DNA of 64,000 bases from Deltaproteobacteria bacterium (lineage in GTDB: Bacteria > Desulfobacterota > DSM-4660 > Desulfatiglandales > HGW-15). Of the stretch, positions 1 through 64,000 are shown in pieces; the stretch's first letter is position 1, and every line of letters starts with the position of its first letter. Made by a program: the position numbers and the translations under genes. The notes below the pieces were generated by a model that saw only the letters and a program-made list of their open reading frames with translations, was not told where the DNA came from and did not search any database. The stretch covers positions 138 to 64,137 of the forward strand of contig JAFGGA010000160.1 of NCBI GenBank assembly GCA_016930835.1, in the 5' to 3' direction.

Positions 1-5
1 AATTT

Positions 6-1718
6 ATGAAATCATATCCCTTGAGAAGCTCCGTCATGTTCATCTGTTTAGTATTAGCTGGAATTTCAGAAGGTATAGGGGTAGCGACCCTCATGCCATT
101 ACTAAATTTGACACTTGGAGGGGCCAACCATGCCGACAGCCACCTGGGGCGACTAACAAATGAGGTTTTTTCATATTTTGGCCTGCAGCCTAGCCTAGGC
201 ACATTGCTTATTGTGATAGTCCTCGGGATTTTATTAAAAAACGGATTTACCCTATTGGCAATGAAGCAGGTTGGTTATACCGTAGCGTATGTCGTCACCG
301 ACCTCCGCTTTGCACTCCTTCAATCGATTTTAAAAGCACGTTGGGATCATTTTATCAAACATCCGATCGGCCTGTTCACAAATGCGATAAGTACTGAAGC
401 GATCCGTCTCTCGGAAGGATATCGATTCGCTTGTCGTATTATTGCCGAAGCGATCCAAGTCCTTTTTTACCTTACCATTGCGTTATTTATTTCATGGCAA
501 GTAACCTTGGTCGCATTTTTTGTCGGATTATTGATCATCTTCATTCTCATCCCACTGATTAAAATGTCACGTCGGGCCGGTTTCCAACAGACAAATTCGT
601 TCCAGTCACTTCTCGTGCGATTAACTGAATTACTGAACGGTATTAAACCAATTAAGGCAATGGCCAGAGAGGATCACCTCGGACCCTTTTTAAAGATTGA
701 AGCCACCCGATTAAAAGATGCCTTGCAAAAACAGGTGCTGAGTATTGAGATGCTTAAAACTTTTCAAGAGCCATTATTGATCATGTTTATGGCATTAGGC
801 TTATACCTTGTCATGAAATTTTGGAATGTGCCCATTAGCAGTCTTCTGATCATGGTGTTTCTGTTTCAACGGTCCGTTTTTATTATGGGTAAAGTTCAAA
901 AGCAATACCAGGCCATGACGATCAGTGAAAGCGCTTTTTGGTCGTTCCGCAACACATTGAACGAAGTGAATTCAGCAGGAGAGACTCTCAAAGGGAAAAT
1001 TTCACCTGATCTTAGAAGATGTATTGATTTTGATCGAGTTTCTTTTTCCTATGGAGAGAAAGAAATCCTAAGAGTTGTTTCTTTTAAAATTCCCTTTGGT
1101 AAACTCACTGTAATCACTGGCCCTTCAGGGGCCGGAAAGACAACCATTGTTGACCTCATTGCGGGACTTCTTACACCTGAAAAAGGGGTAATAAGCATCG
1201 ATGGGGTCTCCTTGCAAGAGATTGATCTCCACAAATGGCGCCGTATGATAGGGTATGTTCCTCAAGAAATGTTCTTATTCCATGAGAGCATACAGGATAA
1301 CATCACACTGGGTGATAAAAGCATTTCAAATGAGGAAATTGAGAATGCCTTGATAAAAGCAGATGCCCAGGGCTTTGTACTGGGTTTACCTCATGGACGG
1401 GATAGTTTAGTAGGTGAACGAGGAGGCAAAATATCTGGAGGACAACGCCAGCGTATTGCATTGGCGCGAGCCCTTGTCAGAAAACCCAAGTTGCTGATAT
1501 TAGATGAAGTCACCACGGCTTTGGACCCTGAGACCGAGAATGCCATATGCAAAACTATTCTGGATTTAAAAGGTGAGATGGCCATCTTGGCTATCTCCCA
1601 TCAGCCCGCGATTATTCATGCTGCTGATATCGTTTATCATGTTGAAAATGGTCGGATTCGATTGAATGAACCCATATCAAAGCAATATTCAAAATCTTTA
1701 AACCCCATTTCTTGCTAA
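6..1718 (+). CDS. ABC exporter, fused permease + ATPase (MsbA-like type I exporter architecture)
   Basis: 570-aa ORF. The N-terminal ~300 aa are hydrophobic with several TM-like segments. The C-terminal NBD has Walker A GPSGAGKTT, signature ISGGQRQRIALARAL and Walker B LLILDE. Confidence 0.85.
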   Translation: MKSYPLRSSVMFICLVLAGISEGIGVATLMPLLNLTLGGANHADSHLGRLTNEVFSYFGLQPSLGTLLIVIVLGILLKNGFTLLAMKQVGYTVAYVVTDLRFALLQSILKARWDHFIKHPIGLFTNAISTEAIRLSEGYRFACRIIAEAIQVLFYLTIALFISWQVTLVAFFVGLLIIFILIPLIKMSRRAGFQQTNSFQSLLVRLTELLNGIKPIKAMAREDHLGPFLKIEATRLKDALQKQVLSIEMLKTFQEPLLIMFMALGLYLVMKFWNVPISSLLIMVFLFQRSVFIMGKVQKQYQAMTISESAFWSFRNTLNEVNSAGETLKGKISPDLRRCIDFDRVSFSYGEKEILRVVSFKIPFGKLTVITGPSGAGKTTIVDLIAGLLTPEKGVISIDGVSLQEIDLHKWRRMIGYVPQEMFLFHESIQDNITLGDKSISNEEIENALIKADAQGFVLGLPHGRDSLVGERGGKISGGQRQRIALARALVRKPKLLILDEVTTALDPETENAICKTILDLKGEMAILAISHQPAIIHAADIVYHVENGRIRLNEPISKQYSKSLNPISC

Positions 1719-1723
1719 ACAAT

Positions 1724-2896
1724 ATGTATCTCTTTTTTATCAGACGTTTTCCGGACCTTGACCATTTTTTCCCGGTTATTTATACATTAGCGAAAAGTAA
1801 TAAATCGCCTATTTCGATTTTATGTCAGAATATGGACTACGATCTTCAAAACGATTTTATACTCAGCTTTTTGAGGAAAAAATTTAATATCCCCATAGGA
1901 TATTCCTATCACTTTGATCGATCCTTTCTGAGACGCATTCTTTCCAGAGTGTTTCTTTCGGCCCGAAGGATTTATCCGAAAGTAGGTGTTTGGCTATTCA
2001 ATAAATTTCATCGACTTCTTTTCGGTAAGAGCTGGGCAGAAAATCTTCTGGCTATATTTAATCCTTCGGCCGTAATTATGGATTTTAAAAGGGCCTTGCA
2101 TTTATCAAACAAAGTGATTATTGATGCATCGAAAAAAAGAGGAACCCCTATTGTTTTCATGACACATGGAATCACCATGCGTCTTTCCGGACTCACGCAA
2201 GCAACAGACATGCCAGATGTTGACTACAAGATATTTCCAAATTTTCATAAGGTCCGGTATTACAAGACCGACAAAGATTCTGATGAGAGTGTCAAAATTT
2301 TAGGTGCGGCAAGATATTGTGATGAATGGGAGAAAATATACAATCAAATATTGGCAAAAACCTTTCCTTGCCTAGATTTGCCTAATGGAAAAGACAAACT
2401 GAAGATACTTTTTTTTGAAAGGCCGATTATCGGATTGAACAGCAAACATGAATGTTATAAGGCGATAAAAAATCTTGATTTCGTCGAAGCAGTATTTAAA
2501 GAGAGGATCGAGAAAAAAAATCCATATTATGAGACAAGGGAAGCCAACTATCCATCGGCTAGATTGATACAATGGGCTGACGTGGTTGTAATGTCCATTT
2601 CAAGTATTGCCTTGGAAGTTCTCTGGCAGAAAAAGCCCCTTCTATTTTTGAAGTTTCTTTCACCTCCTGGGGAGGTATGTGCATTTGATGAATATAAGGC
2701 CTGTTGGGCTATGCACAGTCAAGAAGAATTAATGGATGCTATTCAAACCTTAAAAAATAACCCAAGCTATAAACCGTATACTGATCAGGATGTCAACAAG
2801 TTGGTTTGTGATGTAGTATATAATGGTGATATGAGGAAAGATATCTTGCGGGATCATATGAGATTTTTTATGGATATTGTATCCAGAGACAAATAG
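1724..2896 (+). CDS. Hypothetical protein, possibly a GT-B-like transferase
   Basis: The track ORF begins at TTG 1712; the first ATG is at 1724, just after the upstream stop (1716-1718). I cannot name a motif. The C-terminal segment ADVVVMSISSIALEVLWQKKPLLFL resembles the second Rossmann half of GT-B enzymes, and the gene sits in a glycan cluster. Confidence 0.5.
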   Translation: MYLFFIRRFPDLDHFFPVIYTLAKSNKSPISILCQNMDYDLQNDFILSFLRKKFNIPIGYSYHFDRSFLRRILSRVFLSARRIYPKVGVWLFNKFHRLLFGKSWAENLLAIFNPSAVIMDFKRALHLSNKVIIDASKKRGTPIVFMTHGITMRLSGLTQATDMPDVDYKIFPNFHKVRYYKTDKDSDESVKILGAARYCDEWEKIYNQILAKTFPCLDLPNGKDKLKILFFERPIIGLNSKHECYKAIKNLDFVEAVFKERIEKKNPYYETREANYPSARLIQWADVVVMSISSIALEVLWQKKPLLFLKFLSPPGEVCAFDEYKACWAMHSQEELMDAIQTLKNNPSYKPYTDQDVNKLVCDVVYNGDMRKDILRDHMRFFMDIVSRDK

Positions 2897-2975
2897 TTAT
2901 GGATCGTTATTGTTTTGTTCACATGCTTCATGACCGGTTTCAAATAGACGGCAAGGAAAGAAGGATATTATAGCG

Positions 2976-4031
2976 ATGGTAAGAATAGGGGTACTTGGGG
3001 CGGGCAGGGTGGTCCAGAATAGATATCAGGATGTCTTTCAATCTGAATTGAAGGATGCTAAGGTCACAGTAATATGTGATAAAGTAAAAGAGCGTGCAGA
3101 AAAAGTTGCTGCTCAGCTTGGTGCCTTTCCGCTTTATGATAGCGATGAAATGATGAGGAGAAACGATTTTGATGTTCTATTAATAGCCACTGAGTCCGGA
3201 AATCATTATCTGCACACCCAACAAGCCCTTCAAGCAGGAAAACATGTTATTGTTGAAAAGCCGCCGGCCCTTATACCTGATGAAATAATGGAAAGCGAAA
3301 AATTGGCGTCGGAGAAAAATCTTATGTACGCAGTCATTTTCCAGAACAGGTTAAACCCAGCCATGCAGATTCTGAAAAATGAATTTAGTGGTGGTCGTTT
3401 CGGGAAAATGGTATTGGCAACAATTCGCCTCCGTTGGTGCAGATATCAAGACTACTATGAAGACGGATGGCACGGCACATGGAAAATGGATGGAGGTGTA
3501 ATCAATCAACAGGCGATTCACCATATCGATGCATTACAATGGGTGTGCGGGCTTGTTACTGATGTTAATTCACTTCAGAACAATGCGCTTAATATCTTAG
3601 AGGCAGAAGATACAACTGTCGCCACGGTAAAGTTCCAAAACGGCGCACTGGGTGTTATTGAAGCCACAACAGCCGCAAGGCCGGATGATTTTGAGGCCAG
3701 CATTTCAATCGTTGGGGAAAAAGGAATTGCCGTTATCGGTGGAATCGCATTGAATGAAATTCAAACGTGGCGGTTTGTAGAGGAAAGGCCGGATGACCAA
3801 ATGATTCCCAAAATGTATTCACAAGATGTACCCACGGGTTATGGGCTTTCACACGGCCCCCTACTCCAGGAAATCATCAACAGGATTGCTGCGGGCAGGA
3901 TCGATCCCCCAATCACTGGTAGTGATTCGATACCCACTGTTAGGCTGGTGCATGCCTTATACAAAAGCACGGAAATCGGCGGCTGGGTTAGGATGTCTGA
4001 CAATCCTATCTCGAGTCGCTTGGGAAAATAA
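2976..4031 (+). CDS. Gfo/Idh/MocA-family NAD(P)-dependent sugar oxidoreductase
   Basis: N-terminal Rossmann segment MVRIGVLGAGRV, the EKP motif (HVIVEKPPAL), and a C-terminal alpha/beta domain typical of the family. Confidence 0.85.
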   Translation: MVRIGVLGAGRVVQNRYQDVFQSELKDAKVTVICDKVKERAEKVAAQLGAFPLYDSDEMMRRNDFDVLLIATESGNHYLHTQQALQAGKHVIVEKPPALIPDEIMESEKLASEKNLMYAVIFQNRLNPAMQILKNEFSGGRFGKMVLATIRLRWCRYQDYYEDGWHGTWKMDGGVINQQAIHHIDALQWVCGLVTDVNSLQNNALNILEAEDTTVATVKFQNGALGVIEATTAARPDDFEASISIVGEKGIAVIGGIALNEIQTWRFVEERPDDQMIPKMYSQDVPTGYGLSHGPLLQEIINRIAAGRIDPPITGSDSIPTVRLVHALYKSTEIGGWVRMSDNPISSRLGK

Positions 4032-4067
4032 TAAGAATCAATAAGGAAAATCATTAGAGATGCGGAT

Positions 4068-5105
4068 ATGTTATCAGTACTGGAAACGATTGAGAATATA
4101 GACTTGGATTTGGATCAAACCGATTATTATGCCGCGATTCTAGGCGAGTCACCATCGAAGGGAGCCAAGTCGCCGTCTCTCTGGAACGGAGCCTTTGACG
4201 CCCTGGGTCTTTCAGCTATGATGCATCCTATGGACATCGTCCCGGAAAAACTTATGGCTGTGGTGGAATGCCTCCGAAAGGACAAACGTTTTATTGGCGG
4301 TGCTGTCACAATGCCCTACAAGATAAATATTCTGCCTTTCCTGGACAAGCTCGAACCTGAGGCTGAAATGATTGGTGCAGTAAATTGCATTTATCGAGAT
4401 GGTGAAAAGTTAATAGGGTCAAATACGGATGGTGCTGGAGCGATATGGAGTCTTGAGAAAGAGATTTATGGAGGTCTCAACGAAAAAACAGTTTTGCAAA
4501 TTGGGACAGGTGGTGCTGGTTTTGCGGTTGCATCCTACCTATCATCTGCTATCGGTCCCAGAGGGTGCCTGAAGCTTGCGAATCGGTCACATCAATCTAG
4601 GAAAAATTTAGCAGCTAAACTATACGGGAGATGTCGAATAGAGCAAGTCGAATGGCCGCTTTCATCGGACGACGTCAGGGATTTAGACATCTTGGTGAAT
4701 TGCACAAGCATTGGATTCAAAACACTAAGGGAAGACAGCAATGGCATTTTTAGTCTAAACTTTTATACACCTTTGGGTCCTGTAGATGATAGTGCCCGTG
4801 TAAAAAAAATAAAGGATGCTGAAAAAATCTACCTTAAATCGGCTTCTGATGCCATTAAAGCAAACATAGGCTATTCTTTCGAAATCCTCGCTTCTATGGA
4901 CAATCCCTTCATCTTTGATATTATTTATCAACCTCCACAGTCCATGCTCCTTTGCATGGCTGAACTCATAGGCTACAAAACACTAAATGGGGCTCCCATG
5001 AACTTAGAACAGGCGGTTATTGCCTTTAAAAAGGCTGTGTCGGCTTCGGGTTTATACGACATAGAAAACAATGAAGTTCGTGATATAATGCGAAAGATCT
5101 GGTAA
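4068..5105 (+). CDS. Shikimate/quinate dehydrogenase family (AroE-like) dehydrogenase
   Basis: Family blocks are recognisable: GGAVTMPYKINILPFLD (catalytic Lys), GAVNCIY, GSNTDGAG (catalytic Asp) and a glycine-rich NAD(P) site GTGGAGFAVA. Confidence 0.8.
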   Translation: MLSVLETIENIDLDLDQTDYYAAILGESPSKGAKSPSLWNGAFDALGLSAMMHPMDIVPEKLMAVVECLRKDKRFIGGAVTMPYKINILPFLDKLEPEAEMIGAVNCIYRDGEKLIGSNTDGAGAIWSLEKEIYGGLNEKTVLQIGTGGAGFAVASYLSSAIGPRGCLKLANRSHQSRKNLAAKLYGRCRIEQVEWPLSSDDVRDLDILVNCTSIGFKTLREDSNGIFSLNFYTPLGPVDDSARVKKIKDAEKIYLKSASDAIKANIGYSFEILASMDNPFIFDIIYQPPQSMLLCMAELIGYKTLNGAPMNLEQAVIAFKKAVSASGLYDIENNEVRDIMRKIW

Positions 5106-5153
5106 TATTCTTGAATTTTAAAGCATGTTCAAAATATAACCCAAAAGGGAGTT

Positions 5154-6077
5154 ATGGAAATGAAAGACATCTCACAAACCGACATACAGAATAATATTCC
5201 CCTGGTTACCAGAAGGGATTTTAAAAGAGAAATAAAGGCCGGTGAGGTCTATATCGGGGGGAATGAACTCGTGGTCATGGCGGGTCCGTGTACGATTGAA
5301 GGCAAAAAACAAATCATGGAAACAGCAAAGGCTGTAAGGGATGCCGGCGCGAAAATGATGAGGGGAGGTGTGTTCAAACCATTGACATTTCCTTATGGTG
5401 AACCATTGGGTCAACCAGATACGGACAGCAATGAACCGCCTCGTGATCGCATGAAAATATTAAATAAAAGGGATCTTTATCAGGTAGCTGAAAGACGTCT
5501 TGGCTATTTCAAGGAAGCAGGGGAAAAATTCGGTTTACCCATTATTTCGGAAATCATGTATGCAGACAGCCTGGATATGATGTCAGAATACGTGGACATG
5601 TTTCAGGTGGGATACAGGCATATGTTTAACATGGATCTGATAGAGGCATTGTCGAAAACAAAAAAGCCGATCATGATCAAACGCCATTATGGAGAGAGCT
5701 TACGCTCATTACTTGGTGTGGCTGAACATTTCGAGGCCAGGGGCAAACACAATTTCGTGTTTTGTGAAAGAGGTGTTGTTGCGCCACATACGCATAATAT
5801 AAACTCACGCGCTATACTTGATATTCAAGCGATTCCAGCGCTTAAAGAGTATGCCCCATCTGTTCCCGTGATTATTGATCCGAGTCACGCCACCTTTAAG
5901 CGGAGTTATGTTGCGGCCATGTCTCGTGCCGCCATTGCGGCAGGTGCCGATGGACTTCTTATTGAAGTCCATCCTGATCCTGAAAATGCCTGGATCGATC
6001 CTCTTCAGGCATTGGGATTTACGGATTTCAAAAAATTGATGAAAGATATTAGAGCGATACATGATGCTATCCGATAG
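5154..6077 (+). CDS. DAHP synthase type I-beta / KDO8P synthase-family PEP aldolase, divergent
   Basis: Contains VVMAGPCTIEG, GGVFKPLTFPYG (canonical KPRTSPYSFQG), VGYRHMFN (canonical IGARNMQN), CERG, IIDPSH and LLIEVHPDPE. The metal-ligand-like Cys/His/Glu positions are retained. A good SD (AAAAGGGAG) lies upstream. Confidence 0.8.
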   Translation: MEMKDISQTDIQNNIPLVTRRDFKREIKAGEVYIGGNELVVMAGPCTIEGKKQIMETAKAVRDAGAKMMRGGVFKPLTFPYGEPLGQPDTDSNEPPRDRMKILNKRDLYQVAERRLGYFKEAGEKFGLPIISEIMYADSLDMMSEYVDMFQVGYRHMFNMDLIEALSKTKKPIMIKRHYGESLRSLLGVAEHFEARGKHNFVFCERGVVAPHTHNINSRAILDIQAIPALKEYAPSVPVIIDPSHATFKRSYVAAMSRAAIAAGADGLLIEVHPDPENAWIDPLQALGFTDFKKLMKDIRAIHDAIR

Positions 6078-6201
6078 AGGAAACAACTTGTATCGCTCCG
6101 GAGTTTTGTACTAATTATCCGGCGGAATGTCAAACGCCTGTTACGATAATTTTTTAGCATTCTAGCCAATAGGGCTTTAGACACCTGAAATAGAGGGAAT
6201 A

Positions 6202-6948
6202 ATGAAAATATTGGCTGTTATTCCAGCGCGTGGGGGTTCAAAGGGCGTTCGCCTAAAGAATATAAGGATGTTGGGTGGCAAACCTCTTATATCCCATATT
6301 ATTGAGTCGGCGAAGCAATCCAAACACATTGACCGGATGATTCTATCGACCGAAGATGAAGATATCATGAAGATCGGACAACAAATGGGAGTCGATATTC
6401 CTTTTATAAGGCCTCTTGAACTAGCTTCAGACGATTCCCCGTTAATAGCCGTGGTTTTTCACGCCTACCAATATTTTAAAGAGCGTGATATTCATTATGA
6501 TGCAGTCCTTTCACTGCAGCCAACGAGTCCATTTCTAAAGCCCACAAGCATCGATAAAATGATTGAACTATGGAATGAAAGCGGTTGTGAAAGCGTTACG
6601 ACTATTTCAGAAATCACTACAGGACATCCATATATATCCAAGGAGTTGCTTCCAGGGAATATCATTAAAAATTTTTTTCCACTCCCGGATGGGTTCATTG
6701 TCGGTGCAAGGCAAAAACGTCCAAAGGTTTATTATTTAACCGGAGCAGCATATCTTCGAGATAAAAGACTTTTGGAAATTACTGAAAAAAAAGGGCATGC
6801 ATTGGGGACCGACGCTAGGGCTGTTGTCTTAGACGAATTGGAAGCCGTGGATATCAATAGCGAGTTCGAACTAAAGTTTGCAGAATTTTTAATAGGCTCA
6901 CAAAATATGGGAAAGACGGATATTTCGCTCAATGGAAAATCAATATAG
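6202..6948 (+). CDS. Acylneuraminate (CMP-ulosonic acid) cytidylyltransferase family protein
   Basis: N-terminal KILAVIPARGGSKGVRLKNI, LSTEDEDI and LQPTSPF blocks are typical of CMP-NeuAc/CMP-Kdo synthetase-like enzymes. Confidence 0.85.
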   Translation: MKILAVIPARGGSKGVRLKNIRMLGGKPLISHIIESAKQSKHIDRMILSTEDEDIMKIGQQMGVDIPFIRPLELASDDSPLIAVVFHAYQYFKERDIHYDAVLSLQPTSPFLKPTSIDKMIELWNESGCESVTTISEITTGHPYISKELLPGNIIKNFFPLPDGFIVGARQKRPKVYYLTGAAYLRDKRLLEITEKKGHALGTDARAVVLDELEAVDINSEFELKFAEFLIGSQNMGKTDISLNGKSI

Positions 6949-7531
6949 CAATCAAAAACGGCGCACTATCATCGAAATAGGGAGAAATGTTTTTCTCCCC
7001 AATGACGCAAAGATCACAGTCCCCAGATGTGTAATAGGGGATAATACGAGAATAAACGGACCTATTGTAATAAGAGGGCAAGAAGAATGTTTTATCGGTA
7101 AATATTCTGCTTTTGGATATCATATCACGATCATTACAACGAATCATGATATGACAAAAGCAAATCTACAAGTGAATATGCATCGACATTTTGGCTTCTC
7201 TAGTTTGGAAATTACGAAGGGGCCCGTGAACATTGGTAACAATGTTTGGATTGCGGATAATGTTACTATCTTATCCGGAGTAAACATCGGCGACGGTTGC
7301 GTTATTGGAGCTGGCGCTGTTGTCACTCATAATCTTCCGTCTTTTAGTGTTTCAATGGGGATGCCCGCCAAGATGACAAATTATAGATTCGACGAAAAAA
7401 TTATCGAGCAGCTCCTTGAAATAAAATGGTGGGATTGGCCTCCTAATAAAATCAGTAAGAACAAAGAGTTCTTTGAAACCGATCTTTCAAAATACAAGGG
7501 GCGTAGCTTATCCGATTTAATAACGGATTAG
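6932..7531 (+). CDS. Hexapeptide-repeat (LbH) acetyltransferase, Vat/CatB-like
   Basis: Left-handed beta-helix repeats (IGNNVWIADNVTILSGVNIGDGCVIGAGAVV) followed by the WWDWP motif (EIKWWDWPPNKI) typical of xenobiotic-type acetyltransferases. It overlaps the upstream gene by 17 nt. Confidence 0.85.
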   Translation: MENQYSNQKRRTIIEIGRNVFLPNDAKITVPRCVIGDNTRINGPIVIRGQEECFIGKYSAFGYHITIITTNHDMTKANLQVNMHRHFGFSSLEITKGPVNIGNNVWIADNVTILSGVNIGDGCVIGAGAVVTHNLPSFSVSMGMPAKMTNYRFDEKIIEQLLEIKWWDWPPNKISKNKEFFETDLSKYKGRSLSDLITD

Positions 7532-7544
7532 AATAGGGGTTTAA

Positions 7545-8915
7545 ATGACGTGCACGGCATCTATCATTATCAGGGCCTTAAATGAGGAAAAATGGATATC
7601 CTCCTGTCTTTCTGGGGTGTTTAGACAGGATTTCACGGATTTTGAGGTTATACTGGTTGATAATCAAAGTTCGGATCTGACGGTAGAGAAGGCCAAATCT
7701 TTTCCTATTGAAAAAGTTATTACAATTGCAGAATTCCTTCCCGGAAAGGCCCTTAATCTTGGAATCAATCATTCTAGAGGAGAATACATTATATGTCTTT
7801 CAGCACATTGCATACCTGTTAATTCGAAATGGCTTGGTACGCTTTTGAAAACAATACAGACTCACGACCATGTGGCTGGAGTTTATGGGCGACAAGAGCC
7901 TATGGCTTTTACCGATGATGTTGATAAGCGAGATCTGATTAACATCTTTGGTCTGGATCGAAAAATACAGGTGAAAGATCCATTTTTTCATAATGCAAAT
8001 AGTATAATCAAAAGAGATGTATGGGAAACAACACCCTTTTCTGAAACCACTACAAATATTGAAGATAGACTCTGGGCCAAAGAAGTCTTGGCAAAAGGAT
8101 TTCAGATTATCTATGAACCAGAAGCCAGTGTGTATCATTATCATGGAATCAATCAAGGCAGGAATATTCAAAGAGCCAGAAATGTTGTCCGCATTCTAGA
8201 AAAAATACATCCATCCTTTCGAGGTGAATATATTCACGATGATATGAAAATTACGGCCATCATTCCTGTCAGAGGCCAAGTGAAACGGATAAAGGGGATG
8301 TCATTACTAGAACTTACAATAGAATCTTTGAGGCATTCGAAATATATAAAAGATATAATTGTCGCAGCGGATAATGAAGAGCATATGAACATTGCTAGAT
8401 CCTTGAATGCGAGAGTTATCCGCAGACCTAATGATTTATCCTATGAATATATCGAAGTGATTAAAGTTTATCAATATGTCTTGGAAGCTTTGAAAGATGA
8501 AGGCAAATTACCAGATCTAATCGTTTTGGCTCAGGAAGTTTATCCTTTTAGGCCCAAAAAATTTTTCGACCGCATGATAAAAAGGCTGGTTAATTCAGAT
8601 CGGGATTGTGTAATTGCCGCTAAGCCGATCTATAAATCCATATGGAGAGGAGACGAAGATAACCTTATACGGGTAGATAACGGATTTATACCTTCAAAAT
8701 ATAAGGAGCCGTTATTCATGGCCCTTTATGGCCTGGGTTGCATTATGGAACCGAATATCATCCTACGGGGAGAAAAAATCGGGCAAAATGTGGGGCTAAT
8801 TACAATTGATGACCCGTATAGTTATCTAAGCGCTAATAATGGTGAATCAATGAAGATCATTGAACAGCTTTTACCGAGATGGCGAGAATATTTAGAAAGT
8901 GAGGAAAGAATCTAG
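7545..8915 (+). CDS. Fusion protein: N-terminal GT2 glycosyltransferase + C-terminal cytidylyltransferase-like domain
   Basis: aa 1-200 carry ASIIIRALNEEKWI, VILVDNQSSD and NIEDRLWAKE (GT-A/GT2). From about aa 234 (nt ~8244) come KITAIIPVRGQVKRIKG and IIVAADNEEH, which resemble a degenerate PARGGSKG / STDDEE of CTP_transf_3 enzymes. Confidence 0.7.
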   Translation: MTCTASIIIRALNEEKWISSCLSGVFRQDFTDFEVILVDNQSSDLTVEKAKSFPIEKVITIAEFLPGKALNLGINHSRGEYIICLSAHCIPVNSKWLGTLLKTIQTHDHVAGVYGRQEPMAFTDDVDKRDLINIFGLDRKIQVKDPFFHNANSIIKRDVWETTPFSETTTNIEDRLWAKEVLAKGFQIIYEPEASVYHYHGINQGRNIQRARNVVRILEKIHPSFRGEYIHDDMKITAIIPVRGQVKRIKGMSLLELTIESLRHSKYIKDIIVAADNEEHMNIARSLNARVIRRPNDLSYEYIEVIKVYQYVLEALKDEGKLPDLIVLAQEVYPFRPKKFFDRMIKRLVNSDRDCVIAAKPIYKSIWRGDEDNLIRVDNGFIPSKYKEPLFMALYGLGCIMEPNIILRGEKIGQNVGLITIDDPYSYLSANNGESMKIIEQLLPRWREYLESEERI

Positions 8916-8918
8916 CAT

Positions 8919-9890
8919 ATGAATATCAATGAAATAAAATCGAGACTCAAAGGGAATATTGTCCCAGTGCCCGCGCAATTCAATGAAGATTTGAGCATAA
9001 ACATCCCTGCTATCGAAATGCACGTAACTTTTTTAATTCAAAAAGGGATTCAATTCTTTTACCTTGCCGCATCCGCTTCACAATTTGATTACATGTCACG
9101 GGATGAAAGATTGTTAGTAACTAAAAGTGTTGCAGCCATCCTGCCCGGACATTGTATTCTCCTAGCCCAGTCGATGGGAGGACATTCTTTTGAAGAACAA
9201 TTAACAGAAGCGAAAATGATGATGGACCGCGGCGCGACAGCAATAGTTATTGCTCCAAGAGGAATAAAAGAGGGAAATAAATTTTTCAGCTCATTTTACG
9301 AACGAGGTTTCTACTCACCCGATCGGCATGATGATTATTTTATAGCCTATATGGAAAAAATGGCTGAAAAAAGCAACGCCCCTTTGGTATATCATAATAA
9401 ATCATTCTCAAATGGTCGCGGTCCCAGCATGGATATGCTTCACAGAATTGTTGCTATTGACAACGTTGTAGCCCTTAAAGAACATATTAGCGACCCTGGA
9501 TCGCTTCGAAAAGTGTATCGGGAGCTAGGTGACAAGGTTGTCTGTTTTGATGGATTTGGGAAGACGGTTCAGTTCTGGTCGATGCAGTGGGGGGCTAAAG
9601 CAAGGCATACTTGCTGGGCATGGTTTGATCCAGATCGAGAAATCAAATTTTTCACGCATATTGAAAATGGCAATTTAAATAACGCTGCTGAGATCGTAAA
9701 TGATGAATGGCCCATAGCGGAAGCAATAGCAAAAACTGGCTTTCAAGGATATTTGTATATTATGGAACTGATGGGTTTACCCTCAGGCCCTGTAAGGATC
9801 CCCGGCGAAAGGCTCAATGAGAGGCAGAAAGAAATGGTAAAAAACGCTGTGAATCGCATCGGACTTTTAAGAAATGAAAGTTTTGCATAA
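8919..9890 (+). CDS. DapA/NanA-family (class I, Schiff-base) aldolase-like protein, divergent
   Basis: The layout matches dihydrodipicolinate synthase / N-acetylneuraminate lyase. The N-terminal segment is VPVPAQFNEDLSINIPAIEMHVTFLIQKGIQFFYLAAS, and the candidate Schiff-base lysine is in VVALKEHISD. The canonical GTTGE block is degenerate (ASASQFDYMS). Confidence 0.55.
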   Translation: MNINEIKSRLKGNIVPVPAQFNEDLSINIPAIEMHVTFLIQKGIQFFYLAASASQFDYMSRDERLLVTKSVAAILPGHCILLAQSMGGHSFEEQLTEAKMMMDRGATAIVIAPRGIKEGNKFFSSFYERGFYSPDRHDDYFIAYMEKMAEKSNAPLVYHNKSFSNGRGPSMDMLHRIVAIDNVVALKEHISDPGSLRKVYRELGDKVVCFDGFGKTVQFWSMQWGAKARHTCWAWFDPDREIKFFTHIENGNLNNAAEIVNDEWPIAEAIAKTGFQGYLYIMELMGLPSGPVRIPGERLNERQKEMVKNAVNRIGLLRNESFA

Positions 9891-10936
9891 TGTCTGAGGT
9901 TTTATTTATTGAATCTCATAAAATTGGGCCTGAATGTAAAACGTTCATTATAGGGGAAATTGCCCAGGCACATGATGGCTCTTTAGGAACAGCACATGCC
10001 TATATAGACGCCATCGCAGATGCAGGCGCGGACGCTGTCAAATTTCAGACTCATTTTGCAGGTGAAGAATCAACAATTGATGAACCCTTCAGAGTCCGGT
10101 TCAGTCGACAGGATTCAAGCCGATATGATTATTGGAAGCGAATGGAATTTTCCGAGGAACAATGGGTTGGATTGGCAAACCATGCAAAAGAGCGGGGTAT
10201 CCTTTTTTTAAGTTCCGCTTTTTCAATAAAAGCTATTGAGTTATTACGTAAAATCGGCGTCCCTGCGTGGAAAGTGGCATCCGGCGAAATTGGATCCCAT
10301 ACATTATTGCGAGAAATGGCAAAAAGCGGTTCACCCATTCTATTAAGTACGGGGATGAGCGATTTTAATGAAATAGACAATGCAGTATCTCGCATAAAAG
10401 CGATGGGATTACCATTCGCGATATTCCAATGCACATCGAAATATCCCACGCGCTTTGAAGAAGTCGGGCTAAACATCATAGATGAATTAAGGGATCGATA
10501 TTGTTGCCCGGTCGGACTTTCAGATCATACGGGTAGCATATTCCCTGGCCTTGCCGCAATGGCTCGTAATGTTGATCTTTTGGAGATCCATGTTACTTTT
10601 GACAAACGCCTATTCGGTCCTGATATAAAGGCATCAGTTACCATTGATGAACTACGCACTTTAGTGGAGGCGAGTGAAGCCTTTCACAAAATGTTCGCCA
10701 ATCCGGTCGATAAAAACGCCATGTCTGCCAAGCTGACTGATACAAAGGCTATTTTTTCTAAAAGCATCGCGCCTTTAAGGCATTTAAAAAAAGGAACCAT
10801 ACTGGAATCCGATATGCTAAGCATGAAAAAACCTGGAACCGGTATTCCTCCAAACAAAATAGAAACAATAATTGGACGTCGATTAGCCCGTGATGTCGAT
10901 CCTGACAGGCTATTAGCATGGGAAGATATAGTATGA
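9890..10936 (+). CDS. neuB: N-acetylneuraminate (nonulosonic acid) synthase, NeuB family
   Basis: Contains FIIGEIAQAHDGSLGTAHAYIDAIADAGADAVKFQTH and LSDHT, plus a C-terminal SAF-like domain (MKKPGTGIPP). Its start overlaps the upstream stop (TAATG). Confidence 0.9.
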   Translation: MSEVLFIESHKIGPECKTFIIGEIAQAHDGSLGTAHAYIDAIADAGADAVKFQTHFAGEESTIDEPFRVRFSRQDSSRYDYWKRMEFSEEQWVGLANHAKERGILFLSSAFSIKAIELLRKIGVPAWKVASGEIGSHTLLREMAKSGSPILLSTGMSDFNEIDNAVSRIKAMGLPFAIFQCTSKYPTRFEEVGLNIIDELRDRYCCPVGLSDHTGSIFPGLAAMARNVDLLEIHVTFDKRLFGPDIKASVTIDELRTLVEASEAFHKMFANPVDKNAMSAKLTDTKAIFSKSIAPLRHLKKGTILESDMLSMKKPGTGIPPNKIETIIGRRLARDVDPDRLLAWEDIV

Positions 10937-12105
10937 AAAATAAAGATAAGCGTCGAATTTGTGTGGTTGTTAACAGTCGAGCCAATTATGGTAGAATCAA
11001 ATCCGTTTTATTAGCTGTGAGGGAACAAGAGAATCTGACTTTACAAATCATTGTTGGTGCTTCGGCCCTTTTGCACCGCTTTGGAGAGGTCGATAAAATT
11101 ATCCTTAGAGATGGATTCACCCCTAACGCCACCGTATACTCTATCCTTGAAGGTGAAACCCCTACAACAATGGCTAAATCAACCGGCATGGCCATTATGG
11201 AATTGTCAACTCTTTTTGAGAATCTGAAACCGGATATCGTTATCACCGTTGCGGATCGTTTCGAGACAATGGCCACCGCCATTGCCGCCAGCTATATGAA
11301 TATTTGCCTTGCGCACACGCAGGGAGGGGAAGTAACAGGATCCATTGATGAGAGTGTCCGGCATGCCGTAACAAAACTCTCGCACCTTCATTTTACCGCG
11401 ACCGAACGTGCGACAGAGTATGTCATTCGGATGGGGGAGGACCCTGAAACGGTTTTTTTCACCGGCTGCCCTGCGATTGATCTTGTTGCAAAGTTAGATT
11501 TAACCCTGCCTCAAGATATTTTTATACGTTATATGGGAGTTGGTCCCGCTTTGGATCCTGACAAACCCTATCTGGTTGTACTTCAGCATCCTGTAACCAC
11601 TGAATACGGAAGAGGTTTTGCCCAGATTAACGAATCTCTTCGTGCCATTGCATCTATTAAAATGCAAACGGTCTGGCTATGGCCTAACGTAGACGCTGGT
11701 TCGGATGAGGTATCCAAAGGTTTGCGGATGTTTAGGGAAAAACATAATCCTGGCTACATCCACTTCTATCGCAATTTCAGTCCTGAAGATTACGGCAGAC
11801 TCATCTATAACTCGGCATGTCTGGTTGGGAATTCCAGTTCTGCTTTGCGCGAGGGAAGCTATCTAGGTGTCCCCGCAGTTAATATCGGCACTCGGCAATT
11901 GGGAAGAGAAAACGGCGAAAATGTGATGCACGTGGACCACGATGCCAAAGCTATAGAAAAGGCCATAAAAAAACAGCTTGATAGGGGAAGATATAGGAGT
12001 TCTTCGCTTTTCGGTGATGGCCATGCTGGGGAAAAAATCGCTAAGATTCTGTCTGAAACGGAAATATCCATTCAAAAAAAATTATATTATATCCATACAA
12101 CATGA
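10933..12105 (+). CDS. neuC: UDP-N-acetylglucosamine 2-epimerase (hydrolysing), NeuC family
   Basis: Contains RRICVVVNSRANYGRIKSVL, DRFETMATAIAASYMNICLAHTQGGEVTGSIDESVRHAVTKLSHLHF and GNSSSALREGSYLGVPAVNIG. I prefer the ATG at 10933 (ATGA overlap with the neuB stop) to the track start at 10918. Confidence 0.9.
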   Translation: MKNKDKRRICVVVNSRANYGRIKSVLLAVREQENLTLQIIVGASALLHRFGEVDKIILRDGFTPNATVYSILEGETPTTMAKSTGMAIMELSTLFENLKPDIVITVADRFETMATAIAASYMNICLAHTQGGEVTGSIDESVRHAVTKLSHLHFTATERATEYVIRMGEDPETVFFTGCPAIDLVAKLDLTLPQDIFIRYMGVGPALDPDKPYLVVLQHPVTTEYGRGFAQINESLRAIASIKMQTVWLWPNVDAGSDEVSKGLRMFREKHNPGYIHFYRNFSPEDYGRLIYNSACLVGNSSSALREGSYLGVPAVNIGTRQLGRENGENVMHVDHDAKAIEKAIKKQLDRGRYRSSSLFGDGHAGEKIAKILSETEISIQKKLYYIHTT

Positions 12106-13004
12106 AAAAATATTTTGAAAATTGCGAAATCTGCGGATCTTCTGAATGGCGGATTGTTTTTGAGGGAAAAATCCGTGAGGGGGCTTTTGGCTGTTTGACC
12201 GAAGATAGCTGTATCATTGCCAAATGCGCTTATTGCAAGGTTGAACGGCTGAATGAGTCGGCGTGCAAGGATGAAAGCTTTTATAAAAATAAAGACTACA
12301 GACAATTATTAAACGAGCCTGATGATGCGCTTGGATTTCTTGTTGAACATGATATTATACAACTCAGGAATCTTTCCGCGCTATGGCCGGATTCTATTAG
12401 GAATAAATGTATCGCCGATATTGGATGTGCCGCGGGCAGTTTTTTGGATCATGTCTCATCTCTTGCGAGTCAGGTAATAGCGATCGAACCTTGTGAAGAA
12501 TATCATGACTACCTGAAAAGGAGAGATTGTGCCGTTTATTCATCCATAGAGAGTGCCCTTCCCGAATGGAAGGAAAAGGTCGAATACGCCTTTTGTTTCA
12601 GTGTCATTGAACATGTCTTAAATCCACTTTCCTTTCTGTCCTCGATCAGGGCGCTAATGAAACCCGGCGGAAGACTTATCATAAGCACGCCCAATGTTGA
12701 AGATATCCTGATGGATCTAAAAGGAGATGAATATCGACGCTTCTTCTACCGCGTGGTGCATAGATATTATTTCGGGCGGGATTCCTTTGAATACTGCGTG
12801 AGAAAGGCGGGTTTTTCAGTAGTCGAATCAAAATGCGTTCATCGATTCGGACTTTCTAATGCCATGGCATGGCTTCGGGATGGCCGGCCAACAGGCGATA
12901 AACCACTTGAACATCTCGATAGCCCCATGCTGGACCAATTTTGGAAAGGCTATCTGGAATCTATTGGTTCAGCTGATTATCTCTATTTCAAACTGGAAAA
13001 ATAA
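12102..13004 (+). CDS. Class I SAM-dependent methyltransferase with N-terminal zinc-ribbon
   Basis: N-terminal CEICGSSEW...CAYCKV pairs of cysteines and the SAM motif I IADIGCAAGSF. ATGA overlap with neuC. Confidence 0.8.
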   Translation: MKKYFENCEICGSSEWRIVFEGKIREGAFGCLTEDSCIIAKCAYCKVERLNESACKDESFYKNKDYRQLLNEPDDALGFLVEHDIIQLRNLSALWPDSIRNKCIADIGCAAGSFLDHVSSLASQVIAIEPCEEYHDYLKRRDCAVYSSIESALPEWKEKVEYAFCFSVIEHVLNPLSFLSSIRALMKPGGRLIISTPNVEDILMDLKGDEYRRFFYRVVHRYYFGRDSFEYCVRKAGFSVVESKCVHRFGLSNAMAWLRDGRPTGDKPLEHLDSPMLDQFWKGYLESIGSADYLYFKLEK

Positions 13005-13019
13005 TTAAAGCATTTTGGT

Positions 13020-13961
13020 ATGAAAAAAATCATCTACCTGGGAGCGGATGTTGGTTTCAAAGCCCTGGAACAAGAACTCCTTGGGAAAAAAGCCATCGCC
13101 ATACACGTTGACGCAATCCGGGAAGCGGTTGCGACTTCCCTTCGGGATGCGGATGCACTTCTTGATGCCTCCATGAAGATACGGATCACCAATGACATGA
13201 TCCGAAAAGCCGAAAAGCTGCAGATGATCTCTTGTGCTACAACAGGCTCCGACCACTTGGAGAGAGAAGAGATTGAAAAGCGCTTAATTCCGGTTCGAAC
13301 ATTAAAAGAGGACCGGGAATTACTAATGGGCCTCACCCCCGCTGCTGAACTTTCATGGGCTCTTCTAATGGCTTGTACGCGCAAATTACCTTCGGCCATT
13401 GATCATGTGAAAAAGGGTAAGTGGTCCCGTGAACTATTTCCAGGAATCATGCTGAAAGGGAAGCGTTTAGGAATAATAGGCTGTGGCCGAATCGGAGGAT
13501 GGATGGGGCGATATGCCAAGGCATTCGGAATGGATGTGGCCGGATATGACCCTTATATTGATCCATTTCCTGAGAATTTTATCCGCTTAAAGCTCCCGAA
13601 ACTTTTTAAAACAAGCAACTTCATCTCTGTTCATGTTCACCTTACAGATGAAACCAGAGGGCTTGTTTCGCGGAAATTATTGGAAAGTGCGGAAAATTGC
13701 GCCGTCTTCGTCAATACATCCAGAGGCGCGGTGGTTGACGAATCCGCACTTCTGGACTGTCTGAAGAAAGGGACAATAGGTGCGGCAGGATTAGATGTCC
13801 TTGATGGAGAACCCGAGATTGATCATCATCCTCTGGTGGAGTATGCCAGAAAGAATGACAATCTGATTATTACGCCGCATTGTGGTGGATTTAGTCCTGA
13901 TGCGGTAGCTCTTGTCTGCGCCGAGGCAGCCAAAAAAATAATCAAACAACTGGGCATATGA
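13020..13961 (+). CDS. D-isomer-specific 2-hydroxyacid dehydrogenase family protein
   Basis: NAD site GIIGCGRIGG, SVHVHLTDETRGL, the catalytic-region block NTSRGAVVDE, and ITPHCGG. Confidence 0.85.
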   Translation: MKKIIYLGADVGFKALEQELLGKKAIAIHVDAIREAVATSLRDADALLDASMKIRITNDMIRKAEKLQMISCATTGSDHLEREEIEKRLIPVRTLKEDRELLMGLTPAAELSWALLMACTRKLPSAIDHVKKGKWSRELFPGIMLKGKRLGIIGCGRIGGWMGRYAKAFGMDVAGYDPYIDPFPENFIRLKLPKLFKTSNFISVHVHLTDETRGLVSRKLLESAENCAVFVNTSRGAVVDESALLDCLKKGTIGAAGLDVLDGEPEIDHHPLVEYARKNDNLIITPHCGGFSPDAVALVCAEAAKKIIKQLGI

Positions 13962-15532
13962 ACATGGCGGATATCGAGACCCTTGCCGAGTCAATCAAAG
14001 CAAGGGGTGTTACGCACGTATTTGGGATACCGGGCAGCGGGCCAAGCCTGACCCTTCTCGATTCACTTGAAAAAAAAGGAATTCCTTTCTACCTGAATCA
14101 TTTCGAGGGTGCGGGGGTGCTAATGGCAGGTGCCATGGGAAGACTAAGCGGAAAGGCCGGCGTTGCGGTGGGGATCAAAGGACCCGGTCTGGCAAACATG
14201 CTGCCGGGAATAGCTGCTTGCAGGTTGGAGAATTTTCCTGTTGTCTCGCTTTCCGAAGCCTATCCACCCGACACCCCTTCACATACATCTCACAAGCGGC
14301 TTGATCATCAGGCCCTCATAGCTGGTGGAGCCAAGGGAAGGCGATTTTTCTCCTTAAAGGGCCCCAACTTTACTGATCTGGCAGTATGGGCTGAAGAAGA
14401 GGTACCCGGACCTGTTCATATGGATTTCTCAGCATCGCCGATTCCGTCGGATATGCCGATCCCCGGAAATAAACATGGAAAAATATCATCCGGTCCAGAT
14501 AGCCAAAAAATTTTTGATATCGTCTCTAACAGCCATAGACCCATCATTATCGCCGGGACCTGTGCCATAAGAAAAAAAATGGCCCCGGCGCTTAACAGCC
14601 TTGCCGTTCCATCCTTTAGCGTTGCGGCAGCCAAAGGCATTATTGACGAAACACTTCCACATGCGGCCGGAATCTTTACAGGAGTAGGAGGAGAATTCAC
14701 ACCAGAATTTTCAATTATACCGATGGCGGACTTGATAATCGGAATCGGGCTTAGGCACAATGAGGTCTTGAATGTAAAACCCTTTGGATGTAAATCCATC
14801 AATCTGGATCCTCTGGGTGATGAACTGGGTTATGGGTTCGAGTTTGATCATGTATTTTCCCTCGAAGCAGGAGATGTGGAAAGTCTTCTGGCCGGTTTGC
14901 GATGCAAATCCTGGGGTCTCACGGAACTCTCGGATCAAATCCGGAATATCAGGAGGCACATGCTTCGAGATTCTTTCATGCCTGCAAATGTATTTCGTAG
15001 GGTCGAAAAGTATTTCGACCATCAACTTAGGATTGTCCTGGACACTGGCCATTTTTGTACGATTGGAGAACATGTCTTCCGGATCCGGAAGCCGGAACAT
15101 TACCTCTCCGCGGGACAGGGACGATATATGGGCATCGGCCTACCATTATCCATCGGTGCGTCATTGTATGATCCGGATATACCCACGGTTCTCTTTTCAG
15201 GTGATGGGGGGATCGGGATGTTTATTTCAGAAGTAAAGCTTGCAGCCCAATTTGAGGTTCCCCTCATCATCATCCTGATGAGCGACGGATACCTGGGCTC
15301 TATTAGAGCAAGTTCCATATCGAACCGAATGACCGAAAGGCCCGTCACAATCCTTCAACCCTCATGGTACAGGGTTTTTCAAGCGATGGATATCCACTCC
15401 ATGATTGCGAAATCGGAAAACGACCTTGAAGAAATCTTAAATAGTTGGAGGATGGAAAGAGGCCCTTTGTTTATTGAGACCCGTTTTGATCCGGAAGCAT
15501 ACCAACATATGGTGGACGGGATTCGTCCATAA
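13958..15532 (+). CDS. Thiamine-pyrophosphate-dependent enzyme (acetolactate synthase-like fold)
   Basis: N-terminal GVTHVFGIPGSG and EGAGVLMAGAMGR. The C-terminal TPP-binding block is FSGDGGIGMFISEVKLAAQFEVPLIIILMSDGYLG. ATGA overlap with the upstream gene. Confidence 0.85.
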   Translation: MNMADIETLAESIKARGVTHVFGIPGSGPSLTLLDSLEKKGIPFYLNHFEGAGVLMAGAMGRLSGKAGVAVGIKGPGLANMLPGIAACRLENFPVVSLSEAYPPDTPSHTSHKRLDHQALIAGGAKGRRFFSLKGPNFTDLAVWAEEEVPGPVHMDFSASPIPSDMPIPGNKHGKISSGPDSQKIFDIVSNSHRPIIIAGTCAIRKKMAPALNSLAVPSFSVAAAKGIIDETLPHAAGIFTGVGGEFTPEFSIIPMADLIIGIGLRHNEVLNVKPFGCKSINLDPLGDELGYGFEFDHVFSLEAGDVESLLAGLRCKSWGLTELSDQIRNIRRHMLRDSFMPANVFRRVEKYFDHQLRIVLDTGHFCTIGEHVFRIRKPEHYLSAGQGRYMGIGLPLSIGASLYDPDIPTVLFSGDGGIGMFISEVKLAAQFEVPLIIILMSDGYLGSIRASSISNRMTERPVTILQPSWYRVFQAMDIHSMIAKSENDLEEILNSWRMERGPLFIETRFDPEAYQHMVDGIRP

Positions 15533-15557
15533 AACTTTCTGGATAAGGGAAATTAAA

Positions 15558-16568
15558 ATGACTGAAAAACATATTCTAATACTTGGCACCGGAAGCGCTG
15601 GGCAAAGGCACGCGAAAAATTTCTATTCTCTTGGTTGCAGGATTTCCTGTATGGATCCTCGTGCCGATAAGCTTGACAATTTAAGAAAGGAGATACCCGT
15701 GGAAGGGGTGTTTACGAGTCTCGAAGAAGCCTTGGATCATCCGGAATGTTTGGATGGGGTTGCCGTCACCTCCCCGCCCGTCTTTCACGTGAATCAGTGT
15801 ATTGCCGCCCTGCAGCGTAAACTTCCCGTGATGCTTGAAAAACCGGTATCACCCGATTTAGAAAGCGCCAAGAGGCTGCGGTCTGTTGTGAATTCAAGCG
15901 ACGTCCCGCTCCTTTTAGGGTATACATACAGATGGTGGCCTCCACTGGAAAAGGTAAAGGAATTATTGTCCGATAATATCATCGGGAAGCTTAGACATGT
16001 GAGTTTTGTGATGTCCGCTCATCTAGCAGATTGGCATCCCTGGGAAAATTACTGGGATTTTTTTATGGCCAGCAAGCGTCTTGGTGGTGGGGCGCTTTTA
16101 GATGAAAGCCACTGGGTTGATCTGATGCTCTGGTTCATGGGGAAACCGGACACGATTTCAGCGCGAATAGACAAAATCAGCGATCTGAAGATCGACACGG
16201 ATGATAATGTGGATATAATCATCAATTATAATAACGGTCCAGGCGTGATCATGCATCTTGACTTATATGGCCGGCCCCATCAAAAAAATATCAGGTTTAT
16301 TGGTGAAAAAGGGACCATCCTTTGGACCATCGATCCCAACCAGGTGGCAGTAGGGAAGGAAATGGAAGAAAAATGGGATATCTATAAATACGACTGTGAA
16401 AGAAATGAGATGTTTTTAAGGGTTGACCGAGAATTTATCGAAGTGCTGAACGGATCCCCCGTGAAGACATGCACAATTAATGATGGCATAGAGGTGTTGT
16501 CCATTGTAGAAGCCGCGCGGATTAGTAATGCTGAAGGGCGTGTGATTCAAATACGGAAGCAGGATTAA
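15558..16568 (+). CDS. Gfo/Idh/MocA-family oxidoreductase
   Basis: The Rossmann start is MTEKHILILGTGSAGQRHA, with an EKP motif (VMLEKPVSP). The start is set at ATG 15558; the track ORF start at 15474 lies inside the upstream TPP gene. Confidence 0.8.
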   Translation: MTEKHILILGTGSAGQRHAKNFYSLGCRISCMDPRADKLDNLRKEIPVEGVFTSLEEALDHPECLDGVAVTSPPVFHVNQCIAALQRKLPVMLEKPVSPDLESAKRLRSVVNSSDVPLLLGYTYRWWPPLEKVKELLSDNIIGKLRHVSFVMSAHLADWHPWENYWDFFMASKRLGGGALLDESHWVDLMLWFMGKPDTISARIDKISDLKIDTDDNVDIIINYNNGPGVIMHLDLYGRPHQKNIRFIGEKGTILWTIDPNQVAVGKEMEEKWDIYKYDCERNEMFLRVDREFIEVLNGSPVKTCTINDGIEVLSIVEAARISNAEGRVIQIRKQD

Positions 16569-16570
16569 AA

Positions 16571-17293
16571 ATGTCTTATCATGGATTCACTGTCCTTGCG
16601 GTAGTCCCTGCCCGGGGAGGCAGCAAGGGCATTCCCAGAAAAAATCTTCAAAAAATCAACAATATCAGCCTGGTAGGGAGAGCTGCAAAAATAGCCGTAT
16701 CCATTCCGTGGATCGATCGTGCCATTCTGTCCACGGATGATGCTGAAATCGCGGACGAAGGCCTGAGATATGGCCTGGATGTCCCATTCATGCGCCCTCC
16801 GGAGCTCGCCGGAGATCTTTCCTCATCGGTGGAAATGTGGAAACATGCATGGTTAAAATCCGAAGAGCATTACGATATGAAATTCGATGTTTCCATCTTG
16901 CTTGAACCAACCAGCCCTTTACGTAGAAAAGAAGATGTTGAAAAGACGATGTCAGCCTTGATGGATGGTGATCACTTCGCCGCGGCAACTGTCAGTAAAA
17001 CACCCGCTCATTTCACCCCTCATAAATGTTTGACTATAAATTATCAGGGATACATTGGTTTTTATTTAGAGCAAGGCGACCAATTCAGTATTCGACAAAA
17101 AATCCCGACTTACTATTTTCGAAATGGTGTATGTTATGCCGTAAAAAGGAAAGCGCTTGTAGAGAAAGGACACATTCTTGAAGAATCTTGCATCGCTGTT
17201 TTACTAGACCGACCTTTGGTAAATATTGATGAACCTTTTGATCTCGAGTTGGCGAAATTTCTTATTAAACGTGAAAAATCTTTCTCAAGCTGA
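16571..17293 (+). CDS. Acylneuraminate cytidylyltransferase (CMP-nonulosonic acid synthetase, NeuA-like)
   Basis: Contains FTVLAVVPARGGSKGIPRKNL, LSTDDAEIA and LLEPTSPLRR. Confidence 0.9.
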   Translation: MSYHGFTVLAVVPARGGSKGIPRKNLQKINNISLVGRAAKIAVSIPWIDRAILSTDDAEIADEGLRYGLDVPFMRPPELAGDLSSSVEMWKHAWLKSEEHYDMKFDVSILLEPTSPLRRKEDVEKTMSALMDGDHFAAATVSKTPAHFTPHKCLTINYQGYIGFYLEQGDQFSIRQKIPTYYFRNGVCYAVKRKALVEKGHILEESCIAVLLDRPLVNIDEPFDLELAKFLIKREKSFSS

Positions 17294-17404
17294 TAACTTT
17301 TTCCCATCCCAATCAAGTTAGCTTAAGTAATCAATCACTTAGTGAAGTTTTTGGATGAACCCTTAAGTGTCGGAGTTTGCTAAAACAGAGGAGTTTATGG
17401 ACTG

Positions 17405-18817
17405 ATGAAGGAATATATGGGTAATCCATTTCTGCTGATTCCTATAGAAATCAAGGTACGTGAATTTCATGCCAAACTTTTATTAAGTTGTTTTGCTGCT
17501 GAAACAGGTTTTAACGTAATTCTTGGTGATCAAATCGAATTACAGAGACATCTGGGTTCTTTACCTAAAGGGATTTATGTTGACAAGAGTGTGGTAAAAA
17601 CAAAGATAAAAAGTTTTAAAAAAAATATCAAACTTGGAAACAGGACTGTAGCTTGGTGTGAAGAAGGATTGATATTTCTTAATCCTGAAAGGTACATCCA
17701 ACAAAGAGTATCTGCCCAGGCCTTTGAAATGATTGATATCTTCTTTGCCTGGGGCGAAGTCCAAGCTGAAGCTATTCAAAAAAATATCAGGAATAGCGAT
17801 CAAAAACTCTGTATCACGGGCAATCCGCGCCTTGACTTGCTACGCGATCCATATCGAGGGATTTTTTCTTCCGAGGCCAAAAAAATCCGCGAAATTTATG
17901 GGCCTTTCATTTTGATTAATACCAATTTTAGTCTTTATAATCATTTTTATGGTCGCGATTTTGTCACAAACACCATGAAAGGGCAAGGGAGGATAAAAGA
18001 CAGGGAAGATAAAAACTTCTATATAAAGTGGTCTGATTATCTAGGTGAAATGTACCATCTTTTTCTAGATATGATAAGAGATCTAAGCCTAAATTTTTCC
18101 GATTATACAATCATTATCCGGCCTCATCCCTCAGAAAATCACCAGACGTGGAAAGATTTTTCCAGAAAGCTTCCAAATGTCGAGGTTTTTCATAAGGGAA
18201 ACGTCATTGAATGGATTATGGCTTCTGATGTCTTGATCCATAATGGGTGCACTACTGGCGTTGAAGCTTATATTCTGGGGAAACCGGTTCTGTCCTATTG
18301 TCCTATTACTTCTGAAACATATGATTCGATATTACCTAATGCCCTTAGCAAAAAATGTTCTTCATTAGATGAGTTAAAGATCCAATTAGAATCCATTATA
18401 AAAAATATCGAAGAGGACTGTCTTCCTAAACCCAATGCTCCAGATAAAGTTTCCCTGCTAAAAAAATATGTGCATGGCGCGCAGGGGTTGACGGCTTGTG
18501 AAAATATTATTGCGGCGTTAAATAAATTGGCCATTCAATATCCTTGTTTACATAACCACGATGGTTTCTCAACCATGAATATAACACGAAGAAAATTAAA
18601 TAACCTCATTGCCACTGCAAAACCCTTTATTAAAAAATATTTAAACATCGGTACAAAGCTTGATGAATATGTACAACAGAAATTTCCTGGACTTAAAATA
18701 GAAGAGATCATGGAGTTGATTAAAACTTTACAAAACCATACGAATCGCTTCGCTACAATAAATGTCAAGCCAATCCCGGCAACGACTTCCTGTTATATGA
18801 TTTTCAACAAAGAATGA
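17405..18817 (+). CDS. Hypothetical protein; candidate ulosonic-acid (sialyl-type) transferase
   Basis: 470-aa ORF in the glycan cluster. It contains E86-E87-G88 (WCEEGLIF) and H241-P242 (IIIRPHPSE), followed by a GT-B-like C-terminal segment SDVLIHNGCTTGVEAYILGKPVLSY. Low GC. Confidence 0.45.
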   Translation: MKEYMGNPFLLIPIEIKVREFHAKLLLSCFAAETGFNVILGDQIELQRHLGSLPKGIYVDKSVVKTKIKSFKKNIKLGNRTVAWCEEGLIFLNPERYIQQRVSAQAFEMIDIFFAWGEVQAEAIQKNIRNSDQKLCITGNPRLDLLRDPYRGIFSSEAKKIREIYGPFILINTNFSLYNHFYGRDFVTNTMKGQGRIKDREDKNFYIKWSDYLGEMYHLFLDMIRDLSLNFSDYTIIIRPHPSENHQTWKDFSRKLPNVEVFHKGNVIEWIMASDVLIHNGCTTGVEAYILGKPVLSYCPITSETYDSILPNALSKKCSSLDELKIQLESIIKNIEEDCLPKPNAPDKVSLLKKYVHGAQGLTACENIIAALNKLAIQYPCLHNHDGFSTMNITRRKLNNLIATAKPFIKKYLNIGTKLDEYVQQKFPGLKIEEIMELIKTLQNHTNRFATINVKPIPATTSCYMIFNKE

Positions 18818-18891
18818 GGTAAGGAATAATGGAAAAGAATGGCTTATGAAAAGGAAATGATTATGAAACAGATAATAGGATATCATTTTTT

Positions 18892-19881
18892 ATGAGTAAT
18901 GAAATATTCATTGTGACTGGAGGGAAAAGGAATAAGAATCCTTTTTCGATGAAGGTTCTATCCGAATGCTATAAGGCAGGTATTTATGAGATAGATTTTA
19001 GTAAAAAAAAGATTACTCGGCAATATCTAGAAGATAAGCCTGATTATGAAATATATACAAAAAGCTATTCCTTCAGCTTTAGATCGGGAAGTATATGCAA
19101 TGATGACCTTTACACATGTACACATTCTGAAATAATACATTTCAATCTCTCAGGATTTAAGGTGATTGATCGATTTTCTCATCCTCTATTCAATGATCTT
19201 CACCATGTCAATAGGATAAAAGGCAAAATCTTTTTTGCGGATACCGGAATAGATCATGTGGGGGAAATTGAAGCCGATGATAAAGTGGTGATCAAAACGG
19301 TTTCAGACAATCAACTTACTGAAAAGCCCCACCTGGAAATTGATTACAGAAAGATATCTACAAAACCTCATCAAATTCACCCCAACCATGTCTCTTTTAT
19401 CAATGAAAAAATGTGGGTCACAAGATTCAATAAAAAAGACGCGATCTGTTTGGATAATCCATCCAAAAGGATGGACATATCATGCGGAAAACCTCATGAT
19501 GGATTAGTAAAAGACAATAATGTTTATTTCACGACCGTCAATGGAATGATTGTTGTTTTTGATTCTCGCTCTTTGAAATGTTTATCTTGCCATAATATCA
19601 CCTCTCTCTATAGCGGACTTCATCCAGGCTGGTGCAGGGGACTGGAAATAGTCGGGAATTACGCATACATAGGATTTTCAACCTTCCGGTGGACGATGTC
19701 TATTAACAACCTGAAATTTCTTGCAAAAAATGTAATCTCACTTGGCAACAAAATAGATAAAGACCTTCCTGCCCGGATAGTCAAATATGATATGCGGCGA
19801 CAAATAATCGTAGATGAAATGAATTTCGCTGATAGGGAAATTGACCTTATCTTTTCTATACTTAAGTATGAGCATGACTGA
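18892..19881 (+). CDS. Hypothetical protein
   Basis: 329-aa ORF, co-directional in the cluster. I recognise no motif. Confidence 0.5.
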   Translation: MSNEIFIVTGGKRNKNPFSMKVLSECYKAGIYEIDFSKKKITRQYLEDKPDYEIYTKSYSFSFRSGSICNDDLYTCTHSEIIHFNLSGFKVIDRFSHPLFNDLHHVNRIKGKIFFADTGIDHVGEIEADDKVVIKTVSDNQLTEKPHLEIDYRKISTKPHQIHPNHVSFINEKMWVTRFNKKDAICLDNPSKRMDISCGKPHDGLVKDNNVYFTTVNGMIVVFDSRSLKCLSCHNITSLYSGLHPGWCRGLEIVGNYAYIGFSTFRWTMSINNLKFLAKNVISLGNKIDKDLPARIVKYDMRRQIIVDEMNFADREIDLIFSILKYEHD

Positions 19882-19951
19882 TTCTCATAATCGGTCAGTC
19901 ATATAATACACATAACAAACCTTATATACAGATTATCTCGCGGTTGTAAAA

Positions 19952-20836
19952 ATGTCCGCATCCTTCCAAAATTTTAGTGACTTCCTTAATTGGTGGTTCA
20001 AAACGTCGAGACTTAATGGGCTGGCTGAAAAAATATTTAATGAATATTATTCAAGCTACCGGAAAAATAGTTGTGATTATTTGCTTGAAGCTTGGATCGA
20101 TAGACATCTGGAGCTGGAGAATGAATTAGAGACTTTAAGAGACAAGACTGATATTAAGGTTCTGGATATTGGCTGTGGCACCGGTTCTGTTTCTCTTTAT
20201 TCTGCGTATATCCTACAGGGACATGGTCATGTCCTAGGAATAGACATCAATAAGAAACGATTATACTGCGGGATGGAGCGTAAAAAAGTTCTTGAGAGGG
20301 AATTAGGGTACCGGCTTGCATGTCAATTTGTGGAATCTAGTATCATTTCACATCCATTAAAAGAAAAATATGATCTTATATATCTTGAGGAAGCATTTCA
20401 CCATATGGAACCAAGGCTTAAAATCGTTAAAAACATTTCCAACTTATTAAAAAGCAAAGGCATGCTGATTATCAGTGAAGTCAATGCATACAATCCTTTT
20501 ATGCAATTCACGCTTATGAAAAAGAGAGGATTAAAAACCATAGATAAAAGAAATAATGCAAATGGCAAGGCGTATCTTTACGGCGATGAAAGGATTCTCC
20601 CTGCAAGGCAAGTAGCAAGGCTTTTCAGAAAACATCATTTAAAAATAAAATCTCTTAGATATTTTCGAGTGGCTAGTTCTGCTTTGGCTCAAGCTTTCGA
20701 TAAGAAAGGCATTAATCCAATGGCATTCGAGAAAAAGATTCTAAGATCATCCCTGCTATCGCGGCTGATCTCCGTGCACTATAATATCGTCCTGCAAAAA
20801 GGGGGATGTTCTGATGAGCCGGTTCTTAGCGTCTGA
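19952..20836 (+). CDS. Class I SAM-dependent methyltransferase
   Basis: SAM motif I is VLDIGCGTGSVS, with the acidic post-I residue in the GIDIN block and LIISEVNA downstream. Confidence 0.8.
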   Translation: MSASFQNFSDFLNWWFKTSRLNGLAEKIFNEYYSSYRKNSCDYLLEAWIDRHLELENELETLRDKTDIKVLDIGCGTGSVSLYSAYILQGHGHVLGIDINKKRLYCGMERKKVLERELGYRLACQFVESSIISHPLKEKYDLIYLEEAFHHMEPRLKIVKNISNLLKSKGMLIISEVNAYNPFMQFTLMKKRGLKTIDKRNNANGKAYLYGDERILPARQVARLFRKHHLKIKSLRYFRVASSALAQAFDKKGINPMAFEKKILRSSLLSRLISVHYNIVLQKGGCSDEPVLSV

Positions 20837-20862
20837 GTTTTCATTATATAAATCCGCCAAAA

Positions 20863-22038
20863 ATGGATAACAGACCCACCACTGTTTTGCATCTCATCAC
20901 AACACTTGAAATAGGCGGGGCGGAAATGATGCTTTGGAAGCTCCTGTCCTTTATGGACAAAGAGGTTCTTTCAAACCATGTTGTCTGTCTTACGAATATG
21001 GGACCTATTGGAGAGAGGATTGTCTCCCTCGGAATATCTGTTCATTTCTTAAACATGCCTGAAGGGCGAATAACAGTCAAAGGTATGGTGAGGCTATGGC
21101 AATTATTCCGTTCCATACGCCCGGCCGTCCTGCAGACCTGGCTTTATCACGCGGACCTCTTGGGACTTATTTTCGGTAAGCTTGCATCTGTTAATCGTAT
21201 CTATTGGAATATCCGCTGTTCATACATGAAATTGGATAATTATCGTTTTTCAACCCGATTAACGAGGATAATATGCTCCCTTCTTTCACCTCTTCCTGAT
21301 GCTGTTCTTACCAATTCCAAACAAGCCATGATATATCATCGTGCCGTCGGTTATAAGCCTAAGCGGTGGAAAGTCATACCCAACGGATTTGACATAAGCA
21401 GATTCAGGCCGGACGGGAACGCTAAACCGCGTGTTCTAAAAGAACTGAAGTTGCCGGACACCGATTCTAATCCGGACGCGCGGACTGGATATCCCTTGCT
21501 CATCGGTCTCATTGCCCGCTATGATCCCATGAAAGGACATAAAAGCTTTATCAAAGCCGCCTGCCGTCTCCTTCGAGATAGAATGGACGTCCACTTTATC
21601 CTGGCCGGGAAAGGAGTGGAATGGGAGAACCCTGGATTAGTCCATCATATCCCCATGACTCTCCGAAAATACTTTCATCTTTTAGGCCAACGGACCGATA
21701 TCCCAAACATAACGGCTGCACTCGACATTGCTACCTCGGCCTCTTTGGGGGAGGGATTTTCAAATACGATCGGCGAGGCCATGGCTTGTGGGGTTCCTTG
21801 CGTGGTCACAAACGTGGGGGATTCACCCTATATTATCGGTGACACCGGCCTCGTGGTACCCCTGCAAGATCCGGGTGCCATGGCCGAGGCATGGGCTCAA
21901 ATCCTCGCATTGGACGGTAAGGATCGCCTGGAGTTAGGAGTGTCCGCCCGTGAACGAATCGTTTTAAATTTTTCGATTGAACGGATAGCAAAAGAATATG
22001 AGAATATATACGCTGGCTCTCCTGAAAGGATAGGGTAA
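20863..22038 (+). CDS. Glycosyltransferase family 4 (GT-B)
   Basis: N-terminal [17 protein letters not shown] and the C-terminal EX7E-type block [32 protein letters not shown]. Confidence 0.85.
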
Positions 22039-22054
22039 TCGAAGGGCTAATATT

Positions 22055-23185
22055 ATGAAAAAAGCATTGATCTCAGGCATCACGGGTCAGGATGGGGCCT
22101 ATCTGGCGGAATACCTTTTAAGAAAAGGCTATGAAGTTCACGGAATTAAGCGGAGATCATCCTCTTTCAACACGGCCAGGATCGATCATCTATACAAGGA
22201 CCCCCATGAAGATGATGTCCGTTTTTTCATGCATTACGGTGATCTTACGGATGCTACCAATCTGATTCGTATCGTTCAGGAGGTCCAGCCGGATGAGATT
22301 TATAACCTGGCTGCGCAAAGTCATGTGAAGGTCTCATTTGAAACCGCCGAATACACCGCCAATGCGGATGCATTGGGGACCCTTCGCCTCCTGGAGGCGA
22401 TACGAATCTTGAATATGACGGATCAAGTACGCTTTTATCAGGCTTCAACCAGCGAGCTTTTTGGAAAAGCACAAGAAGTTCCTCAAAATGAAAAAACTCC
22501 GTTTTACCCTCGCAGTCCCTATGGGGTCGCTAAATTATACGCTTATTGGATATGCGTGAATTATAGGGAAGCCTATGACATGTTTGCCTGCAACGGCATA
22601 CTCTTTAACCATGAATCGCCCATCCGAGGTGAGACATTCGTTTCACGCAAGATCACCAGGGCCGTAGCCCGTATGAAGCTGGGATTACAAAAGACACTCT
22701 TTTTGGGGAACCTGGATGCCAAACGGGACTGGGGTCATGCCCAAGATTATATCAAGGCGATGTGGAAGATTCTACAACAGGCCGAACCGGATGATTACGT
22801 CATTGCCACAGGAGAGTCTCATTCGGTACGTGAATTTGTGGAATTGGCTTTTCAGGAGATTGGGGTTGGGATTGAATGGAACGGAAACGAGATCAATGAA
22901 TATGGCATTGTCAAGAGTATTGGAAGAAAGGATTCCTACAATGCAGATTATCTCCAGGAAGGAAATGTGGTTGTTAAAATTGATCCAAAATATTTCAGAC
23001 CTACGGAGGTGGATACCCTTCTTGGAGATCCATCCAAGGCCAAAGAAAAACTGGGATGGCAACCCAAGATCTCTTTTCAACAGTTGATATCCCAGATGGT
23101 CAGTGAAGATTTAAAAGAAGCGGAGAAGGATCAGCTATGTCAGGAAAGCGGTTTTAAGATTATGGACCAGAGTAGTTCTGAGTAA
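22055..23185 (+). CDS. gmd: GDP-mannose 4,6-dehydratase
   Basis: Contains [58 protein letters not shown] and [17 protein letters not shown]. Confidence 0.97.
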
Positions 23186-23198
23186 CAAGAAACGAGAA
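23181..23198. repeat. Left arm of an imperfect inverted repeat flanking the four-helix-bundle gene
   Basis: AGTAACAAG-A-AACGAGAA overlaps the gmd stop codon. It is complementary to CTTGTTACT (23654-23662) and TTCTCGTT (23631-23638). More GTAAC/GTGAC/ACGAG words follow up to 23242. Confidence 0.6.
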
Positions 23199-23255
23199 AA
23201 TAGTGACTAGTGACGACTGAATCGTAACGAGTAGCGAGTAACTAATTAGATCACC

Positions 23256-23597
23256 ATGAAACCTCATCATAACCTCAAAGTCTGGCAAAAAAATATTGCA
23301 TATGTTACAAAAATCTATCGTTTAACTGAACAATTCCCTCAAAACGAACTTTATGGTCTTACCAATCAAATGCGGCGATCTGCTATTAGCATCGCATCCA
23401 ATATTGCAGAGGGGGCCGGTAGAAGAGGAAAGAAGGAATTCAAACAATTCTTATCCATTGCACAAGGCTCCGTTGCTGAATTAGAAACTCAGCTTATTAT
23501 CACTGTAAATTTGGGATATACTGCAGATATTGATTATCTTCTTAATGAGCTTGACGAAATTTCAAAAATGATCATTGGTTTATCAAGAAGTCTTTAA
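23256..23597 (+). CDS. Four-helix-bundle protein (23S rRNA intervening-sequence protein / Avd-like family)
   Basis: 113 aa. NLKVWQK at the N-terminus, RRSAISIASNIAEGAGRRGKKEFKQFLSIAQGSVAELETQL, and a size typical of the family. Confidence 0.85.
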   Translation: MKPHHNLKVWQKNIAYVTKIYRLTEQFPQNELYGLTNQMRRSAISIASNIAEGAGRRGKKEFKQFLSIAQGSVAELETQLIITVNLGYTADIDYLLNELDEISKMIIGLSRSL

Positions 23598-23630
23598 CTG
23601 GATATTAAATCGTTTATATTAAGACTGAAA

Positions 23631-23662
23631 TTCTCGTTACTCGTCACTCAATACTTGTTACT
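23631..23662. repeat. Right arm of the inverted repeat flanking the four-helix-bundle gene
   Basis: TTCTCGTTACTCGTCACTCAATACTTGTTACT. Its two ends are complementary to 23191-23198 and 23181-23189 respectively. Confidence 0.6.
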
Positions 23663-23672
23663 GAGGTATTAA

Positions 23673-24635
23673 ATGGATAAAAATGCTCGAATCTATATAG
23701 CCGGTCATAAAGGCCTTGTGGGATCAGCCATCCTCAGAAGACTCCGATCTGAAAGATATTCTCATCTTATCACTCAATCGCACCAAGAACTGGACCTCAT
23801 GAGACAAGACGATGTGGAAGCATTTTTTCAGTCGCAAAGGCCGGAATACGTGTTCTTAGCCGCCGCTAAGGTAGGCGGAATACTAGCTAATAATACCTAT
23901 CCAGCCGAATTCATTTATCACAATATCATGATCCAGACGAACGTCATCCACTCGGCATATCTCGCATCCGTCAAAAAGTTATTATTCCTGGGTAGCTCCT
24001 GTATCTATCCGAAAAGCTGCCCGCAACCCATAAAGGAAGAATACCTACTTTCAGGGAAACTCGAGCCTACCAATGAACCCTATGCCATAGCCAAGATTGC
24101 AGGCATCAAGATGTGTCAAGCATATAACCGTCAATACGGGACCCATTTTATTTCATGTATGCCCACCAATCTTTACGGCCCGGGTGATAATTTCGACCTC
24201 GAAACCAGTCATGTATTGGCTGCCCTCATTCGTAAATTCCATGAGGCAAAACAAAATATTTTATCTTTCGATGATGATTCAGACACACATGTGACGCTAT
24301 GGGGAACAGGAGCCCCAAAACGCGAATTCCTTCATGTGGATGACCTGGCTGATGCGGTCCTCTTCCTGATGAACAATTATGATGGAAACGAAATCATTAA
24401 CGTCGGTGTGGGAAAAGAAATAAGCATAAAGGAACTGGCTGACATGATCGCCGGCATCGTCGGATTTAAAGGAGAAATCCGGTACGATCCATCCAAACCG
24501 GATGGGATGCCTTTAAAGCTGTTGGATATCAGCCGCTTATCCCACATGGGCTGGAAAAACAAGGTCTCCCTCCAGGAAGGGATTGAAAGCACCTATCAGT
24601 GGTATATTCGCAACCAAGCCGGTGGAGTGACATGA
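23673..24635 (+). CDS. fcl: GDP-L-fucose synthase (GDP-4-keto-6-deoxymannose 3,5-epimerase/4-reductase)
   Basis: Contains [36 protein letters not shown] and NLYGPGDNF. Confidence 0.95.
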
Positions 24636-25435
24636 GAACAAGCCTCATCATAACCACCTACAATCGTCCTGATGCATTAATAAAGGTATTGGAGTCGGTG
24701 AAAATCCAGACCCGCTTTCCTGATGAACTCATTATCGCGGATGACGGCTCCGGGACGGAAACATCCAAAGCTATTGTTGAAGCATTATCAGGCGCCCCAT
24801 TTCCCTACGAACACGTCTGGCAGGAAGATCTGGGATTCAGGGCGGCCCGTATCCGTAATCAGGCCATCAAAAAATCGACCGGCGATTATATCATACTCCT
24901 GGATGGTGATTGCATCATCCCCAAAAAATTTATAATGGATCATATCCAATTGGCCAATGAGGGGTTTTTTTTTCAAGGAAAAAGAATCGTCATCACTCAA
25001 GCATTTACGCCTTATTTTAATTGTGATCATGCGAACGCGGTTTCTAAATTGATCCCTCTATTTTTTTCAAAAAAAATCTCCAACGCCCATCATCTGATTC
25101 GGATACCGTGGTTCCCGGGCATTACCTCTCGAGATCTGAAGGGCATCAAAACCTGCAATATGGGTTTTTTCAAAAAGGACATGGTCGCCGTTAACGGGTT
25201 TAATGAAGACTTTATTGGTTGGGGCCGTGAGGATTCAGAGCTTGCTATCCGGTTTTTCCATTACGGACTAAAAAGAAAAAGCCACCCTTTTATGGCCGTT
25301 TGTTTTCACTTATGGCATTGCGAACAAAACCGGAATATGCTTCAAGTGAATGACGACCTATTGGAAAGGAGTAAAGCTTCGAATGAATATTTCTGTACCA
25401 ATGGTTTGGAAAAAAGCGAAAAACAGTACTATTGA
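24632..25435 (+). CDS. Glycosyltransferase family 2 (galactosyltransferase-like C-terminal region)
   Basis: Contains [28 protein letters not shown] and [32 protein letters not shown]. The ATG at 24632 overlaps the fcl stop (ATGA); the track start at 24599 is a GTG inside fcl. Confidence 0.85.
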
Positions 25436-26615
25436 AGATTTTATCTATGCGGGATTCGTCTGCTCATTGTTTTCGCTGCCGTTCGGGACGTCGCCCCCCA
25501 TTATATTTGCGAGCCTTGCCGTGCTCCTTTGGCTTTTTTCAGGAAAATTTTTTACTCTAAGACATTATTATATAGGGAAGAAATGGTTTTGGCCGATCCT
25601 TGCCCTTATTCTATTGCCGTGGATCGGGCTGACATACTCCTCAGACGTATCCGGATTGGGGATCAAATTCGCAAAAAAAACGCATTATTGGATTTATTGT
25701 TTGAGCCTGGCCTCAGTCTGTTATCAAAGACGATCCTTTCAGTATCTTATTGTTGCTTTTATCGCCGGTCTGACAGTAAATGCGTTTATCGGCCTGTTTC
25801 AATTCATGGGCATCTTGTCTCCGGTTGACGGTTGGTACTTGGGGCTGAGCAGCGGGTACAGCGCTTTATCCGTGTTTCTGGTCATTGGTGTCCTCATGAC
25901 ATCCTTTTATTTTAGAGAAGAAAATAAGTCATTAAACCGATTTGTTTTGGGTCTTTTGATGGGCCTTCTTTTTTTCCATTTAATTATCCTGGAAGGACGC
26001 GCCGCTTATTTGTCTCTTATCCTGCTTTCACCCATGATTATCCGCAATCTTTTTCACGGTATCGGCATGACTAAGGGACTGATAACCATTGTCGTTTTAT
26101 TGGGGCTCATGGCGCTGTCGCCTGTCGTCAGAGATCGTGTCGCCAAATCCATCGAGCAAATTCAATATCACATCAATGCACCGTCCGATTCGGCATGGGG
26201 TAAAAAATATTCTGACCAACAGGATAGGTTTTATATGTGGAACCACGCCGTTAAGATCTTTATTAAAAATCCCTTTCTGGGGATCGGAACGGGTGATTAT
26301 CAGACCGAAATGGTGAAGACAGGTGACCCCGATGCACCCCTTATCGCCCACCCCCATAATAATATCCTTTACATGGCGGTTAGTTTCGGGATCATCGGTA
26401 TTGCAGTTCTTTTCTGGTTTTTCTGGGAGATCACCGCCAATGCATGGAGAGAACGGAATACCGAACTAGGATATTTTTTATTAATCATTTCCCTGGCCAT
26501 TTTTGTGAGTGGCCTTGTGAACACTCAAATCCTGGATGCCAATACGGCCTTCTTTCTGGCGATCGCGGCCGGTCTTCAACAAGGTTTAAAACGATTTTCC
26601 AATGAAACGCCGTGA
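25383..26615 (+). CDS. O-antigen ligase / polymerase family (Wzy_C-type) membrane protein
   Basis: About 10 hydrophobic segments and a periplasmic-loop block, GIGTGDY...AHPHNNILYMAVSFGIIG, typical of WaaL/O-antigen ligase-like proteins. The start is uncertain: candidate ATGs are 25350, 25383 (AAGGAG 11 nt upstream) and 25401. Confidence 0.75.
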   Translation: MNISVPMVWKKAKNSTIEDFIYAGFVCSLFSLPFGTSPPIIFASLAVLLWLFSGKFFTLRHYYIGKKWFWPILALILLPWIGLTYSSDVSGLGIKFAKKTHYWIYCLSLASVCYQRRSFQYLIVAFIAGLTVNAFIGLFQFMGILSPVDGWYLGLSSGYSALSVFLVIGVLMTSFYFREENKSLNRFVLGLLMGLLFFHLIILEGRAAYLSLILLSPMIIRNLFHGIGMTKGLITIVVLLGLMALSPVVRDRVAKSIEQIQYHINAPSDSAWGKKYSDQQDRFYMWNHAVKIFIKNPFLGIGTGDYQTEMVKTGDPDAPLIAHPHNNILYMAVSFGIIGIAVLFWFFWEITANAWRERNTELGYFLLIISLAIFVSGLVNTQILDANTAFFLAIAAGLQQGLKRFSNETP

Positions 26616-27757
26616 GTGTCATATCCCGCCTTCACATAAAATCTCCGGTGAAAAAGATCCTCGTCATCGTCACCCGTCAAATTGGTGATGTCCTCCTAAC
26701 CACACCCTTCTTACGTTCCCTGAAAGGGGCATTTTCTACGGCCAAGATAGACGTACTTCTTTTTAAAGGAACCGAGGGCATTCTTGTCGGCAATCCTGAT
26801 ATCAACACCGTTATTCCGATCGACAAGCATCCCGGAATAAAAGAAGCCCTCCGTCTCATCAAACAAATATTTCGCCACTATGATCTGGCCATCTCCGTAC
26901 TCAGCGGAGATCGGCCCATGATCTACGCCTTCCTTGCCGCTCCTAAGCGAATTTCCATTGTTCCCCCATACCGGCTGCATGATGCATGGAAACGATGGAT
27001 TACCACAAAATGGACTGAATTGGATGATTGGGACACCCATACGGTTATCCAGAATCTCAGGTTATGCGACCTGCTCGGGATCAAACGTGAATATCATCTT
27101 GTTATCCCTGAATCACCGACCGCTCAAGACACGCTGCGCTCTTTACTCCCATTTAGGTGGCCGGATCAACCCTATGCCGTATTCCACATGGTACCCAGAC
27201 GGCGCTATAAATATTGGACTTTGGAGGGATGGGTTCAACTGTCGCGATATCTGGCACCCAAAGGCACTCACGTGGTGATTACGGGCGGTGGAGACGAGGA
27301 AGAGATGGATTATGTCCATTCCGCCATTGCCCATATGCCGGAAAATGTGACCAACCTGGCGGGTAAATTAACATTTGCTGAAGTGGCGACCCTGATCCAA
27401 TCCAGTAAGATCTATGTAGGGCCGGATACTGTAGTAACCCATTTGGCCGCGGCCACAGGGAAACCGACTATCGCCTTGTTCGGCCCCACCAATCCGGTGA
27501 AATGGGCACCCTGGCCCTTTGGCTACCACCTGGAAATCAATCCCTTTTCAAGAAAAGGCACACAAAGGGTGGGCAACGTACTCTTAATACAAGGGCCAGG
27601 GGATTGCGTTCCATGTCATAAAGAGGGTTGTGAGGGACACCGTCAAAGCAAAAGCCGTTGTATGGAAAATTTGAATCCAGAGACCGTTATCCAAGGGATT
27701 GAAAGGATGCTCCATACGCAGTTTCTATTCGGGGTGTCTGGGAAACCGGATTTCTGA
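26612..27757 (+). CDS. Glycosyltransferase family 9 (LPS heptosyltransferase-like)
   Basis: Contains ILVIVTRQIGDVLLTTPFLRSLK, FAEVATLIQSSKIYVGPDTVVTHLAAATGKPTIALFGPTNP and a C-terminal CxxC-containing region. The GTG start overlaps the upstream stop. Confidence 0.85.
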   Translation: MSVISRLHIKSPVKKILVIVTRQIGDVLLTTPFLRSLKGAFSTAKIDVLLFKGTEGILVGNPDINTVIPIDKHPGIKEALRLIKQIFRHYDLAISVLSGDRPMIYAFLAAPKRISIVPPYRLHDAWKRWITTKWTELDDWDTHTVIQNLRLCDLLGIKREYHLVIPESPTAQDTLRSLLPFRWPDQPYAVFHMVPRRRYKYWTLEGWVQLSRYLAPKGTHVVITGGGDEEEMDYVHSAIAHMPENVTNLAGKLTFAEVATLIQSSKIYVGPDTVVTHLAAATGKPTIALFGPTNPVKWAPWPFGYHLEINPFSRKGTQRVGNVLLIQGPGDCVPCHKEGCEGHRQSKSRCMENLNPETVIQGIERMLHTQFLFGVSGKPDF

Positions 27758-27780
27758 TCTGATGTCGCGGAGGATTGGTT

Positions 27781-28545
27781 TCAGGAATCCCGAAGATCCA
27801 ATTCTCTGAGCTTAACATATCGAACAAACATGGAATAAGAAAAAGTGACAGCGATAATGAGGCCCGCAATGCCGTCCAGAAAACCTTTTTTAAGGATATA
27901 GACTTCCAGGAATTTAAAAAGAGGTCTAAAAAGCAGCAGTATCAAATGAAACCGTTTTCCCCGTTCATAAAGATCTTCAGCCTGGAGGGTTGTAAAGTTA
28001 TTCAATGTTTGTAATTGGCCAACGATACTGCCTTTATAAGGATAATGGAGAATATCATTTTTTAACGCCCCCACACTCCCGTTTATCTCCACCCTCTCGT
28101 GCACCCTTCCCCCGACCCAACTACCCTTCCCTCGTTTAACCAGCCTCAATTGTTTATCGGGATAGAAACCGCAATGCCTGATCCATCGGTCTTGATAAAA
28201 AGAAAGGCGCGGGATCCGGTATCCATCCGCCGGACCGGACCATTCAATAATATGTAAGATTTCTTCCCGGAGCCCCGCGGAGATCATTTCATCGGCATCC
28301 AAGCTGAGTATCCAGTCCCCACCGGCCTTTGAAAAGGCGTAATTTTTTTGATCCACATACCCTGTCCAAGGCCTCCGGAACAATTTTGTGTCATATTGTT
28401 TTATGATTTCAATCGTCCTATCCGTGCTTCCTGAATCCACCACGATGATTTCATCGGCCCAGGATGCGCTTTCTAGGCAATTCTGGATGTTGCGTTCTTC
28501 ATTAAAACAAATTATACATATAGAAATTTTGATCGATTCTGGCAT
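27781..28545 (-). CDS. Glycosyltransferase family 2 (LPS core-type)
   Basis: Contains ISICIICFNEERNI, IIVVDSGSTDRT and LSLDADE. It is the only minus-strand gene in the glycan region. Confidence 0.85.
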   Translation of the reverse strand: MPESIKISICIICFNEERNIQNCLESASWADEIIVVDSGSTDRTIEIIKQYDTKLFRRPWTGYVDQKNYAFSKAGGDWILSLDADEMISAGLREEILHIIEWSGPADGYRIPRLSFYQDRWIRHCGFYPDKQLRLVKRGKGSWVGGRVHERVEINGSVGALKNDILHYPYKGSIVGQLQTLNNFTTLQAEDLYERGKRFHLILLLFRPLFKFLEVYILKKGFLDGIAGLIIAVTFSYSMFVRYVKLRELDLRDS

Positions 28546-28641
28546 AGAGGGTTTGACTTTTTAGATTTTTTTATAGCGTCAACCTTATGGAAACCTTGAA
28601 TGCTTGTCAATTTTAAAACGGTCTATTGATCTCGCTGAAAA

Positions 28642-29718
28642 ATGAAGGTTATTCAAAAATATTTTTTAAAGGAATATCTAAAGCTCTTTTGCTTATGCCT
28701 GTTTATTTTTTTGTCCATCTACTTGATTATCGACTTTCTCCAAAAAATCGACAATTTTGTTGAATCGGAAGTGCCCATGAGCACTATAATCACGTATTTC
28801 CTGCTCAAAATCCCCCATGTAACCATTCAAATGATCCCGGTCGGATCTTTGATATCCGTTATCATTATGTTCAGCCTGCTGCAAAGGAAAAATGAAATAA
28901 CGGCCTTTAAAACTTGTGGCCTGGATATATTCAGGCTTTCGGGGATTATGGTTTTCATTACCTTGGGCATAGGGTTTGTCGCATTTTTATTCCAAGAGAT
29001 AGTCGTTCCTTATGCCAGTTCCAGAAGTAATGAGATATGGAACCTGGAGGTTGAAAAATCTGATCCGGGACATTTTTACGGCGGCGACGAAATATGGTAC
29101 AAATCCGATAATGCCATATATTGGATCAGGCATTTCGATGGAACGAGAAATATCCTGGAAAATCCCACATTCTTTTTTTTTGATAAGGACTTTCAATTGA
29201 TCAAACGTGTCGATGCGAAAAAGGGGGTTTGGCAGAACAATACATGGAAGATGATAGATGGTATTATCCAGGAAAGAGAGAATGACAAGGATTATGGACT
29301 CTCAAAATTTGATGAATGGATAATCAAAATCCCCGAAACACCGGATACATTTAAAAAAGGGATAAAAAAGCCCGAGGATATGAGCTATCAACAATTAAGA
29401 TCGTATTCGGAAACGGTCTTTCGTGAAGGATATGATAATACCAAATATATAGTGGATATGAATATGAAACTTGCACATCCACTCATTAGTGTAATTTTGA
29501 CTTTTATTGGGATTCCCATCGCCCTGAACCTGAAAAAGGGTGGAACACCTTTGGCGGTCTCCATCGGGGTGGGTATCTGTTTTATCTTCATTGTCACCAT
29601 GGGCATCTCTAGATCATTCGGCTTGGCGGGGATCCTTCCCCCCATTGTAGCGGCGTGGGTGGCAAACCTGATCTTCTTCTTACTCGGTATTTTCCTTATG
29701 TTGCGCATTGAGAGGTAG
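28642..29718 (+). CDS. LptF/LptG-family LPS export permease
   Basis: 358 aa with the YjgP/YjgQ layout: three N-terminal TM segments, a ~150-aa periplasmic beta-jellyroll-like insert, and three C-terminal TM segments. The N-terminus is KYFLKEYLKLF. Confidence 0.85.
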   Translation: MKVIQKYFLKEYLKLFCLCLFIFLSIYLIIDFLQKIDNFVESEVPMSTIITYFLLKIPHVTIQMIPVGSLISVIIMFSLLQRKNEITAFKTCGLDIFRLSGIMVFITLGIGFVAFLFQEIVVPYASSRSNEIWNLEVEKSDPGHFYGGDEIWYKSDNAIYWIRHFDGTRNILENPTFFFFDKDFQLIKRVDAKKGVWQNNTWKMIDGIIQERENDKDYGLSKFDEWIIKIPETPDTFKKGIKKPEDMSYQQLRSYSETVFREGYDNTKYIVDMNMKLAHPLISVILTFIGIPIALNLKKGGTPLAVSIGVGICFIFIVTMGISRSFGLAGILPPIVAAWVANLIFFLLGIFLMLRIER

Positions 29719-29724
29719 GTTCCC

Positions 29725-30957
29725 ATGATCAAACCGATCCGTATCCTTAGGATCATCGCCCGACTCAACATCGGTGGTCCGGCTATTCAGGCCATCTCTC
29801 TCACGCGCGAATTATCCAACGATCTTCATAAAACCCTACTTGTCTGCGGTAATGTGGGTCCTGATGAAGGTGACATGATATATCTGGCACAAGAGCAAGG
29901 GGTTAAGCCCCTTCTCATCCCGGAACTGGGGAGAGAGATCTCCTTTACGGAGGATATCCGATGCTTTTTCAGGATACGCGAAATCATCAAACATTTTCGA
30001 CCGGACATCATCCATACCCACACCGCAAAAGCTGGCTCGCTTGGCCGCCTAGCCGCCTTGAGTCTGATCTTCATTAACCGTGGCCGCTTTAAGGACATTC
30101 GATTGGTTCACACATTTCATGGACACATTTTTCATGATTATTTCAGCAAAGCAAAAACAACCGTATTTATCCTTATTGAAAAATTCTTATCTCGATTTAC
30201 GGATCGTATTATTGTGATCAGTCCTCTTCAAAAACAGGATATCTGCAATAAATACGGGATAGCTGATCCACGAAAGGTCTCAGTTATTCCATTGGGATTT
30301 GATCTGAACCGCTTCATCATAGACAATCCGGGGAAAAACATTAGAGAAAAATATTTACCGCATCAATCCAAAAATGTGCTACTGGTAGGGATCATCGGCC
30401 GGTTGACCCGGATAAAAAATCACCATATGTTTTTAGACGCGGTGAAAATCCTAAAGGATAATGGAAGGATAAATCATTTCAAATTTCTAATTATAGGAGA
30501 CGGCGAGTTAAAACAGGAACTTATGCGGTATGCCGTTGAATCGGGGATACAAGATGTTGTTTCCTTTCCAGGCTGGCAAAAGGATATGCCCGACCTTTAT
30601 GGCGCTTTGGATGTGGTGGTGATTACATCACTGAATGAAGGGACCCCCGTGACCCTTATTGAATCCATGGCCTCGGGCAAACCGGTTATAGCGACCGATG
30701 TGGGAGGGGTACCGGATCTTTTAGGTTTTGAAGGCGACCGGATTTCGGATCATTTTGTATTAGCACCGTATGGCATCCTTGTTCCCTCCGGGAATGCCGG
30801 AATGCTGGCAAAGGCCCTGATTTTTGTTCTGGAACATCAAGACCTTATACAAAGGAAATCCAAGCAAGCCAAGGATTTTGTTTTTAAGCGCTTTACCATA
30901 AAACGTCTGGTCAGTGACATGAAGTCGTCTTATTCTGAGTTGATGAATTGTTCATGA
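29725..30957 (+). CDS. Glycosyltransferase family 4 (GT-B)
   Basis: Contains ILRIIARLNIGGPAIQ, HTHTAKAG and SLNEGTPVTLIESMASGKPVIATDVGGVPDLL. Confidence 0.85.
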   Translation: MIKPIRILRIIARLNIGGPAIQAISLTRELSNDLHKTLLVCGNVGPDEGDMIYLAQEQGVKPLLIPELGREISFTEDIRCFFRIREIIKHFRPDIIHTHTAKAGSLGRLAALSLIFINRGRFKDIRLVHTFHGHIFHDYFSKAKTTVFILIEKFLSRFTDRIIVISPLQKQDICNKYGIADPRKVSVIPLGFDLNRFIIDNPGKNIREKYLPHQSKNVLLVGIIGRLTRIKNHHMFLDAVKILKDNGRINHFKFLIIGDGELKQELMRYAVESGIQDVVSFPGWQKDMPDLYGALDVVVITSLNEGTPVTLIESMASGKPVIATDVGGVPDLLGFEGDRISDHFVLAPYGILVPSGNAGMLAKALIFVLEHQDLIQRKSKQAKDFVFKRFTIKRLVSDMKSSYSELMNCS

Positions 30958-30987
30958 GATCACCGGTCTTCATCCGGCAGGCTGAAA

Positions 30988-32838
30988 ATGATGAGCAAAA
31001 TGGAAATCATACCAATATATTATTATCTAATATGCTTCTTAGGGAGCTTTTTGCTATCTCTGGGGCTAACTCCCCTTGTGAGGCAGTTTGCCATCAAGAC
31101 GAATCGGATAGCCATACCCAAAGATAACCGTTGGCATAAAAAAGAAACCGCCCTTCTGGGAGGGATAGCGATATTTACATCATTCATGATGACCTGGATC
31201 ATTGCGGTCCACGGTCTTGATTGGTCTATATACGGCAAACCCTATCTTCCCATTATTCTCTGCGCCGCTGCCATATTTGCATTGGGTCTAGCCGATGATG
31301 TTTTCAATATGGTCCCACAACACAAGTTGGTCGGTCAAATTATCATTGCCTCTATAGTCATCATCTTAGGATTCAGACTCAACTGGACCGATTCAAAAAC
31401 CATCAATCTTTTTATTTCCATAATATGGCTGGTGGGTATCACCAACGCCTTTAATCTGCTTGACAATATGGATGGCCTCTCCGCGGGGATCGCCTTCATT
31501 GCGGCCTTGTTTTTATTTTTGATCTATTTTCAAAGTCAACCCATAACCACGAATACAACATCCATCATGCTGATGAGCGCCCTTTATGCCGGTGCGATCC
31601 TGGGTTTTTTAATCTACAATTTCAATCCCGCCTCAATCTTCATGGGCGATGCGGGAAGCCTTTTCCTCGGCTTTATGCTGGCCTGTATGACGGGCATTCA
31701 TGATACGGATCCATCGATTGGCCTGAATCCCCGTGATTTATTGTCCATTATCGCCATTCCCATCATGATCCTTTTCATCCCTATAGTGGATACCGGTTTT
31801 GTAAGCCTTATGCGCAAATTATTTAGAAGGCCGATCTCTCAGGGGGGACGGGACCATTCATCGCACCGCATGGTGGCCATAGGATTCTCCGAAAGAAAGG
31901 CTGTCTTAATACTCTATGCTTTTGCCGCCATATCAGCCATGATAGCCCTGATGACCCGCTATTTGAGCGTGGGAACCAGCCTGGTCATGATAGCGCTATT
32001 CCTTTTGTTATCCGTCTTCTTCTGGGTCTACCTGGCAAAAGTGAAGGTATACCCGGAAGATTCCATCCTCTCAGGGAATGGTCCGTCCGTCATTACACCC
32101 ATATTAATAGACATAACCTATAGAAGAAGGCTTTTTGAAGTGGTTCTGGATCTGGTTCTCATCACCATAGCCTACTACACATCATACCTACTTCGATTTG
32201 AAGGACATTTAGCCGGCGATTTCGCCATTTTCATTAAATCATTACCCATCGTGATTGGATGTCAGATCTTTTCATTGTTTATTATGGGTGTTTACAGAGG
32301 AGTGTGGACCAGCACCAGTCTGAGCGATTTAATGAATTTTTTTAGAGCCATTACCCTGGGAACCATCATGGCCGTACTGATTTTACTTTTCATCTACCGT
32401 TTTGAAAGTTTTTCAAGGGCCGTGTTTGTCATCTATTGGTTTTTGATGCTCATCTTCATCCCCCTTCCAAGACTTTTTTTTCGGCTATTGGATGAAGGCA
32501 TTCGAAGAGGAACACAAAAGGGCAAACCCACGCTCATCTACGGCACTGGTTCCGGCGGGCAAATCACCATGCGGGAAATCGAAGCAAACCGTGACCTGGG
32601 ATTATCTCTTGTGGGTTTCATGGATGACAATCCAAGAACGCATCGGACAAAAATACATCGTTACCCGGTCTTGGGTGGCCAAGAGGATTTGATAAATATT
32701 ATCAGGAAAAACCATATTCAAGAGATCATCATATCATTCAATAAGGATAGCCTGTTCAAGAAGAAGATCATTAGTAAATTATGCGCCAATCTTGGACTTG
32801 AAGTTCAGGTTCGACGTATGAAGTTGATTATTCATTAG
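30988..32838 (+). CDS. WecA/MraY-family polyprenyl-phosphate N-acetylhexosamine-1-phosphate transferase with an extra C-terminal TM + Rossmann-like module
   Basis: aa 1-~340 carry ADDVFNM, NAFNLLDNMDGL and FMGDAGSLFLGF. aa ~370-616 have four more TM segments (YRGVWTSTSLSDL) followed by TLIYGTGSGGQITMREI and GFMDDNPRTHRTKIHRYPVLGG. These resemble the N-terminal region of CapD/PglF/WbpM-type proteins. Confidence 0.8.
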   Translation: MMSKMEIIPIYYYLICFLGSFLLSLGLTPLVRQFAIKTNRIAIPKDNRWHKKETALLGGIAIFTSFMMTWIIAVHGLDWSIYGKPYLPIILCAAAIFALGLADDVFNMVPQHKLVGQIIIASIVIILGFRLNWTDSKTINLFISIIWLVGITNAFNLLDNMDGLSAGIAFIAALFLFLIYFQSQPITTNTTSIMLMSALYAGAILGFLIYNFNPASIFMGDAGSLFLGFMLACMTGIHDTDPSIGLNPRDLLSIIAIPIMILFIPIVDTGFVSLMRKLFRRPISQGGRDHSSHRMVAIGFSERKAVLILYAFAAISAMIALMTRYLSVGTSLVMIALFLLLSVFFWVYLAKVKVYPEDSILSGNGPSVITPILIDITYRRRLFEVVLDLVLITIAYYTSYLLRFEGHLAGDFAIFIKSLPIVIGCQIFSLFIMGVYRGVWTSTSLSDLMNFFRAITLGTIMAVLILLFIYRFESFSRAVFVIYWFLMLIFIPLPRLFFRLLDEGIRRGTQKGKPTLIYGTGSGGQITMREIEANRDLGLSLVGFMDDNPRTHRTKIHRYPVLGGQEDLINIIRKNHIQEIIISFNKDSLFKKKIISKLCANLGLEVQVRRMKLIIH

Positions 32839-32852
32839 ATGAAAGTCGGGAC

Positions 32853-34673
32853 ATGCTGGATCGTATTTTAGGAAAAGACATTGCCCATTATGTGATGGAT
32901 CACCGGGCCCTCTTGATCTGTGCCATCATTCTTTCAACCATCTCGGCATTCTTTTTGGTTGTACCCGCTTATCTGCTACCCCCTTTTGCCGATGAAGCCA
33001 TGAAAAATGCCTCTGAGCCCACCGCCTTTAAGATCCCATGGATCGCATTTGAGTCGGGTTCACTGTTTTCCTGGCATCGCACGGAGCTTGTCCTCATCGA
33101 TAATATCTCACCGGATCGGCTTTTGATCCTTCTCTCTACTATCGCGTTTTTTTCCATCCTTTTTAAATCCATCACCGTTTATCTGGGCCAATTAGCCGCG
33201 GCAGCGTTTTCCAACAGGGCTATCCTTTCTTTAAGAAGAGATCTATACAACCAATTCATCTCCCTCCCTCTTGGATTTTACCACAAGCAAAAAACCGGAA
33301 CGCTTATTTCCAGGGCCACCGCGGATCTGACGGTCATGCAGGAGCGTATCGCCAATATCATCATCGGCCTGGTTCAACATCCTTTGACGGCCTTGATTTT
33401 CCTTTTCTATCTCCTGATGATGAATTATCGGCTTACTTTACTGGTTTTCTTGTCCGCCCCTCTGATTATCGGACTCATTCGGCTCTTCGGCGGGAAGGTT
33501 AAAAAACACTCTACGAGAGTTCAAGACGGTATCGCCCTGGTCACATCAGCCTATCAAGAGACCCTGCTTTTACTTAAAATCATACAGGGATTCTGCATCA
33601 CGGACCGTCAATCCAAAAAATTCCATGATCTGATCAGTCAACTTTACAAAAAAGTCATGCATTGGAACCGATGGTTTCTGGGTCTTGGCCCTTTTATGGA
33701 TTCTACGACCATTGTCATTGTGCTGGTGGTTATCGTCATCGGAAAAACATATTTTAACCATACACTGGGTGAGATCATAGCGATGTTCTACGCATTTCAA
33801 GGGATATATAACCCCATAAAAAATCTCGCCAAGGTGAACAATGAATTGCGGACCTTACAAGGGGCCACTGAACGCGTCTTCGGGATCATCAAGACCACAC
33901 CTGAAATCCAGGACCGACCCGGTGCAATGGTCCTTCCCAGACTCCGAAAGTCCATTGAATTCAAAAATGTGTATTTCTCTTATGATCCGGAGATTCCCAT
34001 CCTCAAAGATATTTCCTTTCAGGTGGAAGCCGGTCAAATGGTCGCCTTTGTAGGTTCCACGGGGGCCGGGAAGAGCACCATACTGGATCTGATCCCCCGG
34101 TTTTATGATGTAAACGAAGGGAGCATCACCATTGACGGAACGGATATCCGAGATGTAACCATCGAGTCCTTACGCAAACAAATAGGAATCGTCAGCCAGG
34201 AAGTATTACTCTTTCACGATACGATAGCCAATAACATTACCTGTGGTGCTGATGGACAAGGTGAAGAGCGGATACGAAAGGCCGCCAAGTCAGCCCACGC
34301 CCATGATTTCATCATGGCTCAACCTGCGGGTTATGAAACCATAGTCGGTGATCGTGGGACCCTCCTTTCCGGAGGACAAAGGCAACGCATCTCTATAGCC
34401 AGGGCCATTTATGCAGACCCGACGATCCTGCTGCTGGATGAAGTGGCCTCAGCCTTGGATGCGGAAAGCGAGGGGTTGGTTGAAGAGGCTATTGGACAAT
34501 TGAAAGGAAATCGGACCATATTGGTCGTGGCGCACCGTTTGAACACCATCCGTGAAGCCGACCGGATCTATGTCATCGAAGGAGGAATGATTGTGGAATC
34601 CGGAAGCCATAAAGACCTGCTAGAACGTAATGGACGATTCCGCCAATTATATGATCTACAATTTGGGGCCTGA
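32853..34673 (+). CDS. ABC exporter, MsbA-like (lipid A/LPS-core flippase family)
   Basis: 606 aa. A six-TM domain is followed by an NBD with Walker A GSTGAGKST, signature LSGGQRQRISIARAI and Walker B ILLLDE. Confidence 0.85.
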   Translation: MLDRILGKDIAHYVMDHRALLICAIILSTISAFFLVVPAYLLPPFADEAMKNASEPTAFKIPWIAFESGSLFSWHRTELVLIDNISPDRLLILLSTIAFFSILFKSITVYLGQLAAAAFSNRAILSLRRDLYNQFISLPLGFYHKQKTGTLISRATADLTVMQERIANIIIGLVQHPLTALIFLFYLLMMNYRLTLLVFLSAPLIIGLIRLFGGKVKKHSTRVQDGIALVTSAYQETLLLLKIIQGFCITDRQSKKFHDLISQLYKKVMHWNRWFLGLGPFMDSTTIVIVLVVIVIGKTYFNHTLGEIIAMFYAFQGIYNPIKNLAKVNNELRTLQGATERVFGIIKTTPEIQDRPGAMVLPRLRKSIEFKNVYFSYDPEIPILKDISFQVEAGQMVAFVGSTGAGKSTILDLIPRFYDVNEGSITIDGTDIRDVTIESLRKQIGIVSQEVLLFHDTIANNITCGADGQGEERIRKAAKSAHAHDFIMAQPAGYETIVGDRGTLLSGGQRQRISIARAIYADPTILLLDEVASALDAESEGLVEEAIGQLKGNRTILVVAHRLNTIREADRIYVIEGGMIVESGSHKDLLERNGRFRQLYDLQFGA

Positions 34674-34803
34674 TTTTTCGTACCCATCATTTTAATCTTT
34701 GCCCATCATGAATTGCAGAATCTTTTAATGAGTTTCACCGCGCTGTCAGCTTGAGGTATTCAGCGGTCAACCCGAAATCGAATCCTTTCTCCCAATCCGC
34801 CCT

Positions 34804-35079
34804 TCAAGTCTTGATCTTCTCTTCGACCTCTTTCAAAGAGAGACCATGAATCCGAATGCGCTTGAGTCTGGAACTTTCTCCCGAAACAATCTCAACATCC
34901 CTCCTTGGTTTCCCCAGTTTTTTAGCCAATAACTCGATCAGTGCGGCATTGGCCTTGCCGTCCACAGGCGGAGATGTCACTTTGATCTTATAGATATCAC
35001 ATTCTTTACTTACGATCTGATTTCTTGAAGATCTCGGAAGGAGTCTTACTTGAATATCGGTTTGCGTATCATCAGTCAT
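34804..35079 (-). CDS. DUF167 (YggU) family protein
   Basis: 91 aa. VTSPPVDGKANAALIELLAKKLGKPRRDVEIVSGESSRLKRIRI is typical of YggU. Confidence 0.8.
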   Translation of the reverse strand: MTDDTQTDIQVRLLPRSSRNQIVSKECDIYKIKVTSPPVDGKANAALIELLAKKLGKPRRDVEIVSGESSRLKRIRIHGLSLKEVEEKIKT

Positions 35080-35113
35080 GAGTAAAGAGATGGGTCATTT
35101 GAAAAGAAGAAGG

Positions 35114-35425
35114 TCAACCCAGACGCTGGGCAAACTGGATCAGACTCCGCACAATAAAAGTCTGAACAAATACTATGGCTAAAATAACAATAATCGGCGA
35201 GAAATCGATTCCGCCGAAATGAATGGGCAATCGGCGTCTGATGGGATAGAGGACCGGTTCGGTCACTGAATTGAGAAACCGGACAATGGGATTATAAGGA
35301 TCCAGATTTACCCACGAGATAACGGCCCTGGCAATAATCACAAACATATAAAAGGTCAGAGCCATATCAAGGATCTTGGCCAAGGCATCTAAAAAATTGG
35401 CTACGATAAACATAATCACTCCCAA
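35114..35425 (-). CDS. yggT: YggT family membrane protein
   Basis: 103 aa with two or three TM segments. It has the IIARAVISWV block and a conserved proline-rich loop (NPIVRFLNSVTEPVLYPIRR). Confidence 0.8.
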   Translation of the reverse strand: MGVIMFIVANFLDALAKILDMALTFYMFVIIARAVISWVNLDPYNPIVRFLNSVTEPVLYPIRRRLPIHFGGIDFSPIIVILAIVFVQTFIVRSLIQFAQRLG

Positions 35426-35499
35426 AATTGGTCAATTCCCTGTTTTTTATTTAATAATAATCCGGCTCTCTAGAGCGGGATTGTTAAACAAAAAAATAG

Positions 35500-35893
35500 T
35501 TAGAGCAGGACATAAGCCGGGTTCTGTTTCTCAAGGTCGGCCCAAACCGAACTTAAGACGATGACCATTCATCTAGCCTTGATGTTGCCATCAAGATCCA
35601 GCAACCTACCCGGGAACTCGGGCGGACCACCCTCAAACTTCCCTTATTTGGTCTTGCTCCGGGCGGGGTTTACCTTGCTCCTGTCGTCACCGCCAGGACG
35701 GTGAGCCCTTACCTCACCTTTTCACCCTTACCTTCATGAGGGCTGGGTAGCCGACTCATAAGGCGGTATCCTTTCTGTTGCACTTTCCTTCTCGTCACCG
35801 AGACTGGGGATTACCCAGCGCCCTGTCCTGTGGAGCCCGGACTTTCCTCCCCTTTGCCGAACAGCAAAGCAGCGGTCATCCGTCCTGCTCTAA
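35500..35893 (-). ncRNA. rnpB: RNase P RNA, bacterial type A
   Basis: The minus strand carries the conserved blocks GGGGAGGAAAGTCCGGGCTCCACAGG, AGTGCAACAGAAAGGATACCGCC, GGTAAGGGTGAAAAGGTGAGGTAAGGGCTCACCG and GGTAAACCCCGCCCGGAGCAAGACCAAATAAGG. It also carries CCCGGGTAGGTTGCT, GGCTAGATGAATG and ACAGAACCCGGCTTAT. The terminal helix P1 pairs AGAGCAGGAC (complement of 35882-35891) with GTCCTGCTCT (complement of 35502-35511). A T-run follows the 3' end. End coordinates are +/- a few nt. Confidence 0.95.
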
Positions 35894-36625
35894 CGTATGG
35901 ATAGCATCCCTGAAAAACTCATCATCCGCCCAATAAATAATCCTGTTACAATGGGGGCAATTCAATAATGAGCCACATTTTTGCAGCTCAATAAATTGTT
36001 GCGGTGGAATTCCTATGTGACATGATTGGCAAACCCCACTCTTTATGGCGCTCATGGCCTGTCCACCTTTTTTATCCCTAAGAAAAAGATATGTCCTAAG
36101 GAGGTCCTGGTCAACCTCTTGCACAAAAATTTCCCTCTTATTCTCCAATATCCCGGATTCTCTCACCAGATCTACTAGATCCTTCTCGATAGAATCCTTG
36201 TCCCGGTTGAATTTTTCTTTAAGGCCTTCATATTCGCCATTATTTTGACGAATTTTCGTTTCTAAATCTTCAACCTCCTCCATGATCTGAATCAATCGGT
36301 CCTCTTTGATGGATTTTTCCCGGTTAAGATCATCAATCTCCTTCAAAGCGGATCGATATTCTTTATTGGATTTGATGTTATTCAGTTTAATCTGGCTTTT
36401 TTCGATCTTCCGATCAATGTCCTGTACATCGTTTTCAATGGCGTGTCTTTCCTTTTTCAGGATTTCAAGCTTGTTTTTGGCGCCACTATATCTCTCTTCG
36501 TGACTATTTAATTCAGCCTCCAACTCCTTGATCCTCTGGGGCCCTTGTTTTTTCTTAATGTTTATTTCTTTAATCCTATTGTCAAAATATTGAAGCCTGA
36601 TAAGGCTGACTATTTTATCTTTCAA
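35876..36625 (-). CDS. C4-type zinc-ribbon / coiled-coil protein (DUF164, COG1579 family)
   Basis: 249 aa. A long heptad-rich region is followed by C-terminal CQSCHIGIPPQQ...CPHCNRIIYW. Confidence 0.8.
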   Translation of the reverse strand: MKDKIVSLIRLQYFDNRIKEINIKKKQGPQRIKELEAELNSHEERYSGAKNKLEILKKERHAIENDVQDIDRKIEKSQIKLNNIKSNKEYRSALKEIDDLNREKSIKEDRLIQIMEEVEDLETKIRQNNGEYEGLKEKFNRDKDSIEKDLVDLVRESGILENKREIFVQEVDQDLLRTYLFLRDKKGGQAMSAIKSGVCQSCHIGIPPQQFIELQKCGSLLNCPHCNRIIYWADDEFFRDAIHTLEQDG

Positions 36626-36662
36626 TCTTTTATCCTTTCATGGTTATTTTTCTTGGAATGGG

Positions 36663-37472
36663 TTATTGTTCCCTCATGGGCGCTTTTTCGTCATGATCAA
36701 TCTCCACTACCACGCCCCAGCCTTTTGCCGACAATTTTTCTTTGAAACGATCAGCAAACAGCCTGATGGCCGCTTTTTCAGTGAAAAAATGACCAGCATC
36801 CATCAATGCTAGATTGAGCGATTCTGCCTCCAATGCTTCATGGTGACCTATATCTCCGGTCACGAGGAGGTCCGCCCCCTTTTCCGATGCCCTTGCTATC
36901 AAACTACCTCCCGATCCGCCCACCACGGCTATCCGCTTGACGACCAGGTCATCATTCCCGAGAACGCGAACGACTTTACATCCAAGCACGCGCTTGGCCA
37001 GGTCGATGAAAGCGGTCAAACTTGTGGGCTCCTTGAGAGATCCGATACGACCCAAACCCACGCTATGATTTTCAGACGAATCTTCGATGTCGAGTATCTC
37101 CGGATGATCAAGTTCCAACAGATCGGCCAGCATATCATTAATCCCCCCCCAGGCCACGTCCAGGTTGGTGTGAACCGCTATGACGGCGATATCATTTTTT
37201 ATGGCCGCAACGATCACGCTCCCGGGGTAGGCATGATAATTGATTTGCGACAGCGATTTGAAAATAAGGGGATGATGCGTGAGCAATAATTGGGCATTTT
37301 TTTCTGAGGCGTTCATCAGGTTATCCATTGTTGGATCGAGCGCGAAAAAAATCCGATGGATCTCCTTTGATAAATCACCCACCTGAAGACCGGCGTTATC
37401 CCATCCGGCCATATGGCTGAATGGGGCTATTTCATTCAATAAATTCAAGATATCGTTAAGTGTGGGAGACAA
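36663..37472 (-). CDS. Nif3-like dinuclear metal centre protein (YqfO/YbgI family)
   Basis: Contains WDNAGLQVGD, LLLTHHPLIF, IAVHTNLD and a C-terminal GDIGHHEAL...AGHFFTE. Confidence 0.9.
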   Translation of the reverse strand: MSPTLNDILNLLNEIAPFSHMAGWDNAGLQVGDLSKEIHRIFFALDPTMDNLMNASEKNAQLLLTHHPLIFKSLSQINYHAYPGSVIVAAIKNDIAVIAVHTNLDVAWGGINDMLADLLELDHPEILDIEDSSENHSVGLGRIGSLKEPTSLTAFIDLAKRVLGCKVVRVLGNDDLVVKRIAVVGGSGGSLIARASEKGADLLVTGDIGHHEALEAESLNLALMDAGHFFTEKAAIRLFADRFKEKLSAKGWGVVVEIDHDEKAPMREQ

Positions 37473-37510
37473 TATTTTCTCGTGTCTAAAGTTTGCTAAA
37501 AACCATCCAT

Positions 37511-37541
37511 AAAAAAAGGCGCCATTTCAGCGCCTTTTTTT
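37511..37541 (-). terminator. Rho-independent terminator-like hairpin downstream of tRNA-Met (bidirectional shape)
   Basis: AAAAAAA-GGCGC-CATTTCA-GCGCC-TTTTTTT: a 5-bp GC stem (37518-37522 / 37530-37534) flanked by an A-run and a T-run, so a U-tract follows on either strand. Confidence 0.6.
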
Positions 37542-37618
37542 GAATGATTAACCTGGTTCTCGTGATTGATTTAGGTATTTCAATAAACTCAAATCCATAA
37601 TGAACGAATAAAGTCTGA

Positions 37619-37691
37619 TGGGCCCACCTGGATTCGAACCAGGGACCGACCGGTTATGAGCCGGTGGCTCTACCAGCTGAGCTATAGGCCC
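37619..37691 (-). tRNA. tRNA-Met (anticodon CAT); elongator type, tRNA-Ile2 (lysidine) not excluded
   Basis: The minus strand folds as a cloverleaf: GGGCCTA TA GCTC AGCTGGTA GAGC C ACCGG CTCATAA CCGGT CGGTC CCTGG TTCGAAT CCAGG TGGGCCC A. CCA is not encoded. It lacks the initiator features (no GGG/CCC in the anticodon stem, and 1-72 is paired). Confidence 0.9.
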
Positions 37692-37774
37692 GTTTGTCTT
37701 CATGAAAAATTTGTTGATTAACATGCAGATACACGCATCAATTGTCAAGAAAAAATCCTCGAGCAAGCACCTAT

Positions 37775-39538
37775 TTATTTTTCCAAAAAGCTTTTCAATT
37801 TTCGACTCCTGCTGGGATGTCGAAGTTTTCTTAGCGCCTTTGCCTCTATTTGCCTGATTCTTTCCCGGGTCACATTAAAATCACGCCCTACTTCTTCAAG
37901 GGTATGATCCGATTTCTCACCGATCCCGAATCTCATTCTCAGGACCTTTTCCTCTCTTGGTGTTAGAGAAGTCAGCACCTTCCTGGTTTGTTCGCCCAAA
38001 TTATGGTTCACAACGGCCTCACCCGGTGAAATAACCTTTTTATCCTCTATAAAATCTCCCAGGTGACTGTCCTCTTCCTCTCCTATGGGTGTCTCCAGAG
38101 ATATGGGCTCCTTAGCAATCTTCAAGACTTTTCGAACCTTTTCCAAAGGAAACTCCATCTTCTCCGCGATCTCTTCCGGGGTCGGCTCGCGGCCATGCTC
38201 CTGAACCAGATATCTGGATGTCCTTATGAGCTTGTTAATGGTCTCAATCATATGAACCGGAATTCGAATGGTCCGGGCTTGATCCGCGATTGCCCGGGTG
38301 ATAGCCTGTCTGATCCACCAAGTGGCATAGGTGCTGAATTTATAACCCCTCTGATATTCAAATTTCTCAACCGCCTTCATAAGACCGATATTGCCTTCTT
38401 GAATGAGATCCAGAAACTGTAATCCCCTATTGGTATATTTCTTGGCAATACTGACCACAAGCCGCAAATTGGCCTGTATCAGCTCTTTTTTGGCTTCTTT
38501 GGATCTTTCAAGGCTTTCCGTTACCTTTTCAAGCGTATACCTAAGCTCCCTCTGGCTCATATTTGTCCTTAACTTGATTTCTTTTATACAAGAATCCGAA
38601 TTTTCGATTCGAGATTTCATTTTAATCAGATCACCCTTTCTAATATTAAAGGGCGCAACCAGATCATTATCTTTGGCGGTTTTCGGTATCTTGCCGCATT
38701 GCCGCTTAATCACGGAGATGGGTTTTCCGCCAGCCTTCATCATGCAATCCATGATATCTTTTTCAGCCTTTTCAAGATCCTCTACAACATCATTCAGCCG
38801 TTGAACCATCCGATCAAGCTGGTTTTTTTCAAGTTTAAAGGTGTCCACCAATTCGATAATCTTTTGATGATTCTCCACCATCTTGGCCTGGTATTTCTTT
38901 TTACTAGCAGTGGAACAGCTCTTTTTTAGAACCTCCTTTTTCAGATCATGATACTCTTCAAAAAGTCTACTGATTTCTTCCATGGTATTTAATAGGGCCT
39001 CTTTTTTCTCACCGATCTGTACCTGGGCATCCTCGTATTCCGGTTCATTAATAACATCTTTAAGTTTTATTTTTCCTTTTTTCAGTTTATTACCTAAATC
39101 AACAATATATTCAATACCTATGCAACATTTTAGAAGGGCATTTAATGTATCTTTTTCTCCCTCTTCGATCCTTTTCGCTATCTCAACTTCCCCGTCTCTT
39201 GTGAGAAGGGATATGCACCCCATTTCTTTCAAATACATCTTCACTGGATCCGAGACCCTTCCAGCGCCATCGGATCTCTCGGATTGCATGGTGTCTCTTT
39301 CCGATAATTTTTCCCGCTTCTTTTTGAGCCGTTTTGATTTCTCGATCTCCTTTTTCGCTGACTCATCAATGACCAAGATGTCCAACTCTTCAAACATCAT
39401 CATGACATCATCAATATGTTCGGAAGAGATGATATCTTCCGGCAGATCATCATTCAGCTCCTCATAGGTGATATAACCTTTATCCTTGCCAATATCGATC
39501 AATCTCTTCAGATTCACAATAGTCGTTTTGTTCTCCAT
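37775..39538 (-). CDS. rpoD: RNA polymerase primary sigma factor (sigma-70)
   Basis: 587 aa. Region 1.1 has an acidic stretch. Region 2 is [61 protein letters not shown]. Region 4 is [33 protein letters not shown]. Confidence 0.97.
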
Positions 39539-41313
39539 TATACCTCCTCCTGAAAGATCCCATTTCTGTTGCGATTCAAGCCCAACCTTTCTCTTTTTAA
39601 CAGTAGCAGTTGATAACTTTCCTCCAGATTGTCTTTTGCCTTTCTAAAAGACTCCGACAATTTTACTTTATGGGCCTTTTCAATAAACTCCTCCACGGCC
39701 TGTTCGACCCCTTCCGTCGAATAATAGGGCGGCAATAATAATATTTCTCTAAACCGCTCCCTCACCGCATCTATTCCTGTATTTTCGAGTACTTCCTCCG
39801 GAACCATTCTCCCTGCCTGCTTATAGGTTTCACATATGAGATCAAAAATCTCTTTGATCAAAGGATCTGAAAGCAGGCGCCTGCAATCGTTGTCCATCAG
39901 CCTTCCCACTGTGTGCGGAAAATGGATGATCAGATTGAGGATATGCAGATCATCAAGACCTTTGGCCTTGGATTCGGAAATTTTCATCCTAAGCCGGTCG
40001 GTTTCTTGCCCCCTGGAATGACTGGACGTTATGGATTCAAGTTCCGTCATGACAACGGCTTCGGCAATACCGGTTTTCTCAGCCAGTCGCCGGGTGTAAA
40101 GGGCGCGATGCGAAGAACTGTTGATTTCAGATACAACGGGGAGTATTTCCTTTAGGAAATCGACTTGTCCCTCTACTCCTTGATGGATTTGAGCTACCTT
40201 TTGATCAAGATAAAAATCGAACAAAGGCACGGCCTTTTCGAGCCGAATCAAAAATTCATCCAATCCCCTGGTATTCGTAAAGCTGTCAGGATCATCACCT
40301 TCAGGTAAAACCATTACGCGCGCTGAAAGCCCTTCATTTTGAAAAAGAGGTAGGCTTTTTATCGCACCGCCTTTTCCGGCCGTATCCGAATCAAACACAA
40401 CCACAGCCTCATTTGTATAACCTTTAAGGTGCCGTATATGATCCACTGTCAGGGCGGTCCCCAGCGTGGCCACGGCCTCGTAAAAACCATGTTTATGCAA
40501 TGCGAGCACATCCGTATACCCTTCAACGATAACAACCCTGCCGTTCTCCCGAATGGTCGGATAGGCGGCTTGCAGCCCGTAAAGCAGCTCCCCTTTATGA
40601 AAAATAGGGGTCTCAGGCGTGTTCAGATATTTCGGCAATGTATCATCCAGGACCCGACCTCCAAGGCCCACAATCCGGTTTCGCAAATCAAATATGGGGA
40701 AGATAATCCGCCCGCGAAAACGATCGTAATAGCCGCCGTTTTTCTTAGCGATCAAGAGCCCGGCTTGGACCGCCTTGTCCAGATCAACATGCTTTTTAAC
40801 GAAAAAACGGGTCAATCCATCCCAATCAGCGGACGCGAATCCGATTTTGAATCTCCCGACCACATCCGAAGAAATAGATCGACGGTCCAGATATTCACGG
40901 CCTGCCCGCCCTTTCGCCGATTCAAGTAGCATATGATGATAATATTCAACAGCCGATTCATTAATCTTAACCAGGATTTCTTTTGAATCCATGATCTGCT
41001 TTTGGGCTGGGGTTAATTTTCTTTCAGGTAAAATAATATGATATTTCTCCGCCAAATCACGCACGGCCTGCGGGAAAGAAACCTTGTGATATTCCATCCA
41101 AAAACGAAAGATATCACCACCCACTTTACACCCAAAACAGTGAAACATCTGTTTTGCGGGACTCACCGTAAAAGAGGGGGTCTTTTCCGAATGAAAGGGG
41201 CATAGGCCCAGGAAATTCCGGCCAGCCTTTTTGAGTTGGACGTATTGTCCGATTAACTCTGTAATATCCGCTGCCTTTCTAATTTCTTCTTTGGCGGCTT
41301 GATACGCATCCAT
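39538..41313 (-). CDS. dnaG: DNA primase
   Basis: Zinc-binding domain [28 protein letters not shown] polymerase core, and TOPRIM domain [12 protein letters not shown]...VVFDSDTAG. It overlaps the rpoD start by 1 nt. Confidence 0.95.
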
Positions 41314-41338
41314 ATTTACAAGATAACCCCTTGAGTAC

Positions 41339-43690
41339 TCAAGTCAACTCCACTATCGTGATGGCATCTCCACCGGCTTGAGGGTCGGCGGCGTGGATTC
41401 GCTTCACACAATCAAATTCCTTCAGGTGATTTCGGATGGCGGATTTCAATCTCCCGGTCCCATGGCCGTGGATAATCCGCAGGGACAATTCCCCTTCAAC
41501 CATGGTCTTATCAAGAACCCTGTCAATCAAAGCCAAGGCATCCTCAACCCTGTACCCGATGAGATTAATCTCGCGGTCAAATGGGCCGATTGGATGCAAA
41601 AAAGGTTTCCCGGGTGATTCCGCCGGAGCCGGTCTCCCTCCAGAGGAAAGAGTCTCCAGATCATTCATGCCCACCGAAAGCTTAATATTCCCGGACAGAA
41701 TCAGTGCCTTGGAATTATCCCAATCCAAGGAAACAATCCGTCCGCTCTGGCCTAACCGTTTATGACGAACCCATTGTCCTTCCTTCAGTCTCGGAGTAGC
41801 ACCATTTCCGATGGATGTATCTTGGAAATGATCCTTTAATTTCCTTGTGATCTCATCAAATTGCCGGACAAACCGCTTTTGAGTTCCTTCCCTATTCCGA
41901 AACGAATTGATGATCCTTCTAAAAGACTCTCGAGATTCACGGATCAACTCATCCGCCTCGGCTGCTTTTTTTTGTAAAGTGGACTCTTTCTCCGCTTCCA
42001 AACGCTTTAAGGTCAAAAGCATCTTTTCTCTGGCGGAATGAAATCTTTCTCTAGCACGGAGAGCTTCCAACTTTTCTGTGTCAGCATCGTGTTTTAATCG
42101 ATTCAATTTATCGATCAATCGATTCAGACGGACTTCATCCTCATCCAGATATTGTTTTGCTCTTTGAATGAATTGTTCATCGATACCGTGGTTTTGCGCT
42201 ATTTCAAAAGCATAACTCGTACCCGGAGTGCCATAAACCAGATGAAAAGTCGGGCTGTTCGTCGCCTCATCAAATTCCATGGATGCATTCTTAACCTTCT
42301 CGCTGAGTAATCCATAGGACTTCAAGCGATTGTAATGAGTGGAAACGGCAACCAAAGCGCCCATTTGGGATAGATCATCAATCAACGCCATCGCTAAAGC
42401 AGCGCCTTCATCAGGGTCCGTGCCCATCCCTGGTTCATCAATAATGACCAGGCTATTAGCGTCGGCATGATCCAATATATATTTCAAATAACTCGCATGG
42501 GCTGAAAAAGTGCTTAATCCGGCTTGAATGTCCTGGTCATCACCTATTTCCGCGAAAAAATGCTTAAAGACCGGCAACCGGCCCCCTTCTGCCACGGGGA
42601 TGTGGAGCCCTGCCTGCGCCATCATGCTTAACAGGCCGAGTGTTTTTAATGTAACCGTCTTTCCACCTCTGTTTGGTCCGGAAAGGATTATCACGTTGAT
42701 GTCCTTATCCAGTACGATATCCAGAGGGATGGTCGGGTTATCCGGGGTTGACATGGCCATAAGGATCGGGTTTTTTGCCCCTTTAAGATCCACAACACCT
42801 TCTTGATTCATCATGGGCCTGATCCCATTCACTTCAATGCTGTAACGCGCCCTTGCCAAAAGCCCATCTAATTTCGTTAAAAGCCCCTGAGCCAAAGACA
42901 ATGCTTCGGATGCCTCCCTGACCCTATCGGTCAAACCGGTCAGTATCTTATACTCTTCCTCCTTTTCTAGATAACTCAATTCCCCTAAACGATTATTATT
43001 TTCCACGACTTCGAGGGGTTCTAAAAAGCACGTGGCTTTAGTATGTGAGTAATCGTGAATGATTCCCTGGATGGCGCTTTTCCTGTCGGTCCGGACAGGG
43101 ATGACATACCGCCCGTCTCGAATGGATACGAGATGGTCCTCCTCTCCTGAATACCCATCCAAGGAGCCTTTGATCTCTTCCAGACGTTTTTGGAGGCTCC
43201 TCCTTAAATCTCTTTTTTTCCGTCTGAGGTTCTTTAACTCGTGACTGGCTGAATCTTGAATCGTGCCGTTCAAATGAATGGTGTTGTTTATGGTTTTTAT
43301 CAATTCATCGAGTTGGGGGGTCCCCCTGACCAGGTCGTATAATGACGCACAAAGCTCTTGTTGGGATTGGATTGTTCTTAAAGATATCCTATTCGCCTCT
43401 GCGATCCGGACAACAGATAATAATTCCTCCGGGTTAAGGCATGAGCCCTTTGCGCGGCACTTCCTTAAAAGGGGTATAATATCACTCAGACCCTCAAAAG
43501 CAAAAAACCCCTTCATTTCCAGAAGGAGCCTCATCTCAGAGACCATTATCTGCTCATGATCAATGATACTTTGATCCGTGATGGGTTTGAGTGATAAACA
43601 ATCCGTTTGACCTAGCGGACAGGATGCATAAGAGGATAAGATACGCAATAGTTTATCAAACTCGAGTACACGAAATGTTTGATCCACCAT
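41339..43690 (-). CDS. mutS2: Endonuclease MutS2 (MutS domain V ATPase + C-terminal Smr domain)
   Basis: 783 aa. Walker A ILSGPNRGGKTVTLKT, Walker B LVIIDEPGMGTDPDEG, and a C-terminal Smr domain (LRIIHGHGTGRLKSAIRNHL). Confidence 0.95.
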   Translation of the reverse strand: MVDQTFRVLEFDKLLRILSSYASCPLGQTDCLSLKPITDQSIIDHEQIMVSEMRLLLEMKGFFAFEGLSDIIPLLRKCRAKGSCLNPEELLSVVRIAEANRISLRTIQSQQELCASLYDLVRGTPQLDELIKTINNTIHLNGTIQDSASHELKNLRRKKRDLRRSLQKRLEEIKGSLDGYSGEEDHLVSIRDGRYVIPVRTDRKSAIQGIIHDYSHTKATCFLEPLEVVENNNRLGELSYLEKEEEYKILTGLTDRVREASEALSLAQGLLTKLDGLLARARYSIEVNGIRPMMNQEGVVDLKGAKNPILMAMSTPDNPTIPLDIVLDKDINVIILSGPNRGGKTVTLKTLGLLSMMAQAGLHIPVAEGGRLPVFKHFFAEIGDDQDIQAGLSTFSAHASYLKYILDHADANSLVIIDEPGMGTDPDEGAALAMALIDDLSQMGALVAVSTHYNRLKSYGLLSEKVKNASMEFDEATNSPTFHLVYGTPGTSYAFEIAQNHGIDEQFIQRAKQYLDEDEVRLNRLIDKLNRLKHDADTEKLEALRARERFHSAREKMLLTLKRLEAEKESTLQKKAAEADELIRESRESFRRIINSFRNREGTQKRFVRQFDEITRKLKDHFQDTSIGNGATPRLKEGQWVRHKRLGQSGRIVSLDWDNSKALILSGNIKLSVGMNDLETLSSGGRPAPAESPGKPFLHPIGPFDREINLIGYRVEDALALIDRVLDKTMVEGELSLRIIHGHGTGRLKSAIRNHLKEFDCVKRIHAADPQAGGDAITIVELT

Positions 43691-43695
43691 GTGGG

Positions 43696-44139
43696 CTAAC
43701 CCAGCAATCTTTTAGCAATTTCATTAACCTCTTGACCCTGTGCCCTCCCAGCCATTCGAGCCATAGCGGTCTTCATGACCCTTCCCAGGTCTTTTGACCC
43801 CTCGGCCGATAATTCAGAAATAGTCTCCTTTAAAATTTTCTCAATCTCGGATGATTCAAGCTGTTGTGGTAAATACGCATGATATACCTCAATCTCTCTT
43901 TCTTCCTTTACAGCCAGATCTTCACGATGTCCTTTTCTAAACTCCTTGGCTGCATCCCGTCCTTTTCGAATAAGGGATGAAACGGCCGATTGAATTTCAG
44001 CATCGGTTAAGTCCTGTCCCTTTTCCACCTGCCTGTTTTTCAAATCAGACTTGAGCATTCTCAGGCTGGATAAGCGAATCTCGTCCTTGGCCTTTATCGC
44101 CATGGTTAGGTCTTCAGTTATTTTCCGCAATATCGACAT
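43696..44139 (-). CDS. yqeY: GatB/YqeY domain-containing protein
   Basis: The MSILRKITEDLTMAIKAKDEIRLSSLRMLKS start and the length (~147 aa) match the YqeY family. The track start at 44193 is a TTG extension without family similarity. Confidence 0.8.
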   Translation of the reverse strand: MSILRKITEDLTMAIKAKDEIRLSSLRMLKSDLKNRQVEKGQDLTDAEIQSAVSSLIRKGRDAAKEFRKGHREDLAVKEEREIEVYHAYLPQQLESSEIEKILKETISELSAEGSKDLGRVMKTAMARMAGRAQGQEVNEIAKRLLG

Positions 44140-44249
44140 GATTTCGTTGGATAAGATTATGGGTGCTTGCTTCAGGAGAAAAACCAAAATCAAATTTGAA
44201 CATTAAAATATATGGATTTCATTATTATAAGTCAATAAAAAATATCCAA

Positions 44250-44978
44250 TTATCGGCTTTTTGAAAGTTTTATTGCTTCAGATAAAATCAATGTCCCCTC
44301 ATAAATGGCTCTTCCGGTAATGACACCCATGACACCATATTTTTCAATCGCCATTAGTCTTTTAATATCCGCCATCTCCGAGACACCACCCGATGCAATA
44401 ACAGGTATTTTGATGTTCATGGAAAGATTTTTTGTGGCCTCGATATTGGGGCCGGTACGCATGCCGTCACGCTCGATATCGGTATAAATCACCGCCGAAA
44501 TATCCACATCGCCGAAACTTTTTATCATCTCCAATGGGCTCACATCCGTTTTTTCAGTCCAGCCTTCAACAGCCACATGACCTTGACTGGCATCAATGCC
44601 CAGGATGATTCGACCCGGATATTTCCCGCAGGCCTGATGAACAAATCCCGGATCTTTATACGCGACCGTCCCGAGAATGACAAAACGGACACCCAGGTCA
44701 AGATACGCATCAATGATCTCCATATCCCGTATGCCGCCGCCTAATTCGATAGGTATGGGAACGGATCGAACAATCCGTTGAATAACCGATTCATTTACAG
44801 GTCGTCCTTTTATCGCCCCATCCAGATCCACGATATGGATCCGTTCCGCCCCTTCATGATACCACCTCAAGGCCTCTTCCTCGGGAACCTCTGAATATAA
44901 GGTCTCCTCCGACATGCGTCCTTGTTTCAGTCTGACACAACGACCATTTTTAATATCTATGGCTGGAATAACAAGCAC
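44250..44978 (-). CDS. hisA: ProFAR isomerase (histidine biosynthesis HisA)
   Basis: MLVIPAIDIKNGRCVRLKQG, IHIVDLDGA, ELGGGIR, and a second phosphate-binding half with ASGGVS. Confidence 0.9.
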   Translation of the reverse strand: MLVIPAIDIKNGRCVRLKQGRMSEETLYSEVPEEEALRWYHEGAERIHIVDLDGAIKGRPVNESVIQRIVRSVPIPIELGGGIRDMEIIDAYLDLGVRFVILGTVAYKDPGFVHQACGKYPGRIILGIDASQGHVAVEGWTEKTDVSPLEMIKSFGDVDISAVIYTDIERDGMRTGPNIEATKNLSMNIKIPVIASGGVSEMADIKRLMAIEKYGVMGVITGRAIYEGTLILSEAIKLSKSR

Positions 44979-45008
44979 GATGAACTCCAGGTTTCCGGAT
45001 AAAAACCA

Positions 45009-45599
45009 TTATAAAATGCCCTTCGTCGAAGGCACGGCCCCGTCAAGCCGCTTCTCCATGCTAACGGCCATATCCAGAGCCCTGCCGAAGGCCTTGAAAA
45101 TGGATTCGGCGACATGATGTGGATCTTTACCGGATAAAAGATCAATATGAAGGGTCATTCCGGCATCATTCACAACGGCCTTAAAGAACTCGCGAACAAG
45201 ATTGATATCGAAATGCCCGGTCATGGTCTTTCTAAGAGGTACGCGGTACGCCAAAAAAGGTCGATTGGATAGATCTATGACGACCCTGGCCAACGCCTCA
45301 TCCATGGGAACAATGGCGATGCCATAACGTTTGATGCCTTTTTTTTCTCCTAAGGCCCCTTGGAGCGCCCTGCCCAGACAAATCCCCAGATCTTCCACCG
45401 TATGATGAAAATCGATCTCCGTGTCCCCGGAAGCGGTTAATTGTATATCCATGAAGCCATGAGCGGTCATCAAGGTAAGCATATGGTCAATGAACGGTAT
45501 ACCCGTCTTGATATCAGCCTTCCCCGTTCCATCCAGATTCAGGTTGAGATTGATATCCGTCTCCTTTGTTTTTCTGGTGATAGTGGCCTTCCTATTCAT
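45009..45599 (-). CDS. hisB: Imidazoleglycerol-phosphate dehydratase
   Basis: Contains RKTKETDINLNLNLDG, GIPFIDHMLT, GDTEIDFHHTVEDLGI and GKDPHHVAESIFKAFGRAL. Confidence 0.95.
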   Translation of the reverse strand: MNRKATITRKTKETDINLNLNLDGTGKADIKTGIPFIDHMLTLMTAHGFMDIQLTASGDTEIDFHHTVEDLGICLGRALQGALGEKKGIKRYGIAIVPMDEALARVVIDLSNRPFLAYRVPLRKTMTGHFDINLVREFFKAVVNDAGMTLHIDLLSGKDPHHVAESIFKAFGRALDMAVSMEKRLDGAVPSTKGIL

Positions 45600-45750
45600 A
45601 GAAGAAGCTCCAATCGTTGTTTAATGCCCCATTCCCATAAAACGGACGACAATATAGTAAAAAAGGCATGAAAACACGGGCAAATTCTTTGAAGTGATTG
45701 AGACAATTCCATTCTTCCGTGGTATATCCATGGCAAAGGGATAATCTTTT

Positions 45751-45782
45751 TGGTGGAGATGAAGGGGATCGAACCCCTGACC
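45751..45782 (-). other. Orphan tRNA 3' fragment (T-arm + 3' acceptor strand + encoded CCA)
   Basis: The minus strand reads GGTC AGGGG TTCGATC CCCTT CATCTCC A CCA. No matching 5' acceptor strand (GGAGATG) or D/anticodon arms lie within 120 nt upstream. Confidence 0.6.
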
Positions 45783-46066
45783 GGGATGATGTGAACATGT
45801 TTAATGATCACCATAATTTATCCAAAAGTAAGCATAATGAATAAAAAAATCAGCCGCTTATCTCCGCTCCCCCATTACTGTTGATCAAAGTGATATAACA
45901 AGAATACAAATGATTTTGCAAGGTATTTCAAAACGATTGTTACCCAATGTGCCCCTAAGATGAAGATCCACCATGAATTCAAATGCCCCGCCAGGCATCA
46001 CGCGCATTAGCCCTATATATTGATATTATTACTTGACTTTACCGCAATGTGTAGTATAAACTCTAT

Positions 46067-46179
46067 TATCATGAATGTAAAGGATGTTTCTGAAACAACT
46101 TTCAGCCTAACAGACATTTTCATCTTATAAACATCATTCCGGCCAAACATTCTCCTTGAGGATGCTTGGCCTTTTTATT
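46067..46179 (+). ncRNA. Candidate small transcript (sRNA or 19-codon small ORF) defined by a promoter-like element and a terminator
   Basis: TTGACT (46033-46038), a 16-nt spacer, then TATAAA (46055-46060). There is an internal hairpin CTGAAA-CAAC-TTTCAG. The terminator-like hairpin is GGCCAAACATTCTCC...GGATGCTTGGCC followed by TTTTTATT (46141-46179). The region also contains the ORF ATG 46071 MNVKDVSETTFSLTDIFIL, which has no SD. Confidence 0.3.
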
Positions 46180-46382
46180 GAAGGATTGAGTGGAGCCGTT
46201 CCCGGTCTTTCCCCCGATACCTCGGAGTGGAGTCTTTGTCCGGCGAAGAGATCTCATGGCAATAAAGCGTAGATAAATCCGCTTTTTCGAAGAGAACATT
46301 TGTTTAAGGTTGAATCTACCTGGATTTCAGGGTAATGAAATATTCTTGACCTTGCCGGTCAATGAACACTTAAGTTACCATT

Positions 46383-47081
46383 ATGAACAATCAAATCGAT
46401 TTTTCAGATATCTTTTCTCGATCCGGTTGGTTTGTCGGCTTTGAAGAGGATAAACTACCCGATATTTTCAGCTTTGGTCATCGGCGCGTTTATGAATCGG
46501 GTGTCACACTGTTTCGCGAGGGAGACCATGCCACAAAGTCCTATATGGTCCTAAAAGGACGTCTCAAGGTGAGTAAGCTGCATGAAGACGGTAGAGAGGC
46601 GATTGTTCGGTACATCAATCCCGGCGAGATGACCGCCGCGGTCTCTGTCTTAAAAGGAAAAGATTATCCTGTCACGGCACAGGCCATCGGCCCCTCGGAG
46701 GCTCTCGAATGGGATCGGGAAACCATGCTGAATCTCATGAACACCTATCCACGAATAGCGATCAACTTGCTGGGTATTGTGGTTGAACGCCTGGATGATA
46801 TTCAAACCCGTTATCTGGAATTGCAAACGGAACGTGTGGAACAGCGTATCGCAAGATCCCTGCTGCGCATCATGAGACAATCGGGCCGCAAGACCTCCGA
46901 AGGTATCCTGATCGATTTCCGCCTCAGTCGACAGGATCTGGCCGATTATACAGGTACCACCCTCTACACCGTGAGCCGCACACTCAGTCGCTGGGAACAA
47001 AAGGGGTGGACCGTATCGAGCCGTGAACGTATTGTTGTGACCAATCCCCACGCCCTGGTGAGCTTTGCCGAAACCGGCTGA
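46383..47081 (+). CDS. Crp/Fnr-family transcriptional regulator (HcpR-like candidate)
   Basis: 232 aa. It has an N-terminal cNMP-binding-like beta-roll (LFREGDHATKSYMVLKGRLKV), a dimerisation helix, and the C-terminal HTH RQDLADYTGTTLYTVSRTLSRWEQKG. It contains no cysteine at all. Confidence 0.9.
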   Translation: MNNQIDFSDIFSRSGWFVGFEEDKLPDIFSFGHRRVYESGVTLFREGDHATKSYMVLKGRLKVSKLHEDGREAIVRYINPGEMTAAVSVLKGKDYPVTAQAIGPSEALEWDRETMLNLMNTYPRIAINLLGIVVERLDDIQTRYLELQTERVEQRIARSLLRIMRQSGRKTSEGILIDFRLSRQDLADYTGTTLYTVSRTLSRWEQKGWTVSSRERIVVTNPHALVSFAETG

Positions 47082-47157
47082 CCGGCAGTGTGTTTATTTC
47101 AATATCGTCATAACGCCTGCTTCTTGTCAAATGACTTTTCATCTCTGCATCCCCCTA

Positions 47158-47173
47158 TTTGCGCCGGCGCAAA
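47158..47173. promoter_or_regulatory. Perfect 16-bp palindrome TTTGCGCCGGCGCAAA (Crp/Fnr-geometry site TTGCG-N4-CGCAA), copy 1
   Basis: Exact self-complementary 16-mer followed by GAC, upstream of the lipoprotein-like/MFP/RND unit. A -10-like GAAAAT (47196-47201) lies ~30 nt from the site centre. Confidence 0.55.
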
Positions 47174-47347
47174 GACACGATCTCTTGGATTTCGTGAAAA
47201 TCTAAGGCTGATACTTACCGGATTGACGGAAAAGCCGCATAAGACCGCACCCGGAGCTCTCCAGATTGGGTTTAAAATCCATTCAGGAAATAGATTCACC
47301 CATAAGTTTTTGATATAATGAGAAAAAATCCAATTAAGGAGAAAAAA

Positions 47348-48097
47348 ATGAAAACAGATTTTATTAATCTCCCCATTTTCTTTTTCGCGGCGGTTTTTTT
47401 GTCCATGATAACAACTTGTAAATCCACCGAAACGCAATTTCAATCCGCCCAGGACCAAGACCCCTTACCGGGAGGTGAAACCGCTTGGACCCTCGATGTT
47501 GACAAATCGGAGAGAAGCCTAATTAACCCTCCCGATAAAATCCCCTGGTTTTCCGGGATATTATTACGGCAGGCAGAGAAAGAATTTGAAAAAGAACTTC
47601 TTCCGGGCCGAATATTGACCTGGTCTACAGATTTGGGAGTGGCATCCGGGTGCTTGGAATATTTCATAGAAAAAGGGGCGAGAAAGATTTTGGATCCTCG
47701 CATGCTTTGCCTGCTCAGGATGCAGGTCTCTTATTTTGTATCCTGCGCCTTTGCGATAGATGTCAATTCCGCGCAATATAAAGATTACCGGATAACTGAA
47801 GAGGAGCTACAAGGACTACAGGGTCTGAAGGAACTTGATACAATCGAGAGCTTTACGGAAAAAGAATTGGTTGCACTGAAGTATGCGATTGCTCTTTCCA
47901 AAACGCCGGTAAGTTTTTCCGGGAAGCTCTTGGAAGATCTTCGCCGCCTGTTTTCCAACAAGGAGATTGTTGCCATCGCAAGCCTTTCAGCAAAAGTCAA
48001 TTACTGGGCCCGCGTGATTGAGGCATGGAGGATAAAACCTGCGGGGTATACGGATGATCCCCTTTTAAAACTTGAACAATATAGCACTTATGAATGA
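47348..48097 (+). CDS. Secreted or lipoprotein-like protein with weak AhpD/carboxymuconolactone-decarboxylase-like C-terminal region
   Basis: I prefer the start at ATG 47348 (AAGGAG 7 nt upstream) to the track start at 47318. Signal-like N-terminus MKTDFINLPIFFFAAVFLSMITTC. The C-terminal block ELVALKYAIALSKTP...IVAIASLSAKVNYWARV is CMD-like but lacks CxxC. Confidence 0.5.
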   Translation: MKTDFINLPIFFFAAVFLSMITTCKSTETQFQSAQDQDPLPGGETAWTLDVDKSERSLINPPDKIPWFSGILLRQAEKEFEKELLPGRILTWSTDLGVASGCLEYFIEKGARKILDPRMLCLLRMQVSYFVSCAFAIDVNSAQYKDYRITEEELQGLQGLKELDTIESFTEKELVALKYAIALSKTPVSFSGKLLEDLRRLFSNKEIVAIASLSAKVNYWARVIEAWRIKPAGYTDDPLLKLEQYSTYE

Positions 48098-48279
48098 TCA
48101 GAATAAAAGCAGATTATTAATAAGACCATTAAACTGGTATGCCATAGGACTTTTATTCACTTATTATTCCCTACTGTATTCTCGAATGGGCTCTTGAACA
48201 ATCACCCTCACAAAAATTACGATTGCTGAAATTACTGCGAATTGTCTCCGCACAATTCATAAAATTGTAGAGGTAAATC

Positions 48280-49644
48280 ATGAATAAAACTTTTAAAGGA
48301 TTTTTGACGATCCTGCCCATTGTGGCATCGGTTTTTGTAACGGTCTACCTGGTCACACATAGAGTCGGCCCGGCACAAAAACAGACGGAAGAATCCATCA
48401 GGGCGCTTAGGGTCATTAAGACGGCTTCCATTGATCTGGTTCCTCGAGTGATTGGTTATGGGGTTGCCCGGCCCGGATGGGTGTGGGAAGCGGTTGCAGA
48501 GGTTAAGGGAACGGTATTATCGGTAAATCAGCACTTGAAATCCGGGGAATGGATTGAAGAAAAAAGCGTATTAATCCAAATAGATCCCACGGAATACGAA
48601 CTGGCGTTAGCCCGCCTGGAAGCAGGTGTTGAAGAAACCAATGCCAAAATCAAGGAACTTACTGAGGAAGAAAAGAATACCCAGAGTTTGATTGCGATTG
48701 AGCAAAGATCTTTGGAGCTTGCTCAAAAATCGTTTGATCGAAAGATTGAGGCATTAAAAAACAACACCCTTTCACAAGACACCGTGGACCGTGAGGAAAG
48801 AAATTTTCTCCAACAGAAACAGAGTGTTCAGCGTTTGGTAAACAGTCTTGCCTTAATACCCTCAAAGCGAAAAGCCCTGAATTCCGCCCTTGCCGTACAT
48901 CAATCCAACATCAAACAGGCGAGGATTGATCTGGCTAGAACGACCATAATCGCGCCCTTTGATTGCCGGTTAGGTGATGTAAGCATTGAAGCTGGGCAGT
49001 TTTTGCGGGCTGGCCAGTCCCTTTTCAAGGCCCATGGTACCGCGGTCACGGAAGTTGAGGCCCTGTTTCGGTTTGAAGAGCTGCGTAATCTCTTGAGCGA
49101 ACAGATGCGCAAGCGCTTTCAGCCGGGTTTGAGCACGGGTGAATTCAAACAGTTATTTAATGATGTTCGTGTTCTGGTCAGCCTGCAAAGCGGTGACTGG
49201 TCCGCTCAATGGGATGCCAGGATAGAAAGATTGCTTGAGGCGGTGGATCCCAAAACCAGGGAAATCAAGATAGTGGTTTCCGTTGATCGGCCCTATGAAA
49301 AAGCCATACCTGGGGAACGCCCACCTCTAACCTCAGGTATGTTCTGCCGTGTGGAGCTTCAGGGCCCGGTGAGGGCAAAAAGCATTGTTTTGCCCAGGTC
49401 CTCAATCCAAAACAACGATGTCTTCGTTATTGACCGGGAAAACCGGCTGCAGAAAAAACAGGTGGAAGTGGATTTCACCCAGTCGGAATTTGCTGTAATC
49501 AGATCCGGCGTGTCAATTGGAGAGTTGGTTGTCGTTTCTGATGCCTCCCCGGCTATTATGGGCGTAAAAGTCCTGCCGGAGATTGATGATGGCCTGCAGG
49601 AGCACATAACGACCTTGAGTCAGGGTGAGAGGGCAAAACAATGA
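48280..49644 (+). CDS. Efflux RND transporter periplasmic adaptor (membrane fusion protein)
   Basis: An N-terminal TM anchor, a coiled-coil hairpin region, and a beta-barrel block (TIIAPFDCRLGDVSIEAGQFLRAGQSLFKA). It overlaps the RND gene by 4 nt. Confidence 0.85.
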   Translation: MNKTFKGFLTILPIVASVFVTVYLVTHRVGPAQKQTEESIRALRVIKTASIDLVPRVIGYGVARPGWVWEAVAEVKGTVLSVNQHLKSGEWIEEKSVLIQIDPTEYELALARLEAGVEETNAKIKELTEEEKNTQSLIAIEQRSLELAQKSFDRKIEALKNNTLSQDTVDREERNFLQQKQSVQRLVNSLALIPSKRKALNSALAVHQSNIKQARIDLARTTIIAPFDCRLGDVSIEAGQFLRAGQSLFKAHGTAVTEVEALFRFEELRNLLSEQMRKRFQPGLSTGEFKQLFNDVRVLVSLQSGDWSAQWDARIERLLEAVDPKTREIKIVVSVDRPYEKAIPGERPPLTSGMFCRVELQGPVRAKSIVLPRSSIQNNDVFVIDRENRLQKKQVEVDFTQSEFAVIRSGVSIGELVVVSDASPAIMGVKVLPEIDDGLQEHITTLSQGERAKQ

Positions 49645-52600
49645 TCCGTTTTTTTGCAAGGCATCCCACTGCGGCCAATCTGTTGATGATTGTATTTCTG
49701 ACTGCCGGCGCTCTGACCACTCCCCATATCCTCCGGGAAAGCCAGCCCGATTTTGCTCCCACTGAAGTGGAGATCCGCATTCCATATCCTGGCGCAACCG
49801 CTCAGGAGATTGAAGAAGTGGTCTGCCGGCGGGTGGAAGATGCCGTTGACAGGATTAATTTTGTCAAAGAAATCCGTTCCGATGCCCGGGAGGGTATCGC
49901 TTTGATTATCATTGAAATGAACGAAGATGGTGATATGCGCACATTTTTAAGCGATATCAGAACCGAGGTCGATGCCATTGATGATTTTCCCGGGGAGGTT
50001 GAAGAACCCAAGATATCGGAATTCGGCCGGACCGATCCGGTCATGTCTTTGCTTGTCTCAGGTCCCGTGAGCGTGCCGGATCTGAAGGCTTATTCAGAAG
50101 ATCTAAAACGCCGGATGCAGGAGGCAGGTATTTCACTAATAAAAATCGAGGGGTTTTCCGATCACCTGCTGCGGGTTTCCTTGTCTGATTCAGCGCTGCG
50201 CCGGTTTGGTCTCAGTGCTGTCAATGTGGCGGAGCGCATAGCAGCTCAAAACAGGGACATTCCTCTGGGGACCATAAAAACCAATGAAAGAGATATTCTG
50301 CTTCGTTTTGTAGATCAGCGCCGCACGCCCGAGTCCCTGGAAAACCTGGTTATTCTGGCCGTTGCGGATGGCGGAGAGATTCGCCTTGGCGACATCGCCA
50401 GGATTGAGGATGTCTTTAGACTGAATGAAGACAAAATCATGACAGACGGGAAGCGGAATGCGCTCCTGAAAATTGAAAAAACAGAAAAACAGGACGCTAT
50501 CCAGGTGGGCCGGAAAATTGAATCTTTGGTGGAAGACGAGCGTGAGCGCCATCCGCAGATGGAATTGACCATTATACAGGACCAGACAGGCATTCTCATG
50601 GACCGTCTCAATATGCTCATCAAAAACGGCATTCAAGGGCTGCTTCTGGTTTTTGTCACCATGTTGCTGTTTTTCAATATTAGAATATCCTTTTGGGTAT
50701 CCATGGGTTTACCGGTCTCTTTTCTGGGCGCCTTTATTCTTGTCCCTCATCTGGGTCTCAGCATCAACATGTTCACCATGATCGGGCTGATAATGGCCCT
50801 TGGCCTGCTTATGGATGATGCCATCGTCATAGCTGAAAACATTATGACCCACAGGCAGAGAGGCAAATCACCTGCTGCCGCGGCAGTAGATGGCACCAGA
50901 GAAGTGGCCGCGGGCGTCATATCCTCCTTTCTCACGACAATCTGTATCCTGGGGCCCCTGATCTTTATCGAGGGGCAAATAGGAAAGATTTTAAGAGTGG
51001 TTCCCATGATGTTAATACTGGTATTGGCCGTGAGCCTGATCGAAGCCTTCTGGATTCTTCCCGCACACCTCAATCACACCATGCGCAAGGTTGGCCCTAA
51101 CACAAAAAACCGTTTCAGACAACGCTTTGATTCATTTTTTGACTGGGTGAGAGACCGTCTTTTGGGCAGGACGGTTGAAATACTTTTAAAATGGCGCTAT
51201 CTTTTTCTATCTTCGGTGATCGCAATATTTGTCATCTCACTGGGGATGGTGGCCTCCGGGAAAATCAAGTTTCAGGCATTTCCCGCCCTGGAAGGCGATG
51301 TTGTGATGGCCCGGATGCTGATGCCTCAGGGAACACCCCTTTTACGTACCGAAACATTAGTGGAACATATTGTGGCCGCCCTGGAACGAACCAACCAAAA
51401 GTTCAGGCAGTATCAGCCAGACAATCAGGATTTGGTCCGTAACGTCTATACCCAGTACAATCTGAATACGGAGGCCTTTGAAAATGGTCCCCATGTTGCT
51501 ACGATCACCGTGGACCTGTTGACCGCGGAGAAAAGGTGGGGCACCATTGAATCCTATCTGGCTGACTGGCGCAAAGAAATCGGTAATCCACCGGATGTAC
51601 TCGGCCTGACTCTGAGCGAGCCGGGCCATGGGCCGGGCGGCCGTCCTATCGAAGTGCGTCTCAGAGGAAAAGACCTGAATGAAATGAAAAAGGCCGTGAC
51701 TGACTTAAAAGACTGGTTTGGCAGATTTGAAGGAGTGGTAAATCTTGCGGATGATCTCAGGCCGGGCAAACCCGAGCTGAGAATGCGAATGAGGGAAGGG
51801 GCATACGGTACCGGGATCAACGCGGCCGATATCGCCCGCCAGTTGAGGGCCGCATTCCAGGGGCTCGAAGCCGATGAGTTTCAGGCCGGGCCGGAGTCTT
51901 ACGGGGTAGAGGTCCGTTTGGCCGGGATGGATCGAGACAGCTTGCAGCACCTTGAAAATTTTAATCTTGTTCTCCCTGACGGAAACCGGGTACCATTACG
52001 CACATTGGCCACGTGGGAGATGGAAAAGGGGTGGGCGCGAATTGCCCGTTTCAACGGCATGCGGGCCGTCACCCTCCGTGGCGATGTGGATGACCGGCTG
52101 ATCAACGTCAATGAATTGATGAACCTTTTCCGCAAAACTTATCTCAACAAATTTAATGAAGCCTATCCGTCCCTGCGCCTTGAGATTGCCGGTTCTCTCG
52201 AAGAAAGCAGCACAACAATGAAGTCCATTTTCAGCTCCATGATTATCGGGCTTATCGGGATATTTGTTCTGTTAAGCTTTCAGTTCAAATCCTATACTGA
52301 GCCTTTTATCGTAATGCTGGCCATCCCCTTTTCCCTTATAGGTGTGATCTGGGGCCACAAACTCATGGGCGTACACATCAGCATGCCGAGTTTGCTTGGG
52401 TTTGTCGCACTGGGAGGAGTGGTCGTGAACGACGCTATCCTGCTGGTTATTTTTCTCAAAAATGCCAGGAAGGAAGGTCTGCCTATTCATGAAGCCGCCT
52501 CTCTTGCAAGCAGGGCACGTTTCCGGGCGGTGCTGCTGACATCATCTACCACCATTGCCGGTCTGCTTCCGCTGATGTTTGAAAAGAGTCTTCAGGCCCA

Positions 52601-52751
52601 GGCGCTGATTCCCCTGGCCATCAGCACATCATTCGGACTGATGGCAAGCACGGTGCTGGTGTTGTTGGCGATTCCCTGTATGTATGTGATTCTGGGAGAC
52701 TTCGGGATTATTGAAAAAATGGATGCAGGATCGGACGCGGATACTGTTTAG
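49641..52751 (+). CDS. Efflux RND transporter permease (AcrB/CzcA superfamily)
   Basis: 1036 aa with 12-TM topology and two large periplasmic loops. The N-terminus is MIRFFARHPTAANLLMI. Conserved TM4-like block GLIMALGLLMDDAIVIAENI and its second-half repeat GFVALGGVVVNDAILLV. Confidence 0.95.
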   Translation: MIRFFARHPTAANLLMIVFLTAGALTTPHILRESQPDFAPTEVEIRIPYPGATAQEIEEVVCRRVEDAVDRINFVKEIRSDAREGIALIIIEMNEDGDMRTFLSDIRTEVDAIDDFPGEVEEPKISEFGRTDPVMSLLVSGPVSVPDLKAYSEDLKRRMQEAGISLIKIEGFSDHLLRVSLSDSALRRFGLSAVNVAERIAAQNRDIPLGTIKTNERDILLRFVDQRRTPESLENLVILAVADGGEIRLGDIARIEDVFRLNEDKIMTDGKRNALLKIEKTEKQDAIQVGRKIESLVEDERERHPQMELTIIQDQTGILMDRLNMLIKNGIQGLLLVFVTMLLFFNIRISFWVSMGLPVSFLGAFILVPHLGLSINMFTMIGLIMALGLLMDDAIVIAENIMTHRQRGKSPAAAAVDGTREVAAGVISSFLTTICILGPLIFIEGQIGKILRVVPMMLILVLAVSLIEAFWILPAHLNHTMRKVGPNTKNRFRQRFDSFFDWVRDRLLGRTVEILLKWRYLFLSSVIAIFVISLGMVASGKIKFQAFPALEGDVVMARMLMPQGTPLLRTETLVEHIVAALERTNQKFRQYQPDNQDLVRNVYTQYNLNTEAFENGPHVATITVDLLTAEKRWGTIESYLADWRKEIGNPPDVLGLTLSEPGHGPGGRPIEVRLRGKDLNEMKKAVTDLKDWFGRFEGVVNLADDLRPGKPELRMRMREGAYGTGINAADIARQLRAAFQGLEADEFQAGPESYGVEVRLAGMDRDSLQHLENFNLVLPDGNRVPLRTLATWEMEKGWARIARFNGMRAVTLRGDVDDRLINVNELMNLFRKTYLNKFNEAYPSLRLEIAGSLEESSTTMKSIFSSMIIGLIGIFVLLSFQFKSYTEPFIVMLAIPFSLIGVIWGHKLMGVHISMPSLLGFVALGGVVVNDAILLVIFLKNARKEGLPIHEAASLASRARFRAVLLTSSTTIAGLLPLMFEKSLQAQALIPLAISTSFGLMASTVLVLLAIPCMYVILGDFGIIEKMDAGSDADTV

Positions 52752-52791
52752 TCCCTGTTTGATAACTTTTGAATCTTCGTCCCTATACGTG

Positions 52792-52807
52792 TTTGCGCCG
52801 GCGCAAA
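52792..52807. promoter_or_regulatory. Perfect 16-bp palindrome TTTGCGCCGGCGCAAA, copy 2
   Basis: Identical 16-mer followed by GAC, 41 nt after the RND stop and 140 nt before the methyltransferase ATG. A -10-like ACTAAT lies at 52832-52837. Confidence 0.55.
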
Positions 52808-52946
52808 GACGCGATCCCACGCAACATTGATACTAATTGAAATTGATATACGCAGCGCTCGCAAGAGATGACGAGTTCCGATCGATTGGTGTTCAAAACC
52901 ATGCGGGGAACCTATTGCGTGGAATTTCCGGAAAGGAGGTTGGTTA

Positions 52947-53576
52947 ATGGATATTTTGATCCTAAAAACCGGACTGATGGGCCTGCTGATACGGTTTATC
53001 ATCAAGCATCCGGACATTATGGAATCGAAATTATTCCTAAAGGCAATGGCCGTTTTCCCCTCGAAGATCAGCAAGAGCTATGATGATAAAATCGCGGAGA
53101 TCGGGGAAGATTATCAAGCCGCCTTAGAGAAAGGTCTGCCTCGTATAAGGAAAAATCCCCGGAGGATTCTTGATTTATGCACCGGAACCGGATTTGCTGC
53201 GTTTGCCGCTTCGGATCATTTTCCCGATGCGACGATTGAGGCCATTGATCAAAGCAAGGAAATGATAAGGATTGCGATGCAAAAAGCAAGTGCAAAAAAT
53301 AAAGATGCCATTCAATTCAAGATTGGGAATTCCACCGCTTTACAATACAATGATAATACATTTGACTTAATGATAACCTCCAACGCGCCTGTTTATCTGT
53401 CAGAGGCCGCAAGGGTATTAAAACCGGGCGGACTCATCCTGATCGCCTATTCTTTCAGCGGCCCCTCCTTCGTGAAAGCGGCAAAGCACATTTCCCGTTA
53501 TCTAGCGAAAGATGGCTTGACATTATTAGAGATAAAAAATGTAAGAAAGGGGGCGTATATACTGGGTCGTAAATGA
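52947..53576 (+). CDS. Class I SAM-dependent methyltransferase
   Basis: Strong SD (AAGGAGG) upstream of ATG 52947. SAM motif I is ILDLCTGTGFAAFAAS, with the post-I acidic residue in AIDQS and motif III in LKPGGLILIAY. Confidence 0.8.
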   Translation: MDILILKTGLMGLLIRFIIKHPDIMESKLFLKAMAVFPSKISKSYDDKIAEIGEDYQAALEKGLPRIRKNPRRILDLCTGTGFAAFAASDHFPDATIEAIDQSKEMIRIAMQKASAKNKDAIQFKIGNSTALQYNDNTFDLMITSNAPVYLSEAARVLKPGGLILIAYSFSGPSFVKAAKHISRYLAKDGLTLLEIKNVRKGAYILGRK

Positions 53577-53614
53577 CCAGCAATATACCCTGTTTGCCCT
53601 CCGTGGTCGTGGTC

Positions 53615-53630
53615 GTTGCGCCGGAGCAAA
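53615..53630. promoter_or_regulatory. Near-palindrome GTTGCGCCGGAGCAAA (TTGCG-N4-AGCAA), copy 3
   Basis: It differs from the 16-mer at two positions: the outer first base, and one base inside the TTGCG-N4-CGCAA core. It is again followed by GAC. It lies ~36 nt upstream of the DUF1858 ATG (53666). A -10-like TAGATT lies at 53652-53657. Confidence 0.5.
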
Positions 53631-53665
53631 GACAAGAACCCACACTCGTAATAGATTGGGATACA

Positions 53666-53875
53666 ATGAATCTCGATTCCAAAATGACGGTGAGTGAATT
53701 GATAACCGCTCATCCATCGGTTATGGGCGTTTTCATGAAACATAGACTGCTCTGCATCGGGTGCCCGGCCGAAACCTTTCACACATTGGAGGATGTCGCC
53801 AGCATAAACGGCATCGCATTGGGTGATCTGATGAAAGATCTCCGCCGGGTCGCCGACGCCCGGGTAAAATCATGA
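53666..53875 (+). CDS. DUF1858 domain protein (hybrid-cluster-protein-associated redox disulfide protein)
   Basis: MTVSELITAHPSVMGVFMKHRLLCIGCPAETFHTLEDVASINGI with the CxxC pair. The start is set at ATG 53666 because the track start at 53573 would span the operator-like site. Confidence 0.75.
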   Translation: MNLDSKMTVSELITAHPSVMGVFMKHRLLCIGCPAETFHTLEDVASINGIALGDLMKDLRRVADARVKS

Positions 53876-53966
53876 GCGATTTTGATAAGCGCATTCGCCG
53901 CCGGCAGCCACGATAACACAGGATGATTATTTGTCGATAACCATTTAAAATGAAAGGAGAAAAATC

Positions 53967-55613
53967 ATGTTTTGTTTTCAATGTCAAGAAACAGCAAAAA
54001 ATCAAGGATGCACCGTCAAGGGCGTGTGTGGGAAGCCGGAGGAGACCGCTGATCTTCAGGATCTGCTCATATACGTGTGCAAGGGCATTTCGGTTTACGG
54101 GGAAAAGTTGAAGGAAAAAGGTACGGTGGACAAAGACGCCGGCCGCTTCATATGTGAAGCCCTTTTCACCACCATCACCAACGTGGCCTGGGACGATGAT
54201 GTGATTATCGACCGGATCAAGCAGGCCCTCAAGGTCCGGGACGCGGTCAAGGAGAAGGTCGGTGCCGGCCTATCCGGCGCGCTTCCGGATTGCGCCACAT
54301 GGTCTTCGGATAAAAAGGAAGAAATGGTTGCCAAGGCCACGTCCGATGAGGTCCGCATTACGGCCGCCCAAAACGAGGATGTACGTTCCCTGAGAGAGCT
54401 GCTGATTATCGGCAGCAAGGGAATCGCGGCTTATGCTGATCACGCCGCGATTCTCGGTCATGAAAAGGATGACATCTATGGCTTTCTTATGGAGGCCCTG
54501 GCTTCCACCACCAGGGAGCTTTCAACGGACGAGATGATCAGCATGGTCATGAAGGCCGGGGAAACCGCCGTCAACACCATGGCGCTGTTGGATGAGGCCA
54601 ACACGACGGCATACGGTCATCCTGAAATCACCGAGGTGAATATCGGCGTGGGCAAAAATCCCGGTATCCTGATTTCCGGCCACGACCTGAAAGACATGGA
54701 GGAGTTGCTTAAACAAACCCAAGGAACCGGTGTGGACGTCTACACACACGGAGAGATGCTACCGGCCAATTACTATCCGGCCTTCAAAAAATACGACCAC
54801 TTTATCGGCAACTACGGCGGGTCGTGGTGGCACCAGAACAATGAGTTCGAATCATTCAACGGTCCCATCATCCTCACCACCAACTGCCTGATCCCCATAA
54901 AAAAGGATAACACCTACCTGGACCGGTTGTTTACCACCGGCGTGGTCAATTATCCGGGAGCCAAGCACATCGCCAACAGGCCAAAAGGTGGCGCAAAGGA
55001 TTTTTCCGCGGTCGTGGAACGGGCCAGGCAGTGTGAACCGCCGCAGGAAATCGAGTCCGGCAAGATCGTGGGCGGTTTCGCTCACAACCAGGTCCTGGCC
55101 CTGGCCGGCAAGGTGATCGACGCCGTCAAATCAGGAGCTATCAAGCGCTTTGTGGTCATGGCCGGGTGCGACGGGCGCCAGAAATCCCGCGGTTACTTTA
55201 CCGAAGTGGCCGAAAACCTCCCCAAGGAGACGGTGATCCTGACGGCCGGGTGCGCCAAATACCGTTACAACAAACTGGCCTTGGGTGATATCGGCGGCAT
55301 TCCCCGCATTCTGGACGCGGGTCAGTGCAACGATTGCTATTCCCTGGCCGTGATCGCACTGAAACTCAAAGAGGCCTTCGGCCTGAACGATATCAATGAA
55401 TTGCCCGTTTCCTACGACATTGCCTGGTACGAGCAAAAGGCCGTGGCCGTGCTGCTGGCACTTCTCTTCCTGGGCGTCAAGGGCATTCGCCTGGGTCCCA
55501 CTCTGCCGGCCTTCCTGTCTCCCAACGTAGCCAATGTACTGGTTGATAAATTCGACATCAAACCCATCGGCACCGTCGAGGAAGATATAGCAGCCATGAT
55601 GGCCGGAAATTAA
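53967..55613 (+). CDS. hcp: Hybrid cluster protein (hydroxylamine/NO reductase Hcp)
   Basis: N-terminal cysteine motif [23 protein letters not shown] and the ~550-aa length class. Conserved blocks are [34 protein letters not shown] and LDAGQCND. Confidence 0.95.
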
Positions 55614-55644
55614 CCCAATCGATGGATATGAAAGATGAGATCCC

Positions 55645-55678
55645 GTGACGCTCCCTTTACGATCTCCGGGAGCGTCAC
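55645..55678 (+). terminator. Stem-loop after hcp (possible terminator; no U-tract)
   Basis: Perfect 11-bp inverted repeat GTGACGCTCCC (55645-55655) / GGGAGCGTCAC (55668-55678) with a 12-nt loop, 32 nt after the hcp stop. It is followed by AAAAGG, not a T-run. Confidence 0.35.
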
Positions 55679-56356
55679 AAAAGGTGCATGAAGGATAAAG
55701 ATAATCAAAGCAAAAGGCAATCTGACAGAAAGACCGCATAACGTGAAGGCCGACGGGATACCCATGCAGAGACAATCAAGAGAATCTTTTCAATGATATC
55801 ACCGAAAGGATCGCACCCCGAACGCCGAGATCGGGTTTAAGGGAAGTTTTCGAGACAGCTTCTAAGCATATTCAACCTACCGCTTTTTTAGCCCCATGCA
55901 AAAAATCACCGAGCGAACGGAAAAAGTTATACCTGCCCCTTCCAAAATGCAGCTGCGTCTGCCAGCTTGACTCTGCCGACATGGCACCGCAATAATGGCC
56001 GGGGATCAATTGGATTCAGGGTCTAAAGCATGGTTTTACCCTTCCTCGAATCCCAAAATACCCACTTCTGAATTATTATTCAAAAACCAATCTATATTTA
56101 ACCAAATAAACCAAAAAAACACATCGTATAATGTACAAGTTATTCATTCCTTCGCACTAATTTAATAGAATAACCAGTAAAACCCTTGACCAATATACAT
56201 AAATAAGGTAATTCTTCCTAAGTTTTCAAAGCATTTTCTTCTCTTTATAATCAAGAATAAATAACTGATTAGATCTATTAAAGAAATGATGCGTTTGGTG
56301 GAGTCGAATAGGCCATACTCTAGGCCAAAGGGCGACAACTGGAGAGTCTTCAAAGG

Positions 56357-59300
56357 ATGACAGCGACAGCAAGCCAAATATCTGAAGGGTGTATTATTCT
56401 CAGTGCTCTCTTCAATGAGCCAATGCGCGTGGAGACTATACGAGTCAGTGGCGATGGTACTTGGACAATCGGCATTGTAGGTACACAATCCGAACGTTTC
56501 CGTAAAGTCACATTGACCGAGTATGAGATTGAAACCCTTACCATATTGGATACTCGGGTCACCTTTGATGGCGATGGCAAATTGTTACGACTTGGCCTTC
56601 AAGCCTATTCCCTTGGAATCGCGTGGGAGTTCGATCCCTATTTTGGTCTTTCCATTTCCCGAGTTGATCCATTACCACATCAATTAGAGGCTATTTATGA
56701 CTATCTCCTGAAGCTGGCCCGAGTCCGATTCCTATTGGCAGACGATGCCGGAGCCGGGAAAACCATTATGGCAGGTCTCCTCATTCGTGAACTCCAATTA
56801 AGGGGGCTAGCAGAGAGGATTCTGATTGTCTGCCCAGCCAACCTGGCTTTTCAATGGCAACGAGAGTTAAAAGAAAAATTCGATGAAAAGTTCATCGTCC
56901 TGAAGGGAAGCGATATCCGGGATCAATTCGGTGTTAACCAGTGGTTGGAACAAAAGAGAATTATCACCTCACTTGATCTGGCCAAGCGTACAGAGATTCT
57001 ACCCGGTCTTAACCAGGTTCATTGGGACCTTATTATTGTAGATGAGGCCCATCGGATGTCCTGGAGTCCACCCGCCCGAAAGACCGCACGTTACGCCCTA
57101 GGTGAACTTCTTCGAGATACTTCAGATCACATGTTATTACTGACCGCAACCCCGCATAAGGGTGATCCCGCAAATTTCTCTTTATTCCTGCAATTACTTG
57201 ATGCCGATGCCTATGCAGATGTCCGTTCCATTCGTGAGGCCATGGATCGGCGTCGCGCCCCGTTCTATCTACGGCGTACCAAAGAAGCCATGGTCTACTT
57301 TCCGGAACGGAAACTGAACGGCACCTGGGCAGCGGAAAAAATATTTACCAAACGCATCCCCCATACTGTTGCTTTTCAGATCGATGGCCCTGAATTTGAT
57401 CTTTACCAGGAAATCACCCGATTTGTAAAACGGCAAAGCGCAATAGCCGCTGCCCAGGGTGATGATCCCCGTGCACGGGCCGTGGGATTTTTAATGGCCC
57501 TTTATCAGCGCAGATTGGCCTCCAGTGTCTATGCCATGCGGCATAGCCTGGAAAATCGTGCCCGAAGATTGGAAGACGGTCTGCGACGCGCCCAGGAACT
57601 GGTTCGACTCGCGCCGCCAAGCCTTCCTGATCCGGACGAGATCGAAGAGATGGAAGAAAATGAACGTGAGCGGCTCGAGGAGATGCTTGAAGCCATCACG
57701 CTCGCCGGCAATGCAGAACAGGTGCGTGAGGAGATGGCTGAACTTCGCGACTTGGCCCAACAGGCCCAGGCGGTTGAAGACTCAGGTGCGGAAGCCAAAC
57801 TATCTAAACTCAAAGATCTCCTGCACAAGGAGGGGTTTTTCGATCATTCGGACAAGCGGCTTCTCCTGTTTACTGAGTTTAAAGATACGCTCAACTACCT
57901 GGTTGAAAATCTCAAGGCATGGGGGTTCAAAGTCGGCTCTATTCATGGCGGCATGAAGCCCGGCTCACGGAACGAGCCAGGCACCCGGCTTTATTCAGAG
58001 CAGCAGTTTCGCGAAGGGGCCATCCAGGTGCTGGTAGCCACTGAGGCGGCTGGTGAGGGAATCAACCTTCAGGTCTGCAACATCCTGTTTAACTACGATA
58101 TCCCATGGAACCCTAACCGTTTAGAACAGCGGATGGGCCGTATCCACCGTTATGGTCAACGGAAGGACTGCCTCATCTTCAATTTTGTGGCCACCAATAC
58201 CATCGAAGGCCGAGTTCTCCAGCGTCTGCTGGAAAGACTCCAGGAAATACGGAATGCCTTGGATGATGATGCGGTGTTCAACGTTGTGGGGGAGATCCTT
58301 CCGGCCGTTCATGTGGAACGTATTCTTCGAGACTAATATGCAGGCAGGCTGGGAGATGCGGATCTCGAAGAACGTTTACTTGAAAATGTAGATGAAGAGC
58401 GTTTTCGATCCATCTGTCAAAATGCCCTGGAGGGCCTGGCGTCCAAGACACTCAATCTGGAAATGCTGATCGAGCGCCGCGCCCGCGCACAGGAGTGCCG
58501 TGTCGTGCCCGAAACCATCGCCCGGTTCATCCGCGAGGCAGCCGAATATGTCCCCCTCAAGCTCAAGACATTGGACAACTTGCCCCACACCTTTGAACCG
58601 GCACGGACCCCCGTAATCCTCCAGAAATACGAGCGGGAGCCCAACTGGAAGCTACCTGCGGTGGCCGCCAGATACCCGAGATGTTCCACTGACCGCGACA
58701 CGGCTGAAAAGAACAATTTCGAGTGGGTGACGCCGGGCCATCCCCTTTTTGAGGCCGTCCGTAGATACACCTTTGAAAAAGCCGGTGAAACATTCGGTAA
58801 CGGCGCTTGCTTCTATTCCTTGCAGCACGAAGAGCCGTCCCGGATAGATTTCTATCGCGCACGCGTCGTGGACGGCATGGGTCACGTGGTTCACGAACGA
58901 CTTTTTGCCGTAGAGCTTGGGGCCAACCCCAGTCCATGTCTTCGTGAGCCGAACGTACTGGGAAATTATTTACCTGCTGACCCACCGAAAGAGCTTCCCG
59001 TAATAGCAGTTGCAGAAGAACCTTCCGCATGGTTGCACAGAAACGCCCTTGAGGCCTTTCTTGAAGAAACCCGGGAGGAGCGACTGGCGGAAGTCGAACG
59101 CATTGCCCATCACGTGGAGCTTTCGCTGACAGAACTGCTACAGCGTGCAGACGAAGAAATAGGCAAAGCCAATGAAGATAAAGACAAAGGCGTCGCTGGT
59201 GCGGAGGGCCGTCTGGCCCAGGCTGAAAATCGTCATTCTGAGCTTTTGGCCCGCCGGGAACGCCGCCGCCGGGAATTGGAATGTCAACGGTCCTTATCTC

Positions 59301-59797
59301 TCCAGGCCGTTGAACGGATCACAAGCGTGCTCATTATCCCTCATCCCGAGCGCGAGGCCCCGGATGTTCGCAGCATGCGACCAAACCCGGAGACCGAGGC
59401 CATTGCCATGCAGGTGGTAATGGATTATGAAAAGGCCCAGGGCCGCCAGGTTTATGATGTTCATGAGAAGAACCTGGGCTACGATGTCACCAGTTTGAAC
59501 ATCAATTCCGGTGAACTGCGCCTGATCGAGGTCAAGGGTTTGTCTGAAGCCAAAGGCACGATCCTGCTTACGCCCAACGAACGCCGCGTGGCCGAAGACC
59601 GGCGCGACTGCTATTGGCTCTATGTGGTCACCAACTGCAACGCTATGCCGACCATGCAGGAACCCATCAAAGACCCGGCCCGCTTCCCATGGCACGAGGT
59701 GACCAAGGTGGCCCACTTCTGGCTGGAAGTGAACGCCATGACCCGGCCCATGATGGTGAGGGAGGATGGTGTGCCGTATGGAGGGAAACGATCATGA
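56357..59797 (+). pseudogene. SNF2-family helicase fused to a C-terminal DUF3883 (PD-(D/E)xK-like) nuclease domain, interrupted by one in-frame TAA (58334-58336)
   Basis: ORFs 56357-58336 and 58463-59797 are in the same frame (offset 2106 = 702 codons), and the 42 codons between them are open. Helicase motifs are LLADDAGAGKT, IIVDEAHRM, LLLTATPHKG, VLVATEAAGEGINLQ and QRMGRIHRYGQ. The C-terminal block is GYDVTSLNINSGELRLIEVKGLSEAKGTILLTPNERRVAEDRRDCYWLYVV. Confidence 0.85.
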
Positions 59798-61332
59798 AAG
59801 TTTCAGGAAATCTCCCCACTCCTAAACAATTGAACAAGCTTCTCAAGAAAGGTGAAGGACAAAAGCTGGAATTCAAACGTTCCACAGCCGAGCTTCAAGG
59901 CTCCATGCAGTCTTTGTGTGCTTTCATGAATGCATCAGGAGGAATCGTAATCATTGGTGTTGGCCCGGATGGCCGACTTATCGGTCAGGACGTTTCCGAT
60001 TCCACCCAACAAAAAGTCGCCGCCGCATTGGCCCGTTTCGAGCCGCCTGCACCGGTTCAAATGGAAATCATTGACCTCGGGAAAGACAAGCAAGTCATCG
60101 TGCTAAGGGCAGAAGCCGGCAACGAGTCGGTTCCGTTCACTTTTGAAGGACGGGCATATGAGCGCTTGGGAACGACAACACGGAAAATGTCACAATCACG
60201 GTACGAACGACTGCTACTTGATCGTGGTCACGCGAAACGACGGTGGGAAAACCTGCCGGCCGAGGGATTAACGATAGAAGATCTCGATAGGGTGGAAATA
60301 CTACGGACTCGAGAACTGGCTATTCAACAGAACCGAATTTCACCGGATACCAGCCATGACATCGGCGACATCCTGGACCGGCTTGGACTTCGTGTGGATG
60401 GAAATCTCACACAAGCGGCACAGGTTCTCTATGGCACAAGACTTTTTCCGGACTATCCACAATGCCTTCTCAAAATGGGGCGTTTTCGGGGGACGACGAT
60501 AATTGGCGAGATCGTAGACAATCGACAGGAACACATGAACGCCTTTTCCATGGTGCGCGAGGGGATGGCCTTTCTGGAACGGACCATGCCCTTGGGAGCA
60601 AGATTCCCCGAGGGCAAGATATTTCGCGAAGATCGGTTTCCTGTTCCCCCCGATGCCCTGCGTGAGATTCTTCTTAACGCTGTTATGCATCGTGACTACT
60701 CGGACTATTCCGGGTATGTGGCCATCGTGGTCTTTGATGACCGGGTCGAGATACAAAGCCATGGCCTCCTTCCCCAGGGTGTGACGCTGGAGCAGCTTTC
60801 CGGTCCGCACCGGTCAAAACTCCGGAATCCACTCATCGCCGAAGCCTTTCACCGAACCGGTGCGGTGGAGGTCTGGGGCCGAGGAACTAACCGGGCAATT
60901 GCTGCATGTGAGCGGCATGGCGCGGCTATACCAACTTTCGAGGAGCGGCAGGGATTTCTTATAGTCACATTTAAGGCGACGATTGCCGAGGAGCAGGAAA
61001 AAATAGGCAAGCCCCCTGCAAGACCCGACCAAGTAACTGACCATGTTTCCCGACAAGTATCCGACAAGTACCCGACAAGTACCCGACAAGTCACCCTTCA
61101 AGACGCTTCCGTTTTGCAGGCTGCCATTAATCCAGCTTCACGATCCGACCTTCAACAAAGCTCAGGACTTCGAGATAGAGAGCATTTTATGAATTCGGTT
61201 TTAAAACCCCTTCTTCAAAGAGGCCTGTTGGAAATGACCATCCCGAATAAACCCCGGAGTAGTAAACAGAAATACAGGTTGACAGAAAAGGGCCGTCAGG
61301 TTCTGGAAAGCATCAAAGGGGATGCAAAATGA
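59794..61332 (+). CDS. AlbA_2 (Schlafen-type) domain + HATPase_c_4 + C-terminal winged-helix protein ('RecG-like putative DNA-binding' family)
   Basis: ATG 59794 overlaps the upstream stop (ATGA). The N-terminus is GEGQKLEFKRS...AFMNASGGIVIIGVGPDG. The central block is LREILLNAVMHRDYSDYSGYVAIVVFDDRVEIQSHGLLP...RNPLIAEAF...VEVWGRGTNR. The track start at 59614 is an out-of-frame overlap with the upstream gene. Confidence 0.85.
   Translation: MKVSGNLPTPKQLNKLLKKGEGQKLEFKRSTAELQGSMQSLCAFMNASGGIVIIGVGPDGRLIGQDVSDSTQQKVAAALARFEPPAPVQMEIIDLGKDKQVIVLRAEAGNESVPFTFEGRAYERLGTTTRKMSQSRYERLLLDRGHAKRRWENLPAEGLTIEDLDRVEILRTRELAIQQNRISPDTSHDIGDILDRLGLRVDGNLTQAAQVLYGTRLFPDYPQCLLKMGRFRGTTIIGEIVDNRQEHMNAFSMVREGMAFLERTMPLGARFPEGKIFREDRFPVPPDALREILLNAVMHRDYSDYSGYVAIVVFDDRVEIQSHGLLPQGVTLEQLSGPHRSKLRNPLIAEAFHRTGAVEVWGRGTNRAIAACERHGAAIPTFEERQGFLIVTFKATIAEEQEKIGKPPARPDQVTDHVSRQVSDKYPTSTRQVTLQDASVLQAAINPASRSDLQQSSGLRDREHFMNSVLKPLLQRGLLEMTIPNKPRSSKQKYRLTEKGRQVLESIKGDAK
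61050..61092 (+). repeat. 11-bp tandem repeat CCGACAAGTA(C/T), ~3.9 copies, inside the AlbA_2 gene
   Basis: The units are 61050-61060, 61061-71, 61072-82 and 61083-92, plus a degenerate copy CCGACCAAGTAA at ~61025. The unit length is not a multiple of 3. Confidence 0.9.
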
Positions 61333-61359
61333 CTATTCCAGTGACAGGACGCGGTTTAA

Positions 61360-61812
61360 GTGAATAAAATAAGCAACTTTAGTTTATACGGGATGGAGGT
61401 CTGGAGCCGCGGCACCAATCGCGTCATCGAGATGTGCCAGCAGCATGGTACGGTCCCGCCGGTCTTCGAGGAATGGCAGGGGTTCCTCGTTGTTACGTTC
61501 AAGGCGCAGATGGTTCCAGTTTTAGAACGGCCAGAGTCGCAGCCAGAGTCGCAGCCAGAGTCTTTGGACCGACGCGTGCTGGCATTACTCAAGTCTCAAG
61601 CGCTAGGCAAAGCAGAGATTTCCGAGCACCTCGGTCAGAAGGAAGTTTCGGGCCAGCTCAACAAGGTAATTCGCGGGCTCATGGGCAAAGGGCTGATCGA
61701 ATACACGCTGCCGGACAAACCCAACAGCCGGTTACAGAAATACCAACTGGCAAGCAAAGGACAAAGTCTCATTAAAATAGTGGAGAAAGAAGCAGGTGCA
61801 GATGAAGAGTAG
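61360..61812 (+). pseudogene. 3' remnant of a second AlbA_2/HATPase_c_4-family gene (only the last ~140 codons)
   Basis: MEVWSRGTNRVIEMCQQHGTVPPVFEEWQGFLVVTFKA aligns with VEVWGRGTNRAIAACERHGAAIPTFEERQGFLIVTFKA of the upstream gene. The C-terminal wHTH-like tail is also parallel (LEMTIPNKPRSSKQKYRLTEKG vs IEYTLPDKPNSRLQKYQLASKG). It has no N-terminal domains, and the ORF starts at a GTG. Confidence 0.7.
61531..61563 (+). repeat. 12-bp tandem repeat CCAGAGTCGCAG x ~2.7 (encodes PESQPESQPES)
   Basis: Direct reading of 61531-61563. It is in frame and sits at the position equivalent to the 11-bp repeat of the upstream paralogue. Confidence 0.9.
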
Positions 61813-61977
61813 AACGGAATCACAGATGGATGCTTTTTTAAACAGCTAAGCTGACTGATCTTAACTACTTAAGCTTCTTTATAAAGTGTTTTTGTGAAAT
61901 GTGTAGACATGACCCTGGGATTGCTTAAAGATTCGCGTGGAGCAGATCTTCAAGCTCATGAGCCCCCATACGGATGT

Positions 61978-62028
61978 GAGAACTATTTAAAGAGAACTAT
62001 TTAAAGAGAACCATTTAAAGAGAACCAT
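61978..62028 (+). repeat. 14-bp tandem repeat GAGAAC(T/C)ATTTAAA x ~3.6, abutting the DUF1016 start codon
   Basis: The units are 61978-91, 61992-62005 and 62006-19, with a partial unit at 62020-28. The ATG is at 62031. Confidence 0.9.
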
Positions 62029-62030
62029 CA

Positions 62031-62867
62031 ATGGACTCCAATGGAAACAAATTGATAGAAACAGAAGTGTCGAGACTTTTTGACCGGGTGGTTTTTATTC
62101 TGGAGCAGGCGCGAACCAATGTGGTTCGTTCGGTCAATTCAAATATGGTCATTGCCCATTGGTTGATCGGGCGGGAAATTGTTGAAGAGATTCAGGCCGG
62201 CGATGAGCGTGCGGAGTATGGGAAGAAAATCCTCGTTCGGCTTTCCGGTCAGTTAAACAAAAAATACAGCAGCGGATTTTCAGTTCCAAATCTTAGGAAT
62301 TTCAGACAGTTCTATCTCATTTATCAGGATCGTTTAATTCACTACCCGCCGGGTAGCGAATTGCAGAACGATCAAAAACATTACCCGGCAGGTAGCGAAT
62401 CTCATTTGCCGACAAAACAACACACAGCAGAGGACCCATTTAAAAGCGCTTTCAACCCTCAACTCAGCTGGTCGCATTATCGTGCCTTGATGCGGGTGAG
62501 CAATCCGGAAGCCCGCGATTTCTACGAGCAGGAAGCCGCGGAATGCGGCTGGACAAAAACGCAACTGGAACGGCAGATTCAGACCTCCTATTATGATCGC
62601 ATTTTAAGCAACAAGGGAAAACAAGGGCTATTGCCCGCCAATAGAGAGCGACTCCCCGGGGAGGCTGTTTCATCTGTTCAGATACTGAAATCCCCTTATG
62701 TTCTGGAATTTCTGGACCTCCCGGACAGTCCCGCGTTTCATGAGAGCGAACTGGAACAGGCCATTATCAGTAACCTGCAGTCCTTTTTACTGGAACTGAG
62801 TACAGGGGGACGTCCATGGAATTATTCCTTGATCGAATTTGATAGTGTGCCAGGCCTGAATGTTTAG
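62031..62867 (+). pseudogene. DUF1016 (YhcG-like) protein, N-terminal domain only; C-terminal PD-(D/E)xK nuclease domain missing
   Basis: VVRSVNSNMVIAHWLIGREIVEE...GFSVPNLRNFRQFYLIY...LSWSHYRALMRV are family blocks. After ISNLQSFLLEL (about nt 62799) the sequence becomes unrelated and stops 22 codons later, where family members normally continue with the nuclease core. Confidence 0.7.
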
Positions 62868-63435
62868 AGCACGGGGACATTTTAGAACCGGCTGATGGAA
62901 CAAGAAAGTTAGTCATAAGCTAAAAACGACCGGGATGATAATGGCCAGGATGCAGCCTGAAGATATTGAAGATTATGAGGAGGCACGGAAGGTGAGAAAA
63001 GGGTTTTCAGGTTTTTAAAGGAAGCTGCCAGGCCGCATCATTACTTAATTCAATCTTTTTCTAGTATCCCCATACCAACCCATTTCCCCTGCCACACCCT
63101 GCCAGAATTTGACTGGCCTCTTTGATTTTTCAACCAAAAACAAAATATCCTTGCCGTCATCTTTTTCAATGTAACGGAGTCGGTGAGATATGGCGCGAAA
63201 GACGAAAGACAAATCGAGAATCCCGGGTGTTGCTGTCGGCGAAGAGGTTTCTACCACCATCGGGGAGAAAAAGAAGGCCTGCTTCAACATCGGGGGAAAA
63301 TGGTTCGAGGATAATGCAAGGGCTAAAGGCGGAAGACGAGGCGGTTTTATATTACCAAGGGAAATTTTCCTTGCAGAATCAGGGTAATAAAGGTATATTT
63401 CCAAATGACTTTTGGGAAATATAAGGAAATAAAAA

Positions 63436-63666
63436 ATGCCAACCAATGTTCTTGACAATATCAAAGGCAGTGAGCTTCCCAAGGATTGGGCTGAAAAAAT
63501 CCAGGCAATACCCAACGAGAGTTACACTGTCACTATTCGACCACAACGAGAAAGCAAGTCCCTAAAACAGGTCATGTCTGAACTCAGCCGTAAAGCTCAG
63601 GCCCGCGGTCTGACTCCAGAAAAATTGGAAGAACTCCTCGGGGAAAAGATAACTCATATTCTCTAA
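63436..63666 (+). CDS. Putative antitoxin of the downstream PIN toxin
   Basis: 76-aa ORF whose stop overlaps the PIN gene start (TAATG). It is small and charged. I do not recognise the family. Confidence 0.5.
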   Translation: MPTNVLDNIKGSELPKDWAEKIQAIPNESYTVTIRPQRESKSLKQVMSELSRKAQARGLTPEKLEELLGEKITHIL

Positions 63667-64000
63667 TGGGTAATTTCTTGCGCTGTGTTTTCGACACCAA
63701 CGTGATTATCAGTGCCGCTCTTTTTGAGTACAGTAAACCGGCTCAAGCCCTTGAAAAGGTATTTGCTATTGGAGAGCTGCTGTTTTCAGAGGCCACAGAG
63801 AATGAATTAGAAGATACATTTTTTAGAAAAAAATTTGATCCCTATCTCACGGTTGAAGAAAGAACTGAATTTCTTCACTACTTTTTACAACAATCCGTCA
63901 AGATCCAGATAACCAGATCAGTATCAATTTGCCGCGACCCTAAAGATAACATGATTCTGGAACTGGCGGTTAGTGGCCAAGCAGATGTTATTGTAACAGG
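63666..64000 (+). CDS. PIN-domain toxin (partial, runs off the window)
   Basis: My own translation from ATG 63666 gives MGNFLRCVFDTNVIISAALFEYSKPAQALEKVF...CRDPKDNMILELAVSGQADVIVT. This has the acidic DTNV start and the D-x-x-L-ELA block typical of PIN-family TA toxins. The frame is open to the window end. Confidence 0.8.
   Translation, partial: MGNFLRCVFDTNVIISAALFEYSKPAQALEKVFAIGELLFSEATENELEDTFFRKKFDPYLTVEERTEFLHYFLQQSVKIQITRSVSICRDPKDNMILELAVSGQADVIVT

Follow-up and report, generated by a model that had tools for sequence, protein, structure and literature searches.

A conserved cassette with a remodelled aromatic-pathway enzyme, a candidate source of a new CMP-activated acidic sugar, in a lipopolysaccharide locus of Desulfobacterota

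Gene content of the locus

The window analysed here is a stretch of 64,000 nucleotides from a Desulfobacterota MAG. All open reading frames from position 6 to position 27757 lie on the plus strand, and the gaps between them do not exceed about 125 nt. Domains were assigned by Pfam and NCBIfam profile searches, and NCBIfam scores were read against the model cut-offs. The searches revealed genes of LPS type, namely MsbA-like ABC exporters, a Wzy_C ligase, GT9, LptF/G, a WecA-like transferase and gmd. The run 2976-17293 lies in an LPS outer-core/O-antigen locus. The relevant genes are:

6..1718, plus strand, MsbA-like ABC exporter (Pfam ABC_tran and ABC_membrane), first gene of the co-directional run
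1712..2896, plus strand, soluble 394-aa protein, candidate transferase, conserved beside the cassette in some loci
2976..4031, plus strand, Gfo/Idh/MocA oxidoreductase Gfo1 (Pfam), proposed C3 dehydrogenase of (UDP-)hexuronic acid
4068..5105, plus strand, AroE-like reductase of the shikimate dehydrogenase family (Shikimate_dh_N, 65.7 bits), proposed partner re-reducing the keto sugar
5154..6077, plus strand, PEP aldolase of the DAHPS/KDO8PS family, distinct subfamily with KPLTFPYG and a 26-aa insertion (DAHP_synth_1, 163.6 bits)
6202..6948, plus strand, CT1, candidate CMP-ulosonate synthetase of the cassette, catalytically intact by motifs (CTP_transf_3, 89 bits)
6932..7531, plus strand, hexapeptide-repeat acetyltransferase, Vat/WbbJ/WcaF-like (Pfam and NCBIfam), accessory of the extended cassette
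7545..8915, plus strand, fusion of a GT-A (GT2-like) domain (about 7545-8240) and a degenerate cytidylyltransferase-fold domain (about 8244-8915)
8919..9890, plus strand, deeply divergent DHDPS/NAL-family protein, accessory of the cassette (DHDPS, 72.9 bits)
9890..10936, plus strand, NeuB-family nonulosonate synthase (Pfam NeuB, 211.7 bits, and SAF)
10918..12105, plus strand, NeuC-type hydrolysing UDP-GlcNAc 2-epimerase (TIGR03568, 377.7 bits, above the cut-off of 235.9)
12102..13004, plus strand, SAM methyltransferase (profile searches)
13020..13961, plus strand, D-2-hydroxyacid dehydrogenase (profile searches)
13958..15532, plus strand, acetolactate-synthase-like TPP enzyme (profile searches)
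15474/15558..16568, plus strand, second Gfo/Idh/MocA oxidoreductase, directly upstream of CT3
16571..17293, plus strand, CT3, candidate CMP-nonulosonate synthetase, intact by motifs (CTP_transf_3, 57 bits; PseF model, 111.9 bits)
17405..18817, plus strand, TIGR04396 'surface carbohydrate biosynthesis protein' (405.2 bits, above the cut-off of 125; BFO_1060_trans, 95 bits)

The three aldolase-family genes and three cytidylyltransferase-type domains of the preliminary description were all recovered at the same coordinates (ORF listing, Pfam/NCBIfam), in one unbroken plus-strand run. The same description saw no 4,6-dehydratase and no aminotransferase in the window. The latter holds for the scanned ORFs. 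However, the gmd gene at 22055-23185 encodes a GDP-mannose 4,6-dehydratase (611 bits, cut-off 415), which is not of the PseB/LegB type. No UDP-glucose or UDP-GlcNAc 6-dehydrogenase was found in the window.

The first two genes recur beside the cassette described below. Homologues of the ABC exporter are upstream of it in eight loci, and homologues of the 394-aa protein (24-56% identity) adjoin it in five. The latter protein has no match in Pfam, NCBIfam or PDB searches and no predicted TM segments; its single-sequence AF2 model has pLDDT 35.

The conventional nonulosonate route

The NeuB-family protein scores higher with TIGR03569 (298.7, cut-off 399.65) than with the PseI model (207). NeuC would free a ManNAc-type aldose from the UDP-sugar, NeuB would join it to PEP, and CT3, assigned to this product, would activate it to a CMP-nonulosonate. 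The BFO_1060-related TIGR04396 protein is a probable nonulosonate transferase, and would probably transfer the activated sugar. The methyltransferase, the 2-hydroxyacid dehydrogenase and the TPP enzyme (12102..15532) are probable tailoring or side-chain genes; together with the second Gfo/Idh/MocA protein, which has only generic similarity to PDB entries, they would have tailoring functions.

An aldolase derived from DAHP synthase

The product of 5154..6077 is publicly annotated as '3-deoxy-7-phosphoheptulonate synthase'; the true start of the annotated gene is probably 5160. It scores below the cut-offs of both the DAHP_synth_Bsub model (244.9, cut-off 267.75) and the KDO8P synthase model (102, cut-off 242). 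The Cys, His, Glu and Asp metal ligands and the PEP residues are retained in the alignment. However, KPRT has become KPLTF, followed by a 26-residue insertion. KPLTFPYG and the insertion are present in all 30 family members, whereas all 54 classical enzymes in the same scan have KPR(T/S)SPY..FQG. Among 120 database homologues, KPLTFPY occurs in 119 and KPR[TS] in none. The family forms a single tight clade with a long branch in the aldolase tree. Judged by these features, the enzyme is not AroF, and it is proposed to be the synthase of a new ulosonic acid. The route, as earlier suspected for at least one product of the locus, is outside the described Neu/Leg/Pse/Kdo/Kdn routes.

The AroE-like protein scores 134.5 with the aroE model TIGR00507 (cut-off 200.2) and is under every aroE cut-off. 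It retains the catalytic Lys (GGAVTMPYK), Asp (NTDGAG), GxGGxG and Gln. Ala replaces both Ser14 and Asn59, and the orthologues share these changes together with an insertion of about 50 aa.

Two intact cytidylyltransferases and a degenerate one

The CT1 motifs IPARGGSKGVRLKN, LQPTSP and D-I-N align with R12/K21, Q104 and D209/D211 of N. meningitidis NeuA. The corresponding motifs of CT3 are VPARGGSKGIPRKN, LEPTSP and N-I-D. Of the two intact cytidylyltransferases, the first adjoins the DAHPS-like gene and the second belongs with NeuB/NeuC. Hence it is very probable that more than one CMP-activated ulosonic acid is made, as had been proposed.

The fusion protein matches Glycos_transf_2 at residues 6-159 and CTP_transf_3 at residues 247-362 (30 bits). 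The latter match sets the start of the second domain near nt 8250, in agreement with the earlier estimate of about 8244. In comparisons of the AF2 model (pLDDT 84.4), the N-terminal domain resembles GT2 enzymes, and the C-terminal domain has TM about 0.8 to CMP-Neu5Ac, CMP-Kdn and CMP-Pse synthetases. The GT2 domain has S(A/G)H in place of DXD. In the cytidylyltransferase domain, an 8-residue deletion takes out the P-loop GSKGxxxKN, QPTSP is changed to QEVYP, and the acidic DxD is gone. The P-loop is missing in 20 of 20 aligned orthologues and present in none of 120 database homologues. Thus the fused domain shows the loss of catalytic residues that the preliminary description had named as evidence against its own reading; CT1 and CT3 do not. 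In the model favoured below, the fused domain is non-catalytic and may dock onto the active enzyme.

The fusion also adjoins cytidylyltransferases in three loci lacking any DAHPS-like gene, and hence its role is not tied to that aldolase. Loci of this type have no aldolase but many B12-radical-SAM enzymes, 2-hydroxyacid dehydrogenases and KARI-like proteins. We propose that the fusion is either a UDP-sugar hydrolase or a dedicated transferase; in the latter case no hydrolase is left in the cassette core.

The DHDPS-like protein retains the Schiff-base Lys (ALKEH). A conserved His takes the place of the catalytic Tyr, SASE/QF that of GSTGE, and 17 aa are inserted. With the Tyr replaced and a nanA score of 26 bits against the cut-off of 382, the protein is no catabolic NanA. 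Its homologues number 44 in 5.8 billion, and every examined one is inside a DAHPS-like cassette. Thus the gene is an accessory of that cassette and not the head of a third pathway. The protein is a candidate Schiff-base enzyme acting on a 2-keto acid. The acetyltransferase, a probable O-acetylase, co-occurs with it in five loci.

These data bear on the suggestion that three independent aldolase/cytidylyltransferase pairs make three CMP-ulosonic acids. Three aldolase-family genes are indeed adjacent to three CTP_transf_3 matches, and the pairs formed by the DAHPS-like gene and NeuB/NeuC with intact cytidylyltransferases stand. The third does not. The P-loop Lys/Ser segment, QPTSP and the acidic motif are all missing from the fused domain, loci without the DHDPS-like gene still have the fusion together with the DAHPS-like gene, and the DHDPS-like family (44 proteins) has no examined member outside the cassette. 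Largely refuted by the motifs, the three-pair scheme is very improbable.

Conservation of the cassette

The DAHPS-like cassette was found in about 27 species-level genomes of at least 8 phyla (58-81% identity). The hosts include Desulfobacterota, Omnitrophota, Elusimicrobia, Dehalococcoidia, Myxococcota, Sulfurovum, Victivallales and several CPR lineages. The DAHPS-like gene is always in glycan loci, and nearly always with a stand-alone CTP_transf_3 gene and the GT2 fusion. The neighbours are methyltransferases, B12-radical-SAM enzymes, flippases, Wzy and glycosyltransferases. No phosphatase was found in the conserved core of the compared loci. In the model favoured below, the second route is a conserved, horizontally mobile cassette (2976-8915, extended to 9890).

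Chance location of ordinary aroE and aroF genes at 4068-6077 is hardly credible. It agrees with the public annotation, and CPR homologues of AroE score as canonical AroE (214.9, cut-off 200.2). However, neither the E4P-phosphate arginine nor the FQG loop is retained, all equivalog cut-offs are missed, linkage to a cytidylyltransferase is nearly constant, and the cassette occurs in CPR genomes. Moreover, the aromatic pathway is not represented in the 25 commonest Pfam families of 127 neighbouring ORFs from the 29 related loci.

Another possibility is that the product of the cassette is a small molecule or a lipid head group (e.g. a cyclitol, a shikimate-like carboxylate or a CMP-activated hydroxy or keto acid) and that the cassette is only located in envelope loci. 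The AroE, IolG, IolB and IolO-like families are chiefly familiar from the metabolism of cyclitols and sugar acids, and the fusion loci without the aldolase have the enzyme content listed above. However, there is no dehydroquinate synthase or other cyclase; the cytidylyltransferase is from an ulosonate-specific family with intact motifs; and the cassette is consistently among Wzx/Wzy, glycosyltransferases, NanM-type sugar O-methyltransferases and BFO_1060-type transferases. We regard this explanation as improbable.

The candidate pathway

Gfo1 aligns over the full length with its best PDB matches, 3Q2K (213.6 bits) and 3Q2I (193.5 bits). We take both to be the UDP-GlcNAcA 3-dehydrogenase WlbA; the labels given with the matches say only 'oxidoreductase' and 'dehydrogenase'. 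The next match is the glucuronide-3-dehydrogenase 8TDI (82.9 bits). Orthologues of Gfo1 (56-74% identity) are immediately 5' of the AroE-like gene in 15 loci. In other genomes this pair is replaced by proteins scoring slightly below the cut-offs for the 5-keto-L-gluconate epimerase IolO (296.9, cut-off 300) and the 5-deoxy-glucuronate isomerase IolB (191.8, cut-off 205). CPR variants carry an additional NDP-sugar 6-dehydrogenase-like protein and a GalE/TviC-like SDR. The upstream gene types interleave in the aldolase tree, and thus the pairs have been swapped around an unchanged aldolase.

In our best model, to which we assign an even chance as a whole, the locus has two independent routes leading to CMP-activated 2-ulosonic acids: beside the conventional CMP-nonulosonate route, condensation of a C3-epimerised hexuronic acid with PEP gives a nine-carbon ulosaric acid, and this is activated with CMP. 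The aldose is suggested by family resemblance of the upstream enzymes, and the product identity is likewise predicted. The WlbA-like Gfo1 would oxidise C3 of a (UDP-)hexuronic acid, and the AroE-like reductase would return hydride to the opposite face. A Gfo oxidase and a separate reductase have a precedent as an epimerising pair in ElaA/ElaC (PMC13656337). The carboxylate-to-ketone spacing of a 3-keto-hexuronate is that of 3-dehydroquinate or 3-dehydroshikimate. The IolB-like aldose-ketose isomerase and IolO-like ketose 3-epimerase would instead epimerise the free sugar. Release of the aldose from the nucleotide, as by PseG or NeuC, would fall by elimination to the GT2-like domain of the fusion; alternatively, the fusion would be a dedicated transferase. 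The DAHPS-derived aldolase, with its active-site residues in place, would join the unphosphorylated uronic acid to PEP, forming a 3-deoxy-non-2-ulosaric acid; the phosphate-binding arginine is lost and an acidic loop gained, a change that is unexpected for carboxylate binding and argues against the uronic acid. Also against the model are the lack of a UDP-glucose or UDP-GlcNAc 6-dehydrogenase in the window, the canonical scores of the CPR AroE homologues and the fusion loci without a DAHPS-like gene. CT1, with its motifs, would make the CMP-sugar. The acetyltransferase and the DHDPS-like Schiff-base enzyme would be optional tailoring steps.

A different order of reactions is possible but rather unlikely. 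Another unphosphorylated aldose, neutral or amino, would first be condensed with PEP, Gfo1 and the AroE-like protein would then epimerise a ring hydroxyl, e.g. at C4, of the ulosonic acid or its CMP ester, and the fusion would be a dedicated CMP-sugar transferase. A 3-deoxy-2-ulosonic acid pyranose would be a close ring-oxygen analogue of quinate, the natural substrate type of the AroE family. S(A/G)H instead of DXD would suit a CMP-sugar enzyme that is independent of metal, a cytidylyltransferase always adjoins the fusion whether the aldolase is present or not, and one fusion locus without the aldolase has a homologue of the YhcH-type sialate anomerase. In the precedent given above, ElaA (Gfo) and ElaC (reductase) act on a CMP-nonulosonate, CMP-legionaminic acid (PMC13656337). 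However, the IolO/IolB-like pair, which takes the place of Gfo1 and the AroE-like protein around the same aldolase, needs a keto- or aldo-uronate with a hydroxyl beside the carbonyl and cannot epimerise a 3-deoxy-2-ulosonate. Further, Gfo1 is far closer to C3 dehydrogenases of uronic sugars (213 bits) than to generic members, and the source of the free aldose is left unexplained.

Comparison with known systems

This five-gene cassette, ranging from sulfate reducers to ultra-small CPR bacteria, is previously undescribed. Through its remodelled aromatic-pathway enzyme, it is a probable source of a new CMP-activated acidic sugar. To our knowledge, no nonulosaric acid has been reported in any glycan; the literature found on 'ulosaric' compounds deals only with plant and algal Dha and synthetic work. 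Compared to classical DAHP synthase, the enzyme has lost the invariant arginine for the E4P phosphate and has the FQG loop replaced. In the conventional route, the second Gfo/Idh/MocA gene immediately 5' of CT3 resembles the ElaA-ElaB arrangement of the ElaA/ElaB/ElaC precedent (PMC13656337).

Gene content of the glycan locus

In this window, part of a Desulfobacterota ("Deltaproteobacteria") MAG, all open reading frames in positions 6-27757 lie on the + strand, with intergenic gaps of at most about 125 nt. Pfam and NCBIfam searches recovered the gene families named in the preliminary description, each at the position claimed for it:

2976-4031, + strand: Gfo/Idh/MocA oxidoreductase (Gfo1)
4068-5105, + strand: Shikimate_dh_N, AroE-like protein
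5154-6077, + strand: DAHP_synth_1, DAHP synthase (DAHPS)-like protein
6202-6948, + strand: CTP_transf_3, stand-alone cytidylyltransferase (CT1)
7545-8915, + strand: GT2 protein with a fused CTP_transf_3 domain (residues 247-362)
8919-9890, + strand: DHDPS, DHDPS-like protein
from 9890, + strand: NeuB with SAF domain
from 10918, + strand: NeuC
15558-16568 (or from 15474), + strand: Gfo/Idh/MocA oxidoreductase (Gfo2)
16571-17293, + strand: CTP_transf_3, stand-alone cytidylyltransferase (CT3)

The genes at 2976-8915, with an extension to 9890, are called the cassette below. Two public proteins, P0001 (the match of the DAHPS-like protein) and P0121, are 100% identical to proteins of the window. 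The start of the DAHPS-like gene is ambiguous (5154 or 5160): the public call of 305 aa begins two codons downstream, with a conserved MKDIS N-terminus. For Gfo2, the longest frame starts from a TTG (15474) inside the preceding gene of a thiamine pyrophosphate (TPP) enzyme, and the ATG at 15558 is more plausible.

Neighbouring genes of the window encode two MsbA-like ABC exporters, a Wzy_C ligase, GT9, LptF/G, a WecA-like transferase, Gmd and a GDP-sugar epimerase/reductase. These surrounding genes show that the region is an LPS outer-core/O-antigen locus. The G+C content of the glycan region 4001-20000 is 0.36-0.48, compared to up to 0.55 in the housekeeping and efflux part of the window, a difference that fits horizontal acquisition of surface-polysaccharide genes. 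The scanned ORFs of the window include no aminotransferase. A 4,6-dehydratase had also been reported absent; in fact gmd is present at 22055-23185 (611 bits), although it is not an enzyme of the Pse/Leg type.

Several other genes deserve mention. A 113-aa "23S rRNA-intervening sequence protein" (PF05635, 132 bits) is encoded at 23256-23597 inside the co-directional glycan run, between gmd and the next epimerase gene. A 329-aa protein without a family (only a sub-threshold match to DUF4915) is encoded at 18892-19881, between the putative nonulosonate transferase and a methyltransferase. The product of 1712-2896 has no significant similarity to the TIGR04396 protein and no match in PDB, and its single-sequence AF2 model (pLDDT 35) is too low for use. 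The higher-GC region 56357-61332 carries genes of an SNF2-family helicase, a NOV_C-domain protein and a Schlafen AlbA_2/HATPase_c_4/Fic-like_C protein side by side; it resembles a defence or mobile island with no relation to the glycan genes.

The DAHPS-like aldolase

The DAHPS-like protein (DAHP_synth_1, 163.6 bits) belongs to the same TIM-barrel family as the type I-beta DAHP synthases AroF/AroG (1ZCO of P. furiosus, 1RZM of T. maritima) and KDO8P synthase. It has about 40% identity to type I-beta enzymes and matches 4GRS and 1ZCO with 191-194 bits. In the alignment to 1ZCO/4GRS the CPC..., DPSH and EVHPxPxxAxxD motifs are kept, and both the Cys/His/Glu/Asp metal site and the PEP-binding Lys/Arg residues are intact.

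The phosphate-binding site is different. The Arg and Thr of the KPRT motif hold the phosphate of erythrose-4-phosphate in the E. coli, T. maritima and P. furiosus structures, and KANRS plays the same role in KDO8P synthase. In the DAHPS-like protein KPRT is replaced by KPLTF: the aldose-phosphate-binding Arg is an invariant Leu, and the next Ser is Phe. The FQG loop is swapped for an acidic 26-residue insertion. In a scan of 185,579 species genomes, KPLTFPY(G/N) together with the insertion was found in 30 of 30 members of the subfamily, whereas the 54 classical enzymes that these patterns also picked up all contain KPR(T/S)SPY..FQG. KPLTFPY occurs in 119 of the best 120 database homologues, and KPR[TS] in none of them.

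The protein scores below the DAHPS equivalog cut-offs (TIGR01361, 244.9 against 267.75; NF006421, 277.2 against 335). It is not a member of the KDO8P synthases either (NF003543, 102.3 against 242; matches to PDB structures of these enzymes do not exceed 69 bits). In the tree the members of the subfamily cluster closely (58-100% identity), and a long branch separates this clade from classical DAHPS. Unlike AroF/AroG, the protein lacks a regulatory domain. Judging by these sequence features, 5154-6077 is not aroF. The encoded protein is predicted to be a PEP-dependent and metal-dependent aldolase without a phosphate site.

Distribution and genomic context of the cassette

The subfamily was found in about 27 species-level genomes. 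They come from Desulfobacterota, Omnitrophota, Elusimicrobia, Dehalococcoidia, Myxococcota, Sulfurovum, Victivallales and the CPR groups Parcubacteria, Saccharibacteria, Uhrbacteria and Staskawiczbacteria. Two carriers are cultured, Desulfatibacillum aliphaticivorans and Desulfovibrio mangrovi, both from Desulfobacterota.

In nearly all loci the aldolase gene is joined to a gene of a stand-alone CTP_transf_3 protein and to the GT2-cytidylyltransferase fusion. The genes directly upstream are of three types. Type (a), Gfo/Idh/MocA with an AroE-like protein, occurs in 15 loci including the window. Type (b), found in 8-9 loci and absent from the window, consists of a xylose-isomerase-like TIM barrel and a KduI/IolB cupin. 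In type (c), found in four CPR loci, there are a truncated NDP-sugar 6-dehydrogenase-like protein, a GalE/TviC-like SDR, AroE and a Gfo enzyme. The three types interleave in the aldolase tree. Thus the upstream genes have been exchanged around an essentially unchanged aldolase.

Each of the 29 related loci is a glycan locus. When 127 neighbouring ORFs were sorted by Pfam family, they included methyltransferases, B12-radical-SAM enzymes, Wzx flippases, glycosyltransferases and Wzy, with no aromatic-pathway family among the 25 commonest. Thus the first objection that the preliminary description had raised against its own idea, that 4068-6077 might be ordinary aroE/aroF orthologues clustering with aromatic amino-acid genes, does not hold. 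The aldolase differs from AroF and KDO8P synthase in its linkage to a cytidylyltransferase gene in glycan loci, and in no case does it accompany kds or aromatic-pathway genes. No phosphatase was found in the core of the cassette. NeuB modules adjoin the cassette in the window and in three other loci (L014, L016, L087), the hosts including Desulfovibrio mangrovi, Sulfurovum and a Desulfocapsaceae MAG.

We have high confidence that the cassette serves a glycan sugar and differs from aroF/aroE. Literature searches on DAHP synthase, cytidylyltransferase, shikimate dehydrogenase and ulosonic/ulosaric themes returned nothing on it. The SugarBase preprint describes unassigned CMP-linked higher-carbon keto acids in Magnetospirillum, with no tie to the cassette genes.

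Cytidylyltransferases and the GT2 fusion

The three cytidylyltransferase domains were aligned to E. coli KdsB and N. meningitidis NeuA. CT1 and CT3 contain the complete PARGGSKGxxxKN P-loop (of the PARxxSxxxxxKN type), the (Q/E)PTSP loop and an acidic D-I-N or N-I-D pair. Both are below the PseF equivalog cut-off of 205.7 (114.5 and 111.9, respectively). With their catalytic motifs intact, they are predicted to be CMP-ulosonate synthetases.

In the fused domain (about 8244-8915) an 8-residue deletion removes the Ser/Lys segment of the P-loop, QPTSP is changed to QEVYP, and the acidic pair/DxD is absent. The P-loop is missing in 20 of 20 aligned orthologues of the fusion and present in none of 120 database homologues. 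The AlphaFold model (pLDDT 84.4) consists of a GT-A domain and, after it, an entire CMP-nonulosonate-synthetase fold, which reaches a TM of about 0.8 against 6IFD, 9T4Z and 9FTC (CMP-Neu5Ac, CMP-Kdn and CMP-Pse synthetases). As the fold is kept and the motifs are missing, the fused domain is likely to be a pseudo-enzyme. Three cytidylyltransferase-type domains had been counted here; the activating enzymes of the locus are two.

The GT2 part has the GT-A fold and a Pfam score of 88.5 bits. Its DXD motif is replaced by S(A/G)H in 117 of 120 homologues. It has invariant motifs of its own (YGRQEP, DKRD, FFHNAN, NIEDR, YHxHG) and other invariant His and Cys residues. The fusion family is large (3,746 hits at E <= 1e-20), and its members also occur beside stand-alone cytidylyltransferases in loci without the DAHPS-like gene.

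Three such loci (L084, 553-9341; L086, 4226-9374; L085, 7278-10723), from a JGI metagenome contig, Planctomycetes and Nitrospirae, contain the fusion and a stand-alone cytidylyltransferase, and neither a DAHPS-like nor a NeuB gene. They also encode Gfo/Idh/MocA and Ldh_2 dehydrogenases, a homologue of the YhcH-type N-acetylneuraminate anomerase, KARI-like and SDR enzymes and several B12-radical-SAM proteins. Together these genes resemble a second acid-sugar cassette, as yet uncharacterised.

The DHDPS-like protein

The Schiff-base Lys is kept in the DHDPS-like protein, where ALKEH aligns with K165 of NanA and the Lys of M. jannaschii DapA; it is present in 43 of 44 homologues. The catalytic Tyr of YN(I/V)P is replaced by a conserved His (HD/HN-K), the carboxylate-binding motif GxTGE/GSTGE is replaced by SAS(E/Q)F, and there is a 17-residue insertion. 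Scores are far below the cut-offs for both nanA (26.3 against 382) and dapA (23.5 against 206). A catabolic NanA was rejected, given this nanA score and the Tyr to His replacement.

Only 44 homologues were found at E <= 1e-10 among 5.8 billion proteins. All that could be placed are inside DAHPS-like cassettes, usually with a hexapeptide acetyltransferase, and so do not head a third pathway. By its sequence and context the protein is probably an optional tailoring enzyme of the cassette. As a Schiff base may form on a 2-keto acid, C4 epimerisation via retro-aldol cleavage, or dehydration, is conceivable.

The preliminary description had seen three aldolase/cytidylyltransferase pairs in one glycan run. 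Its claim of more than one CMP-ulosonate route stands, the routes being two, one conventional and one the DAHPS-derived cassette. A count of three pathways does not, as the fused cytidylyltransferase is motif-dead and the DHDPS-like protein is accessory.

The NeuC/NeuB module

The conventional, sialic-acid-type (Neu) route is represented in the window by the hydrolysing 2-epimerase NeuC, the synthase NeuB and the intact CMP-synthetase CT3. NeuC exceeds its equivalog cut-off (377.7 against 235.9). NeuB has a Pfam score of 211.7 bits and is below the cut-off of TIGR03569 (298.7 against 399.65), the NeuB/LegI-type score being higher than that for PseI. CT3 is followed by a putative nonulosonate transferase of the TIGR04396/BFO_1060 type. 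As the scanned ORFs of the window include no Pse/Leg-type dehydratase or aminotransferase genes, the simplest reading is a product of the Neu5Ac type.

The region between neuC and CT3 (12102-16568) encodes a SAM methyltransferase, a PGDH-like D-2-hydroxyacid dehydrogenase, a 524-aa acetolactate-synthase-like TPP enzyme and Gfo/Idh/MocA. A TPP carboligase or decarboxylase within a NeuB module is unusual. The pairing of a 2-hydroxyacid dehydrogenase with CTP_transf_3 recurs in three other loci (L001, L010, L084). These genes possibly participate in acyl or side-chain synthesis, or in an aldolase-free route to a 2-keto sugar acid. An IolD-like function of the TPP enzyme (13958) was rejected, no IolD model being among the best 25 of 50 NCBIfam matches.

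Upstream enzymes of the cassette

The best PDB matches of Gfo1, over the full length, are 3Q2K (213.6 bits) and 3Q2I (193.5 bits), followed by glucuronide-3-dehydrogenase. The first two carry generic names in the search output; we take them to be WlbA, a UDP-GlcNAcA 3-dehydrogenase reportedly described by Thoden and Holden in 2011. Gfo1 may catalyse the same chemistry as WlbA/WbpB in UDP-ManNAc3NAcA biosynthesis, that is, C3 oxidation of a UDP-hexuronic acid. However, the aminotransferase WlbC/WbpE is missing after Gfo1, and the keto sugar would be re-reduced by the AroE-family enzyme instead of being aminated.

In the AroE-like protein the catalytic Lys and Asp and the Rossmann motifs are kept (MPYK, NTDGAG, GTGGAG). 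In an alignment with the E. coli AroE sequence, the shikimate-binding Ser14 and Asn59 (E. coli numbering) are both changed to Ala, there is an insertion of about 50 aa, and the score is below the equivalog cut-off (TIGR00507, 134.5 against 200.2). The AroE family also reduces free keto-sugars, an example being 5-ketofructose reductase (7COK). The AroE homologue of the CPR cassettes (L013, 8080-8973; also L019, L020 and L022) has a canonical score (TIGR00507, 214.9 against 200.2) and lacks the ~50-aa insertion. Automated metabolic reconstructions would, via such homologues, wrongly assign steps of the shikimate pathway to these CPR carriers.

The type (b) pair is near the equivalog cut-offs of Thermotoga IolO, 5-keto-L-gluconate epimerase (296.9 against 300), and Bacillus IolB, 5-deoxy-glucuronate isomerase (191.8 against 205). 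IolO is a ketose-uronate 3-epimerase. The type (b) pair occurs in biosynthetic glycan loci beside the aldolase and not in operons of inositol catabolism.

Proposed product

The substrate of the aldolase may be a hexuronic acid inverted at C3. Gfo1 would oxidise C3 of the hexuronate, and the AroE-like enzyme would re-reduce the 3-keto sugar. In a 3-keto-hexuronate the ketone lies two ring atoms away from the carbon bearing the carboxylate, a spacing shared with 3-dehydroquinate and 3-dehydroshikimate, so that an AroE-family reductase would be a natural partner. In type (b) loci, an isomerase, a 3-epimerase and an isomerase acting in succession would perform non-redox C3 inversion of a free uronic acid. 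The interleaving in the tree suggests that types (a) and (b) would give the same product. The CPR variant adds 6-dehydrogenase-like and 4-epimerase-like enzymes, which may provide the steps making a UDP-uronic acid. Finally, a hexuronate would resemble erythrose-4-phosphate in length, with its carboxylate carbon at the position of phosphorus.

Tailoring on a UDP-sugar would require a hydrolase, such as PseG or NeuC. The sole candidate in the core, by elimination, is the GT-A domain of the fusion; it may instead be a transferase. From such a hexuronate the aldolase would form a nine-carbon 3-deoxy-non-2-ulosaric acid, and from a HexNAcA precursor the 5-acetamido form of that acid. The model predicts C9H14O10 for the free acid, or its N-acetylated amino analogue. 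To our knowledge, no sugar that is a non-2-ulosaric acid has been reported.

3-Deoxy-D-lyxo-heptulosaric acid (Dha) and DAH were considered as products. They need tetruronate or erythrose-4-phosphate, and were set aside because the Arg that would hold the phosphate has been lost and the enzymes encoded upstream suggest hexuronates. Confidence in the uronic-acid model itself is moderate, and confidence in any exact stereochemistry is low. More tentatively still, the cassette might make a new class of surface sugars, 3-deoxy-non-2-ulosaric acids, sialic-acid-like with a second carboxylate. These would be formed from a C3-epimerised hexuronate and PEP on a DAHPS-derived enzyme, activated with CMP, and spread horizontally over at least eight phyla including CPR; the fusion would then act as a nucleotide-sugar hydrolase or a CMP-sugar transferase, of a new type in either case.

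Ulosonic acids (Kdo, sialic, pseudaminic and legionaminic) are key to bacterial surfaces, phage and immune recognition and glycoengineering. All ulosonic acids that we know of are made by KdsA- or NeuB-type synthases. The DAHPS-like enzyme would be a third synthase lineage, derived from the enzyme that opens aromatic biosynthesis and adapted to a substrate without phosphate, and would add to the known chemistry of CMP-sugars. Thousands of genes would also be accounted for that now carry the mistaken labels "3-deoxy-7-phosphoheptulonate synthase", "shikimate dehydrogenase" or "glycosyltransferase family 2"; such labels inflate the predicted aromatic amino-acid capacity of MAGs, in particular those of CPR and Omnitrophota. 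Since the cassette is small and has two cultured carriers, the hypothesis is directly testable by CMP-sugar mass spectrometry.

Comparison with known systems

ElaA/ElaB/ElaC carry out 8-epimerisation of CMP-legionaminic acid in A. baumannii KL49, and ElaA/ElaC are a direct precedent for a Gfo oxidase and a separate reductase acting as an epimerase (PMC13656337). As in the cassette, a Gfo/Idh/MocA oxidase and a separate stereo-inverting reductase are encoded beside a CMP-synthetase. However, the reductase of the Ela system is an SDR and not AroE-like, its substrate is a CMP-nonulosonate, and Gfo1 has no specific similarity to ElaA. In the NeuB module, the order Gfo2-CT3 mirrors ElaA-ElaB; the PDB similarity of Gfo2 is generic only, and an ElaA-like role would be an analogy of gene order only.

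The proposed logic of the cassette is the same as in the Neu, Pse and Leg pathways: tailoring of an NDP-sugar, release of a free aldose, condensation with PEP and activation by CTP, the latter by the same cytidylyltransferase family. On the other hand, these pathways use a NeuB-type synthase, whereas the condensing enzyme of the cassette is DAHPS-derived. Tailoring in the cassette would involve WlbA-like and AroE-like, or IolB/IolO-like, enzymes, with no 4,6-dehydratase or aminotransferase, and the hydrolase candidate is the GT-A part of a fusion whose cytidylyltransferase part is dead. PEP condensation followed by CMP activation is known, whereas the enzyme lineage, the tailoring enzymes, the fusion of GT-A with a pseudo-cytidylyltransferase and the likely substrate are new.

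What the first reader, a model, noticed from the sequence alone, without database searches (positions are those of the whole stretch)
56357..61332. Translationally coupled SNF2-helicase/DUF3883-nuclease + AlbA_2(Schlafen-type)/HATPase_c_4 pair: candidate two-gene defence module
The helicase-nuclease gene ends with ATGA, overlapping the start of a 512-aa protein. That protein combines an AlbA_2 domain (the fold of Schlafen nucleases), a GHKL-like HATPase_c_4 domain and a wHTH tail. The pair sits after a ~27% GC spacer in a visibly GC-richer block than the glycan cluster. Its neighbours are decayed nuclease-family genes and a TA system, which are typical defence-island features. A helicase with a C-terminal nuclease is reminiscent of single-gene abortive-infection proteins such as Hna. 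I do not know of a described system that pairs it with an AlbA_2/HATPase_c_4 partner. The nonsense codon in gene 1 fits the frequent inactivation of toxic defence genes.
Basis: inference. Interest (0 to 1): 0.65.

Follow-up and report, generated by a model that had tools for sequence, protein, structure and literature searches.

The report
Broken Hma helicase with Schlafen partner
The two overlapping genes are the start of an already described anti-phage locus (Hma, also called a BREX-related system): its helicase-nuclease gene, here broken by a stop codon, followed by a Schlafen-type RNase/ATPase gene known to ride along in such loci. This is a real but ordinary defence locus, not a new two-gene system.

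Summary
Gene 1 (56357-59797) is an SNF2 helicase fused to a NOV_C/DUF3883 nuclease. It carries one in-frame TAA (58334-58336) where homologues have TAC (Tyr). Its stop overlaps the ATG of gene 2 (59794-61332), which reads SLFN_AlbA_2 + HATPase_c_4 + wHTH.

Gene 1 is HmaA (PADLOC 2e-143), the helicase-nuclease of the Hma system, also called the Type-1 DUF499-centred BREX-related system. Its core is HmaA, HmaB (DUF1156) and HmaC (DUF499).

Gene 2 is a "Schlatpase"-HTH protein. This is the commonest prokaryotic Schlafen architecture, already reported as an accessory effector linked to BREX and BREX-related loci. Its Ex4ExK and GHKL E/N motifs are invariant in 120 homologues.

In intact relatives the order is hmaA, Schlatpase, other cargo, hmaB, (DUF8426), hmaC. 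The hmaA-hmaB gap is a cargo hotspot: among 61 close hmaA loci the next gene is a Schlatpase in 8-9, hmaB in 9, DUF1016 in 6, and other defence genes in the rest. Conversely, 40 of 65 close gene-2 homologues sit directly behind an SNF2 helicase gene.

hmaB and hmaC are not in the window, and the contig ends about 0.8 kb further on. Novelty and interest are low.

The parts
56100..56300 (.). AT-rich spacer (27.4% GC) between hcp and hmaA. It marks the left edge of the defence block and holds one sigma-70-like match at 56223-56251.
   Evidence: The number of promoter-like matches in the region is no higher than in shuffled sequence.
56357..59797 (+). hmaA pseudogene. It encodes an SNF2 helicase (GAGKT at 56750-56764, DEAH at 57041-57052) fused to a C-terminal NOV_C/DUF3883 PD-(D/E)xK nuclease (domain 59396-59653; D1043 at 59483-59485; E-V-K at 59528-59536).
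   Evidence: Pfam. PADLOC HmaA 2e-143 for the N part and 1.5e-27 for the C part, covering profile positions 57-1131 of 1176. 80% and 72% identity to intact 1146-aa HmaA in L004 and L003.
58334..58336 (+). In-frame TAA that replaces TAC (Tyr660) of homologues. It is the only disruption of hmaA.
59780..59797 (+). Coupling junction: GGAGGG (59780-59785) inside the last codons of hmaA, then ATGA (59794-59797).
   Evidence: The same ...GGAGG(G/A)AAnCGnnC-ATGA junction appears in related loci. A -3 overlap at the hmaA stop is used by many different downstream genes, including hmaB.
59794..61332 (+). Intact Schlatpase-wHTH gene (512 aa). Parts: SLFN_AlbA_2 domain 59854-60192 with the Ex4ExK motif E21/E26/K28 at 59854-59877; GHKL N-box E291...N295 at 60664-60678; HATPase_c_4 60718-60972; repeat linker 61049-61091; Fic-like_C winged helix 61129-61284.
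   Evidence: Pfam. The motifs are invariant in 120 homologues. The AF2 model matches 3LMM over its full length, SLFN11/12/13/14/5 and SAMD9 tRNase domains, histidine-kinase ATP-binding domains, and the 4RGL wHTH.
61360..61812 (+). 3' remnant of a different Schlatpase-wHTH gene: the end of its GHKL domain, a PESQ repeat linker and the winged helix.
   Evidence: Pfam. tblastn gives 33% identity to gene 2 aa 357-511. 76% nucleotide identity to the 3' end of the L123 homologue.
62031..62867 (+). Truncated DUF1016_N/YhcG PD-(D/E)xK nuclease gene (PADLOC candidate PDC-S02). Only positions 2-42 of the 157-position nuclease profile remain.
   Evidence: The same family is the first cargo gene after hmaA in 6 of 61 related loci.
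63436..64000 (+). Toxin-antitoxin pair: a 76-aa antitoxin-like ORF (63436-63666) and a PIN-family toxin (63669 onward, cut by the window end).
   Evidence: NCBIfam TIGR00305 scores 58 bits against a cut-off of 29.

Best explanation
Window 56357-61332 is the 5' part of an Hma locus, also called a Type-1 DUF499-centred BREX-related system. Gene 1 is hmaA, the SNF2 helicase/PD-(D/E)xK nuclease that acts as the DNA-targeting effector of that restriction-modification-like system. Here it is inactivated by one nonsense codon, if the TAA is real.

Gene 2 is an accessory gene embedded between hmaA and hmaB. It is a Schlatpase-wHTH protein: a Schlafen-type RNase domain, a GHKL ATPase and a C-terminal winged helix.

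[quoted passage not shown] An infection cue, possibly read through the variable linker and winged helix, would then release tRNA cleavage and abortive infection. This would serve as a second line behind the helicase-nuclease.

The hmaA 3' end carries a built-in Shine-Dalgarno plus ATGA junction, which couples translation of whatever gene follows. The remnant Schlatpase 3' end, the truncated DUF1016 nuclease and the PIN toxin-antitoxin pair downstream are further, partly decayed, cargo. hmaB and hmaC are either off the contig or lost.

- **Shown:** family identities, intact motifs, conserved locus architecture, cargo variability and helicase decay.
- **Inferred:** RNase/tRNA targeting, ATP-driven oligomerisation, the back-up role, and a sensing role for the winged helix.
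For: **Identity of gene 1**
- PADLOC's best hit for both halves is HmaA.
- Hma is defined as HmaA + HmaB + HmaC (PMC8565338).
- HmaA alone protects E. coli against T4 through a PD-(D/E)xK nickase (PMC11232893).

**Locus architecture**
- Intact relatives read hmaA(1146 aa)-ATGA-Schlatpase-ABC/OLD ATPase-DUF1156-DUF8426-DUF499 (L003, L004).
- Eighty genomes from many phyla hold HmaA at 71-82% identity. hmaB lies from -3 nt to more than 8 kb downstream, followed by hmaC.
- Among 61 loci, the first ORF of at least 150 aa after hmaA is HATPase_c_4 in 9 (8 also SLFN_AlbA_2), DUF1156 in 9 and DUF1016 in 6. The rest are Fic, GmrSD, ThsB-TIR, ABC ATPases, HerA, Abi_2, HEPN and others. This matches the published finding that Hma is an embedding hotspot (bioRxiv 10.1101/2024.01.29.577857).
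- Schlafen RNase + minimal histidine kinase + wHTH proteins are reported as closely linked to BREX and BREX-related core loci in at least 1017 taxa (PMC12839542).

**Gene 2 properties and analogies**
- The Ex4ExK motif and the GHKL E291/N295 residues are invariant in 120 homologues.
- The fold matches SLFN/SAMD9 tRNase and histidine-kinase ATP-binding domains.
- The SLFN+PF13749 "Schlatpase" supradomain drives ATP-dependent tetramerisation and tRNA cleavage in RzAgo (bioRxiv 10.64898/2026.05.29.728809).
- Another prokaryotic Schlafen protein (RorSlfn5, Ig-like sensor fusion) is a phage-triggered tRNase.
Against: - hmaB and hmaC are not in the window (tblastn E<1). The contig ends about 835 nt past the window, so membership in a complete Hma system cannot be shown here.
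- No Schlatpase-HTH protein of this type has a demonstrated phenotype. The histidine-kinase-type fusions tested in PMC13056530 were not among the two constructs that protected.
- 25 of 65 close homologues of gene 2 have no SNF2 helicase directly upstream. The protein is therefore not tied to Hma.
- The nonsense codon could be a sequencing or assembly error.
Confidence: 0.8

Rival explanations
1. One reading: the helicase-nuclease and the Schlatpase form an autonomous, obligate two-gene defence module, with the helicase as sensor or motor and the Schlafen domain as effector, or the reverse.
For: - Of 65 evaluable close homologues of gene 2, 29 sit directly behind an HmaA-type gene and 11 behind another SNF2 helicase (SNF2+GIY-YIG and related). 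Most have start/stop overlap.
- Where the two genes are adjacent, their divergences are correlated (Mantel r=0.70, p~5e-4, 22 loci).
Against: - Only about 14 of about 66 close hmaA loci have any Schlafen-family gene right after hmaA. Many have hmaB or unrelated cargo at the same -3 junction.
- 38% of gene-2 homologues lack a helicase neighbour.
- The helicase gene is repeatedly reduced to a stub while the Schlatpase stays intact.
- HmaA alone is sufficient against T4 (PMC11232893).
- Correlated divergence is expected for any two physically adjacent genes.
Confidence: 0.08
2. Gene 2 is mainly a DNA-binding regulator of the Hma locus (the old COG2865 label "transcriptional regulator with HTH"), with the Schlafen and GHKL parts acting as ligand or ATP sensors rather than as a nuclease.
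For: - It has a C-terminal winged helix closely similar to 4RGL (41% identity, rmsd 1.6 A).
- It sits inside the operon.
- The histidine-kinase-type Schlafen fusions that were tested gave no phage protection.
Against: - The catalytic Ex4ExK residues and the ATP/Mg-binding E/N residues are invariant across 120 homologues.
- The same supradomain is a nuclease effector in SLFN-pAgo.
- The wHTH module is the most variable and most often swapped part. That fits a specificity or sensor module better than a conserved operator-binding domain.
Confidence: 0.1
3. The TAA is not biological. It is a sequencing or assembly error, or a minority variant, and hmaA is intact in the organism.
For: - It is the only defect in 1146 codons.
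- Sequence after the stop is as conserved as sequence before it (80% identity to L004 over the full length).
- The source is probably a metagenome assembly (a single 64.8-kb contig).
Against: - Helicase decay next to an intact Schlatpase gene is common in relatives.
- Neighbouring genes in the window are also decayed.
Confidence: 0.2

Closest known systems
Hma system (Payne et al. 2021), also called the Type-1 DUF499-centred BREX-related (BR) system (NAR 2026, PMC12839542)
   Same: - Gene 1 has the HmaA architecture (SNF2 helicase + C-terminal NOV_C PD-(D/E)xK nuclease) and is the top PADLOC hit.
- Close homologues sit in hmaA-...-hmaB(DUF1156)-hmaC(DUF499) loci.
- Cargo genes are embedded after hmaA, as published.
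   Different: - Here hmaA carries a nonsense codon.
- hmaB and hmaC are not visible: the contig ends and no remnants lie in the window.
Prokaryotic Schlafen proteins: the pSlfn HisKinase-HTH class (Nat Microbiol 2026, PMC13056530) and the "Schlatpase" supradomain (bioRxiv 10.64898/2026.05.29.728809)
   Same: - Gene 2 has SLFN_AlbA_2 with an intact Ex4ExK motif, a PF13749 GHKL domain with the E/N ATP-Mg residues, and a C-terminal HTH.
- This is the most common prokaryotic Schlafen layout.
- Its linkage to BREX and BR loci is already described.
   Different: - No member of this exact small Schlatpase-HTH class has a published phenotype or trigger.
- The mechanistic model comes from SLFN-pAgo (Argonaute sensor) and RorSlfn5 (Ig-like sensor), which use different sensor domains.
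DISARM DrmD and BREX BrxHII SNF2 helicases
   Same: The SNF2 helicase core is homologous (PADLOC DrmD 2e-115, BrxHI/II 1e-104).
   Different: - The score is below the NCBIfam DrmD cut-off (354 against 610 bits).
- Gene 1 carries a C-terminal NOV_C nuclease.
- No other DISARM or BREX genes are in the window.
Hna (single-gene helicase/nuclease abortive-infection protein)
   Same: It is a helicase fused to a nuclease, and HmaA can likewise act alone in an Abi-like way (PMC11232893).
   Different: - The Pfam architecture differs: ResIII + Helicase_C_2 for Hna (table) against SNF2-rel_dom + Helicase_C + NOV_C here.
- Hna is not among the best 25 PADLOC hits.

Membership tests
HmaA (Hma / Type-1 BR helicase-nuclease) | Swi2/Snf2 helicase core with SNF2-rel_dom and Helicase_C | tested here: met
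   Pfam 8e-18 and 2e-24. GAGKT and DEAH motifs are present.
HmaA (Hma / Type-1 BR helicase-nuclease) | C-terminal NOV_C/DUF3883 PD-(D/E)xK nuclease with D...ExK | tested here: met
   NOV_C 1.9e-23. D1043, E1058 and K1060 are conserved, plus E1075. These correspond to D1084/E1104/K1106/E1121 of Halomonas HmaA.
HmaA (Hma / Type-1 BR helicase-nuclease) | Match to the curated HmaA profile over its full length | tested here: met
   PDLC00659: 2e-143 (profile 57-664) and 1.5e-27 (profile 683-1131), the best hit for both halves.
HmaA (Hma / Type-1 BR helicase-nuclease) | Uninterrupted ORF | tested here: not met
   TAA at codon 660, where homologues have TAC. It is a pseudogene unless the TAA is a sequencing error.
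Complete Hma system | hmaB (DUF1156 methyltransferase) in the same locus | tested here: not met
   No tblastn hit in the whole window at E<1. The contig extends only about 835 nt further, so presence beyond the contig cannot be tested. hmaA-hmaB gaps reach more than 8 kb in relatives.
Complete Hma system | hmaC (DUF499 ATPase) in the same locus | tested here: not met
   Only a chance-level hit (E=0.14) elsewhere in the window. The same contig-end caveat applies.
Prokaryotic Schlafen / Schlatpase-HTH | SLFN_AlbA_2 domain with the Ex4(E/D)xK catalytic motif | tested here: met
   PF04326 2e-19. E21-GQKL-E26-F-K28 is invariant in 120 homologues. Foldseek hits SLFN11/12/13/14/5 and SAMD9 tRNase domains.
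Prokaryotic Schlafen / Schlatpase-HTH | GHKL ATPase (PF13749) with the N-box Glu/Asn that bind ATP-Mg | tested here: met
   PF13749 9e-22. E291 and N295 are invariant and the G-boxes are conserved. Foldseek hits histidine-kinase and PDK ATP-binding domains.
Prokaryotic Schlafen / Schlatpase-HTH | C-terminal helix-turn-helix | tested here: met
   Fic-like_C 6e-17. 4RGL match: 41% identity, rmsd 1.6 A.
Prokaryotic Schlafen / Schlatpase-HTH | tRNA/RNA cleavage and ATP-dependent oligomerisation | not testable with these tools
   Biochemistry is required. This is inferred from RzAgo and RorSlfn5.
DISARM DrmD | Score above the curated equivalog cut-off, with DrmA/B/C or DrmMI/II neighbours | tested here: not met
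   NF038317 scores 354 bits against a cut-off of 610. No DISARM partners lie in 52-64 kb.
Hna | ResIII + Helicase_C_2 architecture; stand-alone gene | tested here: not met
   Pfam finds Helicase_C, SNF2-rel_dom and NOV_C instead. Homologues are in operons with hmaB and hmaC.

The most novel reading that the evidence does not exclude
This Schlatpase-wHTH subfamily may be more than passive cargo. It could be a dedicated guard of SNF2 helicase-nucleases in Hma/BR loci. It is translationally coupled to two unrelated helicase-nuclease architectures (NOV_C and GIY-YIG) in 40 of 65 loci, and it co-diverges with HmaA. In this reading it would be activated when the helicase effector is inhibited or lost, so that decayed loci such as this one retain a self-sufficient abortive-infection gene. 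The swappable tetrapeptide-repeat linker and wHTH would set trigger specificity.
Probability: 0.15. Interest if true: 0.5.

Novelty: already known. Interest (0 to 1): 0.18.

Why it matters
For annotation, the region should be labelled an incomplete or decayed Hma (Type-1 BREX-related) locus with an embedded Schlafen-GHKL-wHTH accessory gene, not a new system.

The modest added value lies in four comparative observations:
- In this highly conserved, widely transferred HmaA clade, the Schlatpase is the commonest first cargo gene.
- The hmaA 3' end provides a ready-made SD+ATGA docking junction for whatever gene follows.
- The helicase gene repeatedly decays while the Schlatpase persists.
- Schlatpase genes are replaced by recombination that leaves 3' remnants.

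These patterns could guide an experimental test of the still uncharacterised Schlatpase-HTH class, the most abundant prokaryotic Schlafen type.

Tried and rejected
- An exact-sequence look-up of gene 2 for more flanking DNA found nothing. The homology search showed that the source contig is only 64,835 nt, so hmaB and hmaC cannot be sought downstream.
- The supplements of Liu 2024 are not held, so its neighbour-Pfam tables could not be checked.
- PADLOC gives gene 2 only weak hits. The pAgo hit at 5e-6 is explained by SLFN-GHKL-pAgo fusions. Gene 2 is therefore not a PADLOC v2 candidate family.
- NCBIfam has no model for gene 2, the nuclease half of gene 1, or DUF8426.
- A sequence search of the PDB gave only partial hits, 4RGL and 3LMM. 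The AF2 model is of moderate quality (pLDDT 71, pTM 0.41), with weak inter-domain geometry and a weak ATP-lid region. Only domain-level fold matches are used.
- No DNA repeats link gene 2 to the downstream remnant, and there are no flanking direct or inverted repeats or a tRNA that would mark an integration site.
- Promoter and terminator scans were not above the shuffled background.
- I considered whether the Schlatpase remnants form a shufflon-like switching system. I rejected this because the remnants are in direct orientation, share no DNA repeats with gene 2, and have no recombinase nearby.

Full report
**Observation**

A single reading frame runs from ATG 56357 to TGA 59795-59797. It has one in-frame TAA at 58334-58336. 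The ATGA at 59794-59797 overlaps the start of a 512-aa ORF ending at 61332.

Pfam places SNF2-rel_dom/ResIII/Helicase_C in the first 659 codons and NOV_C (=DUF3883, PD-(D/E)xK clan) near the C-terminus. In gene 2 it places SLFN_AlbA_2 (aa 21-133), HATPase_c_4 (aa 309-393) and a Fic-like_C winged helix (aa 446-497).

The AT-rich spacer (27.4% GC over 56100-56300) and the higher GC of the two genes (53% and 52% against 45% for the window) are real. The upstream hcp gene is equally GC-rich.

Downstream lie three further features:
- a 3' remnant of a second gene of the same family (61360-61812);
- a truncated DUF1016/YhcG nuclease gene (62031-62867);
- an antitoxin plus PIN toxin pair (63436->64000).

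**What gene 1 is**

PADLOC's best match for both halves is HmaA: PDLC00659, 2e-143 and 1.5e-27, together covering profile positions 57-1131 of 1176. DrmD and BrxH match only through the shared SNF2 core. The NCBIfam DrmD score is below its cut-off, 354 against 610 bits.

Hma was defined as a three-gene candidate system of helicase HmaA, methylase HmaB and ATPase HmaC, found in 26 phyla (PMC8565338). In Halomonas meridiana, HmaA (SNF2 + NOV_C) alone protects E. coli from T4 in an Abi-like manner, and protection needs its PD-(D/E)xK nickase residues. HmaB is a DUF1156 protein and HmaC a DUF499 ATPase (PMC11232893).

A 2026 comparative study renames these loci Type-1 DUF499-centred BREX-related systems. 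It interprets them as restriction-modification-like: a methyltransferase marks self DNA, the DUF499 ATPase scans, and the helicase-REase restricts (PMC12839542).

The window's protein keeps GAGKT, DEAH and D1043/E1058-V-K1060/E1075. It is 80% and 72% identical to intact 1146-aa HmaA proteins. In both of those the stop position is TAC (Tyr), so the defect is a single C->A change.

**What gene 2 is**

Gene 2 has very many close homologues, at 59-85% identity across Acidobacteriota, Verrucomicrobiota, Nitrospirota, Planctomycetota, Thermodesulfobacteriota and others. They are usually mislabelled "ATP-dependent DNA helicase RecG".

The Schlafen catalytic motif Ex4(E/D)xK is present as E21-GQKL-E26-F-K28 and is invariant in 120 homologues. 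So are the GHKL N-box residues E291 and N295 and the G-box glycines.

An AlphaFold2 model (pLDDT 71) gives these matches (sequence-level hits):
- the uncharacterised protein 3LMM over the full length;
- SLFN11/12/13/14/5 and SAMD9 tRNase domains for the N-terminal domain;
- histidine-kinase and PDK ATP-binding domains for the middle;
- the C-terminal winged helix of Fic protein 4RGL (41% identity, rmsd 1.6 A).

This layout is the second most frequent prokaryotic Schlafen class, "HisKinase-HTH", at 19.2% of 5,930 proteins. It carries the "Schlatpase" supradomain found in 58.6% of 103,533 prokaryotic SLFN proteins, most of them small with or without a C-terminal HTH. In the Schlafen-Argonaute fusion RzAgo, ATP binding by this GHKL domain (E314, N318) drives tetramerisation. 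That reconstitutes the Schlafen nuclease and leads to tRNA cleavage and abortive infection.

Another prokaryotic Schlafen, RorSlfn5, is a phage-triggered tRNase. The histidine-kinase-type fusions tested in the same study were not among the two constructs that protected.

**Is the pair a unit?**

*From gene 2 outward.* The nearest homologues sit in loci that read hmaA(1146 aa)-ATGA-Schlatpase-ABC/OLD ATPase-DUF1156-DUF8426-DUF499 (L003, L004). In one case the Schlatpase sits behind an 89-codon hmaA stub (L001/L002).

*From hmaA outward.* Eighty genomes from many phyla carry HmaA at 71-82% identity.
- hmaB follows at distances from -3 nt (direct ATGA overlap; L028, L051) to more than 8 kb, usually followed by hmaC.
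- A Schlafen-family gene lies right after hmaA in about 14 of about 66 loci with enough downstream sequence. Most of these are only 24-34% identical to gene 2. In a few more loci one lies elsewhere in the gap.
- Pfam scanning of the first ORF of at least 150 aa after hmaA in 61 loci gave HATPase_c_4 in 9 (SLFN_AlbA_2 in 8), DUF1156 in 9, DUF1016_N in 6, Fic in 4, and GmrSD_N, ThsB_TIR and DUF4062 in 3 each. ABC ATPases, HerA/FtsK, Abi_2, AIPR, HEPN and others make up the rest.

This is the published "embedding" behaviour of Hma loci. The specific linkage of Schlafen/histidine-kinase/wHTH proteins to BREX and BR core loci, in at least 1017 taxa, is also published.

*From close gene-2 homologues in metagenomes.* Of 65 evaluable loci:
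- 29 lie directly behind an HmaA-type gene;
- 11 lie behind another SNF2 helicase (SNF2+GIY-YIG and relatives);
- 25 have no SNF2 helicase directly upstream; neighbours include a reverse transcriptase, an AAA_14/DUF4143 ATPase and ankyrin-repeat proteins.

The junction ...GGAGG(G/A)AAnCGnnC-ATGA is conserved. However, the -3 overlap at the hmaA stop is used by many unrelated downstream genes. Where HmaA and this Schlatpase are adjacent, their divergences correlate (Mantel r=0.70, p~5e-4, 22 loci). That shows co-inheritance, which is expected for neighbouring genes.

**Conclusion on the pair**

The adjacency is real and recurrent, but it is neither obligatory nor exclusive. The pair is the first two genes of a larger, already named system, with gene 2 as one of many interchangeable accessory genes.

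In the window, hmaB and hmaC are absent. The contig ends about 835 nt beyond the window. Whether the locus continues off-contig or is an orphaned remnant cannot be decided. The DUF1016 nuclease downstream belongs to another family commonly embedded after hmaA. This fits the view that 59.8-64 kb is cargo space.

**Mechanism (inferred)**

- HmaA translocates on DNA and nicks or cuts foreign DNA. In the full system it is guided by the DUF499 ATPase and held off self DNA by DUF1156 methylation.
- The Schlatpase binds ATP through its GHKL domain, oligomerises to assemble Schlafen active sites, and on an infection cue cleaves tRNA to abort infection.
- The variable tetrapeptide-repeat linker and winged helix are the best candidates for a specificity or sensor module.
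- With the TAA in place, ribosomes stop 1.46 kb before gene 2. Coupling is then lost, and gene 2 must rely on its own GGAGGG. Polarity may lower its expression.

**Decay**

Helicase genes reduced to stubs or frameshifted next to an intact Schlatpase recur in relatives:
- L086/L088, L122, L124 and L154 have hmaA stubs;
- L092 has a frameshift;
- L100 and L131 have SNF2-GIY-YIG stubs;
- L123 keeps only an N-terminal stub.

A sequencing error in this single codon still cannot be excluded.

**Verdict**

Both genes, and their association, fall within described systems: Hma/Type-1 BR and prokaryotic Schlafen "Schlatpase"-HTH accessory effectors. Novelty is low, and the instance is probably defective and incomplete.

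The unresolved point of some interest is whether this Schlatpase subfamily has a specific functional tie to SNF2 helicase-nucleases, and what triggers it. No member of the class has yet been characterised experimentally.

Noticed in passing
L086/L088 (=L001/L002), L122, L124, L154, L092, L100, L131, L123; window 58334-58336: The SNF2 helicase gene 5' of an intact Schlatpase-wHTH gene is repeatedly decayed. Cases include stubs of 41-161 codons and a frameshift. The window's nonsense codon fits this pattern.
   Followed up: partly
window 61360-61812; L004 6430-6726; L033 19611-20396; L124 2572-2787; L141 2140-2837: 3' remnants (end of GHKL domain, linker, wHTH) of other Schlatpase genes lie directly after the intact gene. 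Nucleotide similarity among homologues stops at about nt 1200 of 1539. This suggests gene replacement by recombination within the conserved part, with swapping of the C-terminal module.
   Followed up: partly
window 61049-61091: The linker before the winged helix is built of 12-nt (tetrapeptide) tandem repeats in homologues (TPQV, PTQS, STQK, PESQ). In the window, three to four 11-nt units pass through all three reading frames (SRQV/SDKY/PTST/RQV) and return to frame. Loss or gain of one unit would cut off the wHTH.
   Followed up: partly
window 59780-59797 and the hmaA 3' ends of L003-L158: The last codons of hmaA encode GGAGG followed by ATGA. The same -3 overlap is used by many different downstream genes, including hmaB itself, like a fixed docking junction for cargo.
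   Followed up: partly
L107 690-3845, L125 263-3166, L126 218-3088: A second class of SNF2 helicases, about 950-1050 aa, precedes close homologues of gene 2 with overlapping stop and start. One carries a GIY-YIG nuclease instead of NOV_C. Some of these loci also carry DUF1156- and DUF499-like genes downstream.
   Followed up: partly
L003 15033-15995, L004 12189-13154 and about 12 further loci: A DUF8426 gene of about 320 aa sits between hmaB and hmaC in a subset of loci of this HmaA clade. It is not mentioned in the Hma/BR papers read here and has no NCBIfam model.
   Followed up: no
window 62031-62867: A DUF1016_N/YhcG nuclease gene (PADLOC candidate PDC-S02) is truncated after 42 of the 157 positions of its nuclease profile. 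The same family is the first gene after hmaA in 6 of 61 related loci.
   Followed up: partly
window 61978-62028: Three overlapping copies of a 14-nt-period tandem repeat (GAGAACTATTTAAA) lie just upstream of the DUF1016 gene start. Their function is unknown.
   Followed up: no
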